A stretch of 64,000 nucleotides of DNA from assembly GCA_043825735.1 (NCBI GenBank), contig JBDRRP010000108.1, forward strand, positions 1 through 64,000, given 5' to 3'. This DNA comes from Pseudomonadota bacterium. GTDB taxonomy: Bacteria; Desulfobacterota; Desulfobacteria; Desulfobacterales; JBDRRP01. The notes under the pieces are model-generated. The model had not been told where the DNA came from, did not search any database, and saw only the letters and a program-made list of their open reading frames with translations. Positions 1 through 64,000 of the stretch are shown in pieces. The stretch's first letter is position 1; each line of letters opens with the position of its first letter. A program made the position numbers and the translations under genes.

Positions 1-140
1 TTGACGACAGAACCCCGGATGAGGTCTACTACGGTCTGCCTCACCCTTACTCTGAGGCGGCCTGATGCCTCTATATTTTATTCTTCTGGCTCTTAGCTTA
101 ACGAACCCATCCGGCTGTCCAAGCTTTGGGGTCCACCCCA
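1..140 (+). mobile_element. 3' end of an IS3-family insertion sequence: transposase C-terminus (stop at 63-65) and right terminal inverted repeat ending ...GGGGTCCACCCCA
   Basis: Frame from nt 3 reads DDRTPDEVYYGLPHPYSEAA*, typical of IS3 OrfB C-termini (..RTPxEVY..AA*). It is followed by CTGTCCAAGCTTTGGGGTCCACCCCA, an IS3-like IRR ending in CA at 140. Truncated by the window edge. Confidence 0.8.
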
Positions 141-162
141 AGACTCTCATTGAGTCAAGGAT

Positions 163-276
163 GATGGATCCGTAAAAAGTGATTTTGAACCACAGAGAAC
201 GCAGAGAATATGATTAATAATCAGTCAGTTATCTCTGCGACCTCTGTGGTTATTTCGGTCTTTTTACATGGCCATC
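163..276. repeat. Palindromic MITE/REP-like element
   Basis: Outer IR GATGGATCCGTAAAAAG (163-179) / CTTTTTACATGGCCATC (260-276). Inner IR AACCACAGAGAACGCAGAGA (188-207) / TCTCTGCGACCTCTGTGGTT (232-251), 18/20 complementary. AT-rich loop. Confidence 0.8.
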
Positions 277-305
277 TAATTATCAATAGAGTTGTTTTTG
301 CAGTT

Positions 306-336
306 AACCTTGAACCCGGAACCCGGAACCTTGAAC
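306..336. repeat. Heptamer tandem repeat (AACCTTG/AACCCGG)x4
   Basis: AACCTTG AACCCGG AACCCGG AACCTTG AAC, followed by the GCGCCGCAGGCGC mini-hairpin. Confidence 0.7.
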
Positions 337-365
337 GCGCCGCAGGCGCCTGGCGCCCGGCGGCC

Positions 366-875
366 CTATTCGTCCAGATCGATGATAACGGTGCCGTCAA
401 CGTCGCGCTTGACATCTGAGATGCCGGGGCATTGTTTTTCCAGGGTTTCCAGTGTGGTGGCCTGACGGTCAATGATCTTTTTGAGGCGCAGGTTTTCCCG
501 GTGCAGCTCGCGCTGCTGGAGGCCCTGGCGGATGGTCACCGTGAGATCGACGATGTTGCAGGGTTTTGTGAAGAACCGGTAGATTTCACCCTCGTTGATG
601 GCACGGATGGCCGTGTCGAGGCTGGCATGGCCGGTCAGGATGATGCGGATGGTGTCGGGATAGCGGTTGCGAACGATGCCGAAGAACTGGGTCCCGGACA
701 TCCCGGGCATCTTCTCGTCTGAGACCACCACGTCAACCGGCTGGGTCGCAAGGATCTTGAGAGCGGCCTCTGCCGAAGGGGCGCTGAAAATGGCATAACG
801 CTCCCGTGTCAGGGCTTCTTCAAGAAGCTCCCGGATAATGGCCTGGTCGTCGACAATAAGAACGGAGTAGGGCAT
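366..875 (-). CDS. Stand-alone response regulator (receiver domain plus short coiled-coil tail)
   Basis: VLIVDD...VVVSDEKMPGMSG...LTG...FTKP receiver motifs. ATG at 875, 2 nt after the pilB-like stop. Confidence 0.9.
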   Translation of the reverse strand: MPYSVLIVDDQAIIRELLEEALTRERYAIFSAPSAEAALKILATQPVDVVVSDEKMPGMSGTQFFGIVRNRYPDTIRIILTGHASLDTAIRAINEGEIYRFFTKPCNIVDLTVTIRQGLQQRELHRENLRLKKIIDRQATTLETLEKQCPGISDVKRDVDGTVIIDLDE

Positions 876-877
876 AT

Positions 878-3238
878 CTAAGTCACACAAACCCGCCTGA
901 TTTCATGGATATCGGTCAATCCGGCGAACATTTTTATGATGCCGTCCTGCTTGATGGTGGTCATGCCTTCACTGGCTGCCTGCTCAAAAAGCGCGTCCGC
1001 AGGCGCTTCCTTTTTGATCATGCGCTTTAGCTCCTTGGAGCCTTCCATGAGTTCATGAGCACCGAGGCGCCCCCGGTAACCGGTGTTGTTGCAATCCTCG
1101 CACCCCACAACCTTGAAAACCTCCATGTCCTTGGTGTGGGTGATGCCGGTGGCGGCAAATGCCTCTTTCCCATAGTCCTTCTCGTACTCGGCGAACTCCT
1201 CTTCATTGGGATGAAATTTCTTTTTGCATTTTTTACACAACCGGCGCATCAGGCGCTGTGCCAGAACTCCCAGGAAGGCGTCGGAGAAGTTGAGCGGGTT
1301 GAGCCCCATATCAAGCAGTCGAGTCACGGTTTCCGGTGCACTGTTGGTGTGCAGGGTGGAAAAGACCAGATGCCCGGTGAGAGAAGCCTCAACACCGATG
1401 GAGGCGGTTTCTTGATCGCGCATTTCACCGATCATAATGACGTCCGGATCGGCCCGCAGAAAGGCCCGCATGATACGGGCGAAATCGAGTCCGATTTTTG
1501 GTTTTGCCTCAACCTGCCGCAACCCCTGCTGGGTGATTTCCACCGGATCTTCGGCAGTCCAGATCTTGATGCCGGGCTTGTTGATGTGGCCAAGACAGGC
1601 GTGCAGCGTCGTCGTCTTTCCAGAACCGGTGGGCCCCACCACCAGCACCAGACCATAGGGTTGCTGGATGATTTTTTTCATGATGGTGAGGTTCCGGTCG
1701 TTGAGCCCCATGTCGTCAAGTTTCATGGCACCGGATTCAGCCAGGATGCGCAGTACGGCGTCTTCAAAACCGCCGGCGGTGGGCAGGGTGGCCACCCGCA
1801 GTTCGAAGCCCTTGATCCCCTTGCGCTTGAATTTTATCTTGCCATCCTGTGGAAGACGCCGCTCGGCGATGTCCAGGCCGGACATGATCTTAATCCGCGA
1901 CATGATGGCCCGGGCATTGGTGTTAGGTACCTGAAGCACTTCCTGGCAGACACCGTCAATGCGATAGCGGATACCGGTCTTTTTTGATACCGGTGATGGC
2001 TCGATATGAATGTCGGAGCAGTTTTTTCGGTAGGCATTGATGAGAATCTGATCAACCATGCGCACGATTTTCCCCGAAGACTCGTCGACCTGTTCATAGC
2101 CTTCCTCGAGCGCCTCCTCTTCCTCCTCAAAATCGATATCCGGCATCATATCGAATTCATCATCAGCCTCTTCATCTGAAAGGTCTGCTTGGTCTTTCTT
2201 TTCATCGTAAAAGTGCCGGATGATCTTTTCGATGTCCTCTCGAATGCCAACCATATAGTTGATCTTCTTGGCGTTCAGAAGGCCGGGAATCGGATCCGTC
2301 TTGAGAAGATCCGAAGGGTCGTCAATGAGAACGTCGACGCTGTGTAGTTCCCATGCGAGGGGAACCCAGTTGTTTTGAACCAGGAAGGTCTTTTTGAGTT
2401 TCCGTATCAGTTCGTACGGGACTTCAAGGCTTTCACTGTATTCACGGAACGGGCAGCGGTAATAGAGGCTCAGTGATTTGCCAATTTCTTCTTTTTTCGC
2501 GCCAAAGCTTTCGATCAACACGGATTCGACGCTCCGGTTGCTCTTTTTTGACATTCCCAACGCGTTTTGCAACTGGGACGTGTTCACCCGTTTGGTCTTT
2601 AGCAGGTAGTCGTATCGCGAGTCAAATTTTCCGGAAGTAAACGCATCTTGAATGTACTTGTCGATATCTGGAAAATCAGGAGAGAGTTCCTTGACCGATT
2701 CATAAAACTCCAGTGCCAGATCTTTGTGGTCTAGCTTGTCCAGTTCCTGCCCTAGGTGGAACTTGATGGGCGCTACCTTGTCGTCTGTAATGTTGTTTTC
2801 GTGAATTATTTTTTCGATCTGATCGATGGCACGGGAAGGTGAGTGCAGGGCAAAAAGGCTTTCTGCCATCCCCGGCATAATCTCATCCGGAGAGAACTCC
2901 AGGGCGAAGAGTTTGGTGTATTCTCCAACCGCCTCCTTGTGGAGCCCTAATTCTCTGAAAGACGAGGCACTGCTGAGTATCTCACGGGCGTTGTCCGCCG
3001 ATTCCCAACTGCTGGTGAGAATGGAGGCGTCCTCGGAGGAGAGGGTGACTTCGTCGTCCTTTTCATAAACGTCAAGGACCTCTTTCAGCTCGGAGATTTC
3101 CTGGGTGATGGCGTTTTGCAGATTGCTTTCTAATGGGGAAACCAGCGGCTGCAATTCTTCAAGCACCAGAAGCGCTTCTGAATAGAGACCGTGTTTACGA
3201 TAGGCTTGAGCTTCTTTGAATTTAACCTGAATGTCCAT
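878..3238 (-). CDS. pilB: PilB/GspE-family secretion ATPase with N-terminal TPR-like region
   Basis: Walker A GPTGSGKTTT, Asp box EDPVE, Walker B IMIGEMRD, His box HLVFSTLH, tetracysteine CKKC..CEDC, SDIHIEP and DIAERRLPQDG motifs. The first ~200 aa are helical and TPR-like. Confidence 0.88.
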   Translation of the reverse strand: MDIQVKFKEAQAYRKHGLYSEALLVLEELQPLVSPLESNLQNAITQEISELKEVLDVYEKDDEVTLSSEDASILTSSWESADNAREILSSASSFRELGLHKEAVGEYTKLFALEFSPDEIMPGMAESLFALHSPSRAIDQIEKIIHENNITDDKVAPIKFHLGQELDKLDHKDLALEFYESVKELSPDFPDIDKYIQDAFTSGKFDSRYDYLLKTKRVNTSQLQNALGMSKKSNRSVESVLIESFGAKKEEIGKSLSLYYRCPFREYSESLEVPYELIRKLKKTFLVQNNWVPLAWELHSVDVLIDDPSDLLKTDPIPGLLNAKKINYMVGIREDIEKIIRHFYDEKKDQADLSDEEADDEFDMMPDIDFEEEEEALEEGYEQVDESSGKIVRMVDQILINAYRKNCSDIHIEPSPVSKKTGIRYRIDGVCQEVLQVPNTNARAIMSRIKIMSGLDIAERRLPQDGKIKFKRKGIKGFELRVATLPTAGGFEDAVLRILAESGAMKLDDMGLNDRNLTIMKKIIQQPYGLVLVVGPTGSGKTTTLHACLGHINKPGIKIWTAEDPVEITQQGLRQVEAKPKIGLDFARIMRAFLRADPDVIMIGEMRDQETASIGVEASLTGHLVFSTLHTNSAPETVTRLLDMGLNPLNFSDAFLGVLAQRLMRRLCKKCKKKFHPNEEEFAEYEKDYGKEAFAATGITHTKDMEVFKVVGCEDCNNTGYRGRLGAHELMEGSKELKRMIKKEAPADALFEQAASEGMTTIKQDGIIKMFAGLTDIHEIRRVCVT

Positions 3239-3270
3239 GGTGGTACCACGAATACATTAGCGGTATCGTC

Positions 3271-3570
3271 TCACAGCGACAACACGGCGTTTGATTTGAG
3301 CCGTACCATGGCGATGGTGGCGTCCCATCCCATGATGACGACCAGACAGCCCAGTTCGGATTGCCGGACATAGACGCGTTGATGCGCAAATACCAGCTCT
3401 CCTTCCTTGATTTTGGAAAACCGGGGGACAACGGCGGACCAGTTGAAATCGACAAAACTGTCGGGTGGTGGTGAGCGGAAGGCATGATAGAGCATCTTGC
3501 CACTCTGAGAGAAAAACAACACTCCCTGGACATCGTCGATATCAAGGATTTCCTGTAACTCAGCTTTCAT
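3271..3570 (-). CDS. Small Roadblock/LC7-like protein (paralog of 7134..7484)
   Basis: Helix-DDVQGVLFF-G..; beta-strands and C-terminal MVRL helix as in MglB-type folds. Aligns with 7134..7484. Confidence 0.65.
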   Translation of the reverse strand: MKAELQEILDIDDVQGVLFFSQSGKMLYHAFRSPPPDSFVDFNWSAVVPRFSKIKEGELVFAHQRVYVRQSELGCLVVIMGWDATIAMVRLKSNAVLSL

Positions 3571-3615
3571 GATCGCATTCCGTTGATGCTCCTTTGGCGG
3601 GCGTTTATGCCCGAA

Positions 3616-4662
3616 TTATTGGCGCCACTCGTAAAGCAGCTGTCGAATCACGTCTCTAGGGCACTCTTCGGAAAACCGTAAAACGGCCGGCGGGGTGTCT
3701 CCAATGAGAACCACCCGCCGGTTGTTACCGAAGTTCAAATAACAGCTTTTCAAGTCCCCCGCTCCGACGGCGTCGCCCAGATTCTGGATACTGCCGAGAA
3801 ACGACTTCCAGCTGTCATCCATGTCCATCGGCTTGATGCATGGGGTATCGGCGACAATGGCGGCGATGCGGTTTTGCAGTACTGACGGGCGATTGGGCGA
3901 TGTCGCCATCTGCGGCTTTTCCGGTGTCGTCGACACCGTCATCGATGGCACTTCGGGCTCCATAAAGTCATCGGGTGTCGCGCTGGATTCATCCTTCTGG
4001 CGCATCGCGTCGAAGAGTATGGCCTGCAACTCGCCGGGGATCAGTTTCTCGCTGATAACACAGGTGTCTTCAATCGACAGCGACACTTTATCCCACCCGA
4101 GGATCTCGTGGGCCACTTCCAGTCCGTGCAGGTCGCTGATCCGGGCGTCCATCAGCTGCCCTTGTTTGAAAAAGAGCACGCCGGGTTGGTTGTTATCCTT
4201 GTTGATGACACGCAGGGTGCAGGTTTTTTGCTCCATTTCAACCAGTTGGATGTACATCTCCAGCGAAACGGTCTGAAGGATACCGCCTTCTCTTTCCTTG
4301 GCCAGAGCGGCAAGGATCTTTTTGGCCAGATCTTCAACGACGAACGGTTTTACCATAAAACCGGCAGCACCGCGTTCAAGTACCTTTTTTTGAGATTGGG
4401 GGGTTGCGAATGCGGTTAGAACGATCACCGGGATATCCGGATACTTTGCAGACAGGTAGGCGAGTAGCGCGAAACCGTCCATTTCCGGCATTTGAAGATC
4501 GGTGACCACCAGGGAGACGGAATTTTCTTTCAGCACCCTGACGGCGGCGGTGCCGTCTTCAGCCAGTAGTGTGGAGAAATGCTCGGAGTGTGCCTCGAAT
4601 TTTTTTTGAATCAGCCGGCGTAAAATCCGATCATCATCTACGATCAGGACATTGCGTTTCAT
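3616..4662 (-). CDS. Response regulator with DUF4388/PATAN-like domain and degenerate Roadblock-like C-terminus (copy 2)
   Basis: REC motifs (IVDDD, VTDLQMP, KP), then GGILQTVSLEMYIQLVEMEQKTCTLRV..GVLFFKQGQLMDA typical of DUF4388/PATAN. Confidence 0.85.
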   Translation of the reverse strand: MKRNVLIVDDDRILRRLIQKKFEAHSEHFSTLLAEDGTAAVRVLKENSVSLVVTDLQMPEMDGFALLAYLSAKYPDIPVIVLTAFATPQSQKKVLERGAAGFMVKPFVVEDLAKKILAALAKEREGGILQTVSLEMYIQLVEMEQKTCTLRVINKDNNQPGVLFFKQGQLMDARISDLHGLEVAHEILGWDKVSLSIEDTCVISEKLIPGELQAILFDAMRQKDESSATPDDFMEPEVPSMTVSTTPEKPQMATSPNRPSVLQNRIAAIVADTPCIKPMDMDDSWKSFLGSIQNLGDAVGAGDLKSCYLNFGNNRRVVLIGDTPPAVLRFSEECPRDVIRQLLYEWRQ

Positions 4663-4749
4663 CACATCCCCTCGACAACGTCACCCGGAACACCCGGTGA
4701 TGCCGCGTTTTATGTTTGGTCGATGCCACCTGTGGCATTGGCATCGGGT

Positions 4750-4777
4750 ATTATAGTAAGTTTTTCCTTTAATTCAA
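4750..4777 (-). promoter_or_regulatory. Putative sigma70 promoter (TTGAAT-16-TATAAT)
   Basis: Minus strand reads TTGAAT taaaggaaaaacttac TATAAT, ~90 nt upstream of the 4662 start. Confidence 0.6.
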
Positions 4778-4823
4778 ACCTTTTGTTGGCGCCTAAACAC
4801 TGGCGTTGAGATCCGGGCGATCG

Positions 4824-6203
4824 CTACGATGCGCCGTCCGCAGCCGGATCGTGGGTTGGCGTGCATACTGCGCGCACATCGGCGACAGTGCGCAGATCCT
4901 GCCAGGTTACGAAACCGATATCGGCCCTGACCACATAAGCGCTGGTGTAAGTGCGTCGGTCGCAGGACCACAGATTGCGCTGGGCGCGGCCGAACACTGC
5001 CGGGGCACAGAAATGGTGTTCATCCGTGGGCGCATAGGATAGCAAGGTAATCAGTTCGTTGACGGTCGGCAATCGCCATTGCGTTGTGTCACCAAGGCGG
5101 CTCTGATTGAGATGGGCAACATAGCGGTGAGCATCCGACCATGAAATGGGACGCGGTGAGCCGTTCCGTTGCCATAACAAATGATTTGACGGATCGACCA
5201 CTAATTCATCGCCGAGTGTCCGAAACGGCAACTTGTGGTAAGTCCGTGGTTCCCATAAAGGGGTCGTAGAAAACAGCGTCTGGGCTTTTTGGATATCCAG
5301 GACCTTGGTGGGGTGGCATCGGGGTTGGGTGGGCGACTGGCGCGCAGGTGGTTCAGTGGCGGATTCACTCAGCCGGCAGATGCCAGGTTTGGCGCTCTCC
5401 CATTCAGCGGCAAGCTCGGTCAAGGCAGTACGCATCTGCGCTGCCGATGCGAAGCGCTTCTGCGGTGACGGTTGAAGCGCCTTGTTGAAAAACGAAGACC
5501 ATGCGTCGTTCAGAAACGGGTTGATGGTCGTTGCCGCGGTCGTGGTCAACTCGGGGAGCTGACCGGTCAGCATACGAAACAGCATGACACCGGTCGAATA
5601 CAGGTCTGATCGGGCATCGGCGCAGTCCGGGTTAGCTGCTTGCTCGGGGGCGGAATAGTAAGGAGACCCTGCCTTTAGTGTCGGCGGCCCTGGAAACAGT
5701 TCGCCGCGAAGTCGCGACAGACCGAAATCGCCGATTTTGATCTGGTCATCCGCGGTGATCAGGATGTTGAACGGTTTTATATCTCGGTGTACGATGCCCG
5801 CTGCATGCATAGCCGACAATCCGTCCAGTACCTGGGTGGTGAAGTCAATGGCCGTATCCAGAGGGATGAGACGCGTGGGGTCTTCAACGCGCCAGGTTTC
5901 ACCGATCAGTGTCCCCAGGGTGGTGGCATGGTATTCCATTGTGTAAAAGACATAGTCTTCTGTCTCCTCGTAGTCCCAGACGTCCACCACATGTCGGTGC
6001 CTGAGCAGCGACATGGCCGTGGCCTCGGTGATGAACATGTCCTTGGCCTGGGATGGCGTCATCAGTTTATAAAGCAGGGGGTTGGGATGAAGCTGTTTAA
6101 GGGCGACCAAACGATGGATGGTTGGGATTTCGGCCAGGAACACCCTGCTCATGCCGCCGCGTCCGAGAAGCCCGCGAATGATGTATTTGCCAATCGTTTT
6201 CAC
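4824..6203 (-). CDS. Hanks-type Ser/Thr protein kinase with C-terminal DUF1566 (Lcl-like) domain
   Basis: LGRGGMSRV, VALK, HRDIKPFN, DFG, YSAPE, DLYSTG. C-terminal VVD..LLWQ..W..A..WRLPTVNELITL motif. Confidence 0.9.
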   Translation of the reverse strand: MKTIGKYIIRGLLGRGGMSRVFLAEIPTIHRLVALKQLHPNPLLYKLMTPSQAKDMFITEATAMSLLRHRHVVDVWDYEETEDYVFYTMEYHATTLGTLIGETWRVEDPTRLIPLDTAIDFTTQVLDGLSAMHAAGIVHRDIKPFNILITADDQIKIGDFGLSRLRGELFPGPPTLKAGSPYYSAPEQAANPDCADARSDLYSTGVMLFRMLTGQLPELTTTAATTINPFLNDAWSSFFNKALQPSPQKRFASAAQMRTALTELAAEWESAKPGICRLSESATEPPARQSPTQPRCHPTKVLDIQKAQTLFSTTPLWEPRTYHKLPFRTLGDELVVDPSNHLLWQRNGSPRPISWSDAHRYVAHLNQSRLGDTTQWRLPTVNELITLLSYAPTDEHHFCAPAVFGRAQRNLWSCDRRTYTSAYVVRADIGFVTWQDLRTVADVRAVCTPTHDPAADGAS

Positions 6204-6354
6204 AGTTAGTGTCCATCCATAAACGGCATCTTTTGGCCCAGAGCGGCGTTTTCACACTTTTCGAAATCCTCGAAATAGCACGCTATTCCTCCGGTTTCGA
6301 AAATGCTCAAGCCTTGCTCTGAACCAAAATCTACCATTTCTGGACGGACAATAG

Positions 6355-7080
6355 TTAGAGCAGACGGGCAGCATGGGCTTTGGGCAGCCCGGCCGCGATG
6401 ACCTTTCGGGCGGCGGCCTCGCGGTCATAGGGGATATAGCGGACATCCAGCATCCTGGAGTCCGTATCAAAAATGACGTATTTGGCATCCCGGTTGCCGT
6501 CTCGGGGCTGTCCTACACTGCCAATATTGATGATGTAATGCTTTTCACCATCGAGCAACACCCCGCCGCAAGGCAGCTCCTGGCGTCTGACGGTGTTTGT
6601 GCCAACGGTGACCATTTCAAGCATGTGGGTGTGCCCGACGAAACAGATCGTGCATCCGGTGGATGTCAGCCCTTTTCGGATATCGTCATCGCTGGCTTGG
6701 AACAGGTAGATAGTGGGAGAATCCGTCGGGAATCCGTGGACAAACCAGCACCCGTCGCTGTGAAGACTGGTCGGCAGGGTGTGCAAGTACCCGATGGCGT
6801 CGTCACTGAGATGCGCCACCGTGTGCATTATAGATTTTCGGGCGAGGGGATTAAACCATTTGCGCACACCCGAGTCGATGACCGCCAACTCATGATTGCC
6901 GATGATGGAGGGAATGGATGTTGCTTGGAGACGGCGCAGCACCGCTTCCGGCTCTGCGCCGTAACCGATGTTGTCTCCCAGGGAAATGATCTTATCGACT
7001 GATGCGGAAGAGATATCCGATAGAACGGATTCAAAGGCGTCAAGATTCCCGTGGATATCCGAAATAACTGCCAGACGCAT
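6355..7080 (-). CDS. Calcineurin-like metallophosphoesterase
   Basis: ISDIHGN, LGDNIGYG, GNHE, VHG, VGHTH, NIGSVGQPRD motifs. ATG at 7080 with GGAG RBS. Confidence 0.88.
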   Translation of the reverse strand: MRLAVISDIHGNLDAFESVLSDISSASVDKIISLGDNIGYGAEPEAVLRRLQATSIPSIIGNHELAVIDSGVRKWFNPLARKSIMHTVAHLSDDAIGYLHTLPTSLHSDGCWFVHGFPTDSPTIYLFQASDDDIRKGLTSTGCTICFVGHTHMLEMVTVGTNTVRRQELPCGGVLLDGEKHYIINIGSVGQPRDGNRDAKYVIFDTDSRMLDVRYIPYDREAAARKVIAAGLPKAHAARLL

Positions 7081-7133
7081 GAGGAGGTTCTCCGACGAAA
7101 CTAACAAACGCCCCTCAGACAGGCGGCCGTTGA

Positions 7134-7484
7134 CTATCGTTTGAAAAAACGCCCGATTCCCTTGGGCTTTTCGGATTCACTGGAGAGGGTGGAAAGTAGA
7201 ATGTCACAATTCAATCGGACCATGGATACGAGGGCGTATCGGCCCATAACGATGATGACAAATCCTTTTGCGAACTTTCGAATGTATAGTCGGATATTTT
7301 CATACATCAACTCCACTTCGACCACTGTGGAAAGACCTTGTATCAGTTTATGGAAATCCTGTTCAGTAAACGGTTTCGCCGGTGCGGTGGCGAAACTCTG
7401 GAACACGATTTGGCCGTTGGTACCCACAACGATGACACCTTTGACGTCATCCAGAGACAGTATGTCTTTGAACTGTTCTTTCAT
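7134..7484 (-). CDS. Small Roadblock/LC7-like protein with basic/aromatic C-terminal tail
   Basis: ILSLDDVKGVIVV..NG..LYIR..VIIVMG..MVRLNCD. Ends KPKGIGRFFKR. Confidence 0.65.
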   Translation of the reverse strand: MKEQFKDILSLDDVKGVIVVGTNGQIVFQSFATAPAKPFTEQDFHKLIQGLSTVVEVELMYENIRLYIRKFAKGFVIIVMGRYALVSMVRLNCDILLSTLSSESEKPKGIGRFFKR

Positions 7485-7521
7485 CGGATGGCAATTCCCT
7501 TATTCATTTTGAAGTCGCCAG

Positions 7522-8580
7522 CTAATCGCTAAGGACATCGATTACCTTGTCTCTTGGACAGCCATCATTAACGGCCAGCACGATTGGCTCAGGGGCGGGC
7601 ACAACGATATAATCGGTGGGGCCTCCCGACTTGGCGAACACCAGTTTCAACGGACCGGCGCCAAAAATAGGGCCGATGGTTGCAGCCATGCGACAAAATG
7701 GCTGCCACGAAGCATCCGGATAGACGTCTTCGAGACCTTTCCCGTTGGGAGAAACTGACTGATATTTGCCTCTGATGACTTCCATGGGATTGAGGCGAGG
7801 GGATGGCACATCTTCCAGGAGATCGATCTCCTCGATGGTGTCATCCATTTCGACAGGAAGGTTCTCCGGTTCCGCTTCGGCGAAATCAGTCTCGCTGGCT
7901 CCGGCTTCGTCTTTCATGCGCATCGCATCAAAGAGGATGGCCTGGAGTTCACCGTCGATGCGTTTTTCCTTTATCGGGCACTCATCCTGTATGGATAGAG
8001 ATACTTTTTCCCATGCGAGAACCCGGTAGGCGGCGGTCACGCCCTGTTGGTCGCCCACCCGTGCATCCATCAATTCGCCTTTACTGAAAAACAGTACGCC
8101 TAATAGCCCATTTCGTTTATTGGACACCCGTATCGTGCAGGTTTTCTGTTCCATTTCAATAAGTTGGATAAACATTTCCAGGGGCACGGTCTGAAGTGTG
8201 CCGCCCTCTGACTGTTTCCGCAGGGTGGAGATGATTTTCTCAGCAAGGTCTTCCACTACGAAGGGTTTCTCGATGTACCCGGCGGCGCCGCCGTCAATGA
8301 CCGTTTTTTTGGACGATGGGGAGCTGTACGCGGTCATAATGATGACTGGGATATCGGGGTAGGTGACCGACAGATGGGCCAGCAGCGCCAGCCCGTCCAT
8401 CTCCGGCATTTGCAGATCCGTCACCACCAAAGAGATACTGTTTTTTTTCAGAACATGGACGGCTTCATTGCCGTTGCCAGCTGTCAGGGTGACAAACGTG
8501 TCGGCATAGGCGCTGAACTGCTTTTTTATTGCGCGGATCCATATATGGTCATCGTCAACGATGAGGATGTTCTTTACCAC
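7522..8580 (-). CDS. Response regulator with DUF4388/PATAN-like domain and degenerate Roadblock-like C-terminus (copy 1)
   Basis: REC motifs (IVDDD, VTDLQMP, EKP) plus GGTLQTVPLEMFIQLIEMEQKTCTIRV..GVLFFSKGELMDA. Paralog of 3616..4662. Confidence 0.85.
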   Translation of the reverse strand: MVKNILIVDDDHIWIRAIKKQFSAYADTFVTLTAGNGNEAVHVLKKNSISLVVTDLQMPEMDGLALLAHLSVTYPDIPVIIMTAYSSPSSKKTVIDGGAAGYIEKPFVVEDLAEKIISTLRKQSEGGTLQTVPLEMFIQLIEMEQKTCTIRVSNKRNGLLGVLFFSKGELMDARVGDQQGVTAAYRVLAWEKVSLSIQDECPIKEKRIDGELQAILFDAMRMKDEAGASETDFAEAEPENLPVEMDDTIEEIDLLEDVPSPRLNPMEVIRGKYQSVSPNGKGLEDVYPDASWQPFCRMAATIGPIFGAGPLKLVFAKSGGPTDYIVVPAPEPIVLAVNDGCPRDKVIDVLSD

Positions 8581-8614
8581 GCTGCCTCTCTTCCGATTCT
8601 ATGAGCCGGTCTAT

Positions 8615-9646
8615 TCATATATCCAGATCTAATAAAGATATGATTTCCTTGTATCTATCGGTCCATGGCCTCAGCGCCGTGATTAATTGCTGGGTCAACC
8701 CCATTTCTTTGGCAAGGTCCCGGACGGACTCCACGACTCCCATAATGACAGTCGCTTTCGACGCGGTTCCGTTATAGCGGATAGCGCCATCGGCATATTC
8801 GAACTCAGCGGCGAATGGGTCGAGGAAATCGTATTTTTCAGCCTTGGAAATGAATTTTTTACGCAACATCGCATGGAATTCACTGCGATAGCGTTTTACT
8901 CCCATGGCCGTTTCCTCGAACACATTGAGAAACTCTTCGAGCATCTGAATATCATCAGGGGCATCTTCGGATTTCTCATCATCAGACGTATTGGCGGATT
9001 CTGCCGGTGTCGCATCTGTAGCCTCTGCGCCATCCGCTCGTGGACTAGGGGATGCGCCCAAGTCGACTTTATACACGCTGAACGTGCCGCCGCCGGAGTC
9101 TGCTTTTTTAAGCAATTCATTCAACAGCGCGGTCTCGGTGCGCAGGTCGTTGTCGAGCCATGCGTAGGTGCCGCCCAGAATATGACCGAAGTTGAGAAAG
9201 ATGCACCCGGTGGACTCAGTGCCGCCGATACAGGCGTCAATATAACCGGTGAGTTTTTCAGAACGCATCTTCTTGATAAGTGCTTTCAGATCGGTGAATT
9301 CAGTGGAAAGATTCGTGTATAGCGGCGTTGCTTCTGCAAGGTTGGCCCAGAAATGCACCATGTCTGAATCGATATGGAAGACCGACACGTTGAAATTGGA
9401 ATTTGGCGCATGATCGATCAGATGCTGGATGGCATCGGGGCCCTTAACGGTGGTGGCCTTGGATTCAAAAATGCCTGACAACGGAATGTGGTCGTCAAAA
9501 AATATCACCCCAGTGGCCGCCGGGGATTGAAACAGGATGCCACCTGATTCGAATTCACCGTTGAAGTGTTCGATGAGTCTATTAATATTCAAGTAGTAGC
9601 TATTCATCCCGGAAATGACGGGCTTGTCCTTAGGAATTACGACCAT
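8615..9646 (-). CDS. Uncharacterised protein with two tandem PATAN/DUF4388/DUF2226-like repeats
   Basis: Internal repeat: PVISGMNSYYLNINRLIEHF..SGGILF..TGVIFFDD vs PLYTNLSTEFTDLKALIKKM..TGYI..TGCIFLNFG. Strong AAGGAGG RBS. Confidence 0.65.
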   Translation of the reverse strand: MVVIPKDKPVISGMNSYYLNINRLIEHFNGEFESGGILFQSPAATGVIFFDDHIPLSGIFESKATTVKGPDAIQHLIDHAPNSNFNVSVFHIDSDMVHFWANLAEATPLYTNLSTEFTDLKALIKKMRSEKLTGYIDACIGGTESTGCIFLNFGHILGGTYAWLDNDLRTETALLNELLKKADSGGGTFSVYKVDLGASPSPRADGAEATDATPAESANTSDDEKSEDAPDDIQMLEEFLNVFEETAMGVKRYRSEFHAMLRKKFISKAEKYDFLDPFAAEFEYADGAIRYNGTASKATVIMGVVESVRDLAKEMGLTQQLITALRPWTDRYKEIISLLDLDI

Positions 9647-9712
9647 TGTATCAGAAACCTCCTTGTTCCAGAATACAGCCTCTTTGTATTTTCAATTGGT
9701 GGCGATATCGAT

Positions 9713-10903
9713 TTAGCGTTTGCGGCGCAGGCGCATGATGGAAAGACGCAAGCTGTCCTGCATTCTGGCAACGGCATCGGCGAGACTGCCGAGCTCATCC
9801 TGCGATTTGATCGTGATCTCTGCGTCCAGTTCTCCGACACTGATGCGATCTGCCACATCGGTGAGCATTTTGATCCGTTTGACCAGGGCGTGCCCGTAGA
9901 AAGTGACGATGGCCCCGATAATAATCAGCGTCGCCAAGGTAATGGCGAAGTTGGTGTTCTTGGTCCGTACCGCTTCCTGGCTGGCAAATTCTTTCATCTG
10001 GTTTAACGGGGCGGTGAACTCGCGAACATAGACGGCCGCAGCGATGCCGTAGTCGGTACCTCGTATCGGCGTCATCACCGCGAACTGTTCCCTTTTGGAT
10101 CCATCCAGATCCTTCCACAGATAGTAGCCTTTTCGGGACAAATTCTGGCCTTTTTCCAGCGGCTCGATGATTTTCTTAAGAAGGTTCCAGTCACTTCCCA
10201 GTGCCGCGCGCATGGACTCGGAAACCTGTTGCCCGTTGAGGCTGCGGTTTGGGTTGGCCAGGATGGTGAATGGCCCTGTTGCGTAGAGGAATGTAAAACC
10301 GGCGGTTCCGACTTTCTGAACGGCAAGACTGTTCAAAATCTGATCGTCGGCGAAGTTTTCCCTCCGGAGTCCCGGGGTGGACTCGAGATATAGCTGCACT
10401 TGGCGGGCAACCGCCTTACTAAGGTCGTCGACATTCTGCTCGGTGAGCGCGGTAACCATCTCAGCGCTTTGGTTGACGAGCGTGGAAACCATCATATTGG
10501 TTTGCCGCTGGGAAAAATAGCCCGATGCGGCCATGATTCCGAGAGGGACGACCAGGAAAAGGACAATCATTTTCGCCCTGAGTCCCAACCCCCGGCGTTT
10601 ATTTTTTGCCGAAGTCTTTATGGACGCTGCGGCGGGTTTATCCATTAGCGACAGCGATTGTTCGAAGGGAGAGATGGGCGCTTCAGCCGTTGTTGATACG
10701 AAGTCATCATCGGCCGACATTACCTCTGGAAGTTCCAGCTCTTCCAATTCATCGGGTGTATCGGCTTCTGTCTTATTGACGATGATAATGAAGCCGCAGT
10801 TTCGGCATTTTGTCTTGGCAACGTCGCCTTTGATATTGCGCAGTTTGTCTTTGGGGATGTGGTATAGCTTTCCGCATTCTTCGCAAATGATGGGTATGGT
10901 CAT
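9713..10903 (-). CDS. Membrane sensor-like protein: zinc ribbon (MJ0042-like) - TM - Cache-like - TM - HAMP, no output domain
   Basis: CEECG..CRNCG; TM1 MIVLFLVVPLGIMAASGYF; VQKVGTAGFTFLY..ANPN Cache-like motif; TM2 FAITLATLIIIGAIVTFYG; HAMP RIKMLTDVADRISVGELD..DELGSLADAVARM; ends RLRRKR. AAGGAG RBS before ATG 10903. Confidence 0.82.
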   Translation of the reverse strand: MTIPIICEECGKLYHIPKDKLRNIKGDVAKTKCRNCGFIIIVNKTEADTPDELEELELPEVMSADDDFVSTTAEAPISPFEQSLSLMDKPAAASIKTSAKNKRRGLGLRAKMIVLFLVVPLGIMAASGYFSQRQTNMMVSTLVNQSAEMVTALTEQNVDDLSKAVARQVQLYLESTPGLRRENFADDQILNSLAVQKVGTAGFTFLYATGPFTILANPNRSLNGQQVSESMRAALGSDWNLLKKIIEPLEKGQNLSRKGYYLWKDLDGSKREQFAVMTPIRGTDYGIAAAVYVREFTAPLNQMKEFASQEAVRTKNTNFAITLATLIIIGAIVTFYGHALVKRIKMLTDVADRISVGELDAEITIKSQDELGSLADAVARMQDSLRLSIMRLRRKR

Positions 10904-10962
10904 TGACTGCAACTCCTTAAGCAATACATCGGTCAGCTAATCAGGATCCCTTACGAGCGAGT

Positions 10963-11715
10963 TCATTCCTCTCCCAGCATGGCTCGGAGTTCCGTTTTAA
11001 GGGCTTCGAACTCGTCTCTGATTACTTTGCGGATTTCCGTTAGCATCGTTTCCATACTGACCAGTTCGTCCGTGGATACCGCGGATGGTCCACTCCCTGA
11101 CGACGGTTGCTTGGTCGACGGCCCTGATGGCGCAATGGGCCTGGATACTTCCGGCGCACGAAAGACAGTATCTGTTTCCGGCTTGGTGTGTCGAATCCGC
11201 TGCTTCAAGCTCTTAAACTGCCGGACTTCATTGGACAGAATTTTCTTTTTTTCGAGATCCGAGATCGTGGCATTCAACAGCACTTGTTCGAACCCGGCGT
11301 AGACCGAATGAAGCATTTTGATGGAGTCGGGGTGAGCTTTGACTTTTTTAACACTGATGTACTTGCCGATGGACCCTAACAACTGGAGAAACATGAACGG
11401 CAGTTTGTCATTTTGGTATATTATCTTTAAACGGTTAATCTCACTGATAAGGCGTTCCAGTGTGGTGTCGGTGATTTCCCAGTCCAGAGACAAAATGGTG
11501 GCATTAAGATCGAGCAACGGGGAATCTGCAGAAGCGGCAGGGGACGGCAGACGCTTTGCGGCGGGAGGATCGTCATGCGCATGCAGATCGTCAATCTCGA
11601 TCATGCCGGTATCGGAATCAGTTTCAGGGACTGCTACGATATCTTCCTGTTCTGAAAACAGATCGTCAAGGCGGTCCTGAAGTTCCGATGATATTTTTTT
11701 TCCGTCGTCCGTCAC
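10963..11715 (-). CDS. Hypothetical helical protein (candidate scaffold)
   Basis: 250-aa ORF 4 nt downstream of mglA. Short N-terminal helix, acidic linker, helical core (LSLDWEITD), Pro/Ser linker and C-terminal coiled helix. Confidence 0.75.
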   Translation of the reverse strand: MTDDGKKISSELQDRLDDLFSEQEDIVAVPETDSDTGMIEIDDLHAHDDPPAAKRLPSPAASADSPLLDLNATILSLDWEITDTTLERLISEINRLKIIYQNDKLPFMFLQLLGSIGKYISVKKVKAHPDSIKMLHSVYAGFEQVLLNATISDLEKKKILSNEVRQFKSLKQRIRHTKPETDTVFRAPEVSRPIAPSGPSTKQPSSGSGPSAVSTDELVSMETMLTEIRKVIRDEFEALKTELRAMLGEE

Positions 11716-11719
11716 CTGT

Positions 11720-12334
11720 TCACCCTTTCGCGTCCAAGCGCTTTTCCAAGGAGGCTACCGTTAAAGAAATGGCCTTTTTCATGGTTTCAACGACATTGTC
11801 TCCCTTTAACGCACTGGCAGGGAAACTGGGGGCTTTCAACTGTCGGTTCAAGTCGTTTTCGAGTACATCCTCCGGCAACAGGGGTATGCCTTCATCCGCA
11901 AGATCGCGTTTGTTGTACTGAAAGACCAATGGTATTTGAAAAATATTCTTGTCGAAGGTGGTGAGATTGTCCTGAAGATCCTTGAGCGCCAGAATATTCA
12001 TTTTTTGCCGCAACGCCATGGAGTCGGCAACGAAAACAATACCGTCGACACCGCGCAGGACCAGTCGGCGCGTGGCCGCATATTTCACCTGACCCGGAAC
12101 AGTATAGAACTGCATTTTAATATTGTACCCTTTGATAACTCCGATATCCATGGGCATGAAATCGAAAAATAACGTACGATCACCGTAAGTCTTGATAGTC
12201 GTCAAGTTACCTTTTATCCGTTTGCGAAACTTGCTGAAAATATATTCCAGGTTGGTGGTCTTGCCGCCTCTGCCTGGCCCGTAATAGACCAGTTTAACCT
12301 GAACTTCTTTTTTCTTCGGGTTGATAAGCGCCAA
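11720..12334 (-). CDS. mglA: MglA-family Ras-like small GTPase
   Basis: KLVYYGPGRGGKTTNL (G1), DRTLFFDF (intrinsic Arg), YTVPGQ (G3), NKRD (G4). TTG start with GAGG RBS. Confidence 0.93.
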   Translation of the reverse strand: MALINPKKKEVQVKLVYYGPGRGGKTTNLEYIFSKFRKRIKGNLTTIKTYGDRTLFFDFMPMDIGVIKGYNIKMQFYTVPGQVKYAATRRLVLRGVDGIVFVADSMALRQKMNILALKDLQDNLTTFDKNIFQIPLVFQYNKRDLADEGIPLLPEDVLENDLNRQLKAPSFPASALKGDNVVETMKKAISLTVASLEKRLDAKG

Positions 12335-12381
12335 CTTAATTACCTCGCATAAATGGCTGAAAAGTGAAAGCGATCAACGGG

Positions 12382-12774
12382 CTACAGCATTTCTCTGATT
12401 TTATTGATGGCTTCAGTCACTTTTAGCCGCAAGAAACCGAGAGACACTTCTTTCCCAAAGATGGTCACCAAAAGAAGGTCGTCTACGACTTTCGAAAAAT
12501 GGATGCTCTCTTTCTCGCCTTTGTGGAACAGCAATGAGAAATCTTCCTCACCGACGATTTTGGCCATGGCACTCACGGCCCCGAAATTCCCTGCGGCGAG
12601 CGCGGCTAGAGAGTAGATATCGTGTTCAATCTTGCCGTCATCTAAGTTAACGATGATGTTGCCGGCGAGATCGATGAGCAGCACACACTGCACACCCAAC
12701 TCCAGAAGTTCTTCTTCCAAGATTGACTCGAGCCGATCGAACTGCTCTTTGGTTAGGTCAACGGTATAGTCCAA
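12382..12774 (-). CDS. mglB: MglB-family Roadblock/LC7 GTPase-activating protein
   Basis: LLIDLAGNII..SLAALAAGNFGAVSAMAKIVGEEDFSLLFHKGEKESIHFS..SLGFLRL is typical of MglB. Directly upstream of mglA. Confidence 0.9.
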   Translation of the reverse strand: MDYTVDLTKEQFDRLESILEEELLELGVQCVLLIDLAGNIIVNLDDGKIEHDIYSLAALAAGNFGAVSAMAKIVGEEDFSLLFHKGEKESIHFSKVVDDLLLVTIFGKEVSLGFLRLKVTEAINKIREML

Positions 12775-12829
12775 CGATCGTACCTCATTCTTGTATTAAG
12801 AGTTTGAGTCATGCTGCCCCAGAAAACAC

Positions 12830-12865
12830 TGACGGCACGGTGCGTATGCCGATTCCGTCCCGTCA
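12830..12865 (-). terminator. Hairpin with U-rich tail in the motB-mglB spacer (possible terminator/attenuator)
   Basis: TGACGGCACGG (12830-40) / CCGTCCCGTCA (12855-65), 10/11 paired. Followed on the minus strand by GTGTTTTCT. Confidence 0.4.
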
Positions 12866-13024
12866 AGGGGGGCGGTGTGAGCAACCGGTTTTTGGGCTCC
12901 AAGGCGACCTTCATCGCCACAGAAATGCCTATCATATTCAAATTGTTAGATCAATACCATTGTTGATGGTATCGCCCAAGTATTACGAGATCCCGGAGTC
13001 GAGTCGGTAGGTGGTGTGACCAGG

Positions 13025-13810
13025 CTAATGGGCAATGGGGCCCTCTGGAACACCGGCCTGAGGAAAGGCGCCAAGAATGATCTCCACGCGGCGGTTCTGC
13101 TGCCGGCCCTGAGTGGTATCATTTTCGGCCAGAGGGCGAAATTCGCCAAAACCCATGGTAGCCAGACGGCTGGGGTCAAGGCCGTTTTTTTGAATGAGGT
13201 ATTCGGCCACGGTGGCAGCCCGGGCAATAGACAGGCCAAGGTTCGATTGGTATCGCCCCCCACGGAGCGGAACATTGTCGGTATGACCGGCGATGATGAT
13301 GCTCTCATTGGTGCTGCGCAAGGCATCACCAATTTTATCCAAGAGCGGCATCATTTCCTGCAAAATCTCTGCTTTGCCGGATTCAAATGTACTTTCTCCC
13401 ATGAGTCGAATGGTGACGTTGTTGTTGTTGACATCCACATCAATCAGATCTTTCATCCCTTTGAAATTGGTTTCAACCGCCTTTTTGAGTTCCCGCCCGA
13501 TTTCCTCACGCATCTGCATGACAACGAATTCTTCCCGCTCTTGGGTTGGAATCAATTCCTGGTCGAAATCCTTGGCGATCATCTTCAACCCTTTGGGGGC
13601 TTCGAAGGCTTTTGTCTTTCGTTGAACACCGAAGGCCTTTGCCAGAGATCCAGCCACTTCTTTGTATTTGGCACGATCCATCTCTGAAAAACTGAGCAAT
13701 AGTACAAAGAAACAAAGCAACAGGCTCATGAGATCGCCAAATGTGACCACCCATTCGGGGGCACCTTCCTGGATAATCGGTGCAGGGCCTTCATTTGATT
13801 GGCTACTCAT
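13025..13810 (-). CDS. motB: Stator subunit B (MotB/PomB-like) with OmpA-like peptidoglycan-binding domain
   Basis: WVVTFGDLMSLLLCFFVLLLSFS TM with conserved Asp; GHTD and NRRVEI motifs. Confidence 0.92.
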   Translation of the reverse strand: MSSQSNEGPAPIIQEGAPEWVVTFGDLMSLLLCFFVLLLSFSEMDRAKYKEVAGSLAKAFGVQRKTKAFEAPKGLKMIAKDFDQELIPTQEREEFVVMQMREEIGRELKKAVETNFKGMKDLIDVDVNNNNVTIRLMGESTFESGKAEILQEMMPLLDKIGDALRSTNESIIIAGHTDNVPLRGGRYQSNLGLSIARAATVAEYLIQKNGLDPSRLATMGFGEFRPLAENDTTQGRQQNRRVEIILGAFPQAGVPEGPIAH

Positions 13811-14591
13811 TGCCGGGACCTCCGGCGGTCGGCTGTTGACCCCACTTTTCGCGTTCTTTGGGAGGCAGGAATATCTTCAGCGATTCCTCGAGCACCAACG
13901 GTGCAACGCCTCTGCTGATACCGATGGCCGCTTCAACGATAATGCGCTTATTGTTTTGCTCTTCCTCACTTCGCAGTTCGAGTTTTTCTGCAATCGGGAT
14001 GCACACCAGATTGGCGATCAGCGCGCCATAAAGCGTCGTGAGCAGTGCGACAGCCATGGAAGGGCCGATACTGGCAGGATCCGACATGCTGGAGAGCATC
14101 TGCACCAGGCCGATCAGGGTTCCGATCATACCGAACGCCGGGGCTGAAGATCCCATCCCCTTGAAAATTTTCTGACCGATGGTATGCCGTGCCACGGTGA
14201 GTTGAATGTCTTTCTTAAGCATGTCTTCAATGAGCCCTTCATCATAGCCGTCCGAAAGATAAGACAGTGCCTTGGCGGAAAAGGGGTCACTGGGCGCTTC
14301 TTTTTCAAGGGCGATCAGCCCTTCCTTTTTGGCGATTCGTGTAAATGAGACCATCTCTCTGATGATCTGTTCAGAAGGGAGCATTTTCACTGTGAAGGCC
14401 TTTATGACGACCTTTATCGTATTGATGACATCACTCATGCTGTGCTTGATAAAGGCTGTGGCGAAAGTGCCACCGACGACGATGAGCAGACTGGGGATGT
14501 TGAAAAATACCATGGCGCTGCCACCGATGATGATGGCTGATAGAACCAGTGCGGTCCCGCTGAATAGTCCAATGATGGTTGCGATATCCAT
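13803..14591 (-). CDS. motA: Stator subunit A (MotA/PomA-like)
   Basis: MDIATIIG, KEGLIALE, APAFGMIGTLIGLVQML, AVALLTTLYGA. Overlaps motB by 8 nt. Confidence 0.92.
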   Translation of the reverse strand: MDIATIIGLFSGTALVLSAIIIGGSAMVFFNIPSLLIVVGGTFATAFIKHSMSDVINTIKVVIKAFTVKMLPSEQIIREMVSFTRIAKKEGLIALEKEAPSDPFSAKALSYLSDGYDEGLIEDMLKKDIQLTVARHTIGQKIFKGMGSSAPAFGMIGTLIGLVQMLSSMSDPASIGPSMAVALLTTLYGALIANLVCIPIAEKLELRSEEEQNNKRIIVEAAIGISRGVAPLVLEESLKIFLPPKEREKWGQQPTAGGPGNE

Positions 14592-14592
14592 G

Positions 14593-15765
14593 CTATCTCC
14601 CTGATGATGATTTGTGCACCGACACGGACTTTTCGATGGTGCCTAACATTGCGTATGTCTTCAGTTTCTCAATGTTTTCGCCTGTAATGACGGTATCCTG
14701 TGGCATAAGGAGCGTGCCGTTTTTGCGGCGGATGCTGCAGGCCAGGAGCATGCCGATCTGCACATCTTCTACGGGGATGACCATGTCGTTTCTTTTTTCT
14801 GCGGCAATGATTCTTTCTGTGTTGATCGTCAGCAACTGGTCCACGATGGCCGATTCCAGCTGATAGCCGCGCTGGCGATTCAGATGGTCCGCAACGTCGG
14901 TGAGCGCAATGCCCCATTTGTTCACGAGGCTGTCGTAGGCCGAGGCGCCGGCGATGATCCTGGCGATTATGGGGATGTCGTTTCCGGACAATCCGTCGGG
15001 AAACCCCCTGCCGTTCACTTGTTCGTGGTGCCTCCTCACCAATTTAGCGACCGGCTGCAGTGCCGGTATTTCGCTCAAAATCATTTCGCCTTGAATGGGG
15101 TGCGTGCGATAGTGGGCGCGCTCGTCACCACTCATCTCCGTTGTGCGTTTACCCAGTGCCGACGAGGACATCCCCACCATACCGATGTCATGGAGCAGGC
15201 CGGTCGCTTCAACTAGATCATAATCAGTCTCATCGACCTCGGGCATGTTGCGGGCAACGATCAACGCTACCTCGGCCACGCGCCGGCAATGGCCACCAAG
15301 ATCTTCGTTGAATACCTCCAGCAGATTTGTGAACATTCGGATGGTCTGGTAGAAGTTGCTCTGGATAACGTCGATGCGTTTGTGAAGCTCCCTTTCAAGG
15401 GTGATGATCCGGCCGCCGATTTCGACACGCGCTCGCAGTTCGTCAAAGTCCAGTGGTTTGACCAGATAGTCGTCGATACCGCCTTCCAGCCCACGGACGA
15501 TATCCTGGCGCGCGTTCTGTGCGCTGACAATGATGAGGTACTGGTATTTGGAACTGCTGGTGTTGCGGATGCGTTGACACAGTTCAAGGCCGTTGAGACC
15601 GGGCATGACCCAGTCTGTGATCACGATGTCCATGTGTCGGGTCTGAGCCAGATCCCAGGCTTCCAAGCCGCCAGGAGCGGTAAATACGGTATGGCCCCAG
15701 GAACTCACATGTTTTTTCATGAGCTGGAGCGTGACCGCGTCATCATCGGCAACTAATATGTTCAT
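14593..15765 (-). CDS. Response regulator with HD-GYP-type phosphodiesterase domain
   Basis: REC (LVADDD, ITDWVMP, VKP); HCRRVA, LLHDIG, HP..G, HHEQVNGRGFPDGL. ATG at 15765. Confidence 0.88.
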   Translation of the reverse strand: MNILVADDDAVTLQLMKKHVSSWGHTVFTAPGGLEAWDLAQTRHMDIVITDWVMPGLNGLELCQRIRNTSSSKYQYLIIVSAQNARQDIVRGLEGGIDDYLVKPLDFDELRARVEIGGRIITLERELHKRIDVIQSNFYQTIRMFTNLLEVFNEDLGGHCRRVAEVALIVARNMPEVDETDYDLVEATGLLHDIGMVGMSSSALGKRTTEMSGDERAHYRTHPIQGEMILSEIPALQPVAKLVRRHHEQVNGRGFPDGLSGNDIPIIARIIAGASAYDSLVNKWGIALTDVADHLNRQRGYQLESAIVDQLLTINTERIIAAEKRNDMVIPVEDVQIGMLLACSIRRKNGTLLMPQDTVITGENIEKLKTYAMLGTIEKSVSVHKSSSGR

Positions 15766-16132
15766 AAGACAATTCCCGCTAAATGAAATATCGGTTAAAA
15801 TGGTTCCGACTTGAGCCGCGAAAGCGCCGTTCACCAGCCGGGGGCGTGCATGACGGGCGCCAAACGGATGACGAAACGGTGTCACATGGCGCAGCCATAC
15901 GCTGGTCTGAGGTCGCGTGGCACGCGATCCGCCAATGCTTCAGGTGTGCCTCAGAATGACAACCGCATGGCTGCGATGCGATCGCGTTCCGAATCAATGC
16001 AAAAATGATACCACACAAAGCTATTGATAATATTCTTGAATGATTGGAAATTTATTACAAGGTGCACCTGTCTGCATTTGAGAAGGACATGTCAAATTAC
16101 TGGCGGAGACGGGAAAGCGAACGGTGGGAGGG

Positions 16133-16921
16133 TTATCTGAACAGTGTCAGATACCAGTGAAACAGTTCATCGCCGTAAAACAGATAAGTAACGGCGCCAA
16201 TGGCAAGAAAAGGTCCGAAGGGGATTCTGAGACGCCCATCGAGGCGTCGTCCGATCGTCATTTGGAGGAGCCCGGCCACGGTACCGGTAACGGATCCAAC
16301 GAAAATGGTCATGATGACGCCTTTCCAGCCGAGAAAGGCGCCGATCATTGCCAGCAGTTTGATGTCGCCGCCCCCCATGCCTTCCTGCTTTTTAATGGCG
16401 ATATACATCCAGGCCACCAGATACAGTGACCCGCCGCCGACCAGGGCACCCAGCAGTGCGTCGACGATTCCCATTTTCGGCAGGATGGCGGCGGAAAGGA
16501 CACCGATCAGAATGCCTGGCAAGGTAATGACATCGAAAATGCGCTGGGTGTCGATATCGATGAAGGTGACAACGATCAGCGCGGCTATGAAGACAAAGTA
16601 CACCAAGGCCGGCAGGGTGACGCCGAATCTGACTACCGTGGCCGCCGCTGCCAGTCCTGTAATGGCTTCCACCAGAGGGTATCGCGGTGAGATCGTCCCG
16701 CGGCAGTGACGGCATTTGCCCATCAGTATCAAGTAGCTTACAATGGGGACGTTGTCGTAGAACCGAATCGGATGGCTGCAGGAAGGGCAATGGGACGGCG
16801 GCCACGCCAAAGAGCGCCCACCGGGAAGTCGGTAGATACAAACGTTGAGAAAACTGCCAATGCAGGCGCCAAAAAGAAATCCAAGGATGGCGAACACCGT
16901 CGTGGGTGGCAGGTACACCAT
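16133..16921 (-). CDS. pilD: Prepilin peptidase/N-methyltransferase
   Basis: GSFLNVCIYRLP, SHCPSC..GKCRHC, FIDID, GMGGGDIKL, IPFGPFL. ATG 16921 with AAGGA RBS. Confidence 0.93.
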   Translation of the reverse strand: MVYLPPTTVFAILGFLFGACIGSFLNVCIYRLPGGRSLAWPPSHCPSCSHPIRFYDNVPIVSYLILMGKCRHCRGTISPRYPLVEAITGLAAAATVVRFGVTLPALVYFVFIAALIVVTFIDIDTQRIFDVITLPGILIGVLSAAILPKMGIVDALLGALVGGGSLYLVAWMYIAIKKQEGMGGGDIKLLAMIGAFLGWKGVIMTIFVGSVTGTVAGLLQMTIGRRLDGRLRIPFGPFLAIGAVTYLFYGDELFHWYLTLFR

Positions 16922-17035
16922 ATCCGTCCTTTGGGTCGGTGTTGATGCGGACCGTTTACCAGTCGGTTGCTGGGTGTGCTGAACCAAACGTGGGGGCACC
17001 CTATGTGGTTCGGGAGTCAGAAATCAAGAACAATT

Positions 17036-17044
17036 TGTGGATAA
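17036..17044 (-). promoter_or_regulatory. Single consensus DnaA box (TTATCCACA) in the pilD/lon divergent spacer
   Basis: Plus strand TGTGGATAA at 17036-17044. A single 9-mer could occur by chance. Confidence 0.3.
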
Positions 17045-17182
17045 GCACTGGTTACGAAGAATCATTTCCTCAATCTATGGCCTTGTAATCGGGCACAGGT
17101 GTCGTATATTTTCAGATTTATACTGCCAGTGCTGTAGGCAGTCCATTTTGAACCGAATAGCACCATAATTACAGGAGTCGAC

Positions 17183-19609
17183 ATGGCGGAATCCGATCGG
17201 GACGATCTGATCAGCATCATCGAAGACAGCGAGCAGGAATCCGATCTGCCTGCCATTTTACCCCTGATGCCGGTCAGGGATGTTGTTATCTTTACCGACA
17301 TGCTGCTGCCGCTGTTCGTGGGACGCGAACGCAGTGTCCACGCCGTGGAAGAGGCCGTGTCTGCGGACAGTTTCATCTTCCTTGCAACGCAAAAAGACGC
17401 TGGTGTTGAAAACCCCAAGCCCGACGATATCTACTCTGTTGGGACCATCGCCAGAATCCTTCGGATTCTCAAACTGCCCGACGGCCGCATCAAGACCCTG
17501 GTTCAGGGCATGACCAAGGCCCGCGTGCTGAAATACGTGAGAAAACGTCCCCTGTATAAGGTCCGCTACGAGATTCTAAAAGAGGAAGCCCCTGAGCAGC
17601 TTGATGTGGAAGCCGAGGCGCTGATGCGGACGGTGCGCGAAAACTCTGAGAAAATAATGGCGTTGCGCGGGGAGCTCACCGGCGATATCGGGGTCATCCT
17701 CGAGAGCATCGCCGATCCCGGGCGCCTCGCTGATCTGGTAGCCTCGAATCTGCATCTCAAGATCGATGACAGCCAGGCGGTTCTGGAAACCGTCGATCCC
17801 ATGGCGCGGCTCAAAAAAGTCCATGACCTGCTGTTTAAAGAACTCGAGCTTTCCTCCATGCAGGCCAAGATTCAAAGTGATGTCCGTGATGAGATATCAA
17901 AAAGCCAGCGCGACTATTTTTTGCGTGAACAGGTTCGCGCCATCAACCGTGAACTGGGTGAAGGCGATGAAAAGGCACTTGAACTGGAGGAATACCGCCG
18001 CAAGATAAAATTGGCCCGAATGCCTAAGCCGGCCATGGAAGAAGCCCAGCGGCAGCTCAAGCGGCTCGAGCAGATGCACCCGGAAGCCGCCGAATCGACA
18101 GTGGTTCGCACCTATCTTGACTGGCTGGTGGAACTGCCCTGGCAAACGAGCACCCGTGACGACATCGATATACACAGAGCCAAGGAAGTCCTCGACAAAG
18201 ACCATTTTGGTCTCGAAAAGGTAAAGGATCGGATCCTTGAATACCTCAGCGTGCGCAAACTCAACGCGCAAATGAAAGGACCCATCCTGTGTTTCGTGGG
18301 GCCTCCCGGTGTTGGGAAAACATCTCTTGGGCAGTCCATTGCAAGAGCCATGAAACGCAAGTTCATCCGCATCTCACTCGGGGGCGTCCGGGACGAGGCT
18401 GAGATCCGCGGCCATCGTCGGACCTATATCGGCGCCATGCCCGGTCGAATCATTCAGGGGCTTAAGCAGTGCGGTTCCGGCAACCCAGTGTTTATGATGG
18501 ATGAAATCGACAAACTGGGCGCCGATTTCCGAGGCGACCCCTCATCGGCATTGCTTGAAGCCCTGGATCCCGAGCAAAACGCCGAGTACAGTGACCATTA
18601 TCTCAACCTGCCATTCGATCTGTCCAAGGTGATGTTTGTGCTGACAGCCAACATGGTTGACACCATCCCCTCGGCGCTGCTGGACCGAATGGAGGTCATT
18701 CAGCTTTCCGGCTACACTCAGGAGGAAAAACGGGACATCGCCCGGCATTACCTGCTTCCCCGGCAGTTGAAGGAAAACGGTCTTAAACCCAAGCAGGTGG
18801 AGTTCAGCGACGCCGCTCTGATTCAGATCATCGCAGAGCACACGCAGGAGGCGGGGCTTCGGAACCTGGAACGAGAAATCGGCACCATTTGCCGGAAAAT
18901 CGCCAGGCGCATCGCAGAAGGAAACAAGGGGCGGTTTCGGGTTTCGGTAAACACTTTAGAAAAATACCTGGGCGCGCCCAAGTTTTACCCGGAGATGGAC
19001 CAGGAGGAGAGCCAGGTCGGGCTGTCGACCGGTTTGGCCTGGACGCAGGTCGGCGGCGAGGTGCTGTATGTCGAAGCTGCCCTCATCGAAGGAAAGGGCG
19101 AGCTTATCATCACCGGTCAGATCGGAGAGGTGATGCAGGAATCGGCCCGCGCTGCCATGAGCTATATCCGCTCTCGGTTCCAGGCATGGGGGATTCCCAA
19201 GGGCCGCATTGAAAACCGGGACATTCACTTTCACGTACCGGCTGGCGCCATTCCCAAAGACGGGCCGTCAGCCGGAATTGCCATCGCCACAGCCTTGATA
19301 TCCGCACTTACCGGGGTGCCGGTGAACAAGGATGTGGCCATGACCGGGGAGATCACACTCCGGGGCCGCGTCCTGCCCATCGGGGGGCTCAAGGAAAAGG
19401 CACTCGGTGCCATTAGGGGCGGCATCAAGACCATCATCCTGCCGGAGAAAAACCGCCGGGAAATGATGGAACTGCCTGCCAATATACGCAAAAAGCTGAA
19501 ATTCATTCTGGTGCGTCAGATGGACGAAGTGATCCCCCTGGCATTGGACGGCCCCTTTCCGGTGCCCAAAAAAAAACGTGCGCCCTCAAAGGGGGAACGC
19601 GCTAAGTGA
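17183..19609 (+). CDS. lon: ATP-dependent Lon protease
   Basis: LON N-domain, [24 protein letters not shown], catalytic PKDGPSAG and GGLKEK. Confidence 0.97.
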
Positions 19610-20286
19610 GGGTGTTGGCTTTAGATACCGCCACTGCCACCTGTAGTGTCGCCGTGGTAACCGACAATGGGGTAGTGGCTGAGATCACCGACCATGGCGG
19701 CAATTCCCATGCCCGCAAATTGTTGGTATTGATCAAGAATGTCCTTCGCCGGGCTTGCGTCACCGTGGGCGAGCTGGACGGTTTTGGCGTTACTGTGGGG
19801 CCGGGTTCGTTTACCGGTTTGCGCATTGGCATCAGTTCGGCTCAGGGCCTGGCCACGGCAGCCGGCAAACCTGCAGTGGGTATTTCCAGCTTGGAGGCAC
19901 TGGCCCGGCAGGCTATGGGAACACGTCTTCGGTGCGCGATGCTGGATGCTCGTCGAAAAGAGGTGTACGCCGCCGTATTCAGCCCCTCCAATAACAGTGT
20001 CCTGATTGAGAGCCCCGAACGGGTCGCCTCCCCGGAGGCGCTGATGCCGGATCTGCCGGCCGGCTGTATCTATGTCGGAAATGGCGCGGTGCTCTACCGG
20101 GATGTTATTTTGCGCCATGATCCCACGGCGATGTTCACTGAAGACGATAATGCCAACACCATTTCGGCCGTGACCGTGGGACGCCTGACCATTGAAATAA
20201 TGAATCGTTCCGGTGGTGGGACCCTGCCACTGCCGACCCCTCGCTATATCCGGAGATCGGATGCCGAGCGCAATCGAAATCATTGA
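19606..20286 (+). CDS. tsaB: tRNA t6A biosynthesis protein TsaB
   Basis: LALDTAT, GPGSFTGLRIG, DARRKEVY, PRYIR. Confidence 0.93.
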   Translation: MRVLALDTATATCSVAVVTDNGVVAEITDHGGNSHARKLLVLIKNVLRRACVTVGELDGFGVTVGPGSFTGLRIGISSAQGLATAAGKPAVGISSLEALARQAMGTRLRCAMLDARRKEVYAAVFSPSNNSVLIESPERVASPEALMPDLPAGCIYVGNGAVLYRDVILRHDPTAMFTEDDNANTISAVTVGRLTIEIMNRSGGGTLPLPTPRYIRRSDAERNRNH

Positions 20287-20424
20287 CATTTCCACAATCA
20301 TCACATAATGAAAAACGGTTATGACTAAAGACTTCGCGCAGCAAGCAGAGGGAAAAACGCCTCCACTGCGGGTACAACGCCGGTACGGGCCCGTCGGGGC
20401 CCAACATGCATTGACAGGTACCCT

Positions 20425-21096
20425 ATGAACCGTTTCGAGTGGGCAGATATGCCCGGCCAGACGGCGTTTCCGATTGCTCGGCCGGGATACCCTTTTATCG
20501 GGGCCGCCGTTTTCGTGACATTGGTTTTTGCCATTGTCGGCCTGAAAGTTCTTGCGCTGGTCGCCTTATTGGTGTGTGTCGGCATCTGCGGATTTTTCAG
20601 AGATCCGGACCGTGTCGTCCCGGTTGATGCGGCCGCCGTTGTATCACCGGCTGACGGGCGTGTCCTCTCGGTCGAACGGATTACCGACGCACGCTTTTTT
20701 GACGGACCGTGCGTAAAAATCAGCATCTTCATGTCGGTGTTCAATGTCCACGTCAACCGGGTGCCCTTTTCAGGCCGTGTGGAAAACGTGGTCTATCATC
20801 CGGGGTCCTTCTTTTCGGCCAATTTGGACAAGGCGGCCGCGTCCAATGAACACAATGCGGTGAAGATTTCGATTGATAACGGAGACACGATCTGGTTCGT
20901 TCAGATTGCCGGACTTATTGCCAGACGGATTATCAGCGGCCTTCAGGTGGGCCATGAGGTGATCAAAGGACAGCGCTTCGGCATGATCTGTTTCGGCTCC
21001 CGTCTTGATCTCTATCTGCCGGAACGCTATCGCGTCGACGTCCGCGTCGGGCAAAAGGTCCAGGCTGGTACGACGATCGTGGGATTCGTGTCTTAA
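20425..21096 (+). CDS. psd: Phosphatidylserine decarboxylase proenzyme (short type)
   Basis: FFRDPDR, SPADG, IFMSVFNVHVNR, QIAGLIARRI, FGSR self-cleavage site. Confidence 0.92.
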   Translation: MNRFEWADMPGQTAFPIARPGYPFIGAAVFVTLVFAIVGLKVLALVALLVCVGICGFFRDPDRVVPVDAAAVVSPADGRVLSVERITDARFFDGPCVKISIFMSVFNVHVNRVPFSGRVENVVYHPGSFFSANLDKAAASNEHNAVKISIDNGDTIWFVQIAGLIARRIISGLQVGHEVIKGQRFGMICFGSRLDLYLPERYRVDVRVGQKVQAGTTIVGFVS

Positions 21097-21132
21097 GAAT
21101 GAAATAAACCAGGAACGTCAATCATGATTGCC

Positions 21133-21167
21133 CCTCGTCGAACCTTGCCGGTTCGACGAGGTGTTTT
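21133..21167 (+). terminator. Hairpin plus U-tract in the greA leader (terminator/attenuator candidate)
   Basis: Perfect 12-bp stem CCTCGTCGAACC / GGTTCGACGAGG, 5-nt loop, then TGTTTT directly before the AGGAG RBS. Confidence 0.6.
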
Positions 21168-21180
21168 AGGAGATACCGCT

Positions 21181-21648
21181 GTGGAACGCATGCCCATTAC
21201 CAAAGAAGGATATGATACGCTGAGACGTGAGCTCGACCGACTAAAGACTAAAGATCGGCCGGAGAATATTCAAGCCATCGAGGAGGCGCGCGCCCACGGC
21301 GATCTTTCAGAAAATGCCGAGTACCATGCCGCAAAGGACCGTCAGGGATTCATCGAGGGACGGATCAACCAACTTCAGTATAAAATCGCGACGGCCGACG
21401 TGATCGACATCTCTTCACTGCCCAAGGACAGGGTGGTGTTCGCCAGTCGCGTCCTGCTTGAAAACACCGATACCGAAGAAAACGTGGAATATCAAATTGT
21501 CGGCCCGGACGAATCGGACATTGAAAAGGGGCGGATCTCCATGCTGTCTCCACTGGGCAAGGCGATGATCGGCAAAAAACCCGGAGACGAAATCACGCTG
21601 GACGCTCCGGGAGGAAAACGGACTTACGAACTCGTTGAGATTTTATAA
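21181..21648 (+). CDS. greA: Transcription elongation factor GreA
   Basis: PITKEG..ARAHGDLSENAEYHAAK, IVGPDE, ISMLSPLGKA. GTG start after AGGAG. Confidence 0.95.
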   Translation: MERMPITKEGYDTLRRELDRLKTKDRPENIQAIEEARAHGDLSENAEYHAAKDRQGFIEGRINQLQYKIATADVIDISSLPKDRVVFASRVLLENTDTEENVEYQIVGPDESDIEKGRISMLSPLGKAMIGKKPGDEITLDAPGGKRTYELVEIL

Positions 21649-21696
21649 ATAGTAAGCCGCCTCGATTCCGAGGCAGCACTTTTGGAGGATACTACT

Positions 21697-22026
21697 GTGG
21701 CACGAATCACTGTTGAAGACTGCTTGAAGAAGGTGAACAATCGTTTCGTTCTGATCAACATGGTGGCCAAACGCGTCCGCCAGATCCGCGAAGGATCCGA
21801 GTACCTGGTCAATTCACCGAAAAACGAAGATATCGTCATCGCACTGCGGGAAGTGGCGGCCGGAAAAGTCACGATCCGAGAATCCCGTGCAACCGAGGCG
21901 GCTGTTGTGGTTGAACCGGTAGCCGAAGCTGTGGCGCCGCTGAAGGCAACGGTGGAAGACGCTGTATCGGATGAAAGCGTTTCGGATGAAGGGGTCACCG
22001 CCGCCGAAAACACCACCACCGACTGA
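21697..22026 (+). CDS. rpoZ: RNA polymerase omega subunit with acidic C-terminal tail
   Basis: ARITVEDCL..NRF.L..KRVRQI..ALREVAAG. GGAGG RBS before GTG 21697. Confidence 0.93.
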   Translation: MARITVEDCLKKVNNRFVLINMVAKRVRQIREGSEYLVNSPKNEDIVIALREVAAGKVTIRESRATEAAVVVEPVAEAVAPLKATVEDAVSDESVSDEGVTAAENTTTD

Positions 22027-22043
22027 TTTGTCCCATTCGCGTC

Positions 22044-22799
22044 GTGGCCTCTTCCCGCTATAACCGGAAGGCTGTCAACCGAGCGGTTGGCAGAGCCATC
22101 CATCGCTACCGTATGATTGCCGACGGTGATCGTATCATCGTGGGACTATCAGGAGGCAAAGACAGTCTAACCCTGCTGTGGACCCTCAAAGAGCGGCTGG
22201 CACGCATTCCGGTGACATACAACCTGCTGGGGGTCTATGTCGATCCGGGCTTTGGCGGCAACACCGGCGAGGCCCTCAAAGCATTCTGCAGTGATATTCA
22301 CGTTCCCCTGGTGGTGTCGGAAACCGATTTCGGAGTTGTCGCCCACAGCGAACAAAACCGTGAAAACCCTTGTTTCCTGTGCTCCCGACGCAGACGCCAG
22401 CGGGTTTTTGAAATCGCCCGTGAGCGGGACTTCAACATCATCGCTTACGGACATCACAAGGACGACATCATCGAGACCCTGTTCATGAACATGTGCTATG
22501 CCGGGGAAATCAGCGCCATGATGCCCCGGCAGTCATTTTTCAAGGGCCTGGTCACCATTATCCGGCCACTGGCTTTTTGCGAGGAATCGCAGATCCGCCG
22601 TTTCGCGGCGGATATGGATTTTCCCTGCATCGAAAATCCTTGTCCAAGTGCGAAAACCTCCAAGCGTCATGAAATCAAAACGCTGCTGCAGCAACTTTAC
22701 CGGTCCAACCCCAAGATTCGCGGGAACCTGTTCAGATCCATGCACCATATCAATAGCGATTACCTGCCGAATACGTCCCCGGATGACAACGACGATTAG
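22044..22799 (+). CDS. ttcA: TtcA-family tRNA 2-thiocytidine biosynthesis-like PP-loop ATPase
   Basis: GLSGGKDS PP-loop, PCFLCSRRRR, GHHKDDIIET, IIRPL. Confidence 0.78.
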   Translation: MASSRYNRKAVNRAVGRAIHRYRMIADGDRIIVGLSGGKDSLTLLWTLKERLARIPVTYNLLGVYVDPGFGGNTGEALKAFCSDIHVPLVVSETDFGVVAHSEQNRENPCFLCSRRRRQRVFEIARERDFNIIAYGHHKDDIIETLFMNMCYAGEISAMMPRQSFFKGLVTIIRPLAFCEESQIRRFAADMDFPCIENPCPSAKTSKRHEIKTLLQQLYRSNPKIRGNLFRSMHHINSDYLPNTSPDDNDD

Positions 22800-22814
22800 T
22801 GGAGCGGTTCCGAT

Positions 22815-23597
22815 ATGAAAGACATCCAGAACGAACGCGATCACCGCAACATCCCTATAGACAAAGTCGGCATCAAGAATCTGCGCTATCCCATTACCGT
22901 TCTGGATCGGGCCAACAAGGTGCAGCACACGGTGGCCACCATCAATATGTACGTGGATCTACCACACAAGTACAAAGGGACCCACATGAGCCGGTTCGTG
23001 GAGCTTCTCCACGGGCTCAATGCCTCAGTATCGTTGAAGAAGTTTTCCGTCGTTCTGGATGAAATGAAACGGCACCTCAACGCCGCCTCCGCCCACATCG
23101 AAATGACGTTTCCCTATTTTATTGAAAAACAGGCGCCTGTGAGCGGTGCTGCCGGTCTCATGGACTACACTTGCCGCATCATGGGATCAAGCATGCCCGA
23201 CGGTACGCTGGACATCGTATCAGAAGTCATCGTCCCCATTTCCTCGGTGTGCCCGTGCTCAAAGGAGATCAGCGTCTGCGGCGCGCACAATCAGCGCGGT
23301 GAGGTGCGGCTCAGCACGCGGTTCAAGAAATTTATCTGGATGGAAGACATGATCGAACTGGTGGAATCCGCAGCGTCGTGCGAAGTCTACTCGGTGCTCA
23401 AGCGGGTGGATGAGAAGTGCGTCACTGAGCGGGGATTCACCAATCCCAAATTTGTCGAGGACATTGTCCGGGACATTGCACAGAAACTGCGCGAGGACAG
23501 CAACATCATCTGGTTTACCGTCAGTGCGGAAAACTTCGAGTCCATCCACAACCACAGCGCCTATGCGTTTATCGCCAGCGGCGCCTGGCCGCAGTGA
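22815..23597 (+). CDS. folE2: GTP cyclohydrolase I type B
   Basis: IDKVGIK, KGTHMSRF, CPCSKEIS, GAHNQR, KRVDEK, PKFVED, ESIHNH. Confidence 0.95.
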   Translation: MKDIQNERDHRNIPIDKVGIKNLRYPITVLDRANKVQHTVATINMYVDLPHKYKGTHMSRFVELLHGLNASVSLKKFSVVLDEMKRHLNAASAHIEMTFPYFIEKQAPVSGAAGLMDYTCRIMGSSMPDGTLDIVSEVIVPISSVCPCSKEISVCGAHNQRGEVRLSTRFKKFIWMEDMIELVESAASCEVYSVLKRVDEKCVTERGFTNPKFVEDIVRDIAQKLREDSNIIWFTVSAENFESIHNHSAYAFIASGAWPQ

Positions 23598-23682
23598 TGA
23601 ACAGATCTCAAAATAGCTTTTCATTTCCTTACGAAGCGCTAGTTTTGTCTCAACGGCCACTGCCCAACAGCCGATTCTGATC

Positions 23683-23895
23683 ACCACGAAGCACACGAAG
23701 TTTTTAAAACCCATTGTTGTAAAAGTTTTGGGCCTATCTATCATTTCAATGTTTCGGGTCAGGGCTGTTGTTTGCCATGAAACGGTGGCGGGGCCGAAAA
23801 AGAGAATGCCTGCGACGCCAACGACAGCTAAAAAAAAATAATTTCGTAGATAATACCGAAAAGTTTTTCTTCGTGGCCGTCGTGTTCTTCGTGGT
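23683..23895. repeat. Long inverted-repeat element with 9-nt-period arms
   Basis: ACCACGAAGCACACGAAG (23683-23700) versus CTTCGTGGCCGTCGTGTTCTTCGTGGT (23869-23895). AT-rich interior, between convergent folE2 and dacB. Confidence 0.7.
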
Positions 23896-23984
23896 AAACC
23901 ATCCAATGGTTCGGATAACGTCAACTTGAGTTTTCTGGACAACCATCGGCAAAGATTACCCAATCGTTCGTGTTCACCGATCAC

Positions 23985-24009
23985 GGGCGGGGATAAACCC
24001 GCACCCTAC
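23985..24009 (-). repeat. GTAG-type REP
   Basis: Minus strand GTAG GGTGCGGG TTTAT CCCCGCCC: a GTAG tetranucleotide followed by a GC-rich imperfect palindrome. Confidence 0.65.
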
Positions 24010-24191
24010 ACGATTGCCTGATTCCCCGTGCCTATATGGAGTGCCGCGGTGGCCGCTCCGTTATAACGACGCATTTCATGTGCCACGACAGCATCTACCC
24101 ATTCACTGGAGAAGGGCGCATAATCAGGATCTTTTTTTTGTCCGGTTCATATCTCTTTTCCCCCCCCACGCCCCAAGCGGCGATGAAATCC

Positions 24192-25466
24192 TTACGGCCT
24201 TCCTGCGGCGGTGGCCGCCAGACCCCGGATATGGCGTCTCACTGCCTGCATCACGGCATCCATCCGGCGGGTGTCTGAGTTGAGCATCACCACGTAGCCA
24301 TAGTCTTTCCCGTCAACAGTGAAATAGCCGGCCCGGGTGCGGATGCCATCGAGGGTGCCGGTCTTGAAGGCATCGTCGCCGTCTTTTCGCAGCAAGTGGC
24401 GATAGCGGTAAAATGCCCCGAGCACCCGGTGCATATCTGCGGCAGATATCCGGTTGTCCCGTGAAATGCCGGAGCCTTCAACGAGGACGAGGCGTTTCAG
24501 CCCCAGATTCTTGTCGGCGAACGCCCTGGCCAGACGAGCGCCCTGTGCCAGGTTTCCGGGAGGGCCGTAGGCGGCGGCCGCAGAGGCAATAAGCAGTTGA
24601 TTGGCCATGAAATTGTTGGAATAAGTCATCATCCGCTGGATAATCATGGTGACCGTATAGGGGGAGCTGAACCGCCAGGCGAAATCGGCCGGAGGCGGCG
24701 GCGTTTTCGGGACGATATCGACATTCCCGGATACATTGCAGCCATGGGATTCGAGGAAAAACCGCAGCAGGTGTCCCGCATACCGTGTCGCATCGTTTTC
24801 GTGGTGGGAGAGCACGACCCGATCCGTGACCTCGGCGTATCGGCCGATGCGTTCTTCGGCGAAGGGGAGCAGGGGGGTCTGGGGCTCGGCGGTTTCAAGC
24901 CGACCGTTCAGCGGATTGCGGGTAAAAAAAACGGTGTTGAAATTGGCGCATAGGGCGCCGTTGGGTGCGTCGTAGGGATTGTCTGTGTCGTTCACTCCGG
25001 GAATGAGCAATGGCTCCACGAAGTAGCTCTTGTCCAGCGAAATGCCGGACAGGCAGGGGCGACGACCCGAAGGCAGCAATTTAACCAACTGCATGGCGGC
25101 GACATCAATGGCCTCGGAAATGAACAACGGGTCACCGTAGCCTTTGACCAACAGACGGCCGTCCTCCGTGGTGCTGAAATCGGTTGGAAACCGATAGCCC
25201 GTCCCCAGTGTGTCGATGGCCACCAGGGCCGTGAGCAGCTTCAGGATGCTGGCCGGCACCAGGGCGGTGTCAGCGTTGGCAGAAAACGCGATGGCGCCAT
25301 CGGGCAATGAGATCACCACCGCGTCTTTGCCGCCCTGGGGGAAATCGATGCCGGCGGCGCACCAGACCAAAGAGGGCCACCCCATCCATGCAAGGCCCAG
25401 GCAACAGACAATGACGCCGGCCCATCGTCGATAGAAGCGCCCAGCGTCAATCACGATGGCCTCCAC
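24192..25466 (-). CDS. dacB: D-Ala-D-Ala carboxypeptidase/endopeptidase (peptidase S13, PBP4)
   Basis: PASILK (SxxK), GYGDP, SNNF (SxN), EGSGISR, KTGTL. N-terminal signal-like segment. Confidence 0.9.
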
Positions 25467-25914
25467 TGCGGTGCCCCGGGCTTTCGACGATCAGTGTCAC
25501 TGGTCCGTCGTTGACCAGAGAGACCGCCATGCTCGCCCCGAATCGGCCTGTTTCCACCGTGACACCCTGTGCGCGGCACCGGTCGATGAATTTCCGGTAA
25601 AGGGGTTCGGCCTGCTGGGGCCCGGCGGCGGTGATAAATGACGGGCGCCGGCCTTTGCGACTGTCTCCCAACAGGGTGAACTGAGAGACCACCAGAAGAT
25701 GGCCTCCCGCATCTGTGAGGGAACGGTTCATTTTTCCGGCATCGTCTTCAAAAATCCGGAGGTTCGGGATTTTATCTGCCAGGTATTCGACATCTGTTGC
25801 ATCGACGTCGACAGACACGCCCAAAAGCACCAGCAGGCCCCGCCCGATGGCGCCGACGATGACGTCGTCCACGAGCACCGAACATCGGCACACCCGCTGA
25901 ACCACCGCAATCAT
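25447..25914 (-). CDS. dtd: D-aminoacyl-tRNA deacylase
   Basis: VVQRV, LRIFED, VSQFTL, KGRRPSF, NDGPVT. Confidence 0.96.
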
Positions 25915-28223
25915 GCCTTGTCTCCTCCAGCGTTGAGCTTGTCCCCCAATCCTGAAAAAGGGTTGTTGAATGGGGCGGCGGATTCTTTTTGAACTGGTTT
26001 GGGCGGCCGGTTTCTATCAGGTTTGGCCGCCTGCTTTTTGACCGGTTTGTGCCGGGTCGGTGAGGTCCCGCCCGCCGCCAGCGATTTGACGGCATCGGTT
26101 TTCATGGACAGACTGATCCGTTTACGCGCGAGGTCCACTTCCAGCACGGTCACCCGCACCGCCTGACTGACCTTTACCACATCGGCCGGATCCTTGACGA
26201 ATCGGTCGGCCAGTTGACTGATGTGCACCAGTCCGTCCTGATGCACTCCGATGTCCACGAATGCACCAAACTGGGTGACATTGGTAACCACGCCGGTAAG
26301 CACCATCCCCGGGTTGAGATCTTCCATGCGCGTGATGTTGTCGGCGAAGGTCACCGCCGAAAAGCCCGCTCGGGGATCTCGGCCGGGTTTGGCCAACTCC
26401 GAGAGGATGTCCTGAAGGGTAGGAAGCCCCACGGTGTCGGTGACATAGTCATCGAGCGCGATGCGTTCGCGGATGTCCCGGGATGTCATGAGGTCCGCCA
26501 CCGTGCAGTCCAGGTTTCGGGCCATGGCCTCCACCACCGGGTAGCTCTCCGGATGGACCGCGCTGGCGTCCAGGGGGGTGGTTCCGTTGGGGATTCGGAG
26601 AAAACCGGCGGCCTGTTCAAATGCCTTGGGGCCCAGTCGCGGTACTTTCAACAGATCATGGCGGCAGGCAAAAGGGCCGTTGGCGTTTCGGGTGTCCACG
26701 ATGTTGGCGGCCAACCGCTCTCCGATGCCGGACACGTAGGCGAGAAGGGCCGCGCTGGCCCGGTTAAGATCAACCCCCACGGCATTGACGCAGCTGACCA
26801 CCACATCGTCCAGCGTCTCTTTGAGCGCCCCCTGGTCCACGTCGTGCTGGTATTGGCCCACACCGATGGACTTGGGGTCTATTTTTACCAGTTCGGCCAG
26901 AGGATCCATCAGCCGTCTGGCAATTGAAATGGACCCCCGCACCGTGAGGTCGAGATCAGGGAATTCCTTTCGGGCCGTTTCCGAAGCGGAATAAATCGAT
27001 GCCCCGCTTTCGTTGACAGATACCACCGGCAGTTCGGACGGAGCCAGTGCGCCGCGGACGAACTGCTCGGTTTCCCTTCCGGCCGTACCATTGCCGACGG
27101 CAATGGCTTCGATATCATTTTTTCGTATGAGATCTTTCAGCGTGTCCACTGCCTTTTGCGCACCCCCGCTGCCGGTGTGGGGATAAATGGTTTCATGATG
27201 AAGCAATTTTCCCTGCCGGTCCAGGCACACCACCTTGCAGCCGGTGCGAAATCCAGGGTCGATGCCCATGATTCGCTTCGCGCCAAGGGGTGGTGCCAGC
27301 AGCAGGTGACGCAGGTTGTCGGCGAACACCCGGATGGCTTCCCGATCGGCTGCTTCCTTGGTAGCCAGGCGGGCCTCGGTTTCCATTGAACGTGACAGCA
27401 AACGCCGATAACTGTCGGTGACAGCGAGGCGCACCTGGGCGCTGTCCGGACCGTCGCCGATCACAAAGAGCCGCTCCAGTAAGGCGATGGCCGCAGTTTC
27501 ATCAGGCTGGATGGTGAGCATGAGGATCTCTTCCCGTTCGCCGCGGCGCATGGCAAGGACCCGGTGCGATGGTGCCGTGCTAGCCGGTTCCGACCACTCG
27601 AAATAGTCTCGGTACTTTGCGCCCTCGGCCTCCTTTCCTTCAGAAACGCGGCTGGAGAGAGTGGCTTTTTCCATAAACAGCCGGCGCAGGGCATCGCGGG
27701 CGCTCGCGGATTCGTTCACCGTTTCTGCAATAATGTCGCGTGCGCCGGCAAGCGCATCCGCCACGTCCTGGACACCGCGCTCCGGATCAACGGCACCCAC
27801 CGCGGCCTGGGCCGGATCGACGCCGGTCTGGGCCATGATCAGTTCTGCCAGTGGTGCGAGGCCTTTTTCACGGGCAATGGTGGCCCGGGTTCGGCGTTTG
27901 GGCCGGTAGGGCAGGTAGATGTCTTCCACCGCGGCCAGCGTTTCGGCGGCGGCAACGGCGGTTTCCAGTTCCGCCGTGAAGTGCCCGTGCTGGGTTAGGG
28001 AGGCGATTACGGCGCTTTTTCGGGTGTCCAGATCGGCGAGCCGCTTGAGGTGGTCGCGGATGGCGGTGACGGCGACCTCGTCAAGACTCCCCGTGGCTTC
28101 TTTCCGGTAGCGGGAAATAAAGGGAACACTGGCGCCGTCGGAGATCAGGTGGGCCACGGCCCGAACCTGGTCGGCAGTGATCTGAAGCGATGCTGCTACC
28201 GCAGCAATATGGGTCTCCTGCAT
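25911..28223 (-). CDS. tex: Tex-family transcription accessory protein (YqgF, HhH, S1)
   Basis: [58 protein letters not shown]1 domain [18 protein letters not shown]. Confidence 0.95.
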
Positions 28224-28231
28224 GGTGTCTC

Positions 28232-29287
28232 CTACTGAGAGGTCTTTTGAGTTTTTCTCGAAAAAGCCAGGCCGTTGTTGGGAGCCGTTTCCAGAAATGC
28301 TCGTCGGGACTCGGCTTCGAGTTGGGCTTCAAGCCCCCGGTATCTGGGGGAGAAATGGAAAATAGTGAAATCGGCGGCGCCGGCCATGGCAGCCAGGGTT
28401 CCGGCCTGCCAGGCCGTTAAATGGCATTTCGCGGTGGCGTGCGTCTCGTGGACAGCCAGAAACGGCGCCTCGATAAACAGGTGGTCTGCGCCCTGGGCCA
28501 GCCGGACGATTTTTCTGATGTTCTCCGGTGAATAGGAGGCATCTGTAATGTAGGCGTAGGTTTTACCGCGTTTGCGCGTGACTAACGCACGGGCAAGGGC
28601 GGCGGCGGGCACGGATCGCTGCTGGCCGGAACGCGTGGTGGCCGTCACGCGGGCCGTCTCCGGAATGGGCGCCGTGGCCGCCAGGGATTTGAGCTCGGAA
28701 AGCCACGGGCCAATGGCAAATCCCTCCCGCCTCAGGGCCTCAGTGTCAACGTTCAGGTGGTCGCGTGCCGCCAGACGGAAGCCGAGGCAGGGGGTGCGGT
28801 GGTCCAGAATCTCGGTGGAAACCCGCCAACAACCGTCGTCCATGATCACGGCCGCCGGGGACTTTTGTTCAGGCGCCAGAACCGGCAGAAATCCGCTGCG
28901 ACACTCAAACCGTTGTTGCAGAAGATGCCCGGGGCGAACCTCTGTTACAATCACCACGGGCGACTGCGCACGCCCTTCGACAAGGTTCCATGTATAGGCC
29001 GACATGCGGCTGCCCACGTGGAAAATGATCCCTTCAGGGCCATAGACCTGCAGCGTCACTGGTTTCCCCAGGATCTCTCGCACCAGTCGATCGAATCCCA
29101 CGACGTGATCCATGTGGGTGTGGGATATGAACAGGTGCGAGACGCGGGCCAGGTCGGCGCCCGACAAACCGCCGGACTCTCCGATATCGAAGAGCAGGGC
29201 GCCGCGTCGACGCCCGACGTCGACATAGAGGCCTGGATCGGAAAAAGGCGGATTGGTCAACCGGGGATGAACATGATGGCGCATCAC
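28232..29287 (-). CDS. Ribonuclease Z-like metallo-beta-lactamase-fold protein
   Basis: LLFDIG, SHTHMDH, YGPEG, YITD, LFIEA, HLTA, FHFSPRY. Confidence 0.82.
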   Translation of the reverse strand: MMRHHVHPRLTNPPFSDPGLYVDVGRRRGALLFDIGESGGLSGADLARVSHLFISHTHMDHVVGFDRLVREILGKPVTLQVYGPEGIIFHVGSRMSAYTWNLVEGRAQSPVVIVTEVRPGHLLQQRFECRSGFLPVLAPEQKSPAAVIMDDGCWRVSTEILDHRTPCLGFRLAARDHLNVDTEALRREGFAIGPWLSELKSLAATAPIPETARVTATTRSGQQRSVPAAALARALVTRKRGKTYAYITDASYSPENIRKIVRLAQGADHLFIEAPFLAVHETHATAKCHLTAWQAGTLAAMAGAADFTIFHFSPRYRGLEAQLEAESRRAFLETAPNNGLAFSRKTQKTSQ

Positions 29288-29706
29288 GCCTGGATGTGCT
29301 TAGCCACCTGTTGGTGAATGCAGAGGTAGATCTCTTCGTCGGAGCCGAAAATGTCCACGACCACCCGGTGATTGATCAGGGTTTCTATCACGTAGGCGGT
29401 GACATAGAGGCTCACCACGTGAGGGTTCGGAACGAGGTTCCTGAACGCAGCGTTCTGATAATCAATATCGAAGTCGTCGGCCCGGCTCAGGGTTTCAAGA
29501 CAGCTGAGAATCTGCTCTTGCAACACGTTCTTGTTGGTGGTCTCCACGAGCTTGGATTCTACCAGTTTCATTGCAATGTTGTTGGACAACGGGTCGGCGC
29601 AATCGCGGAGACTCGACACTGCCTTTCGCCGGGCATATTCCTTAGAGGATTCGATTTTGTTGAGAATACTTGATTCCCGGGTACTGGGGCGAAATACCTT
29701 GGCCAT
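29284..29706 (-). CDS. Conserved hypothetical helical protein
   Basis: 140-aa ORF with GGAGG RBS, overlapping the downstream gene by 4 nt. Confidence 0.75.
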   Translation of the reverse strand: MAKVFRPSTRESSILNKIESSKEYARRKAVSSLRDCADPLSNNIAMKLVESKLVETTNKNVLQEQILSCLETLSRADDFDIDYQNAAFRNLVPNPHVVSLYVTAYVIETLINHRVVVDIFGSDEEIYLCIHQQVAKHIQA

Positions 29707-29844
29707 TCGCGATCACCTCCACACCTATCTGATTTGTGCCAAAACGCGTCGGCACTATAAATACATGCCGTTGTGAATGCAAGCGAAATGTGTGCCGAAG
29801 CCGGGAATGGGCACGGTTTCTGGCGCCGGCGATCCCTGGTTGTT

Positions 29845-31569
29845 TCAGGCCCTATCGCAGATGGATACCACCAGCAACTGGAGGGTCCGGCGTCCGTTCC
29901 AGTAGTTCCAGCGAATGTGGTAGGAGAGGGTGTCCAGCGTGTCACCCGATGAGGGCGTCCAGGGGGCGTTGAAATAGACGGCGCTCAGACGGGGTGCCGT
30001 GTCGCGACCGCGGGGAGCCACAATCAGGCGACAGTGACTGCCGCCCATCGCTTTGACTGAAACAATGGTCACGTGCCGGCTCAGAAACACCGGTTCGGGA
30101 TTTCCCGAACCGAACGGTTCGAGTGTCAGCAGCTGGTCTGCCAGCTCCGGGGTGACGGCCGACAGGGGCAGTTCCAGGTCGGCAGCGATCGGCGGCGACG
30201 GGCACTGCGTCGCCAGCTGCACGGCGACCGCATCGTTGAAACGCGCTGCAAAATCAGCCATTTGTCGGTCGGTAAGTGTCAGGCCTGCCGCTGCCGAATG
30301 GCCGCCGTAAGCATGGATGCCTTCGCTACAGCGGTTAAGACATGCCATAATGTCGATGCCTTCGGGACTTCGTCCAGAGCCTTTCCAGTGATCGCCGTTT
30401 CGGGTAAAGAGTATCGCCGGACAGCCGTGCTGGCTGCTGAGCCGAGAGGCCACGATACCCAGCACCCCCAAATGCCATTGGGCGTCGGCCAGTACGATCG
30501 CCGCAGGTGGTGGATCGCCGACTGCGGCGGCGAGTGCGGTGGCGGCTGCTTGGAGAATCTGGTGCTCCAGATCTTTTCGTCTCGCGTTGAGATCCAAAAG
30601 GTGGCGAGCCGATTCCTCGGCGGTTTCAGGATCCCGGCTGAGTAACAGCTGCAGGGCACGATCAGCATGGCGCAGCCTTCCTGCCGCGTTGATGGGGGGA
30701 GCCAAGCGAAAAGTGACATCATCGCTGGACAGGTTTTGTGATCCCCCGCTGCCAGTGAGGGCCGCCAGCCCGGGACGCAGGCCTGCACGCATGAGTTGCA
30801 GCCCTCGGCGTACCAGAATCCGGTTTTCAAGAATCAACGGGACCACATCGGCCAGGGTGCCCAACGCCACGAGGTCGATATAGGCCATCATATTGGGTTC
30901 AGGGCGTCGGGCTGACCAATAACCAGCGATGCGCAGGCCGGATCTCACGGCGATGGCCAGATAAAATGCCACGCCCACCCCTGCCAGGTGGTCGACGCCG
31001 GCAGTGCAACGGGGCTGTTTCGGATTGATGACCGCCACCGCTGGGGGAACGGTGGGACCGACATCGTGGTGATCGGTGATAATGACGTCGATGCCGCGTT
31101 GGGCTGCCGCCGTGACTGCGTCGTGGCTTGAGATGCCGCAATCCACGGTGACGATGAGCCGGGTCCCTTCGGGAACCGTATTATCATTTAAGCTGTCCGG
31201 GTGAAACCCATAGCCGTCGGTGATGCGGTGAGGGATGTGGCTGGATACAAGCGCCCCGCAGTCTCTGAGAAATTCCACCATGAGACAGGTGGCCGACACG
31301 CCGTCGGCATCATAGTCCCCGAAGACCAGAATCGGTTCCCGGTGGTGGATCGCGGCGACGATGCGCGCCACCGCAGCGCCCATTCCATAAAGGTGCATAG
31401 GGTCGCGCAAGACGTCCAGCGGGCATTCCAGATAGACGCGCCCCTTTTCGGGGGTGTCGATTCCGCGGCGCACCAGAATGGTGGCGATGATCGCGGAGCA
31501 GTTCAGCGCCTGCTGTAAATGTGTGGCAGTATCTGCAGCGATATCGGAAATGGGGTGAACGAGTGTCAT
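29845..31569 (-). CDS. recJ: ssDNA 5'-3' exonuclease RecJ
   Basis: GDYDADG, TVDCG, TDHH, GTLADVVPL, INAAGRL, GSGRS, GGHSAAAG, EPFGSGNPEP. Confidence 0.95.
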   Translation of the reverse strand: MTLVHPISDIAADTATHLQQALNCSAIIATILVRRGIDTPEKGRVYLECPLDVLRDPMHLYGMGAAVARIVAAIHHREPILVFGDYDADGVSATCLMVEFLRDCGALVSSHIPHRITDGYGFHPDSLNDNTVPEGTRLIVTVDCGISSHDAVTAAAQRGIDVIITDHHDVGPTVPPAVAVINPKQPRCTAGVDHLAGVGVAFYLAIAVRSGLRIAGYWSARRPEPNMMAYIDLVALGTLADVVPLILENRILVRRGLQLMRAGLRPGLAALTGSGGSQNLSSDDVTFRLAPPINAAGRLRHADRALQLLLSRDPETAEESARHLLDLNARRKDLEHQILQAAATALAAAVGDPPPAAIVLADAQWHLGVLGIVASRLSSQHGCPAILFTRNGDHWKGSGRSPEGIDIMACLNRCSEGIHAYGGHSAAAGLTLTDRQMADFAARFNDAVAVQLATQCPSPPIAADLELPLSAVTPELADQLLTLEPFGSGNPEPVFLSRHVTIVSVKAMGGSHCRLIVAPRGRDTAPRLSAVYFNAPWTPSSGDTLDTLSYHIRWNYWNGRRTLQLLVVSICDRA

Positions 31570-31663
31570 GTCGGGAAGGTATACGCCATCAGCGCAGGGT
31601 TCTCAACAGCGCTTGTTCGAAAAAGGGCGTTCGGGACCTCGTCATGCAACTGCCGGCGTCGAC

Positions 31664-31692
31664 TTGTGCAATGTTCCCCCCGGTGTTATGAT
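31664..31692 (+). promoter_or_regulatory. Putative sigma70 promoter (TTGTGC-17-TATGAT, extended -10 TG)
   Basis: TTGTGC 31664-69, 17-nt spacer, TGtTATGAT ending 31692. Upstream of the DUF4911-miaB unit. Confidence 0.5.
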
Positions 31693-31822
31693 TAGCCCAA
31701 TTCAGCGATCTCTTGCCATAGCACAAAAAACGAAACAGTCAGCCAGTCCTCGGCACTTGGTGCCGATTCGTTTTTTGACCCAATTTAACGCGCGAGATGG
31801 ACATCGGAGACACCGTGCACGT

Positions 31823-32056
31823 ATGATGGAAAACAGATATTATCGCGTCAATCGCAGTGACATCTGCTTCATCAAATACCTTCTTGAATCCTACGAAGGC
31901 GTAGCGACGGTATCTACCCTGAACGCCGCTGAAGGCACTATCGTGGTGCGTATCGCCCCCGGTTGCGCGGAAACGGTGACTGCCGTTATGGTGTCGCTGG
32001 CCGCCGAGCTGTATTTTGAACCCCTTGCAATGGTAGCAGAGACTGGGCAGATCTGA
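31823..32056 (+). CDS. Small DUF4911-like protein
   Basis: YYRVNRSDICFIKYLLESYEGVATVSTL motif. GGAG RBS. Precedes miaB. Confidence 0.75.
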   Translation: MMENRYYRVNRSDICFIKYLLESYEGVATVSTLNAAEGTIVVRIAPGCAETVTAVMVSLAAELYFEPLAMVAETGQI

Positions 32057-32109
32057 TTTTCGCCGCCGGCGGACGGATACCGGTTTCAGTTTCATGATGT
32101 GACGGTGAC

Positions 32110-33519
32110 ATGAGCAAACGACTCTTTATTCATACCATCGGCTGTCAGATGAATGTCTACGACACCGAAAAAATGGCTGCCGTACTCTGGCCTCTGGGCT
32201 ATCACCTCTCCGATAGTGCCGCCGATGCGGATATGGTGGTGGTCAACACCTGTGCCATTCGGGAAAAGGCCGAACAAAAAGTGTTCAGCTATCTCGGGCG
32301 GCTGGCAGAGCACAAGCGCCTGCGGCCCGATATGATCGTCGCCGTGGGCGGGTGCGTGGCCCAGCAGGAAGGGGCGCGAATCCTAAAACGCGTACCGGCG
32401 GTGGATCTGGTTTTCGGCACCCACGCCATTGGCCGCCTGCCGGAACTGGTGGAACGGGTTCTAAAGGGGGCGCGGCTGGTGGATACCCACCAGGGCGAGC
32501 GCATCGAAGAGCTTTGGCCGGCTCCAGATGCACCTGTAGGCCACGGGATCAGCCGGTTCATCACCATCATGCATGGTTGCGATAACTATTGCACCTATTG
32601 CGTGGTTCCCTATGTGCGGGGCAGGGAAAGCAGCCGGACCCCCGACGCCATCCTGGCCGAAATTCATTCCGTCGTGGACATGGGCGCCAGGGAGGTGACC
32701 CTTCTGGGCCAGAACGTCAACAGCTACGGCATCAAGGAAGGCATGGCCTCCTTTGCCCAACTACTGGAGATGGCCAGCGCGGTTCCGGATCTCTTGAGGA
32801 TCCGGTTTACCACTTCGCATCCCAAGGATCTTTCAGACGAGCTGGTATCGGCCTTCGCTCGCGTGTCAAAACTTTGCGCCCACATTCATCTGCCGGTCCA
32901 GTCCGGGGCTGACCGGATTTTACACCGGATGAATCGTCGCTACACCCGGGAGCACTATCTCGAAAAAATTGCGCTGCTTCGTGAAAGCGATCCTAAAATA
33001 GCCATTTCAACCGACATCATCGTCGGTTTTCCCGGTGAGACAGACACCGATTTCGCCGATACCCTGTCACTGATATCCGAGGCATCGTTTGACGGGCTCT
33101 TTGCCTTTCAATATTCTGATCGCCCCAGCGCCCCGGCCTCTCGCTTCGGGACCAAGGTGCCAGCGGCAGTGAAAAAAGAACGCCTCCAGGCGGTGCTCAA
33201 TCTGCAGGAAGCCCAGACCCTCGGGAAAAACCAGGCACTGGAGGGAACCATTCAGGAAATTCTGGTTGAAGGGCGAAGCCGCGCCATTGTGGGAAGTGAA
33301 AAGACCGTGGACACGGGAGCTGCGTCCTTGTGGACGGGCCGCACCGGTACCAACCGTATCGTTCATTTCGATGCTGGTGACCATGGCGCAACCCTGCGGC
33401 CGGGAGTGCTGGTTTCCGTATGTATTGAAAACGGGTTTTCACATTCTCTCCGGGGGCGACTCGTGCGGCCTGAAAAAACCGTTGTGACAAAAAAAGGAGT
33501 TGAGCAACATGCTGCATAA
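32110..33519 (+). CDS. miaB: tRNA-i6A37 methylthiotransferase MiaB
   Basis: GCQMN, NTCAIREKAE, GGCVAQ, GCDNYCTYCVVPYVRG, LGQNVN, TTSHP, C-terminal TRAM. Confidence 0.96.
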   Translation: MSKRLFIHTIGCQMNVYDTEKMAAVLWPLGYHLSDSAADADMVVVNTCAIREKAEQKVFSYLGRLAEHKRLRPDMIVAVGGCVAQQEGARILKRVPAVDLVFGTHAIGRLPELVERVLKGARLVDTHQGERIEELWPAPDAPVGHGISRFITIMHGCDNYCTYCVVPYVRGRESSRTPDAILAEIHSVVDMGAREVTLLGQNVNSYGIKEGMASFAQLLEMASAVPDLLRIRFTTSHPKDLSDELVSAFARVSKLCAHIHLPVQSGADRILHRMNRRYTREHYLEKIALLRESDPKIAISTDIIVGFPGETDTDFADTLSLISEASFDGLFAFQYSDRPSAPASRFGTKVPAAVKKERLQAVLNLQEAQTLGKNQALEGTIQEILVEGRSRAIVGSEKTVDTGAASLWTGRTGTNRIVHFDAGDHGATLRPGVLVSVCIENGFSHSLRGRLVRPEKTVVTKKGVEQHAA

Positions 33520-34006
33520 AGCAAGCATCGCCGGTCTGGCCATGGATCCGGACTCCAATACCCCCATCGTCCTTTTGAAAACAGATGACGGCGATACCGT
33601 GGTCCCCATCTGGATCGGTCTGCTTGAAGCGACCGCCATTGCTTCGGCCATGAAGAATATCGCCTTCGACAGACCCATGACGCACGATTTATTTAAAAAT
33701 TTCGCTGGACTGTTTCAAATCAACATCTCGAAAATCGAGGTCTGCGACATCCGGGACAACACCTACTATGCCCTGATTCATTTCCATGCGGAGACGGGCG
33801 CTTTCACCATGGACGCCCGCCCCAGCGATGCCATTGCGCTGGCGCTGCGCTTTGACGCGCCCATTTTCATCGACCAGCAGGTTATCGATAAATCGGCTCG
33901 AAAGACAAGTGACGGAGAGCCTCTTGATGAGAGTGAAGAAGGGCGCAAATGGGCGGACTATCTGAAGAACCTCTCCCCTGAAGAATTCGGAAAATACAAG
34001 GTGTGA
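33509..34006 (+). CDS. Bifunctional nuclease family protein (DUF151)
   Basis: PIWIG..EA.AI, RPMTHDL, DARPSDAIALA. AGGAG RBS. Confidence 0.9.
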   Translation: MLHKASIAGLAMDPDSNTPIVLLKTDDGDTVVPIWIGLLEATAIASAMKNIAFDRPMTHDLFKNFAGLFQINISKIEVCDIRDNTYYALIHFHAETGAFTMDARPSDAIALALRFDAPIFIDQQVIDKSARKTSDGEPLDESEEGRKWADYLKNLSPEEFGKYKV

Positions 34007-34057
34007 TAATTTGCCTTGGGAACCCTGGGCTTGGCGCAGGGTTCCCAAGGCAAATTA
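34007..34057. terminator. Perfect 21-bp inverted repeat between convergent genes (bidirectional terminator/REP-like)
   Basis: TAATTTGCCTTGGGAACCCTG / 9-nt loop / CAGGGTTCCCAAGGCAAATTA. Confidence 0.7.
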
Positions 34058-35254
34058 AATTGTAAATACGCCGTTTTCGTAGATGGTTTGCCTTCCGCCT
34101 CCGGACAAGTGGGCCACGACCCGTTTTTTTTCTGTGTTGACAAGATCCCAATGCAGGGCCGAGTCGTTGAAGCCCAGGGCGGTTTTTCTGGCCTTGGTCA
34201 ACGTTTTCGAGTCTCCGGTGTAGGCATCCGAATAGGCCGCACCCAACGCCACGTGACAATTGCCGTAACGGCCGCCGTAGTTTTCATCGTAGAGGGTGTT
34301 GGCCATAAATTCATCGATGCGTGAAAACCGACGGTCGGTGAGTGAAAACTCACCCAATCGACGGGCTCCGGAATCCATGGCCAGTTGCCGGCGAACAAAA
34401 TCCTCACCCTCTTCGGCGGAAATATTCACGGCATTGCCGTTGCGAAATTCCAGACGGACGCCGCGCACGCGATTGCCGCTTCGAAACGACGGCTGGTCTG
34501 CGGTGTACACCCCCCGGGTCCCCCGCCAATCCGGCGAGATAAAGACTTCAAAGCTGGGAATGTTGCGGCCGGAGACGCCAAGCCACCGGCGCGATGCACC
34601 GGGCACGACTTCCAGATCGATGTGGGCAGAGGCGATGTGGAAAAACCTCACCGGCAGTCTGTCCAGGCTGCGTTTGATGCGATAAACTTGGCGGTGGACC
34701 TGTCGCCAGTGGGCCACCGGGTCGGAGCGATTGAGAAAACAGGCACGGATCACCTGCCTTGCGTAGTGTTCCCGGGAAAGTCCGGCGGTTTCGGCCAACA
34801 CAGGCGTGGGGTATGAGCATAGGGTCCAGCTGAAAAGGCCGGCTTCCTCGCGTGCGGTGAGTATGTCGCGGTAGGCTTTGCGGGCAACCATCACCCGTGC
34901 GATGCGACGCGGGTCAACATTTTTCAGGTGGGTGATGGATTCGGGAGCGTGAACGAAGATGCTGCCGTTGAGCGCTTTGAAGCACTCACGGTCGCCCGGC
35001 GCGTGAAAGATGCGTTGCCGGACGCTGGAGCGGGTATAGAAGTCGTTCTCCATGGTCGACGTGGGTTCCACACGGACGATGGGGTGCATTCCCATTTCCA
35101 GCAGTCTGGCATAGAGGATTTCCACTAGTGCGATGGCTGGCAGATGACCGCGGACGAGAAAAATCTCGCCTTTTTTCATCCTGCCTTTCCGGGAGGTACT
35201 CAGGCCCCAGAGCAAAACGTCCGCATAGCGTTCCAAGTGCCGATATTCCAGCAT
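34055..35254 (-). CDS. Aminopeptidase (M29, thermophilic metalloprotease family)
   Basis: RNIPSFEVF, LGEFSL, TLYDEN, HVALG.AY, NDSALHWDLV. Confidence 0.88.
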   Translation of the reverse strand: MLEYRHLERYADVLLWGLSTSRKGRMKKGEIFLVRGHLPAIALVEILYARLLEMGMHPIVRVEPTSTMENDFYTRSSVRQRIFHAPGDRECFKALNGSIFVHAPESITHLKNVDPRRIARVMVARKAYRDILTAREEAGLFSWTLCSYPTPVLAETAGLSREHYARQVIRACFLNRSDPVAHWRQVHRQVYRIKRSLDRLPVRFFHIASAHIDLEVVPGASRRWLGVSGRNIPSFEVFISPDWRGTRGVYTADQPSFRSGNRVRGVRLEFRNGNAVNISAEEGEDFVRRQLAMDSGARRLGEFSLTDRRFSRIDEFMANTLYDENYGGRYGNCHVALGAAYSDAYTGDSKTLTKARKTALGFNDSALHWDLVNTEKKRVVAHLSGGGRQTIYENGVFTI

Positions 35255-35270
35255 GATAGCCGCCCTTTCC

Positions 35271-35528
35271 CTAATGATGGTGGTCATCTTTCAAAAAGAG
35301 TCGGTGATATTCCTCCTCTGTGAAATGGGCCACCATCAATCGGTTGACAAGATCGAAGACTTCGGACAATTCGCCGTCAGTGAGCCGGCCAATAAGGTGC
35401 CGGAGCAGGGTGTCGTCTGAGAATTTCTGCAGGTAGACCATGACGGTCGCCTCATCGGTGGGGCGGTCTGCGCCGAATCCAACCAGCCCGTCATAGTGCT
35501 CGACAAATTCGTGTGAATGGGTGGACAT
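35271..35528 (-). CDS. Small conserved cytoplasmic protein
   Basis: 85-aa helical ORF (YLQKFSDD..EYHRLFLKD), co-oriented with the aminopeptidase. Confidence 0.7.
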   Translation of the reverse strand: MSTHSHEFVEHYDGLVGFGADRPTDEATVMVYLQKFSDDTLLRHLIGRLTDGELSEVFDLVNRLMVAHFTEEEYHRLFLKDDHHH

Positions 35529-35741
35529 GATACGATGTGCCTTTCGCAAGCATTTGGAGTCACCCCGGTGATGGCCTCCGGTTCGGGTACTGTAGCGGAT
35601 ACCGTCTATCCGGTCAACGCGTCCGGCAGTTTACTTTTCCCGCGATTACCGATACATTTGGACTTCCGGTGAGGCGCTCCAAGGCAACGAGGGAGATCCG
35701 CCCGCCGGCCCACCTGTCAACACATTCGGGAGGACGACGGC

Positions 35742-36383
35742 ATGCCGTGGAAAGACTCAAAATCTGAGGTGATACTGGATGAACATGACCCGGCGTTTCG
35801 CAGGCTTGACAAAGGCAGCGGATCCGGATGGGGCGTCATGGGTTATGCCATTTTGGGCGTCGGGATTCTCGTACTCTCGGGAGTGATCCTGTACCTCTTC
35901 CTGGGGCAGTCCATGAGTGAGGACAGCGAGCAGATCCGTATGTTGGCAGAGCGTCTGTCTGGCATCGAAAGCCGGCTCGGTATGTTAGAGACAACCAGCC
36001 GTGGCGATGATGGCGCGGCCCAGCGCAGCAAAAGGGTGGAGCTTTTCATGAGCCGGTTCGAGAACCTAGAAACCACCGTGGCCAAGCGTATGGCCGATAT
36101 GGCTCAGCGCCTGGATGCCCTGGAATCCGGAGCGCGCAACACGCCTTCCCGGTCGCAGCCGGTCACAGTCAACCCGCCACCGGCCAAAAAAGCTGCCGCG
36201 GCTGAAGATCCCCCAGTCGTGGTCAAAGACGATACCCATGTCGTGGTCAAGGGGGATACCCTATACAGCATCAGCCGAAAATACGGGTTGTCGGTCGACG
36301 AACTCCTGACGCTCAACGGGATGCGCAAAGGGGATTTCATTCAACCGGGGCAGTCGTTGCGGGTCTCGGCCGCAGCAAAGTAG
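35742..36383 (+). CDS. Membrane-anchored coiled-coil LysM protein
   Basis: Single TM (ILGVGILVLSGVILYLFL), coiled coil, C-terminal HVVVKGDTLYSISRKYGLSVDEL..LN..IQPGQSL. Confidence 0.88.
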   Translation: MPWKDSKSEVILDEHDPAFRRLDKGSGSGWGVMGYAILGVGILVLSGVILYLFLGQSMSEDSEQIRMLAERLSGIESRLGMLETTSRGDDGAAQRSKRVELFMSRFENLETTVAKRMADMAQRLDALESGARNTPSRSQPVTVNPPPAKKAAAAEDPPVVVKDDTHVVVKGDTLYSISRKYGLSVDELLTLNGMRKGDFIQPGQSLRVSAAAK

Positions 36384-37177
36384 TGTCCATCCATGAGTTC
36401 CCGGATGGATGCCATATAGGGCTCGAACCCGACAGCCATGATATTGTTGTGATCGGCGTGGGGAATTTTCAGAAGCCGTTTGTTTTCAATGGGGCATTCG
36501 ATAAAAAGGTTTTCGCCATCAGTGAAAGGGATGATGTGATCGTTTTCAGCGTGAATGACCAGCGTTGGACAGGTCACTTGCCGCATGTTCTCGATGTTTT
36601 GCAGCATGGGTTGGCTCGTCAGTCCCAGTGCTTCAATATTTACCCCTAAAAGCCGCAGCAACGGCTCAGTGTGCGCAAATCCGCTTTCGATGATCAATCC
36701 GGCCACGGCCTTGGGATACGCTGCGGCCAGCGCCACTGCCGACGCGCTGCCCAATGAGCGCCCCATTACGATGACCGGGCCCCAATAGCCGTTTTCCTTG
36801 AGCCATTGCCTGAGATGATCGAAGATGCGGTGGCAGTCACGCATCATGTGCGTTACCGATGGGCTCCCGCTTGAACGTCCGTAACCGCGATAGTCCACCG
36901 GCAGAAAGTTGATGCCCATGGACCGATAGATGGCACCGAGCTCATCATAGTCGCTGACGATTTCACCGTTGCCGTGGAAAAAAAGGATGTTGGGAGCTTC
37001 CGGCGCGGCAGGGTGAAGCCGTGCGCCGATAGTCACAGCCGGGGCCACGGGAATGAAGATATCCCGGGCATCCAGACTGCCCAAGGCCGGTCCCCAGTCG
37101 GGACGGGGATGAAAGAGGAAATTGAGCACTTCAGGGCAGTCTAACGCGGCGTAATCAATGGTGGCCAGATCGATCAT
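36341..37177 (-). CDS. Alpha/beta hydrolase
   Basis: FFHGNGE, DYRGYGRS, GRSLG nucleophile, IHAEND, ADHN. ATG 37177 with GGAG RBS; 43-nt convergent overlap with the LysM gene. Confidence 0.88.
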   Translation of the reverse strand: MIDLATIDYAALDCPEVLNFLFHPRPDWGPALGSLDARDIFIPVAPAVTIGARLHPAAPEAPNILFFHGNGEIVSDYDELGAIYRSMGINFLPVDYRGYGRSSGSPSVTHMMRDCHRIFDHLRQWLKENGYWGPVIVMGRSLGSASAVALAAAYPKAVAGLIIESGFAHTEPLLRLLGVNIEALGLTSQPMLQNIENMRQVTCPTLVIHAENDHIIPFTDGENLFIECPIENKRLLKIPHADHNNIMAVGFEPYMASIRELMDGHYFAAAETRNDCPG

Positions 37178-37281
37178 GTGGATGTACTCCCCAGTTGTTC
37201 CATTCGGACCTATCTCAAAAATTCTTTTCGCTTCTCTATGAAGCTCCAGTAACCCTATGTTGCCGCAAAACGCGCCGTTCC

Positions 37282-37409
37282 TCGAAATCGCTATCGGGAT
37301 CGGTATCGCTATCGGGTGTTGGTGTTGGCAATTATTTTGTCCCTGATCCGCCATTTGCCGCCACCGTGGCAACGGCAACCGCCGATACCGATACCGAAAG
37401 CGATTTCGA
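37282..37409. repeat. Inverted repeat built from (ATCGNN) hexamers
   Basis: TCGAAATCGCTATCGGGATCGGTATCG (37282-37308) is complementary to CGATACCGATACCGAAAGCGATTTCGA (37383-37409) with 2 mismatches. Confidence 0.75.
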
Positions 37410-37465
37410 TGTTCATCTGGCGTTGTCGCGCAAACGGAACGTATTGATGACAATGGCTATAGCCC

Positions 37466-38383
37466 TCAGTAGATGTCACCATACTTTTCCTTAATGATGC
37501 TCACGATGCCGCCGCGTTTGAGGCGTTCGCGATGGTCTGCCGCTTCGGCAACCAGAATTTCCTTGAGGTATCTGCGCTGATTTTCGATGCTCTCCATATA
37601 AAGGTTTCGGTCGATTCCCCAAGACACCGCAAGATGTGACCGGATGAACGCATCCAGCCTGTTTTCCAGAAGCCCGAGGCGCTCCAGGACCGTTTCGTAA
37701 AAGCCCAGGGTTTCCTTCAGCAGGTGGCGTTCGTGCCGGTAGTCCCCGATGCCGGCTTCCTTAAACTCTCGATATAAAAAAAGCAGTTTTTCCAAATAGT
37801 TGCGGTCTGCCATTTGTGAAAGCAGATCAGCGGCACCGGTCAGCCGGCCCAGGAGCTGAAGGCTCGCGTGGCCCAGGTCCACCGATGAGGGGTTGACTGA
37901 CAGATCGGTGAGCATCACCATGCGGCCGACGTCAGCGATGTCATCGACAGTCAACCCGTAGCGGAGACCAACCAGCGAGAAAAAAGTGATGCTGCGCCGA
38001 ACATGGGTCGCGGTGAATTTGGCTCCCGTACCATTGGTATCCGCCGAGGTCTGGATATATCCGGTGTCGTGATACAGGGCGGCCAGGGTGCCCATGAGCA
38101 GCTCTTTTGATGTGAAGCTGACACCGGTGATGGTGGCCCCGTGCATGAGGCGCACCATGGCCAGCGTGGTATCGAGGGTGTGAGACAGGTCGTGATATTC
38201 CGTGTTGCAGGCACGGTAGCCTGGCCATCGGCCGCTGAACAGATCCCGGATATCTTTCAGGGCCTGCCGGCAGATGTCCGATGGGGGCGACGGTATCATG
38301 CGATCCAGAACAGCGCTGATCTCAGTACTGATACGGTCGTGGTCATCGTTTGGAACGAGATCGTATAGACGTTCAATGCGCAT
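37466..38383 (-). CDS. HD-superfamily metal-dependent phosphohydrolase
   Basis: YHDLSHT, ALYHDTGY, HVRRS, AADLL motifs. Confidence 0.8.
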   Translation of the reverse strand: MRIERLYDLVPNDDHDRISTEISAVLDRMIPSPPSDICRQALKDIRDLFSGRWPGYRACNTEYHDLSHTLDTTLAMVRLMHGATITGVSFTSKELLMGTLAALYHDTGYIQTSADTNGTGAKFTATHVRRSITFFSLVGLRYGLTVDDIADVGRMVMLTDLSVNPSSVDLGHASLQLLGRLTGAADLLSQMADRNYLEKLLFLYREFKEAGIGDYRHERHLLKETLGFYETVLERLGLLENRLDAFIRSHLAVSWGIDRNLYMESIENQRRYLKEILVAEAADHRERLKRGGIVSIIKEKYGDIY

Positions 38384-39294
38384 TAGAAACCACTCAATCG
38401 GGTGAGACCGGCCTTTCTGGCTGCGGTAACCGCCGATGCGAATTCAGACGGCTTCAACCGGCGGTTGAGCGCCGGATGCGTGGCCACCTCGGCGCAGGGT
38501 CGATACTGGGGCATGATGTTGACATAACTGTCGGCGGTTAACTCCGATGCGATGAATCTTGTGATAGCTGCCGTACCGGCCAGATCTTCCGGGAGGACTA
38601 GGTGCCGTATGATCATCCCGCGCCGGGCGATCCCCCGGGCATCGGTCTGGAGTTGTCCGACCTGCCGGTGCATTTCCCGGATCGCCAGTCTCGCGGTTTC
38701 AGGATAGTCCGGGGCGTCGCAGGTGGCCGCAGCGATGGCCGCGTCCCAGAACTTGAAATCAGGCATATAGATGTCGATGACGCCGTCCATCAGGGCCAGG
38801 GTCGCCACCGAATCATACCCGCTGGAATTGTAAACGAGCGGAATGCGCAGCCCCTTTTCTGCAGCAATGAGCACTGCGGCCAGGATTTGAGGGACCACAT
38901 GGGAAGGCGTCACAAAATTGATATTATGGCATCCCAGGGACTGCAGCTCCAGCATCATGGCCGCCAGCACATCGTCTTCAACCGCTTGGCCGGTACCCTC
39001 GTGGCTGATGTCGGCATTTTGACAGAATCGGCAACCCAGGCTGCAATGGGTAAAAAAGATCGTTCCTGAACCGTGAACTCCGACCAGCTCGGGTTCTTCC
39101 CCGAAATGGGGGTGGACGCTCGCCACCACCGCCCGGCGCCCTGTTTTGCAGATACCGGTCTCATTGTTGAGCCGGTCGACGCGGCAGCTTCTCGGGCACA
39201 GACGGCACTGCCCCAAAGCGTCTCGGGCGGCGCGTGTTTGGTGTGCGAGGGCGCCGGAGTCCAGAGCCTCCAGGTAGGACGGTCTGCTCATCAT
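38383..39294 (-). CDS. Radical SAM protein, PflX-like
   Basis: CRLCPRSC, HFGEE, SGTIFF, CSLGCRFCQN, NINFVTPSH, IYMPDFK, IIRHLVLP. Confidence 0.88.
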   Translation of the reverse strand: MMSRPSYLEALDSGALAHQTRAARDALGQCRLCPRSCRVDRLNNETGICKTGRRAVVASVHPHFGEEPELVGVHGSGTIFFTHCSLGCRFCQNADISHEGTGQAVEDDVLAAMMLELQSLGCHNINFVTPSHVVPQILAAVLIAAEKGLRIPLVYNSSGYDSVATLALMDGVIDIYMPDFKFWDAAIAAATCDAPDYPETARLAIREMHRQVGQLQTDARGIARRGMIIRHLVLPEDLAGTAAITRFIASELTADSYVNIMPQYRPCAEVATHPALNRRLKPSEFASAVTAARKAGLTRLSGF

Positions 39295-39492
39295 ACAATC
39301 TCAAAGGCAGTGCGTCTTGCCCACCGTGCCCACGAGGGCCAGGTCCGGCAAGGCAACAGGTTTGGGCTCAGTCGGTTCGGGAATGAAGAAGCGGGCGCCC
39401 CCTGCGGTGAATTGTCGGTGACCCTGACGGGCCTGATGACACCGCTGTTGTTGCATTACCTTATATCGAAATCACCGTCAACGGTTCAGCAT

Positions 39493-40215
39493 TTAAGTCT
39501 GGTGCGGATGGAATCCCGGCAGGGGGGAAAAGAGGGGACGCAGCTCTTCAAGTGCGTCATCTAATGCGTCGGGCAGAATTTTTGCCAGCATGTCAAGTAG
39601 AATCACCGCATTGACGGACGAATCCGTTTCGCTGGCCGCCCTGAGGCGCTCTGACATGGCCGCGTTGACCGTCTCCAGATGCCGGTAGATCCTTGCCAGG
39701 CCAGCCATATCCCAGTCAGCTGCGGCGCCGGCCTTGTGCCTGAAATATTGCGCCAGAAGATACATGCCGGAGGATCGGAACAAGGTTTCCGGCACGGTCG
39801 CCAGGGGGAGGTGAAAACGGGCCATGGGGCGAAACGGGGCCAGACGCGGGCAGCCGCTGGTGGGAAAAATGAGACCGATCAGGGAACTGAGACTCTTCTG
39901 GATCGTGGTGGCGTGACTCACGGTGCGCTCGCCGGTCACCACGGTCACCGTTACCGGGTCAAAGGAGTTGCTTCGATTGAATGCCTTGAGGACGGGCTCG
40001 AGACGGATGGCGGCGGGGCAATGGGAATGCGTCGCCGCGTCCAGGGGGCAGTTGGGGCACTGTTTAACCGCCAGGCGGGTCCACGGCGCTGCAGGTCCGG
40101 GCAGATGGCTTTTGAGGAGCATGGTCTCCGCGTCCATGACTAGGGTAAATCGTACTGAATCCCCGTCTTTCAGGACAAATCGGTAATCGATGATGCGCTC
40201 ATCGGTTCCCGCCAT
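39493..40215 (-). CDS. Cys-containing hypothetical protein (DUF6901-like)
   Basis: QCPNCPL..HCP, SGCP, PMARFHLP. Overlaps the upstream YqeY-like gene. Confidence 0.7.
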   Translation of the reverse strand: MAGTDERIIDYRFVLKDGDSVRFTLVMDAETMLLKSHLPGPAAPWTRLAVKQCPNCPLDAATHSHCPAAIRLEPVLKAFNRSNSFDPVTVTVVTGERTVSHATTIQKSLSSLIGLIFPTSGCPRLAPFRPMARFHLPLATVPETLFRSSGMYLLAQYFRHKAGAAADWDMAGLARIYRHLETVNAAMSERLRAASETDSSVNAVILLDMLAKILPDALDDALEELRPLFSPLPGFHPHQT

Positions 40216-40711
40216 CAGCCATCTCCTTTAATACCGATTTTACCAGGTTGCCGTCCGCCTGTTTGCCGAAATGCTTCATGATAGCGCCCATGGCCTGCAT
40301 GGGGCTTTTGAAGGCGCTCATGTCGATGTTGCCCGCGATCCACCGGCCGATTTCCTCGGCCGTGGCCATGCGCGGCAGATACGTTTCCAGGATTTGAAGG
40401 AATTCGGAGGTCTCGGATTTCTTGATCTCCAGGACCGTTTTTTCCGATTTCACCAGGCGCTGGATGATGCCGAGGATGTCGTCATCGGTCATCTCTTCAA
40501 ACTGTTTGAGTCGAAACGATTTTTTGCCGCTTTCAAGCGTCAAGGGTACGGTGAGGCTTGGATACTCGCCCATGAGCAGCCGCAGGGTATCGCGGACGCC
40601 GTTGTTCTTGGCCTTGAGGGCATTTTTGAGATCCGTTTTGATTTTATCGCGAAGCGGTATCTCCATGCTCCGGTCCCAGCCGTAGGCCGGGGATGCTGAA
40701 GATGGATCCAT
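40199..40711 (-). CDS. GatB/YqeY domain protein
   Basis: KIKTDLKNALK..RDTLRLL, ETYLPRM, MQAMGAIMKHFG..ADG..VK. GGAGG RBS before ATG 40711. Confidence 0.8.
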   Translation of the reverse strand: MDPSSASPAYGWDRSMEIPLRDKIKTDLKNALKAKNNGVRDTLRLLMGEYPSLTVPLTLESGKKSFRLKQFEEMTDDDILGIIQRLVKSEKTVLEIKKSETSEFLQILETYLPRMATAEEIGRWIAGNIDMSAFKSPMQAMGAIMKHFGKQADGNLVKSVLKEMADGGNR

Positions 40712-41022
40712 GGTCACCTCCGTGGCCGCGCTGTTTGCCGACCCGAAAAAAGACAGTGAAAAACGCCTTGCCCGCCGCGCCGGTCGATCAGCGGCGATGA
40801 TTTGTAGCCGAAAAAATTATTTAATACCATACTGCCTCTCGACGCTCCAGGTCAACGAGTGCAATGGGACTGTCATTAATTTTAACGCTCGGATGAAGAG
40901 CACGCCGGCAACACCAACGTGTGCTGTAAACACTATAGATGGCAATGGCTTGACGGAGCGTATGGATCGGGGTAGCTCATTACAGTCATCCACCGAATCC
41001 AAAACCTTTCAGGAAAACGAAA

Positions 41023-42240
41023 ATGCTTTCCATGCATGACTTCAACGATGCCTATCAGGTACTGCGCACGCGGGTCACCCACACCCCGATCATTCACAGC
41101 AGAAGTTTCTCCGGTTATTCCGGTGCCGATGTCTTTTTCAAGCTGGAGAACCTCCAGAATACGGGGTCCTTTAAGATCCGCGGTGCCGTATACAAGTTCC
41201 ATCGATGCCGACACCAGATCGGCCCGGCCGGGGTCGTTGCCGCATCGGCCGGAAATCATGCCCAGGGGGTTGCCCTGGCGGCCGGTCGGGAAGGAATCCC
41301 CGCCACCGTGGTCATGCCGGAATGGGTGTCCATCTCAAAACAGGAAGCCACCCGATCCTACGGCGGCACCGTGGTGATCCACGGCGTCAGCATTACCGAG
41401 AGCCTGGAAAAGGCCTCCTCCCTCGCCAGGGACCAGGGCATGGTCTTTGTCCATCCCTTCGATGATCCGGATATTATTGCCGGTCAGGGATCCATCGGGA
41501 TGGAAATCCTGGCGGATCTGCCCGATGTGGACACGGTCATCGTTCCCATCGGTGGCGGCGGCCTGATCAGCGGGGTGGCGGCGGTACTCAAGATGTCGCG
41601 GCCCGAGATTCGGGTGATCGGGGTTCAGGCGGCCATCTGTCCGTCGACCGTTCGGGCATTGGCCGCCGGAGCGCCCATCGGCATTGATGCTGAACCATCC
41701 ATTGCCGACGGCATCAGTGTCAAACAGGTGGGCATGCTCACCTATCCGTATATTGTGCGGTTTGTGGATGACGTGGTGCTGGTGGATGAGGAATCCATCG
41801 CCGAGGCCATGCTCAAACTGTTGGAAAGAAAAAAAATTCTCGTGGAGGGCGCCGGCGCCGTAGCGCTGGGTGCGCTGCTGAACGGTTCGATAACCTGCCG
41901 ATCATCGGAGCGGGTCCTGCTCCTGGTGAGTGGCGGCAATGTGGACAGTCCCCTGGTGGGCCGCATCATCAGCCGCGGGCTCTTCAATCAGGGGCGTCTT
42001 CTGCGCCTTCGGGTCACGTTGAAAGACGTCCCTGGCGCCCTGGCCGGTTTGCTCGCGACAGTGGCGCGCGAAAAGGCCAATGTCCTTCATATCTACCATG
42101 ATCGTAACGTGGGCACCCAGCCCATCAACTATACCGCCGTCGGTCTAGAACTGGAAACGCGCAGCCATGAACATGGAAAAGACGTATCCGAAGCCCTCCA
42201 AGCGGCCGGGTATGCGCTGACCCCGGGGCTGTGGATATAA
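41023..42240 (+). CDS. ilvA: Threonine ammonia-lyase (medium form, with ACT domain)
   Basis: KLENLQNTGSFKIRGA, SAGNHAQG, PIGGGGL, IADG, SGGN, C-terminal D.PG.L ACT domain. Confidence 0.92.
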   Translation: MLSMHDFNDAYQVLRTRVTHTPIIHSRSFSGYSGADVFFKLENLQNTGSFKIRGAVYKFHRCRHQIGPAGVVAASAGNHAQGVALAAGREGIPATVVMPEWVSISKQEATRSYGGTVVIHGVSITESLEKASSLARDQGMVFVHPFDDPDIIAGQGSIGMEILADLPDVDTVIVPIGGGGLISGVAAVLKMSRPEIRVIGVQAAICPSTVRALAAGAPIGIDAEPSIADGISVKQVGMLTYPYIVRFVDDVVLVDEESIAEAMLKLLERKKILVEGAGAVALGALLNGSITCRSSERVLLLVSGGNVDSPLVGRIISRGLFNQGRLLRLRVTLKDVPGALAGLLATVAREKANVLHIYHDRNVGTQPINYTAVGLELETRSHEHGKDVSEALQAAGYALTPGLWI

Positions 42241-42380
42241 AAGTCCGTAAAATTCTCCAAAAAATCGGGATCTCTCGCAAAGCCGCAAAGATCGCAAGGC
42301 TAAAGAATTGATATTAAAAATGTTTTTTCCTTGGCGCACTTGGCGTCTTTGCGAGAAAATTGCTTTTTTACGGATTCATC
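42241..42380. repeat. Palindromic MITE/REP-like element, same terminal motif as 163..276
   Basis: Ends TCCGTAAAA (42244-52) / TTTTTTACGGATTCATC (42364-80). Inner IR TCTCGCAAAGCCGCAAAG (42273-90) / CTTGGCGTCTTTGCGAGA (42339-56). Confidence 0.78.
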
Positions 42381-42401
42381 AATATTCACTTCGCCCCGTT
42401 T

Positions 42402-44126
42402 TTACGTTCCCTTACGCTCGGTTTTCGGGGTATCCGTGCCCATTGCAATGAGACCCAGGCGCTTGATTCCAAAACGCAGGGGCCACACGACGGCGGTGGC
42501 GCAGAAAACCAGAGTGAGCCCGAAAGACACCGCCACCCAGACCCACTGAAGCGGTGAAATGACGTTGCCGCGAATGCCCGCCATGAAGATCATATACACC
42601 GGTCCGGCCTCCAGAATGACAACGGCCCCGATATACGCCGCCGACAGAATCATAAACAAGAGCCCCCCGAAACCGGTGACGGTCTGGGCTGGATTTTCCG
42701 ATGAAAAATTGGGATAGGCGCCCCCCATTCCCACCGCCAGTGATACGATGCCGGGGGTCATGAGAAAGAGCGTCACCGTTGACAAGATCATCATGAACGG
42801 CGTCACTTCGAGCAGCAGGTTGGTGGCGACGATGAGCAGCTCTGCCATGACCAGAAGGGGCAGCAGATAAAAAACAAGCTTGATGCGAAGGAACACCGGG
42901 ATGGCAATCGGGGCCGCCTGAACGATCCAGAACGCCTGGCCTTCCATGCTCACCGACGGGAAGGCGAAACGCGCGGCCACGGCCGTGAGAACGAAGGCGG
43001 CCAGGGCCATGTTGAGAAATGAAAAGAGGTTCTGAAGGTAGATGGTTTTGATGGGGGATTTGTCCAGGGGCAGGGCGGAGAAGTTGTACAGGTAGATCAC
43101 GACCAGTGCGGCCAGCAAAAACAATTGGGACCACTGGGTCTGATCACGCCAGAAGCTTTTCCATTCCTTGATCACGAAGGCTCTCACCGGTCCGGGCAGG
43201 CCGATGAGCCACCGATAGGGTTTAGTGACCGATGTCTGGAACAGACGTATGGCCGCCGCTTGGGTTTTTGAATAGCCTGCAAAATAGAGTCGACCGGCCA
43301 GCAACTGGTTCATGTGAATCAGAAATGACGTGCAGCTAAATAAAATTATCAAGTTAAAACATGCAGATGCATACGATCCTTGAAGCGAAGCCGTAAGTGC
43401 GTCGAAAATCCAGGTCGTGGGCAGCCACGGTGAAGACGGGGTCTGAAGGCTCTGGATATAGAGCATGACAGTGGAAAAACTGTCCGGATCCACCAGACGC
43501 TCGGGTTTTAGCAGGCGAAACATCACATATAGGACAATCATCACGAGCAGCCCCAAAAACACGAAAATGCTCCGGATACGGCTGGCCGGCAGGATGATGA
43601 CCGTGATCATCACGAAAAAGGCGCTCAGTGCGGCGGCGATCAGGCACAGGGGCACCAGGGCCAGGGGAATGCACAGATAAAACACCGGCCCGGCCCGGTA
43701 GACGATGCCGTAACTGATGAATACGGGGATGGTGTAGATGACCACCATCCACGCGCTGTCCAGTGTGGCCTCGATCCAGCGCGCCAGGAAAATGGTGGGC
43801 GCCGGAATGGGCATGGCGTGGATCAGGAGCAGGTCTTTGCTGAGGTAAAGCTTGCTCAAGATGGTGAGGATGGCGCTGAAGAGCAACAAACCGAAAAAGG
43901 TCAACAAGACCATGGACAGCAGTTTCTGAGAGAGCACATCCCCAAAGCCTTCCACGCCCTGGAAATAGGTCAGGACTTTCAGGGTAACGGCGAAAATACC
44001 CGCCCAGAACAGGGTGCCGATGCCGCCAATGAGGAGTACCTTCGCCCGCTGACCCCTATCCGATCCGGAAATGCGAAAACTCAGCAGGCGCGGGCGCATG
44101 AGGATGCCAATGTGCCGGATCGTCAT
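42402..44126 (-). CDS. Putative ABC exporter permease (multi-TM)
   Basis: About 14 hydrophobic segments; KEWKSFWRD and SMEGQAFW motifs. Overlaps the ABC ATPase gene by 4 nt. Confidence 0.82.
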   Translation of the reverse strand: MTIRHIGILMRPRLLSFRISGSDRGQRAKVLLIGGIGTLFWAGIFAVTLKVLTYFQGVEGFGDVLSQKLLSMVLLTFFGLLLFSAILTILSKLYLSKDLLLIHAMPIPAPTIFLARWIEATLDSAWMVVIYTIPVFISYGIVYRAGPVFYLCIPLALVPLCLIAAALSAFFVMITVIILPASRIRSIFVFLGLLVMIVLYVMFRLLKPERLVDPDSFSTVMLYIQSLQTPSSPWLPTTWIFDALTASLQGSYASACFNLIILFSCTSFLIHMNQLLAGRLYFAGYSKTQAAAIRLFQTSVTKPYRWLIGLPGPVRAFVIKEWKSFWRDQTQWSQLFLLAALVVIYLYNFSALPLDKSPIKTIYLQNLFSFLNMALAAFVLTAVAARFAFPSVSMEGQAFWIVQAAPIAIPVFLRIKLVFYLLPLLVMAELLIVATNLLLEVTPFMMILSTVTLFLMTPGIVSLAVGMGGAYPNFSSENPAQTVTGFGGLLFMILSAAYIGAVVILEAGPVYMIFMAGIRGNVISPLQWVWVAVSFGLTLVFCATAVVWPLRFGIKRLGLIAMGTDTPKTERKGT

Positions 44127-44854
44127 GGTGAGGGCTCCCCGGTGACTTCAAGAAAGGCGCGCTCCAGACTGGTGCGTTCGCCTGAGATATTTCGTTTGAC
44201 GGCATCTATGGGGCCGTTGGCGATCAGCCGGCCGTTGTGGATGATGCCGATGTGATCACAGACGTCCTCGGCTAGACTGAGGGTGTGGGTGGACATGAAA
44301 ATGGTCATGCCCTTTGCCACCAGCGACCGAAACAGTTCGCGCACCATTTTGATTCCGCGCGGGTCCAGCCCCACCATGGGTTCATCCACGATGAGCAGGG
44401 GCGGTTCATGGAGCAGGGCCGCCGCCATGATGAGACGCTGCTTCATTCCATGGGAATAGGCCTCCACCAGTTCGTCGCTGCGGTGCTTCAGGCTGAACAG
44501 GGTCAGCAGTTCGTCGGCGCGGCCACGGAACCGGTTGCCGTTGACGCCGTAGAGATCTGCCGTGAACTGGAGAAACTCCATGCCGGTTAGTTTTTCATAG
44601 AGAAAGGGACGGTCCGGGATGAGCCCGATGCGCGCCTTGACCGAAACGGGGTCTTCGGCCATGTCGATGCCGTCCACGACCACACGGCCTTCGGACGGGG
44701 CCAGCAGCCCTCCGATCATCCGTATGGTGGTGGTTTTTCCGGCGCCGTTGGGGCCGATGAAACCAAAAAGCTGCCCTTTTTCCACCGTGAGGGAAATGTC
44801 ATCTACGGCACGGGTGTCGCCATAGCGCTTTGACAGGTGAATCAGTTCAATCAT
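44123..44854 (-). CDS. ABC transporter ATP-binding protein (exporter type)
   Basis: GPNGAGKTT, YSHGMKQRL, LIVDEPMVGLD, STH. Confidence 0.93.
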   Translation of the reverse strand: MIELIHLSKRYGDTRAVDDISLTVEKGQLFGFIGPNGAGKTTTIRMIGGLLAPSEGRVVVDGIDMAEDPVSVKARIGLIPDRPFLYEKLTGMEFLQFTADLYGVNGNRFRGRADELLTLFSLKHRSDELVEAYSHGMKQRLIMAAALLHEPPLLIVDEPMVGLDPRGIKMVRELFRSLVAKGMTIFMSTHTLSLAEDVCDHIGIIHNGRLIANGPIDAVKRNISGERTSLERAFLEVTGEPSP

Positions 44855-46304
44855 AGACCGATTCCTCTATGGTGATGGCAATCTGGCCGATGACGCCCAT
44901 AAGATCGATCTGGCGTTCCAGACCCCCGATGACCAGACGGATGTGACTCAGATCTGCCGGCATTTGATCGAACACCGCATCGGCCGTAATCCACCGGCCA
45001 AGGTAAAATCCGTTCCATGCGTGATAGTAAAAGCGCCCGCGCATATATACCAGGCCGGCTTCGATGCGGGTGGGAATGCCGGCAGCGCGTCCCAGCGCGG
45101 CCAGCAATATGGCGTGCTCGTTACAATCTCCGACTTTTTTATCAAGTATTTCAAGAGCATTGGGGACTGACAGGACAGGCTGCTTGCTCACATTCCGATA
45201 CACCCATGCCACCAGTCGGCGTGCCTTTTCCAGCGGGGTGGCGGCATCGCCCACCACCTTGCGCGCGGCCGCGATGATTTCCGGTGCGTCCGATTGAACC
45301 AGTGGGGATGGCTTCAGGAACAAGGGCATATCCTCGGCAGGATCACCTGCCGGTGGGATTTTTTCACGACGCAGAATCAGGGCGCCGTTGACCACTTCCT
45401 GCCGCCCGCCGATAATGTCCAGCGCAGAGGGCAGTCCGGTGATGCGCAGGGTGAGGGATTTCAACTGCCGCGGGTCGCCGAGTTCGCCGTTCACGGCAAT
45501 TGCCACCAGACGGGTGAGATCCTGCAGCGGGGCGGCGCTGACACCGGCGGTGGCCGCTGCCGATGTCTCGGCCAGGAGCGTCATGCCCAGGGGACCTTCC
45601 TCCTTGAGCACATGGCCGGATGCATCCATCCACACGTTTTGCCGGGTGCCCATTAGTTCCAGGACAAGGTGCCGGGCCGTGACCGGCTGCCCGCGAACCG
45701 TCATGGGCGCCTCGCCCACATAGCGCACCCTGACGGGGCGCTGGGCCATGGCCGCGGGATCGAATATGCGCACGGTGAGGGTGTTTCCCGGCGTTGGCGT
45801 CATGGCCGCGGCGGCATCCATCACGGTATTGGTCAAAAATACCGGCGTGGCCACCGGAATGGACATGTGGCGGCCGTCCACCTCCAGATCGACGGCCCCG
45901 TCGGTGACGGTTCCCCTGGCGTTGAAGACAAACCGGCTCGAAGTGAGGCGCACGTCAAACCGTTTGAGACTCATATCGGCGTTAAGGGTGCCCCCGGTGG
46001 CCAGGGAAATCTCCTGAACCATACCCATCATGTTAATGCGCATGAAGGTATCGTCGGACAGACGGTAGCCCTCTGGTGTCGAGACGAGACGCCGGTGGGC
46101 GTAGCCGATTTTTTCATTGTTCTGGTAAATGCCGAACCACTCGTTGCGTCCGGCATCGCTGACAACCGGTGGTCCTGTCGTGTCCGCCGGCGTTAGCCAT
46201 CCCGATTGCCACCCAAGGGCCGACAGGAAGATGGCGGCCGACAGGATCAGACCCCACCATAGCCGTAGGCGCTGCTTTCCGGGTACGGTTTCATGCGCTG
46301 GCAT
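44847..46304 (-). CDS. Exported/membrane-anchored transglutaminase-like (Cys-His-Asp) protein
   Basis: N-terminal TM; GDCNEHA (Cys), YHAWN (His), WITADA (Asp). Overlaps the ABC ATPase gene by 8 nt. Confidence 0.85.
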   Translation of the reverse strand: MPAHETVPGKQRLRLWWGLILSAAIFLSALGWQSGWLTPADTTGPPVVSDAGRNEWFGIYQNNEKIGYAHRRLVSTPEGYRLSDDTFMRINMMGMVQEISLATGGTLNADMSLKRFDVRLTSSRFVFNARGTVTDGAVDLEVDGRHMSIPVATPVFLTNTVMDAAAAMTPTPGNTLTVRIFDPAAMAQRPVRVRYVGEAPMTVRGQPVTARHLVLELMGTRQNVWMDASGHVLKEEGPLGMTLLAETSAAATAGVSAAPLQDLTRLVAIAVNGELGDPRQLKSLTLRITGLPSALDIIGGRQEVVNGALILRREKIPPAGDPAEDMPLFLKPSPLVQSDAPEIIAAARKVVGDAATPLEKARRLVAWVYRNVSKQPVLSVPNALEILDKKVGDCNEHAILLAALGRAAGIPTRIEAGLVYMRGRFYYHAWNGFYLGRWITADAVFDQMPADLSHIRLVIGGLERQIDLMGVIGQIAITIEESVYD

Positions 46305-46370
46305 GATGAGGCTCCAGGTGGTGAGAGGCGATAATGGTCACCCCGGGGGTGCGCTCGGTGGCGGTCCTGA

Positions 46371-46883
46371 TCATGAAGGGTCTCCGTTGTCTGTGAACGT
46401 TACCGCTTGAGCATTGATCCGGTCCCCGTCGATGCTGACCCGAAGTCCGCCGGCCGCGCTGCCGTGCCGGGGAAAAGAGGCGCTGCCCGGATTCAGATAG
46501 AGCACCCCCCTTTTACGCAGCATGGCCGGGGCGTGGGTGTGTCCGGAAACCACAACATGAATGCCGGCGGCCTCGGGCAGAAGGTCCAGCAGGTTCAGGT
46601 TGTGGAGCACGTAAAACGTTTTGCCCCCCAATGTCATCAACGCTGCCGGCGGCAGATCGTCTGACCAGGGGCCATGGTCCATGTTTCCCTTGACGCCGAC
46701 CACCGGAGCGATTCGCCGGAGCTGGACCAGCACTGATGGTTCGTCCACATCTCCTGCATGGACGATCACATCGACGCCGGCAAACGTCGTGGCCACGGTG
46801 GGAGGGACCCATCCATGGGTGTCAGAAAGAATGCCGATGGTGATGGGGTTCTGGTGTTCGAGTGATTCCGGCAGTGCCGTCAT
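46371..46883 (-). CDS. YfcE-type metallophosphoesterase
   Basis: LSDTHG, HAGD, KGNMD, SGHTH, NPGS. Confidence 0.88.
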   Translation of the reverse strand: MTALPESLEHQNPITIGILSDTHGWVPPTVATTFAGVDVIVHAGDVDEPSVLVQLRRIAPVVGVKGNMDHGPWSDDLPPAALMTLGGKTFYVLHNLNLLDLLPEAAGIHVVVSGHTHAPAMLRKRGVLYLNPGSASFPRHGSAAGGLRVSIDGDRINAQAVTFTDNGDPS

Positions 46884-47030
46884 GACGGTGGTTTCCCTTG
46901 AGTGCGGGCACGCCGCCGTCGCGGCGATGCCCTGAGGTGTCATCTGGCCCCGGCGGTGCAGCGGCAAGATGGCGGTTGTGTGCTTTTCTCGCAGTCAGCT
47001 TACAGACATTTTCATGAGCTGCGCATGAGG

Positions 47031-48770
47031 TCAATACCGGTGTGATGGTTTTTTCCGGCGGTCTTTTGACCCGTGCCGGGGCGTCTCGCCGGTCACCGCC
47101 CCCTTCTGTTGTTGGCGCTTCACCGGGTCCTTTTCCACAAAGATCGGCGCACCCGTGAAGGGATCGCACCCGGTGGCGTACATGAGCGTGGCATAGGTCG
47201 ATGGCGTGGGGGTGAACACCTGGACCTGCTCTGGGTTACGGACATTCAGCCGGTCCCTGCAGAATCTTCCCAGCGCTGCCATATCCGACTGGGTGCACCC
47301 CGGATGGGCGGCCATGAGATAGTAGGTGAGAAACTGGCGTTTGCCCGATGCCGCCGAGAAACGGTCAAATTTTTCTTTGAAAGCAATCAACTGGTCAGAG
47401 CTGTTTTTACCCATTAATGTAAGGACGTTATCGACGCTATGCTCAGGCGCAACTTTAAGTTGGCCGGATACGTGATGGGCGGCGAGTTCGGAGAGATAAC
47501 CGTCACCGTCCCGGGTGTCGGCCATGATGAGATCAGTGCGCAGGCCGGAGGCCACCACCACCTGGCGGACACCGGGCAATGCCCGTAGCCGTTTCAGAAG
47601 GTCACGTTGAGGACCATGGCTCACCGGCAACCGGTCGCATACGGTTGGAAACAGGCATCGGCGGTGACGGCAGGCGCCCTTGGTGGATTTACGATCGCAC
47701 TCGAAGCCGTACATATTGGCGGTGGGGCCGCCCACGTCGTGGATCCGTCCCTTGAAATCGGGGCGGGCGATCATCAGCCGTGCTTCGTCAAGAATCGAAT
47801 CGGGACTGCGCCAGTGGACGGTGCGTCCCTGGTGCACGGCAATGGCGCAGAAGTGGCACTCGCCGTAGCAGCCGCGGTGGGTGGCGATGGAGAAACGGAT
47901 GGTCTCGATGGCGGAAACCGCTCCCTGATCGGCATGGCTTGGATGAACGGCGTTTTCCCAGTCCAGCGCGTGTACGGCATCCATCTGTGCGGTGCTCAGG
48001 GGCGGCTGCGGCGGGTTTTGCACCAGGTAGCGGGTGTCCTGCAGCTGCACCAGGCCCCGGGCGGTGACGGGGTCGGTGTTGCCGTAAAACTGGTGAAACA
48101 TGTCGATAAACTGACGCGGGGCTTCAGCCACGGTGCCGTGCGTGGGCAGCACGACATATCCCTTCGGCGGCGCACTCGAGGCGTAGCACAAGCCGTTCAG
48201 TTCATCGACGGGTTGCCGGTGTGCCAATCGCTGCGCCAATTGAACCACCGTGGTTTCGCCCATGCCATAGATCAGATAATCGGCCTTGGCGTCAAAGAGC
48301 ACGGACCGGCGAATCCGGTTTTCCCAGACATCGTAGTGGCTGATCCGCCGCAGACTGGCTTCAATGCCGCCCAAAACGATGGGAACGGTATTTTTGACGT
48401 GGCGCCGGATGAGGTTGCTGTACGCGATCACCGCACGGTTGGGACGCCGATCGTTTTTCCCTCCAGGGGTGAAATCGTCTGAACGACGGGGCTTGCCCGC
48501 TGCGGTGATATTGGCCACCATGGAATCGACGCTGCCTCCGGTGACACCCCAAAACAGTCTGGGTTTGCCCAGACGCTGGATGTCCAAGGCTGATGAGAGG
48601 TCGGGCTGAGCGATGATCCCCACCCGGAAACCCTCGGCCACCAGCACCTTGCCGATGACGGCGACCCCCATGAGGGGGCTGTCGATGTATGCGTCTCCGG
48701 TGACCAGGATCACGTCCAGTTCAGGCCAGCCTAAGGCGTCGCATTCTGCTGAGGTTGTGGGAAGGAACAT
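47031..48770 (-). CDS. ygiQ: YgiQ-family radical SAM protein
   Basis: VTGDAYID, DSMVAN, GGIEASLRR, HRGCYGECHFCAI, GGPTANMY, LKVAPEH, QVQVFTPTP. Confidence 0.9.
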   Translation of the reverse strand: MFLPTTSAECDALGWPELDVILVTGDAYIDSPLMGVAVIGKVLVAEGFRVGIIAQPDLSSALDIQRLGKPRLFWGVTGGSVDSMVANITAAGKPRRSDDFTPGGKNDRRPNRAVIAYSNLIRRHVKNTVPIVLGGIEASLRRISHYDVWENRIRRSVLFDAKADYLIYGMGETTVVQLAQRLAHRQPVDELNGLCYASSAPPKGYVVLPTHGTVAEAPRQFIDMFHQFYGNTDPVTARGLVQLQDTRYLVQNPPQPPLSTAQMDAVHALDWENAVHPSHADQGAVSAIETIRFSIATHRGCYGECHFCAIAVHQGRTVHWRSPDSILDEARLMIARPDFKGRIHDVGGPTANMYGFECDRKSTKGACRHRRCLFPTVCDRLPVSHGPQRDLLKRLRALPGVRQVVVASGLRTDLIMADTRDGDGYLSELAAHHVSGQLKVAPEHSVDNVLTLMGKNSSDQLIAFKEKFDRFSAASGKRQFLTYYLMAAHPGCTQSDMAALGRFCRDRLNVRNPEQVQVFTPTPSTYATLMYATGCDPFTGAPIFVEKDPVKRQQQKGAVTGETPRHGSKDRRKKPSHRY

Positions 48771-48921
48771 GGGTCTCAACGGGTTAGAGGGTCAATGCTT
48801 TCACTGCGTGGTGCGGGGCCGAAACATCAACGCGCCACGTACGCACAACCACTGTTAAAAGCAAATATGATAAGGCCGATTGTCAAATACGCCAGGGCAT
48901 GGGCGTCTGATTAGTGGGCGT

Positions 48922-50259
48922 TTACAAGTCTTTGAGGGCCAGGTTGTCGGGAGACGATTTAAGCAGTTCTTCGAATTTATTGAGCGTTTTCGACAGCTTC
49001 TCCAGCTCCGGCGTTTCTGCGATGGGCAGTTGGTTGACGCCGTGCTTGTCCAGTGCCTCGAGAACGGAGGTAACGGTAAAAAAGTGGGGGTCGCGGGCCG
49101 GCTGATACCCCACGGCACCGCTCTTGCCGCTGTGGGTCCGAGATACCAGTGACCGGTCCACCATGTCTCCCAGGTCTCGCTCCACCAGGCGCAGGGGAAT
49201 TTGAAGTCTGTGGCTGATGGCCTCGGCGGTCATGGCCGGCTCTCCGGTAATAAATTGTTTCACCAGAAGGTGGGCGATCTGCAGGGCCAGGAGCTTGTTG
49301 TAGCGTGGGCTGATGTTCTTATAATCGGGCTCATGCTCGTGAATGTCCGCATTCTGATGCGCGTAGGACATTTCTGCGCCGAAGAGCACGATGAGCCAGC
49401 TGATCTGGATCCAGATGATAAACAGGGGCAGGGCTGCAAAAGAACCGTAGATGGCATTGTAGCGGGCCGCCCCGATCTGAAAGCTCACGTAGATCCACTG
49501 GGCGATCTGGTAAGCGCTGCCGGCGATGATGCCACCGACGAACCCGGAAAAAAGGCGCACCCGGGTGTTGGGCATAATAACGTAAATCAGGGTGAACAGC
49601 AGCCAGAGCAGCACCGTGGACAGGAGTTTGAGACCGGCGTAAATGGCCGGTCCGATGTACTGCATGATGTGGTACTGCTCGGAGACTTCGATCACTTCAG
49701 AGGAGATGAATACCGTCAGGCTCCCTGAAATGAGCACCAGCAGTGGTGCGGTGAACATCATGGAAAGATAGTCGCTGAATTTGCGAACCAGCGTTCGGTG
49801 GGTGGTGATGCCCCAGATCCGGTTGAAGGCCTCTTCGATGTTTGAGAGCACCTTGAGTACGGTGTAAAACAGCAGGGTGATTCCCACCCCGGCAATCAGG
49901 CCACCTTTGGCCGTGGCCAGAGTCTGCTCGGCGAACTCGATGATCCGTGAGATCACCGCTTCCTGACCGGGAAGCCTCTCAATAAGCTGTCTTTCCAGCA
50001 TGTTCCGGAACCCAAACCCCTTGGCGATACCGAACGCCATGGCCGCCACCGGCACCACCGCCAGCAAGGAAAAGAAGGTGAGCGAGGAGGCCCTAAGGGT
50101 GCAGCGGTCTTTGACAAAACCGCTCATCGAGAGCAGCAACACGCGCAGCTGCCGGACCCAGAAACGTTTTAAGGGCGGCATGTCAGCCAGACGCATGCGC
50201 CAGATATCGGTGTTCAGGTACTGAAAGACGCCGATGGCGCGTTCGCGATGTCCGGGCAT
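48922..50259 (-). CDS. YihY/virulence factor BrkB family membrane protein with C-terminal wHTH-like domain
   Basis: ASSLTFFSLLAVVP, IEEAFNRIW, PNTRV, YNAIYGSFAALP..W..VLFGAE. Confidence 0.88.
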   Translation of the reverse strand: MPGHRERAIGVFQYLNTDIWRMRLADMPPLKRFWVRQLRVLLLSMSGFVKDRCTLRASSLTFFSLLAVVPVAAMAFGIAKGFGFRNMLERQLIERLPGQEAVISRIIEFAEQTLATAKGGLIAGVGITLLFYTVLKVLSNIEEAFNRIWGITTHRTLVRKFSDYLSMMFTAPLLVLISGSLTVFISSEVIEVSEQYHIMQYIGPAIYAGLKLLSTVLLWLLFTLIYVIMPNTRVRLFSGFVGGIIAGSAYQIAQWIYVSFQIGAARYNAIYGSFAALPLFIIWIQISWLIVLFGAEMSYAHQNADIHEHEPDYKNISPRYNKLLALQIAHLLVKQFITGEPAMTAEAISHRLQIPLRLVERDLGDMVDRSLVSRTHSGKSGAVGYQPARDPHFFTVTSVLEALDKHGVNQLPIAETPELEKLSKTLNKFEELLKSSPDNLALKDL

Positions 50260-50293
50260 AGGACACAGTTCCTTTGACTGGGGTTTGACTGAA

Positions 50294-50785
50294 TCATCCC
50301 TTCCCGCAGCATTTTTTGTATTTTTTCCCGCTGTTGCACGGGCACGGATCGTTGCGGCCCACTTTTGGGGCGTCCCGGACCACCTGCCGGATCTCAGGCG
50401 TGGTGCCATCCAGAAACACCCATTTGCCATCCTCTTTCTTGAAGGTTGCCAGTTCATGATGCTCCTGGCGGCGATCTTTTTCACGAAACCGGGCCTTGAA
50501 TTCTACCTCTCCGGCGTCATCGTCTGGGCCGCCGGCAGTGGTATCGACAATCTCCAGACCAAGCCACTGTGCGCCGGTAGCCCATTTGCGGATGGCCTTG
50601 GGCTCGTGTTGATCTCGTTTGCTGGAATGAATGCTGGCCATCAGAAAATCAACATCGGCGCGGGTGAAGGCAGTGTATCGGGCGCGCATCAGCGCCTCCG
50701 CCGTTTCAGCCGGACGGGTGCCGTCAAGAATGGGATCGCAGCAGTCTTCGCTGGCTTTTCCGGTACCGCAGGGACAGTCAGTCAT
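50294..50785 (-). CDS. YchJ-family protein with SEC-C motifs
   Basis: [24 protein letters not shown]-terminal [19 protein letters not shown]. Confidence 0.92.
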
Positions 50786-50950
50786 CGGTGGCGCTCCTTC
50801 GTATTTCAAAGTGATCGATTCCGCCGCCCCGTCGAAATCGGGTGGCGATATGCTGCTTATACCGCAAACCCGAGTCTATTTGTACCAAGAAAAGAGGGCA
50901 AAGGGCGATTGCGATCGAATCTCATGACGCACCGGGTTTTCCGGCGGGCA

Positions 50951-53032
50951 TCAGTCGCCGAACCAGCTTTTCAGTTTTTTACCGATCGATTCCATGAGTC
51001 CGGATTTGGAGTCCTTTTTCTTCGGAGGCGCCGTTTTCTTGGGCGGTTTCACTTGCCTCCCGGCCTTGGCAGTGCGAATTGCAGCAACGCAGGGGTTGTC
51101 GTCGCCGCCGCTGGTGCCGACCAGGGCCGCAGCCAGACCGAAGGGACCGAAAAGGGTAAACCCGCCGATGGCCTTGCCGATGGTGATGGCCGTATCGGTC
51201 GCGTTCACTTCTATCGTGGGATCGGCCAGGGTGCCGCCCAGCTCAAGCGGTTTGGCCAGTTCGGTGAAACTCATGGTTATGCGTCCGATGCCGGAGGCGC
51301 CCAATCCTTCCTTTAGAACGGGGGTCACGTCCATATTCAAGGCCTCTGTTTTCAGGTTGATCGAGCCCTCTCCGGCCGCCGCCAGGTGCGGGGTGTCCAT
51401 CACCAGGGCCGTGGCATCGGCCAGTCCGTCTTTCACAGCAAAGTGGGCAACCATGCAGGTAATGTCTGTCGTGTCTCGGTTATCCGGCGTAAACAGTCGC
51501 GTAAGCCCGTCCTGCATGCTGCCACCGAACCGGCTGAATAGACTGTTGTTGAGTTTCCCTTTGCCCATGATAACCGATACATGGCCTGTGGCCGAGCCCA
51601 TGATATCGGCCACGGAGCGCCCTCGGCCATCCAGGCGAACGTCCACATCCATTTTGCCTTCCAGTCGACGGGGGAGGCCCAGGTCCTCCTGCACTTGTCC
51701 GGCGTTCATATCCCGGATGCTGACATGGGTCGACAGTGACAGGGACCGGCCGGTGTGGCGAAGATCGGCGGTCAATGAAAGGGTCCCGCCGCCGGTGACG
51801 GCGGTGACCGGCGCCAACGTCAGACGCCCTTTTTTTAACGCCGCGGTTGCTGAAAGTCGGGTGAGCGCCAGCCGCGGTAGAAAGCACCGTTTGGCCGAGA
51901 GCGACACCGTCGCATCGATCTTGCGAATGAACGCCAGGGGCAGGGGCACGCTGGAAAACACTTTTCGCGGCGCGTCTTTGGACTGGGCGCGCTCAACCTG
52001 CTTTCTGGCGGCGGCAATGACATCCCTGAAGTCCAGGGTGCGTGCTGTAAGCGTTGCCGTAACCCGGGGAATTGGGGAATCCAGTTGGATGGTGGCATCA
52101 CCGGAAAGATCGCTGCCGCCTGAAGCAAAGCTGATCTCGGACAGGGCAAAAGGCGCCGTTGCCTTTCGCATCAATCGACCGGAGGCCGTCACCGGGTAGA
52201 TCAGAACGGCCGGAATCCCAATTGATGCCAGCAGGGGACGGGGGCGACGGATACGGGCTGTCATGCGCAGGTTGAGATCGGTTACATTGAGCACATCTCC
52301 AATGACGCCGGTTGCCGTCATCTCATCGTCTTTAGACCGGATGACGACGTCGATGGGCCAGGGGCTGCCGTCAACAAGGGATCTTACCGACCCCAGGTTT
52401 CCGGTGACGGACATGTTTTTGCCAAAGATGCTGGCGCCCATATCGATGGACACAGGATTGTTGATGCCGGTCACGGTGGCCGAAAGGCGACTTATCCCGA
52501 CATCGATCCGGCGATGGGTCTTCGCGTTGACAACGGCAAGTCTGCCATTGGTGACAGTCACGGTGTCCAGTGACAGATCCGGCATGAAAGACATGCCCCC
52601 GCCCTTGCCGCCAGAGGGACCGACGGGGATTTTTCCCCTGGTGAAGGGCAGATTGGTCAGACCCTGGGGGGATCTTTCAATGATGAGATCCGGGCCGTCA
52701 AGAATCAGCCGGTGGACCCGAATCTCCCCACGGAAGATGGGCAGTACCGCCACTTTTAATTCCAGCCGCCGGATGGTGAGCATGTTCGGGCGGCTGCCCC
52801 AGGATGCGTTTTGAAAGGCCAGATCGTCCACTTCGATGCCGGGTCGCAGCCCCAGCGTTGGACGGATCCCGCCGCGGATGACGAGACGACGTCCGGTGAG
52901 CGCTTGTGACAACCGGGCCAGATCCTCCCGGGCGGCGGTGAAATCATAGGTGGCCAGAGCAATGAATGACCCCAGACTCAGCAGCACAAACACGCCCAGA
53001 ATGCCCAGAAAAATCCATTTGAAGATTTTCAT
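50951..53032 (-). CDS. AsmA-family protein
   Basis: N-terminal TM, ALTGRRL, NASW, beta-rich body, C-terminal CMVAHF..DG..GTLADP. GGAGG RBS. Confidence 0.85.
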   Translation of the reverse strand: MKIFKWIFLGILGVFVLLSLGSFIALATYDFTAAREDLARLSQALTGRRLVIRGGIRPTLGLRPGIEVDDLAFQNASWGSRPNMLTIRRLELKVAVLPIFRGEIRVHRLILDGPDLIIERSPQGLTNLPFTRGKIPVGPSGGKGGGMSFMPDLSLDTVTVTNGRLAVVNAKTHRRIDVGISRLSATVTGINNPVSIDMGASIFGKNMSVTGNLGSVRSLVDGSPWPIDVVIRSKDDEMTATGVIGDVLNVTDLNLRMTARIRRPRPLLASIGIPAVLIYPVTASGRLMRKATAPFALSEISFASGGSDLSGDATIQLDSPIPRVTATLTARTLDFRDVIAAARKQVERAQSKDAPRKVFSSVPLPLAFIRKIDATVSLSAKRCFLPRLALTRLSATAALKKGRLTLAPVTAVTGGGTLSLTADLRHTGRSLSLSTHVSIRDMNAGQVQEDLGLPRRLEGKMDVDVRLDGRGRSVADIMGSATGHVSVIMGKGKLNNSLFSRFGGSMQDGLTRLFTPDNRDTTDITCMVAHFAVKDGLADATALVMDTPHLAAAGEGSINLKTEALNMDVTPVLKEGLGASGIGRITMSFTELAKPLELGGTLADPTIEVNATDTAITIGKAIGGFTLFGPFGLAAALVGTSGGDDNPCVAAIRTAKAGRQVKPPKKTAPPKKKDSKSGLMESIGKKLKSWFGD

Positions 53033-53075
53033 GTAGGCCTCCATGGCGCGCCCGGGGCGGCAATGGCGGCGGTCG

Positions 53076-53537
53076 CTATCCGATGCGGGGAGAAAGGGAC
53101 CAGGTGATGACCCATGAGTCGAAATCGGCGTGATGGTCGAGGCAGACGATGCCGGCATTTTGGAATCGAAACACGGGGCGGGTGGCGGTACCGGTTACAA
53201 GATAGGCTGCCAGCCGTTCCATGAAAGGAAGATGCCCCACCAGCATGATATTGCTGGCCGGATCCAGCACTTCGGCGATGAGCGTCACATCGTCCAGGGG
53301 GGCAAGACCCGGCATATCGGTGACGCCGCCGGAGGGCTGTAGTGCTTGGTCGAAGATAGCGGCGGTTTCCATGGCCCGCAACTTTCCGCTGTGGCGGATC
53401 TGGGATACGTGTACACCATAGGTTTTGGCAACGCCTGCGATGGTCTCTGCAGCTTTGCGACCTTCCGGGGAAATGCCCTTTCGGGGGTCCAGTTCCTTGG
53501 GAAGACTGAGGGCGTGTTGTACCAGATAGATGGCCAT
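53076..53537 (-). CDS. sixA: Phosphohistidine phosphatase SixA-like
   Basis: IYLVQHA, HSGKLRAMETA, MLVGHLP. Confidence 0.8.
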   Translation of the reverse strand: MAIYLVQHALSLPKELDPRKGISPEGRKAAETIAGVAKTYGVHVSQIRHSGKLRAMETAAIFDQALQPSGGVTDMPGLAPLDDVTLIAEVLDPASNIMLVGHLPFMERLAAYLVTGTATRPVFRFQNAGIVCLDHHADFDSWVITWSLSPRIG

Positions 53538-53716
53538 GGCATAGCCTCACGTTCGTTGTCTGAAGTGACACGGCTGTCAATGACATAAGCGCCCTCACCG
53601 CCCGTGGTGTGAACGCCCGATGACGGATTTTTAAAACCGGTTGCTGCTGTGTTGAAGCACACTCGCGCCTGTTTTTCAATACGCAGCGGAACGGTCGCGG
53701 TGGGCGCCGGTGCAGT

Positions 53717-54205
53717 TCACCCGTCTGTTGCCGTGGAGACGCTCACGGCCGCCAGGAACTCGGAGAGCGCCGCCGGAGCGATTTCCACCAGCAATCCACG
53801 TTTTCCCCCGTTGATGTAAACCCGCGGCAGTCCCAGGATACTCGATTCCACGTAAACCGGCAGCGGCTGCCGCAGACCGAAGGGACTGATGCCGCCTACC
53901 CGGTACCCGGTCAGTTTTTCGGCCATCTTGGGGGCGCAGGGGACAATGCGTTTTACTCCCAGCAGACGCGCCAGGGTTTTGGTCGATACCTCGCAGTCGC
54001 CGTGCATCAGCACGATAAGGGGGCGCTTGCCGTCAGCTTCAAATATCAGGGTCTTAACCACGTGGTGGCAGGATACACCCAAGGCTTGGGCGGCTTGGCG
54101 AGCACCGCCGCTGTCGACGTAGTCATAGGGCAAGAGGCGATGGGCGACGCCCCCCCGTTGAAGTGCTCTGATGGCCGGTGTGACCGGTGTGCTGTTTTTT
54201 GCCAT
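53717..54205 (-). CDS. ybaK: Cys-tRNA(Pro) deacylase (YbaK/EbsC)
   Basis: TPAIRAL, VKTL, TGYRVGGISPFG, NGGKRG. Confidence 0.88.
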   Translation of the reverse strand: MAKNSTPVTPAIRALQRGGVAHRLLPYDYVDSGGARQAAQALGVSCHHVVKTLIFEADGKRPLIVLMHGDCEVSTKTLARLLGVKRIVPCAPKMAEKLTGYRVGGISPFGLRQPLPVYVESSILGLPRVYINGGKRGLLVEIAPAALSEFLAAVSVSTATDG

Positions 54206-54217
54206 GAGGTTCGGGGC

Positions 54218-55234
54218 TCAGGCGGTGGAGCCGCCACAACTGGAGCCGCTGCCCGCCGTGCAGCCAAAACAGTGCGGCGCTACCTGAATATCTCTACCGA
54301 GCAAGGCGTTTTTGTCAAAATTGAAGACCGTCATGGGGACGCCGTCAACAACGATCTGCATGCGCAATACCTGGTTGAAATCGCAGTCGTAGAGGCGACC
54401 GTCCGGCGCTACACTGATCTGGCTGCGGCACATCACGGAAGTAGCCGCACAGGGGTTGAAGCTCTCCACCAGTTTTTTCCAGTATTGATCGAGGGCGCCA
54501 ATTTTTTTGAGCTGCTCCCTGAACCGGAAAATAGGCATGTTGGTGATGGTGTACAGGTGATCGAACCGGATACCGAAGTCCATTTCAAGTCTGTTCTTGA
54601 ACTCCCGTTCCAGGTTTCCTTGATCGCCGGGAAGAAAGGCGCCGGCCGGGTTGTAGACGAGGTTGAGGGTGAGACCACTGCCCGGTTGTCCGTATCCGGC
54701 GGCATTGAGTGCTTTGAGACCGTGAATGCTCTTATCGAACGCTCCCGCTCCCCGCTGAAGGTCGGTGAAATACCTTTGAAAATAGGGGAAGGAGGAAACG
54801 ACTTCGACACCATTTTCTGCAAAAAAACCAGGCAGGTGTTCCATAGATGCCCCGGTGCTCGGATGGCCGTCCGTGGTCACCGTGAGGTTGTGGCGCACGA
54901 TGACATGCCTTCCAAGATGCCGTGCTTTCTTGACAAACCGGCTGAAGTGGGGGTTGAGCTCGGGTGCTCCTCCGGTGAGATCCAGAGTGCCGATTTCAGG
55001 GTGTCGACTGAGGACATCCAGGCACTGGTTGATCACCTCGGCGTTCATCATTTCGGTTCGGGTGGGTGAGGCCTGGACATGGCAGTGCATACAGGCCTGG
55101 TTACACATGTAGGTGACGTTTACCTGAAGCACGTTGATGGCCTGGGGGGGAATGTTCAGATCATTTCGTCTTAAAAATTCCTTGAAATCGTGAATTTTCT
55201 GGAGGGCGTGTTCGGTGAATGTCGGATCGGTCAT
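54218..55234 (-). CDS. arsS: ArsS-like radical SAM protein with Cys-rich C-terminus (DUF3641)
   Basis: LQVNV..MCNQACMHCHV, DLTGGAPEL, LNLVYNP, ITNMPI, MCR, YDCDFNQ, HCFGCTAGSGSSCGG. Confidence 0.82.
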   Translation of the reverse strand: MTDPTFTEHALQKIHDFKEFLRRNDLNIPPQAINVLQVNVTYMCNQACMHCHVQASPTRTEMMNAEVINQCLDVLSRHPEIGTLDLTGGAPELNPHFSRFVKKARHLGRHVIVRHNLTVTTDGHPSTGASMEHLPGFFAENGVEVVSSFPYFQRYFTDLQRGAGAFDKSIHGLKALNAAGYGQPGSGLTLNLVYNPAGAFLPGDQGNLEREFKNRLEMDFGIRFDHLYTITNMPIFRFREQLKKIGALDQYWKKLVESFNPCAATSVMCRSQISVAPDGRLYDCDFNQVLRMQIVVDGVPMTVFNFDKNALLGRDIQVAPHCFGCTAGSGSSCGGSTA

Positions 55235-55260
55235 GATCCCTCCTTTCAATGCCTGGCGAA

Positions 55261-55596
55261 TTACATGGCGCCCATCTTTTTAAGCGCGTTGTGCATCTGA
55301 ACACCGTGAACCAGGGTCATTCCGGCATCCATGGCGGCGGCCACATGGAGGGCCTCGGTCATCTGATCCGGGTTGGATCCGGCTTCGAGACAGGCCCGGG
55401 TGTAGGCGTCGATGCAGTAGGGGCATTTATGAGAATGCGCCAGGGCCAGGGCGATGAGCGATTTTTCTCGCTTGGTCAGCGCTCCGTCAGCGCCGGTGAC
55501 CTGGTTGTAATAATCAAAAAACTTGCGTGTCAGCTCCGGCATAAAAGCTTTGATTTCGGCGAAACGGTCCAGATCATCACTTTCATAGTAATGCAT
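55261..55596 (-). CDS. CMD/AhpD-family peroxidase-like protein of the type associated with arsS
   Basis: KFFDYY, GALTKREKSLIALA, CPYCIDAYT, LVHGVQM. Confidence 0.85.
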   Translation of the reverse strand: MHYYESDDLDRFAEIKAFMPELTRKFFDYYNQVTGADGALTKREKSLIALALAHSHKCPYCIDAYTRACLEAGSNPDQMTEALHVAAAMDAGMTLVHGVQMHNALKKMGAM

Positions 55597-55716
55597 GGGG
55601 ATCTCCTTGGTGGGTTAATGCCGGAAACGCCTTAGACCACTGACGGTCGGTCGCACTGCGGCTGGATTCATTACATAGAGGTTTTACTGCCATAACCGGA
55701 AGCATGGGTCAATCGG

Positions 55717-56190
55717 TTAGGACTTCGGTGCCATCGACTCGGGCATGCGTACAGCAACCACCGTACCCCTGGCGCACAGGGCCTCGCCGGAATGAACCGT
55801 CACGGCCACAACGGTTTTTTTGCCCTTGATCTCGGCGACGGTGCCCCGCACCAGCAACTGACGGTCGATTGGGGTGGGTTTGAGAAAATCCACCTGAAGA
55901 GAGGCTGTGACATAGCGAAACGGGGGCGAACTATCCATGGGCCGACCGGCTTCACGATAGGCGGCTGCTGCTGCGGTTCCAGTGGCGTGGCAGTCGATGA
56001 GGGAAGCCAGAAGGCCCCCGTACACAAAACCGGGCACCGCAGTATGCTCCGGCCGGGGGCGAAACGTACAGACGGTGGCATCCCCGTCCCAGGTGCTCTT
56101 GATCTGGAGTCCGTGGGGGTTGAGTCGGCCGCAGCCGTAACAGTGGCTGACATCGTCAGGGTAATAGTCCTGGAAAGCTTTTTCGGTCAT
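55717..56190 (-). CDS. PaaI/hotdog-fold thioesterase
   Basis: HCYGCG.LNPHGL, VYGGLLASLIDCH, VTASLQVDFLKPTP. Confidence 0.88.
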   Translation of the reverse strand: MTEKAFQDYYPDDVSHCYGCGRLNPHGLQIKSTWDGDATVCTFRPRPEHTAVPGFVYGGLLASLIDCHATGTAAAAAYREAGRPMDSSPPFRYVTASLQVDFLKPTPIDRQLLVRGTVAEIKGKKTVVAVTVHSGEALCARGTVVAVRMPESMAPKS

Positions 56191-56269
56191 GTCAATTTCC
56201 CTTGTCAGTGTCCGAGATCTTATGGCATTAAAACGGTGTTATTTCTAACGGTTCCGTTCGGTTTTCAGT

Positions 56270-56830
56270 TCAACACTTGAGGCGAAGGACCGTCGCGATG
56301 GGCGGGTCCGCGCCCAGGCCATGGATCAGTTCGTCCAGGTTCTCGATTGTCGCCAGGCAGCGGCTGGTGGCACTGAGTCTGGCGGCGGCTTTCCGTGCCA
56401 GGGACCGGGCGGCAGATCGGCGACCGGACTGCAGTTGTGAAAAGGCCCCTGCAGCCATGATCCAACCCTGAAGGGCTGTTTTGCGAGGGGGATGGGACCG
56501 GTGCCAAAATATTTCCAACCATTCGTGACACTCGAAAAACAGGCCCCGGTTCCAAAGGACGCGGGCGGTATTATCCTCGGCGATGGCCCGTGTCATGCGA
56601 AGATCCGCCAACACGGCCCGGTAGTCCGTCAAGCGGTCGGACAGATAGGTGCGGCAGGCCTTGGGCAGAGTGGTACGGTGCCACTGAAGGGCGCAGGCGT
56701 CAATGGCGTCCGGGGTCGTGTGCAGCACCGCGCTGATGAGGGCCGCTCCCAGTGTGTTGCGAACGTTCCGATCCAAGCGATGGGAAAAAGGGTCGAACCC
56801 CAGGATGGCGCCGATTTTTTGAACGGTCAT
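56270..56830 (-). CDS. DUF309-domain protein
   Basis: WNRGLFFECHEWLE.FW..ALQGWI motif. Confidence 0.78.
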   Translation of the reverse strand: MTVQKIGAILGFDPFSHRLDRNVRNTLGAALISAVLHTTPDAIDACALQWHRTTLPKACRTYLSDRLTDYRAVLADLRMTRAIAEDNTARVLWNRGLFFECHEWLEIFWHRSHPPRKTALQGWIMAAGAFSQLQSGRRSAARSLARKAAARLSATSRCLATIENLDELIHGLGADPPIATVLRLKC

Positions 56831-57132
56831 GGGTGGGGCAGCTTTTCCGTGACGCTGCGCACCTTGTCATCCATGGTTTGGGCCCGGTCGGTGCGGGTGC
56901 CAAGTTTGATGGTGGTGGTAATCCGCGGGGCGCCCATGGCGTGAATGGTCTCATGGCAGCGGCGCACTGCGGCCATAACCGCGTCCCAGTCGCCTTCGAT
57001 GTTGGTGCCGTAAGCGTGAAGCGCGTGTCTCAGCCCGGCATCGGCGAGCACGGTCTGGCAGGCGGTGACGTAAGGAGACACCGATACCCCCACCCCCAAG
57101 GGGACCACGCAAAGGTCCATGATGACGTGCAT
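56827..57132 (-). CDS. MTH1187-family thiamine-binding protein
   Basis: VVPLGVGVSVSPYV, HAYGTNIEGDWD, GAPRI, RTDR..KV.SV. Confidence 0.9.
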   Translation of the reverse strand: MHVIMDLCVVPLGVGVSVSPYVTACQTVLADAGLRHALHAYGTNIEGDWDAVMAAVRRCHETIHAMGAPRITTTIKLGTRTDRAQTMDDKVRSVTEKLPHP

Positions 57133-57167
57133 TTGAAATCTCCTGACGCTTCAGTATCGTTATCGGT

Positions 57168-58157
57168 TCATGGCGAATGCGGATCCCGCAGGCGGGATAC
57201 CACATTCACCGGCTGATCGATGAGGCCCTGCTGGCGCATGATGTTCTCGGTCTGCTCCCAGGCCGCCCGGTCGATGGTGCCGATACGCACCGCCGGATCC
57301 GGCTTAACGAACGACCGGGTGAACGCGAGCTGGCGCGTCAGCATGGGGCGGTCCGTTTCCCGGTCGTATTTTTCCAGCACCACCAGGGCATCGTTTTCCC
57401 TTGCGGGATCCAGTGATGCCTCCCAGGCGCTGAGCAGCGCATCCAGGAATCGCCGGACCGTGTCAGGTTCTTCGACGGCCATGCGTTCGGATGTCACCAC
57501 CGAGTTGGCAACGAATTTCACGCCGTGGGCAGACGGGTCGAAAAAACGGACCGTTTCCCCGGCGCGCTTTAGATGATCCTCCAGAATCAGCCCCTGGGAA
57601 TTGCGATATACCGGCCAGATGTCCACCCGGCCCTGGTAGAAGGGCGTGTAGTCGTAGCGTACGCTGAACAATTTCACGTCATTATCGGACAACCCTGCCG
57701 AAGCCAGCAGACTGCGCATGATGGTTTCATCGTTGCCGCCATAAGTGATGCCGATCACGCGGCCGCGAAGTTCATGGGCATTGTTGATCACGGGAAGATC
57801 GGTGCGGTAGATCCACTGCAGCGGGTTGACCTGGAAAAGCTGGGCGATGACCAGCACCGGCGCACCCTTGGCGGCAGCCCGGATGACCTGGTCGGCTGAC
57901 GCCACGCCGAACGTCGCCAGCCCCAGTTCCAGCTCCTTGATGGCATCCCGTTCAGGGCCGCCGGCCTTGACAGTGACGTGCAGGCCCCTGGCCGTGAAGA
58001 ACCCCCGGGCATCCGCGTAGATGTCTCCCACCGCGCTTGAATTAAACAGCCATTTCAGCCGGTAGGGCAGCTCCTGTGCAGCCGAGGGACCCGGCATCAG
58101 GACTGACGCCATCCAGATCGCCACCGCCGCCCGCCAGAGGGCATGTCGGTATTTCAT
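57168..58157 (-). CDS. ABC substrate-binding protein, NMT1/THI5-like
   Basis: Signal peptide; RLKW, GFFTARGL.V, FGVASADQ, IAQLFQ.NP. Confidence 0.82.
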   Translation of the reverse strand: MKYRHALWRAAVAIWMASVLMPGPSAAQELPYRLKWLFNSSAVGDIYADARGFFTARGLHVTVKAGGPERDAIKELELGLATFGVASADQVIRAAAKGAPVLVIAQLFQVNPLQWIYRTDLPVINNAHELRGRVIGITYGGNDETIMRSLLASAGLSDNDVKLFSVRYDYTPFYQGRVDIWPVYRNSQGLILEDHLKRAGETVRFFDPSAHGVKFVANSVVTSERMAVEEPDTVRRFLDALLSAWEASLDPARENDALVVLEKYDRETDRPMLTRQLAFTRSFVKPDPAVRIGTIDRAAWEQTENIMRQQGLIDQPVNVVSRLRDPHSP

Positions 58158-58186
58158 GGCCACCCTTATTATTTTTGGGTCTTCTC

Positions 58187-58939
58187 CTATTTCTTAACGG
58201 CCCAACGGTTCTCCGTATAACGGCCCACCCACTCCAGGAACCCCTGATAAACGGACAGCGTGATCCCGATCAAGAACAAAGCGACCAGGATTTTTCCCAA
58301 ATCGCTCTGGTAAAGGGCGATGCGGATACTGTAGCCGATTCCGGCATTGGCGGCAATGAACTCGGCCACGATAGTGCCGGCCATCGCAAGGGTCGCGCTG
58401 CCGCTGATCACCGTGGTCATTTTGCTGAGGTTTTCAAACGTCCGGATCTTGATCTCCAATTGCCAACGCATCTTTCCGGTGACCCGGTAAAAATGCTCGA
58501 TATCGGCCACCGGCTCGCTCATGACCCCCAGCACCACCAGAAGAATGGGGAAATAGCAGATCATTGCAGCGATAAGGAGCCGGGAAACGAATCCGTCACC
58601 GAGGAGAATAAAGATGATCGGCGCTAGAGCCACGATGGGGTAGGCCTGGATGTTGTAGGCGGCCACTTTGACAAAAGAACCCAGCCAGGTGGTCTGCCTG
58701 CCCACGATCCCTACCACGAAGGCCATGGCCACGGCAATGGCCTGCCCGATAATGGCCACCTTCAAGGTGCCCAGGGTGTCGAGGCTGTACCGGCCCATGG
58801 TGGTTGATGCGGTTTCCAGCAGCAGTTCGGGGCTGGGAATGACATAGTTTGAAAGGGACAGGGCGAGCTTGAGCATCATCAGTCCAGCCACACCGGCGGC
58901 GTAAATGAGAAAAAACTGCATGATGCGCCTAAAGTGCAT
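58187..58939 (-). CDS. ABC permease (nitrate/sulfonate/thiamine-precursor type)
   Basis: IPSP, QAYPIVALAPI, IVAEFI..GIG. Confidence 0.82.
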   Translation of the reverse strand: MHFRRIMQFFLIYAAGVAGLMMLKLALSLSNYVIPSPELLLETASTTMGRYSLDTLGTLKVAIIGQAIAVAMAFVVGIVGRQTTWLGSFVKVAAYNIQAYPIVALAPIIFILLGDGFVSRLLIAAMICYFPILLVVLGVMSEPVADIEHFYRVTGKMRWQLEIKIRTFENLSKMTTVISGSATLAMAGTIVAEFIAANAGIGYSIRIALYQSDLGKILVALFLIGITLSVYQGFLEWVGRYTENRWAVKK

Positions 58940-59621
58940 TCATGATCTCCAGCATGACACGGTCCTGTTCGGCGTGGGAAGGATTTTGCCCTTTCCGCGT
59001 ATCAAGACCATCCACCACCACGGACGCCGGTGATTTGCCTGCGCCCCGCAGCACCACGATCTTCCGGCAGAAGCGGGCAACCTCCAGGATATTGTGGGAA
59101 ATGTAAATAAACCCGCGCTCGGGGAACATCGCTTTGATTTCGAGGATGATCCGCTCGCGGGTCGATTCGTCGACATTGGCCAGACTTTCGTCCATGATGA
59201 GGGCATGGAAATCTTGTGTGAGATAACGCAGCAGGTTGACCCGGTTCTTTTGTCCCAGCGAGAGCTGGGGGAAACGTTTGTCGAGACAGGCCGTAATGCC
59301 GAAATTTTCGGCCAGAGAAGAAATCTGTTTATGATGCGCCGGACTGCAGACCTTTTCCAGATGTCGGCCCACACTGGACCAGCCCGGTAGTCGCTCGGTG
59401 TTGAAGGTGTAAAGTGGGGCAATCGCCGGGTCGGCGTCCACGGTTCCCGAATAATCTTCGAGAGCCCCAGAGAGGATGGCGGCAAGTGACGTCTTGCCCA
59501 CACCGGAGGGCCCAAACAGGGCATGAAAACCCGGCAGTGGTAGTGAGAAGGATAGGTCCGTGAAAACCGCCGTTTCGGATCCTGGATATGAATAGGTAAG
59601 ATTCAGGCAACTCAGGTGCAT
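58929..59621 (-). CDS. ABC ATP-binding protein
   Basis: GPSGVGKTS, LSLGQKNRV, LIMDES, ISHN. Confidence 0.85.
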   Translation of the reverse strand: MHLSCLNLTYSYPGSETAVFTDLSFSLPLPGFHALFGPSGVGKTSLAAILSGALEDYSGTVDADPAIAPLYTFNTERLPGWSSVGRHLEKVCSPAHHKQISSLAENFGITACLDKRFPQLSLGQKNRVNLLRYLTQDFHALIMDESLANVDESTRERIILEIKAMFPERGFIYISHNILEVARFCRKIVVLRGAGKSPASVVVDGLDTRKGQNPSHAEQDRVMLEIMNAL

Positions 59622-59661
59622 GGGGCCTCTATCGGCAACGGATAATTCGTCTCCATCCACC

Positions 59662-60354
59662 TCAATGCCATTGTCGGCTGAGAAGCCCGGCGAGAAACAG
59701 GGGGACGGGGTCCGGGCACAGAGACTGAATCGATGGCAGCAATTCGGCGCCACAGTATCCCTGCCGATTATAGCCAGTGTCCATACCTTTTTGGGTGATT
59801 ACCTGCATGTGGGTATGATGAAACCATCGGCCATTGCATTCAAAGCTGCCAGTGCGGCCCACCGGTTCGCCGGCAGACACCACGGTTCCCTGTGACACTG
59901 TCCGTTCTGGATTAAGATGGCCGTATAAACTGTAAAAGGGGAGTGCTCCCGGCAGCCGGTGCTCTAAAATAAGATAACCGCCGTAGTTGCCGTTTCCCGG
60001 TTCGTATCCGCTTTCTACGACCTTTCCGGCAATCGGGGCGTGAATCGGTGTTCCCACGGGTACGATGATATCCAGCCCCAGGTGGTAGCAACGCATTTCA
60101 ACGACCATTTGGGGGAAATATCGGAGCAGGTTTTCCCGTTTTTCCAGGTAGTCACACACGCCCCATGTATGGTGAGGGTGCATCTGGTCGTCGAGCCATG
60201 CCTGGAAGCCCTCCGGGTCCAACGGATCCAGCATGGCTGAGGCGGAGGCATCATCGGAGAGCTCCAGATGATAGGGCGGCCCGCTCACATCCACCACCGG
60301 GCGACAGGAAACGGCATTTCGCATCAGCGGGTATGGGTAGTGTAGTTCAGTCAT
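59662..60354 (-). CDS. M23-family metallopeptidase
   Basis: HLGLD (HxxxD), GNYGG, SLYGHL, HHTHMQ (HxH). Confidence 0.82.
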   Translation of the reverse strand: MTELHYPYPLMRNAVSCRPVVDVSGPPYHLELSDDASASAMLDPLDPEGFQAWLDDQMHPHHTWGVCDYLEKRENLLRYFPQMVVEMRCYHLGLDIIVPVGTPIHAPIAGKVVESGYEPGNGNYGGYLILEHRLPGALPFYSLYGHLNPERTVSQGTVVSAGEPVGRTGSFECNGRWFHHTHMQVITQKGMDTGYNRQGYCGAELLPSIQSLCPDPVPLFLAGLLSRQWH

Positions 60355-60482
60355 GGCTTGTCGTTCAGAGGCGCAGGGCGGTCTGCCCATCTGCCCGTAT
60401 CACAGGAACGCCCCGTCGTCGATCCCCAGTCACGGATTATAGGGATGACAATCGGTTGGATCCCATAGGGGAAGGCCGATGA

Positions 60483-60785
60483 TCACGGGACTTCGATCAC
60501 GCAATTAAAGCTACCGAAGTCATTGAGGCATCGCCGTCCGTTGGCCGGGTCCTCGGCCCAATGGTCGTCCACCCTGAACTTGTACTCATAACGCCCGGGC
60601 TGGAGCATCACGATTTTCTTCCACACGCCATCGCTGCCCTTTTTCATGGGGTGCATGGTTTGACTCCACTGGTTGAAATCGCCTGACAGGAAAACCTGTC
60701 CGGCGTCCGGATCGGGAAAAGCGAACTGGATACGCCGTCGCGTGGGTTTTTTGGGTGTTGTCGCCGCTGTCTTGCTCTTTGCCAT
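60483..60785 (-). CDS. Glycogen-binding CBM48/AMPK-like (isoamylase early set) protein
   Basis: VFLSGDFNQW, GVW..L.PGRYEYKFRVD..W..DP, FGSFN. Confidence 0.88.
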   Translation of the reverse strand: MAKSKTAATTPKKPTRRRIQFAFPDPDAGQVFLSGDFNQWSQTMHPMKKGSDGVWKKIVMLQPGRYEYKFRVDDHWAEDPANGRRCLNDFGSFNCVIEVP

Positions 60786-60878
60786 GGGATGATCTCCTTA
60801 TTTTTAAACTAGTTGTGAGGCCCCGACGATGGCCCCTGAGGCCGTTGTGAGGATAATGACCGGCATCACTGCCGGCGG

Positions 60879-62141
60879 CTATGCCGTCTTATCCATGGTC
60901 GACAGTTCGCTGGCCCAGTCTACCGCCTGCTGGAAGGCGGCCCACGCCTTCTCACTGTCCAGATTGAGCTGGCGCATCATCATCTCGCCTTCCTTCCAGC
61001 GGCCTTCCTCCAATGCCTGGGCAAGCTGCAGGAGGGGGTAGTATTCGCTGTTGGTACTGCCGCAGAGGGCATCCTTCAGCGCGTTGTCGAGAGGCAGGTG
61101 TCCGACGATTGACGCCATTGGAGCGCCGAGCATGGCGTCGAGAAGAGAGAACATGCCCAGCAGATGGAGGCTGTCCGGGGCGAACCCCCAGAAATCATGA
61201 TCCAGTGCCACTTGCTCCAGGAACCGGCCCCGCTGGGCCGCCAGCAGGGCCAGCTCCTGAGATTCCTTATGCTGGCCCATATCCGATAGCAGAACCACTC
61301 GCAGCCAGTTTTTCATGCGGCGCCAGCCCAGTAAGGTCACGGCTTGCTGGATGGAATTGATTTTTTGCCGGAATCCGAAGGCGGCGGAGTTGAGATAGGC
61401 CAGGAGGCGGAGACTGATGGACACGTCCGTCTGGATGGCCTGCACCAGGGCCTCCATGTCGGGGTCTTCCTGCTCCAGGGCTCTCAGAAGATGAAACCGT
61501 GATACTTCCCCGGAGGAGAGCTGACGCATGGAAATCTCGTCGGGTTTTTTGAAAAATGCGCCGGAAAAGAGCGAAAACCCCATCTCTCTGCACATGCTGA
61601 AGGCGGCTGGCGTTTCCACTTCGGCGGCCAACAGTTGCGCAGAGAAGGCCTCGGCCGCAGTCACCAGTGGTGATAGGCGATCCTTTCCCTTTCCTTTCAG
61701 GGAAATGCGGAAGAAGTCTGCCAGGGCATGCAGCGGCGCCACTTCGGGGTCACCCGTAAAATGATTCACCGCGGCACGGAAGCCGTCTGATTTGAATCGG
61801 ATCAGGGCCTTCATGACTTTCGGGAGGCGGTGCATGGCTTCGTCCACCATCACCACTGTGCCGGCCGGGGGCAGGGCATAAGGCATTTGGGCCAGCAGGC
61901 TTTGCTCGTTGAAATCGACCAGAATGGTCTTTTCCCGCTCAAGGACCTGCTGGAGCCCCATGTAGGAGCTGGCAGCGACACTCACCGCCACTTCCTGGCC
62001 ATCGGCTGATGCCGCTGGGGCACCCCGGCCCCCCACACAGAAGAGTTCATACCCCCACAGGCGTCGATTGATGTCAAACACCGGGCGACGCGCAATGGAG
62101 ATTTCCATCGGTTTGGCCGGGTCTGCCTTCTGTTCGGTCAT
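60879..62141 (-). CDS. YuxH-like degenerate EAL + HDOD protein
   Basis: IARRPVFD..GYELF, FSGAFF.KP, D.SISLRLL.YLNS.AFG, SIQQAVTLLG, LLGMFSLLDAML. Confidence 0.85.
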   Translation of the reverse strand: MTEQKADPAKPMEISIARRPVFDINRRLWGYELFCVGGRGAPAASADGQEVAVSVAASSYMGLQQVLEREKTILVDFNEQSLLAQMPYALPPAGTVVMVDEAMHRLPKVMKALIRFKSDGFRAAVNHFTGDPEVAPLHALADFFRISLKGKGKDRLSPLVTAAEAFSAQLLAAEVETPAAFSMCREMGFSLFSGAFFKKPDEISMRQLSSGEVSRFHLLRALEQEDPDMEALVQAIQTDVSISLRLLAYLNSAAFGFRQKINSIQQAVTLLGWRRMKNWLRVVLLSDMGQHKESQELALLAAQRGRFLEQVALDHDFWGFAPDSLHLLGMFSLLDAMLGAPMASIVGHLPLDNALKDALCGSTNSEYYPLLQLAQALEEGRWKEGEMMMRQLNLDSEKAWAAFQQAVDWASELSTMDKTA

Positions 62142-62163
62142 AATCACCCTCCCGGAGATGCCC

Positions 62164-64000
62164 TTACACCAGTGGTCGGACGTCCCAGATGGTGGATGCG
62201 TAATCCAGCACGGATCGATCGCTGGAGAATTTGCCCATGTTGGCGGTGTTCAGGATGGAACGGCGTGTCCATTCTTCAGGGTCTTCGTAGAGACGACTGA
62301 CCGCTTCCTGGGTGGTGATGAAAGGGCGGTAGTCGGCCAGCGTCAGGTAATGGTCGGAATAGTCGCCCAGATCGAAAAGGCTCTGTATGACGGGCGCAAA
62401 TAGTCCCGGATCCTCCGGGGAGAAAACCCCACCGCCGATCATGTCGAGCACCTGGCGCAACTCGGCGTCGGTATCGTAATAGTGCCTGGGGTTGTAGCCG
62501 GACGCCCGGGTGCTGGTCACCTCATCGGCGGTAAGTCCGAAAATAAAGATGTTCTCACGCCCCACTTCTTCCATGATTTCAATATTGGCGCCGTCCAGGG
62601 TGCCAATGGTGAGGGCGCCGTTCAGGGCCATTTTCATGTTTCCCGTACCGGAAGCCTCCATTCCGGCGGTTGAGATCTGTTCTGAAAGATCCGCTGCGGG
62701 AACGATTTTCTCGGCTTGGGAAACGCAGTAGTTGGGCAAAAATGCCACCCGCAGGCGTCCCCGGACCTCCGGGTCGACGTTTACCACGGCGGCTACAGCG
62801 TTGATGAGTTTGATGATGCGTTTGGCCTGCTGGTAGGCCGGCGCCGCCTTGCCGGCAAAGAGCACGGTCCGGGGCACAGTGGGCGCGGCAGGGTCGGTCT
62901 TGATGCGATTATAGAGTGTCACCACGTGGAGCACGTTGAGCAGTTGGCGTTTGTATTCGTGGATGCGTTTCACCTGGACATCGAACAGGGTGTCAGGATC
63001 GATGCCCAAACGGATCTTTCTCATCACGTAGCGCGCCAGGCGTTTTTTGTTTTCCCGGCGGATATCGCGCCAGGCGCTGCGAAACGCGGGGTCCTCTGCC
63101 AGGGGCACCAGCCCTTTGAGCCGGTCGAGATCACAAATCCATTTGTCACCGATATGCTCGGTAATAAGCGCAGCCAGCGACGGGTTGCACTGTTGCAGCC
63201 ACCGGCGGGGCGTGATGCCGTTGGTGACGTTTTTGAATCGGCCGGGAAACACCCGGTTGAAATCAAAAAACAGGCTGGTGCGCAGGATGTGAGAATGCAG
63301 TTCGGCCACACCGTTGACCGAGTGGCTTCCGATGATGGCCAGGTGCGCCATCCGTACTCGACGTTCTCTGCCTTCCTGGAAGATGGACAGTTTGGCGGGC
63401 AGATCGGGTTCGTCGGGATAGCGCTCTCGGATGTCGCCCAGAAAACGGCGGTTGATTTCGAAGATGATCTCCAGATGTCGGGGCAGCAGCCGTCCGAAGA
63501 GATCCTCCGGCCAGGTTTCCAGCGCTTCGGGCAGGACCGTGTGATTGGTGTAGGCGAAGGTGCCTTGGCAGATGTCCCAGGCCGCTTCCCATTCCAGGCC
63601 TTCTTCATCGATGAGAATGCGCATGAGTTCGGCCACAGCGATGGCCGGGTGGGTGTCGTTGAGCTGGATGGCCACGTAGTCGGGCAGGGCGGTGAAGGAG
63701 GACTCCTGCTTACGGTATCGCCGGAGAATGTCAGATAGGGTGGCGGCAACAAAAAAATACTGCTGCTTGAGTCGAAGTTCCTTTCCCGATTGGACCTCGT
63801 CGCTGGGGTAAAGGACCCTGGAGATAGTTTCGCTGATGACCTTTGCTTCAACGGCGCCAATGTAATCGCCCTGGTTGAAGTCGGACAGATCGAATTCGCG
63901 GCTGCTTTTGGCTGCCCATAGACGCATGTTGGTGACGTAGTCGTCCCCGTATCCCGGGATGAGGATGTCATAGGCCATGGCAACCACGGCTTCACCGCCC
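62164..64000 (-). CDS. glgP: Glycogen/starch phosphorylase (5' end outside the window)
   Basis: LRLKQQYFF, QLNDTHP, YTNHT, NGVAELHS, NGITPRRW, VKRIHEYKRQ, PLP site EASGTGNMK, FSSDRS. Confidence 0.96.
   Translation of the reverse strand, partial: GGEAVVAMAYDILIPGYGDDYVTNMRLWAAKSSREFDLSDFNQGDYIGAVEAKVISETISRVLYPSDEVQSGKELRLKQQYFFVAATLSDILRRYRKQESSFTALPDYVAIQLNDTHPAIAVAELMRILIDEEGLEWEAAWDICQGTFAYTNHTVLPEALETWPEDLFGRLLPRHLEIIFEINRRFLGDIRERYPDEPDLPAKLSIFQEGRERRVRMAHLAIIGSHSVNGVAELHSHILRTSLFFDFNRVFPGRFKNVTNGITPRRWLQQCNPSLAALITEHIGDKWICDLDRLKGLVPLAEDPAFRSAWRDIRRENKKRLARYVMRKIRLGIDPDTLFDVQVKRIHEYKRQLLNVLHVVTLYNRIKTDPAAPTVPRTVLFAGKAAPAYQQAKRIIKLINAVAAVVNVDPEVRGRLRVAFLPNYCVSQAEKIVPAADLSEQISTAGMEASGTGNMKMALNGALTIGTLDGANIEIMEEVGRENIFIFGLTADEVTSTRASGYNPRHYYDTDAELRQVLDMIGGGVFSPEDPGLFAPVIQSLFDLGDYSDHYLTLADYRPFITTQEAVSRLYEDPEEWTRRSILNTANMGKFSSDRSVLDYASTIWDVRPLV

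Follow-up and report, generated by a model that had tools for sequence, protein, structure and literature searches.

MglA cycles between its GDP- and GTP-bound states under MglB, as established for the family, and the genes of both reportedly lie near PATAN genes (Makarova 2006, as cited by Wuichet and Sogaard-Andersen). Among the known systems closest to the locus described here is the polarity module of Myxococcus xanthus, which acts on type IVa pili and comprises MglA, MglB, RomR/RomX, RomY and MglC, with SgmX, FrzS and SopA leading to PilB. In the available portions of two papers on this system, MglA acts on PilB via the TPR protein SgmX (PMC11580455, PMC7668184), and the former states the mechanism of PilB activation by MglA-GTP and SgmX as unknown. 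In the gliding protein GltJ, a linker binds MglA-GTP and a zinc ribbon binds the MglB C-terminal helix (PMC11135422). PATAN domains bind PilB1, according to the accessible part of a report which describes PATAN control of pili beyond cyanobacteria as open (10.1101/2021.06.11.447907). The linkage of MglA, MglB and PATAN is in print (Wuichet and Sogaard-Andersen, PMC4316618); in the portion of this paper at hand, the neighbourhoods of Group 1 MglA are said to vary widely, Table S2 records Group 1 MglA for Desulfatibacillum, Desulfobacterium, Desulfococcus, Desulfobulbus and Syntrophobacter, and only MglA, MglB and PATAN are named, the eight-gene order, H250, the sensor and TPR-PilB described below not being found there. 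Five Desulfobacterales/Syntrophobacter names were likewise not in the table of the RomY paper, in the part covered, which may be a subset.

The window analysed is a stretch of 64,000 nucleotides, for which an earlier note had described a run of 17 consecutive, co-oriented and often tightly spaced genes on the minus strand at 366..16921. This description was borne out, with 12 of the 16 junctions spanning at most 66 bp and the remaining four 151, 161, 250 and 367 bp (Table 1). Pfam scans covered the locus proteins and, for the rest of the window, 29 of the 38 listed ORFs of at least 200 aa at 21–64 kb; these 29 yielded 0 matches to further pilus or flagellar genes at E 1e-12, in agreement with the note. 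In the 28-ORF scan of the 21–64 kb region, five ORFs had no Pfam match whatever.

Table 1. Open reading frames of the 17-gene run in the order of their positions in the window.
Feature and assignment	Position	Strand	Basis
Receiver domain with short helical tail; accessory	366..875	-	Pfam REC; 2/28 loci
TPR-PilB; proposed core output	878..3238	-	Pfam T2SSE, MshEN and weak TPR
Second small Roadblock-like protein; local duplication	3271..3570	-	31% identical to first
Second REC-PATAN; local duplication	3616..4665	-	Pfam REC-DUF4388; 49% identical to first
Ser/Thr kinase with C-terminal Lcl domain; accessory	4824..6203	-	Pfam Pkinase and Lcl; 1/28 loci
Putative calcineurin-like metallophosphoesterase; accessory	6355..7080	-	Pfam Metallophos_2; 2/28 loci
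Small Roadblock-like protein; core	7134..7484	-	Profile matches; 25/28 loci
REC-PATAN (DUF4388) with C-terminal domain; core	7522..8580	-	Pfam REC-DUF4388; 26/28 loci
H343, two tandem PATAN/DUF2226-like domains and helical C-terminal domain; core	8615..9646	-	25/28 loci
Zinc ribbon-TM-Cache-like-TM-HAMP sensor; core	9713..10903	-	Pfam; 26/28 loci
H250, helical protein; core	10963..11715	-	Model, motif counts; 4 bp after mglA
mglA, Group 1-type small GTPase; core	11720..12334	-	Pfam small GTPase; phmmer to structures
mglB, Roadblock GAP, 130 aa; core	12382..12774	-	Robl_LC7 over cut-off
motB, flagellar-type stator subunit; accessory	13025..13810	-	Pfam MotB; 3/56 loci
motA, PomA-like best match; accessory	13803..14591	-	Pfam MotA; 3/50 loci
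REC-HD-GYP-type phosphodiesterase (GFP variant); accessory	14593..15765	-	Pfam REC-HD; 3/43 loci
pilD prepilin peptidase; loosely linked	16133..16921	-	Pfam peptidase A24; upstream in 5/35 loci

The 17 genes are more than one unit, namely a recurring core with additions. Across the Desulfobacterales the core consists of mglB, mglA, H250, the zinc-ribbon/HAMP sensor, the tandem-PATAN protein H343, REC-PATAN, a Roadblock and TPR-PilB. Loci were picked by their likeness to H250 and are mutually kin, so that the counts are not independent; within this set, mglA preceded H250 in 74/74 and mglB in 67/67 loci with enough flank. The four genes of the H250 to TPR-PilB interval were each present in 25–26 of the 28 long non-type-B loci, and 17 of these 28 had TPR-PilB inside the fetched 9–10 kb. 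The core order recurs across families of the Desulfobacterales and, retained at 26–45% protein identity across many of them, exceeds chance. Our data thus support a conserved module of sensor, Roadblock-GTPase, PATAN proteins and PilB-type ATPase, as the note had suggested, for which the literature search found no publication describing the operon; its extension to a 17-gene parts list and to a self-contained pathway did not stand, as detailed below. The cluster is conserved in many sulfate reducers and apparently unstudied. We propose, with a probability of roughly 0.6, that the MglA switch controls an accessory ATPase for the extension of type IV pili, the pilus machine being encoded elsewhere; the role of the cluster is probably to decide where pili grow. 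Gene content, domains and conservation are the observations from which we infer every interaction and the output.

MglA matched known MglA structures with phmmer E-values of 1e-47 to 2e-49 and has the P-loop, the switch threonine T54, the intrinsic arginine finger R53, the catalytic Q82 and the NKRD (NKxD) motif, which together with the coupled mglB Roadblock gene characterises it as a Group 1 GTPase. G21, R53, T54, Q82 and K186 were invariant in all 82 H250-linked MglA homologues, where position 190 is mostly Ser. A second class of MglA, whose genes adjoin neither mglB nor H250, keeps K186 and K190 in 10/14 each, and the helix-pocket lysine is therefore not specific. The MglB family profile matched MglB structures at E 1e-23, aligning up to residue 130 of a 160-residue chain. 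In 98 of 100 homologues the protein ends at most 20 residues past the last conserved anchor, compared to about 40 in the 6h5b chain; the acidic C-terminal helix of the M. xanthus MglB type is absent from the locus MglB.

H250 is the gene most tightly linked to mglA and had not been singled out in the note. Pfam and NCBIfam searches with it gave 0 matches, and its model (pLDDT 78) displays an acidic N-terminal helix with an LDDLF motif, a five-helix bundle resembling CheA P1/HPt and a C-terminal helix. An LDDLF-like motif was present in 76 of 93 near homologues and occurred 33 times in 17 distant proteins, as opposed to 3.8 times in shuffles; up to five copies accompany one or two HPt-like bundles that lack the His. 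This repeated, acidic motif resembles the C-terminal helix missing from the locus MglB. Complex prediction for MglA and H250(1–40) resulted in a score of 0.59 against 0.00 for the best control, graded as weak support by the tool, with a contact agreement of at least 50%, a partner pLDDT of at least 54 and no interface given. Among benchmark pairs, 116 of the 157 solved ones and 2 of the 215 mismatched ones reached the mark; at scores of 0.60 or less, just 18 of these solved pairs are found, along with the two mismatches. The pass may be explained by likeness to the solved MglA-MglB complex. These predictions point weakly to H250 as an MglA-binding scaffold.

For the sensor, Pfam indicated Zn_ribbon_4 and Cache (both below cut-off) as well as HAMP, with no output domain behind it, confirming the output-less sensor of the note. 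Both CxxC pairs are kept in 50 of 53 homologues, and the basic tail following HAMP is conserved and short (15–19 residues in 52 homologues measured). H343 itself had no Pfam match; its model (pLDDT 86) resembled PatA_N/DUF2226 proteins with an Atlas TM of 0.80, and profile analysis yielded an internal repeat (probability 96%) and matches to PATAN for the second (75%) and first (36%) repeat, with reversed controls below 1%. Profile and fold thus support repeats of the PATAN/DUF4388 type, and the four PATAN-like domains counted previously were recovered, two by Pfam and two by the H343 model, profile repeat and fold comparison. For the small Roadblock family, all nine PDB matches of the 106-sequence profile were Roadblocks (best E 0.0047), and 7 of the 106 members matched PF03259, weakly and below cut-off; this suggests, weakly but one-sidedly, that the two small genes are Roadblock/LC7. 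The REC-PATAN C-terminus gave an hhalign probability of 1–5% to this family (E 0.008 versus 0.5 reversed) and, in profile comparison, no match to MglB or to a PDB Roadblock. Three of the up to five Roadblock-like domains claimed were supported, MglB by Pfam and the two small genes weakly but consistently, the C-termini of the two REC-PATAN proteins being possible further ones.

TPR-PilB combines an N-terminal TPR-like domain, MshEN and a PilB/GspE-type ATPase, with invariant Walker A and B and four Cys (zinc motif) at least 90% conserved in 23 rows. Its best model, TIGR02538, scored 512 bits at a cut-off of 675.65; this model fits the order poorly, as an ATPase above cut-off occurs in only 6 of 61 order genomes though pilM is found in 57, and no ATPase of the host genome passed the canonical PilB cut-off. 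Full-length TPR-PilB is present in 25/61 order genomes and, given the abundance of pilM, is not the universal pilus motor. Twenty of the 25 genes lie within 10 kb of H250, and two further TPR-PilB genes (L169, L171) within about 6 kb of an mglA; 18 of 39 H250-bearing genomes are without the full-length gene, and one genome (G458) has TPR-PilB with no pilM match. Most order genomes contain a GAF-domain paralogue, about 50% identical to TPR-PilB, which may serve as the housekeeping motor. The TPR domain is homologous to the protein adjoining the genome's second mglA (probability 98.5%, E 3e-15). The host genome contains PilC, PilM and PilQ unlinked to the locus, with a pilC lacking a neighbouring pilB, pilMNOPQ and pilT/U on other contigs, and three other unlinked PilB-like ATPases that could serve them. 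A second sensor gene and its usual partner are also found elsewhere, and the self-contained pathway of the note is not supported.

This genome further encodes clusters of the type II secretion and MSHA-like kinds, and a rather unlikely alternative holds that the true unit is mglB-mglA-H250, a general module for cell polarity with swappable downstream cassettes, the ATPase serving one of these machines or the switch positioning something else, such as gliding, the flagellum or division. The three genes occur across the phylum with varied neighbours (adjacent in 16 of 20 distant loci, the H250 domain itself being encoded in 75 of 401 genomes), and TPR-PilB is absent from a type-B/other layout in 22 of 80 loci, including Desulfonema magnum (L083), which mostly reads mglB-mglA-mglB-H250 followed by a zinc-ribbon/FHA gene; the ATPase also falls below both the PilB and GspE cut-offs. 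However, neighbours of recognisable function are often pilus genes, several distant loci continuing with TPR-PilB or pilM-pilQ or lying near pilC. TPR-PilB moreover groups with the GAF-type paralogues, apart from GspE and MSHA-like ATPases, with a support of 89/93 only, and among 24 order genomes without FlhA match, H250 occurs in 12 and TPR-PilB in 7.

It appears improbable that H250 is a working histidine phosphotransfer protein in a phosphorelay to REC-PATAN running beside, not through, MglA. CheA P1 domains make up five of its top eight fold matches, H128 is at least 90% conserved, REC-PATAN keeps its phospho-Asp site and Lys, and 18/28 loci contain an extra PAS-PAS protein whose HisKA match is weak and which lacks a kinase domain. 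The match to 1i5n (Z 12.5, rmsd 2.7, 110 aligned) is nevertheless below the tool's bar for helical bundles and within the range these reach by arrangement alone, a designed repeat protein ties first, and the Atlas TM to an Hpt cluster was 0.49. Furthermore, H128 stands before a proline where helix 4 begins, helix 83–99 has no conserved His under an inferred mapping, and what we take to be the CheA phospho-His position, mapped by alignment offsets, is not His. The core is without a histidine kinase, and H250 travels with mglA, not with REC-PATAN.

The note's assumption that all 17 genes are the parts list of one pathway, with Ser/Thr phosphorylation, c-di-GMP turnover and stator coupled to MglA, for example trading swimming for surface attachment, seems no more probable. 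The single strand, a same-genus genome (L001) with the entire order up to TPR-PilB, and 3 named loci with HD-GYP-motA-motB inserted between pilD and mglB are in its favour. Yet kinase (1/28), phosphoesterase (2/28), stator and HD-GYP (3 of 43–56) and pilD occur in a small minority of related loci, and 250 bp separate motB from mglB. The HD-GYP gene lies 1 bp before motA, the sole MotA match of a flagellated genome, and the simplest reading of the stator is a flagellar one. pilD, 367 bp from the next gene, is the sole prepilin peptidase match; in G013 (95% complete) it adjoins mglB and no FlhA or MotA match is found. The c-di-GMP-binding MshEN consensus is an RLG-type tandem motif, and with R/K-Y-D/G/A/S at this position in all 23 TPR-PilB rows shown, the binding motif looks degenerate. 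Kinase, phosphoesterase, HD-GYP, stator and the second REC-PATAN/Roadblock pair were added within a small clade, two REC-PATAN copies being confined to the closest loci, and about half of the genes in this copy are local additions. Chance juxtaposition of unrelated signalling genes is hardly credible, as it holds only for flanking and inserted genes and is refuted for the core by its retained order.

In our preferred reading, the eight-gene core would act as a spatial on/off switch governing the extension of type IV pili. The zinc-ribbon/HAMP protein would take in a periplasmic signal and, lacking enzymatic output, bind MglA or MglB in a GltJ-like manner, while the acidic LDDLF-type helix of H250 would replace that missing from MglB and bind MglA. 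The PATAN proteins and the small Roadblock may serve as adaptors, by analogy to cyanobacterial PatA regulators and MglC. Active MglA would then place or license TPR-PilB, an SgmX-like TPR adaptor role fused to the motor, which would extend pili as an accessory ATPase of the type IVa pilus machine scattered over the genome. A more tentative, though possible, extension is that the Myxococcus polarity circuit was split and re-fused in Desulfobacterota, with the allosteric MglB helix moved to a separate and often multivalent scaffold, H250, and the MglA-reading TPR adaptor fused to the motor; if true, the locus is a compact natural diagram of a Ras-like GTPase switching PilB on. With GTPase, PATAN adaptors and TPR-fused PilB in one locus, a short list of pairwise tests becomes available. 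The nameless H250 family may represent a new type of regulator of small GTPases, and its HPt-like bundle with acidic motifs, as well as the homology of the PilB TPR domain to the second-mglA neighbour, are new leads. The locus suggests polar control of pili in sulfate reducers of the sediment, a group for which the papers covered by the literature listing contained no mention of MglA, and cultured carriers exist: Desulfobotulus mexicanus and D. alkaliphilus (source organisms of small Roadblock family members) and Desulfonema magnum with the alternative layout.

Among known systems, actinobacterial conservons/AGPS (CvnA-CvnB-CvnC-CvnD) likewise unite a HAMP membrane sensor, a Roadblock and a small GTPase in one operon. 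Whereas conservons have a histidine kinase as CvnA and a Group 2 GTPase devoid of the intrinsic arginine finger as CvnD, the locus sensor ends after HAMP without a kinase domain and MglA keeps R53, so that we rejected an assignment as conservon; no locus protein matched CvnC-type families. Cyanobacterial PatA-type regulators, which in the available part of the report bind PilB1 and PilC (10.1101/2021.06.11.447907), also combine REC with PATAN in a single protein whose probable target is an ATPase of the PilB type; in the locus, however, REC precedes PATAN, a small GTPase is present and a chemosensory cluster is not. The sensor, whose gene lies two genes from mglA, resembles M. xanthus GltJ in being a membrane protein that starts with a zinc ribbon and linker, but it has no GYF domain and Cache-HAMP replaces the gliding-motor module; GltJ-like binding is putative. 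Compared to the M. xanthus polarity module, the partners are clustered, MglB is without its C-terminal helix, the TPR element is fused to the ATPase, and H250, the HAMP sensor and the tandem-PATAN protein gave no match to a named family; RomR, RomX, RomY, SgmX and FrzS were not recognised among the proteins of the locus. Common to both are the Group 1-type catalytic residues of MglA, MglB as a Roadblock protein, one further Roadblock, a TPR element and, as the likely output, a motor of the PilB type.

Of the 16 junctions in the 17-gene run, 12 measured at most 66 bp, and the wider gaps were found after pilD (367 bp), after motB (250 bp) and flanking the kinase gene (151 and 161 bp). We counted 15 predicted promoters against 13.7 ± 2.8 in shuffled sequences and 27 terminator-like sites against 18.1 ± 4.9. 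An Rfam search of window positions 1–17,300 yielded no match. The GC content over positions 1–17,000 was about 50–55%, a small difference from the genome mean of 57.5%.

Coordinates of the locus and of further features in the source genome (G000; C, contig) and in fetched loci (L)
Feature	Fetched locus and position	Source	Remark
17 consecutive genes, pilD to receiver-domain gene	16921 to 366	window, minus strand	then contig end
PilB-like ATPase with GAF domain	L141:6192-8504	G000:C36	no adjoining pilus genes
PilB-like ATPase with GAF domain	L142:5386-7818	G000:C107	no adjoining pilus genes
Zinc-ribbon protein with degenerate receiver domain	L150:7396-8061	G000:C125	directly after pilT and pilU
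Second mglA	L032:9919-14052	G000:C87, about 78000-82000	no adjoining mglB
Second zinc-ribbon/HAMP sensor	L154:5924-7609	G000:C44	preceded by small winged-helix-like gene
PAS-PAS gene	L011:7398-8459 and similar		between H343 and REC-PATAN genes
H250-like gene	L131:8118-13379		no mglA nearby; after kinase, PP2C phosphatase and FHA genes
Class III cytochrome c-like gene	L125:9476-9985		inside distant cluster, after HAMP sensor gene

For the comparison with relatives, mostly Desulfobacterales where named, we took 40 MglA loci picked out of 77 matches, together with the 80 best among 437 loci encoding a relative of H250, the family-less helical protein whose gene directly follows mglA. As the two sets may overlap, all counts derive from the H250 set alone; they are descriptive and not a test, since the loci are kin and were selected by likeness. 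Within the best 80, 74 loci had a flank of 700 bp or more, and every one of them carried mglA upstream of H250; mglB was likewise upstream in each of the 67 whose flank reached 1300 bp. The downstream 9 kb were present in 37 loci, nine of which showed a second layout ending in a zinc-ribbon/FHA gene (22 of the best 80). In the other 28 long loci we scored the zinc-ribbon/HAMP sensor (26), the tandem-PATAN protein H343 (25), REC-PATAN (26), the small Roadblock gene (25) and an intact TPR-PilB (17, with one more in pieces in L042). Two genes absent from the window, encoding a small winged-helix-like and a PAS-PAS protein, occurred in 24 and 18 of these 28, respectively; the latter protein gave a weak HisKA match and lacks a kinase domain. 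The 552-residue "MglA fusion" of L040 most probably reflects a reading frame called too long in GC-rich DNA.

The earlier note had proposed all 17 genes as one small-GTPase signalling system. Its domain calls were matched by Pfam and the core proved to be conserved, but the list was overstated, as the accessory genes recur in few loci. Of the 28 long loci, one carries the kinase and two each the phosphoesterase and the receiver gene at the end of the run; HD-GYP was scored in 3 of 43 loci, motA in 3 of 50, motB in 3 of 56 and pilD in 5 of 35. The motAB pair is most simply the flagellar stator, because the source genome has a further contig with genes for flagellins, FlhA and FliG and holds no MotA match besides that of the window. 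One relative (G013), in which pilD directly precedes mglB, gave no FlhA or MotA match.

The second layout mostly reads mglB-mglA-mglB-H250 followed by the zinc-ribbon/FHA gene, and usually adjoins an EF-G gene on the opposite strand (L083 and 21 others). Its carriers include Desulfonema magnum and one Desulfococcus record, and the layout may be connected with gliding. Across the phylum, the H250 domain was matched in 75 of 401 genomes. Among 20 more distant loci hand-picked from these matches, mglB-mglA lay directly upstream of H250 in 16 and about 5 kb upstream in one, the remainder being one locus truncated by a contig end and two lacking mglA. Their neighbours include TPR-PilB or a closely related ATPase (L125, L129, L134, L140), pilM to pilQ (L126 and, by eye, L138), pilC (L124) and TPR or TPR-kinase genes (L135–L137).

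The source genome carries pilC-pilS with a probable pilR on C11, without an adjoining pilB, pilMNOPQ on C64 and pilT/U on C125, and pilus genes are usually scattered in this group (PMC6060248). None of its eight PilB/GspE-like ATPases passed the PilB cut-off and two passed that for GspE. Among 61 genomes of the order, pilM was found in 57, H250 in 39 and canonical PilB in 6. Full-length TPR-PilB occurred in 25 of them, not counting one additional partial match, and lay within 10 kb of H250 in 20 of these and close to an mglA in two more. A GAF-domain paralogue, about 50% identical to TPR-PilB over the C-terminal 600 residues, is encoded in most of the 61. A tree built from 38 ATPase cores placed 12 TPR-PilB rows in one clade (96/99) and 10 GAF rows in a second (99/99). 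With four additional rows, both clades were separated from the GspE, the MSHA-like and the canonical PilB sequences at 89/93 support, the tree being unrooted by any test. From this distribution, the GAF ATPase of the C36 type may be the main pilus motor of the group. The distribution and the tree make TPR-PilB better read as an accessory than as the main motor. The RLG motif expected in c-di-GMP-binding MshEN domains was absent from the TPR-PilB MshEN in the 23 rows shown, weakening a direct link of c-di-GMP to this ATPase.

The TPR domain, which spans about residues 1–200 of TPR-PilB and may be an adaptor fused to the motor, is homologous (probability 98.5%) to a free-standing protein whose gene precedes the second mglA; the C-terminal β domain of this protein gave no Pfam hit. 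The order there is TPR-domain gene, mglA, PATAN-cNMP gene and, in most relatives, a PilZ gene; the cluster sits between uvrBC/mdh and purC, and its order is shared by about a dozen fetched loci.

H343 comprises two tandem PATAN/DUF2226-like domains and a helical domain. In fold searches its best Z was 6.1, and Foldseek returned no match at E 0.001, which shows that it has no solved relative, not that its fold is new. The small genes are Roadblock-like by profile comparison, the small Roadblock matching MglB weakly by hhalign alone (probability 2–11%). A search with the C-terminal domain of REC-PATAN returned 195 representatives, none providing a Roadblock link, and PATAN was present in 82 of the 84 listed proteins of at least 300 residues. 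The winged-helix-like protein beside the second sensor is 37% identical to a locus copy; the pair is tandemly duplicated in L045, L048, L049 and L050, and L125 encodes a fusion of the winged-helix-like protein with PATAN.

The H250 model consists of an N-terminal helix, a five-helix bundle (residues 68–177) and a C-terminal helix, the last of which might resemble RomR or PopZ. Comparison with PDB sequences gave nothing meaningful. CheA P1 domains accounted for five of the eight highest fold matches (best Z 12.5, rmsd 2.7, 110 aligned residues), although the best P1 match ties with a designed repeat protein and falls below the bar for helical bundles, and helix B has no conserved His. H250-family proteins of 1100–1350 residues, directly after mglB-mglA in L121–L124, combine a pair of HPt-like bundles with long acidic tails that bear up to five copies of an LDxFF-like motif.

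In Myxococcus xanthus, the C-terminal helix of MglB binds an allosteric MglA pocket via D154 and F157, which face K185 and K181; L64 and I67 lie close by (PMC6785124). The window MglB ends before this helix, which H250 might provide in trans. An Asp-x-x-Phe motif of the same spacing is present near the amino terminus of H250 in 76 of 93 near homologues, on which the pattern was defined. It also occurs in 15 of 17 distant proteins, one of the 17 being the product of the gene after mglA in L125 and not of the H250-domain gene there, with 33 occurrences against 3.8 in shuffles that ignore helix periodicity. The MglA pocket does not single out H250: the K181 equivalent is kept in 82 of 82 H250-linked MglA proteins but that of K185 is mostly Ser, and both lysines are present in 10 of 14 members of the second MglA class, a control on which the pocket lysines were rejected as a mark of H250-linked MglA. 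A predicted complex of MglA-GTP-Mg with H250(1–40) scored 0.59, the best control reaching 0.00, and was graded weak: of the 157 solved pairs only 18 lie at 0.60 or below, as do both of the mismatches that passed (2 of 215). The runs shared at least half of their contacts with a partner pLDDT of at least 54, and no interface was given; memory of the solved MglA–MglB complex may explain the modelled score.

The earlier note knew of no characterization of such a system in sulfate reducers, and we likewise found no description of the operon in the literature searched, mostly without subscription papers; genome papers on Desulfonema or cable bacteria could mention the genes. The neighbourhood of MglA/MglB and PATAN genes has been published, in work that also lists Group 1 MglA for several sulfate reducers (PMC4316618). 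The locus is a real, conserved and apparently undescribed variant of the MglA polarity switch, and we consider it probable (about 0.6) that this variant controls an accessory pilus extension motor. Among known systems, published reports describe binding of Synechocystis PATAN domains to PilB1 (10.1101/2021.06.11.447907) and a path from MglA via SgmX to PilB by a mechanism stated to be unknown (PMC11580455, PMC7668184). The zinc ribbon of the locus sensor is kept in 50 of 53 homologues, with a fixed short tail after HAMP. The sensor resembles, by analogy only, GltJ, whose zinc ribbon and linker bind the MglB helix and MglA-GTP (PMC11135422).
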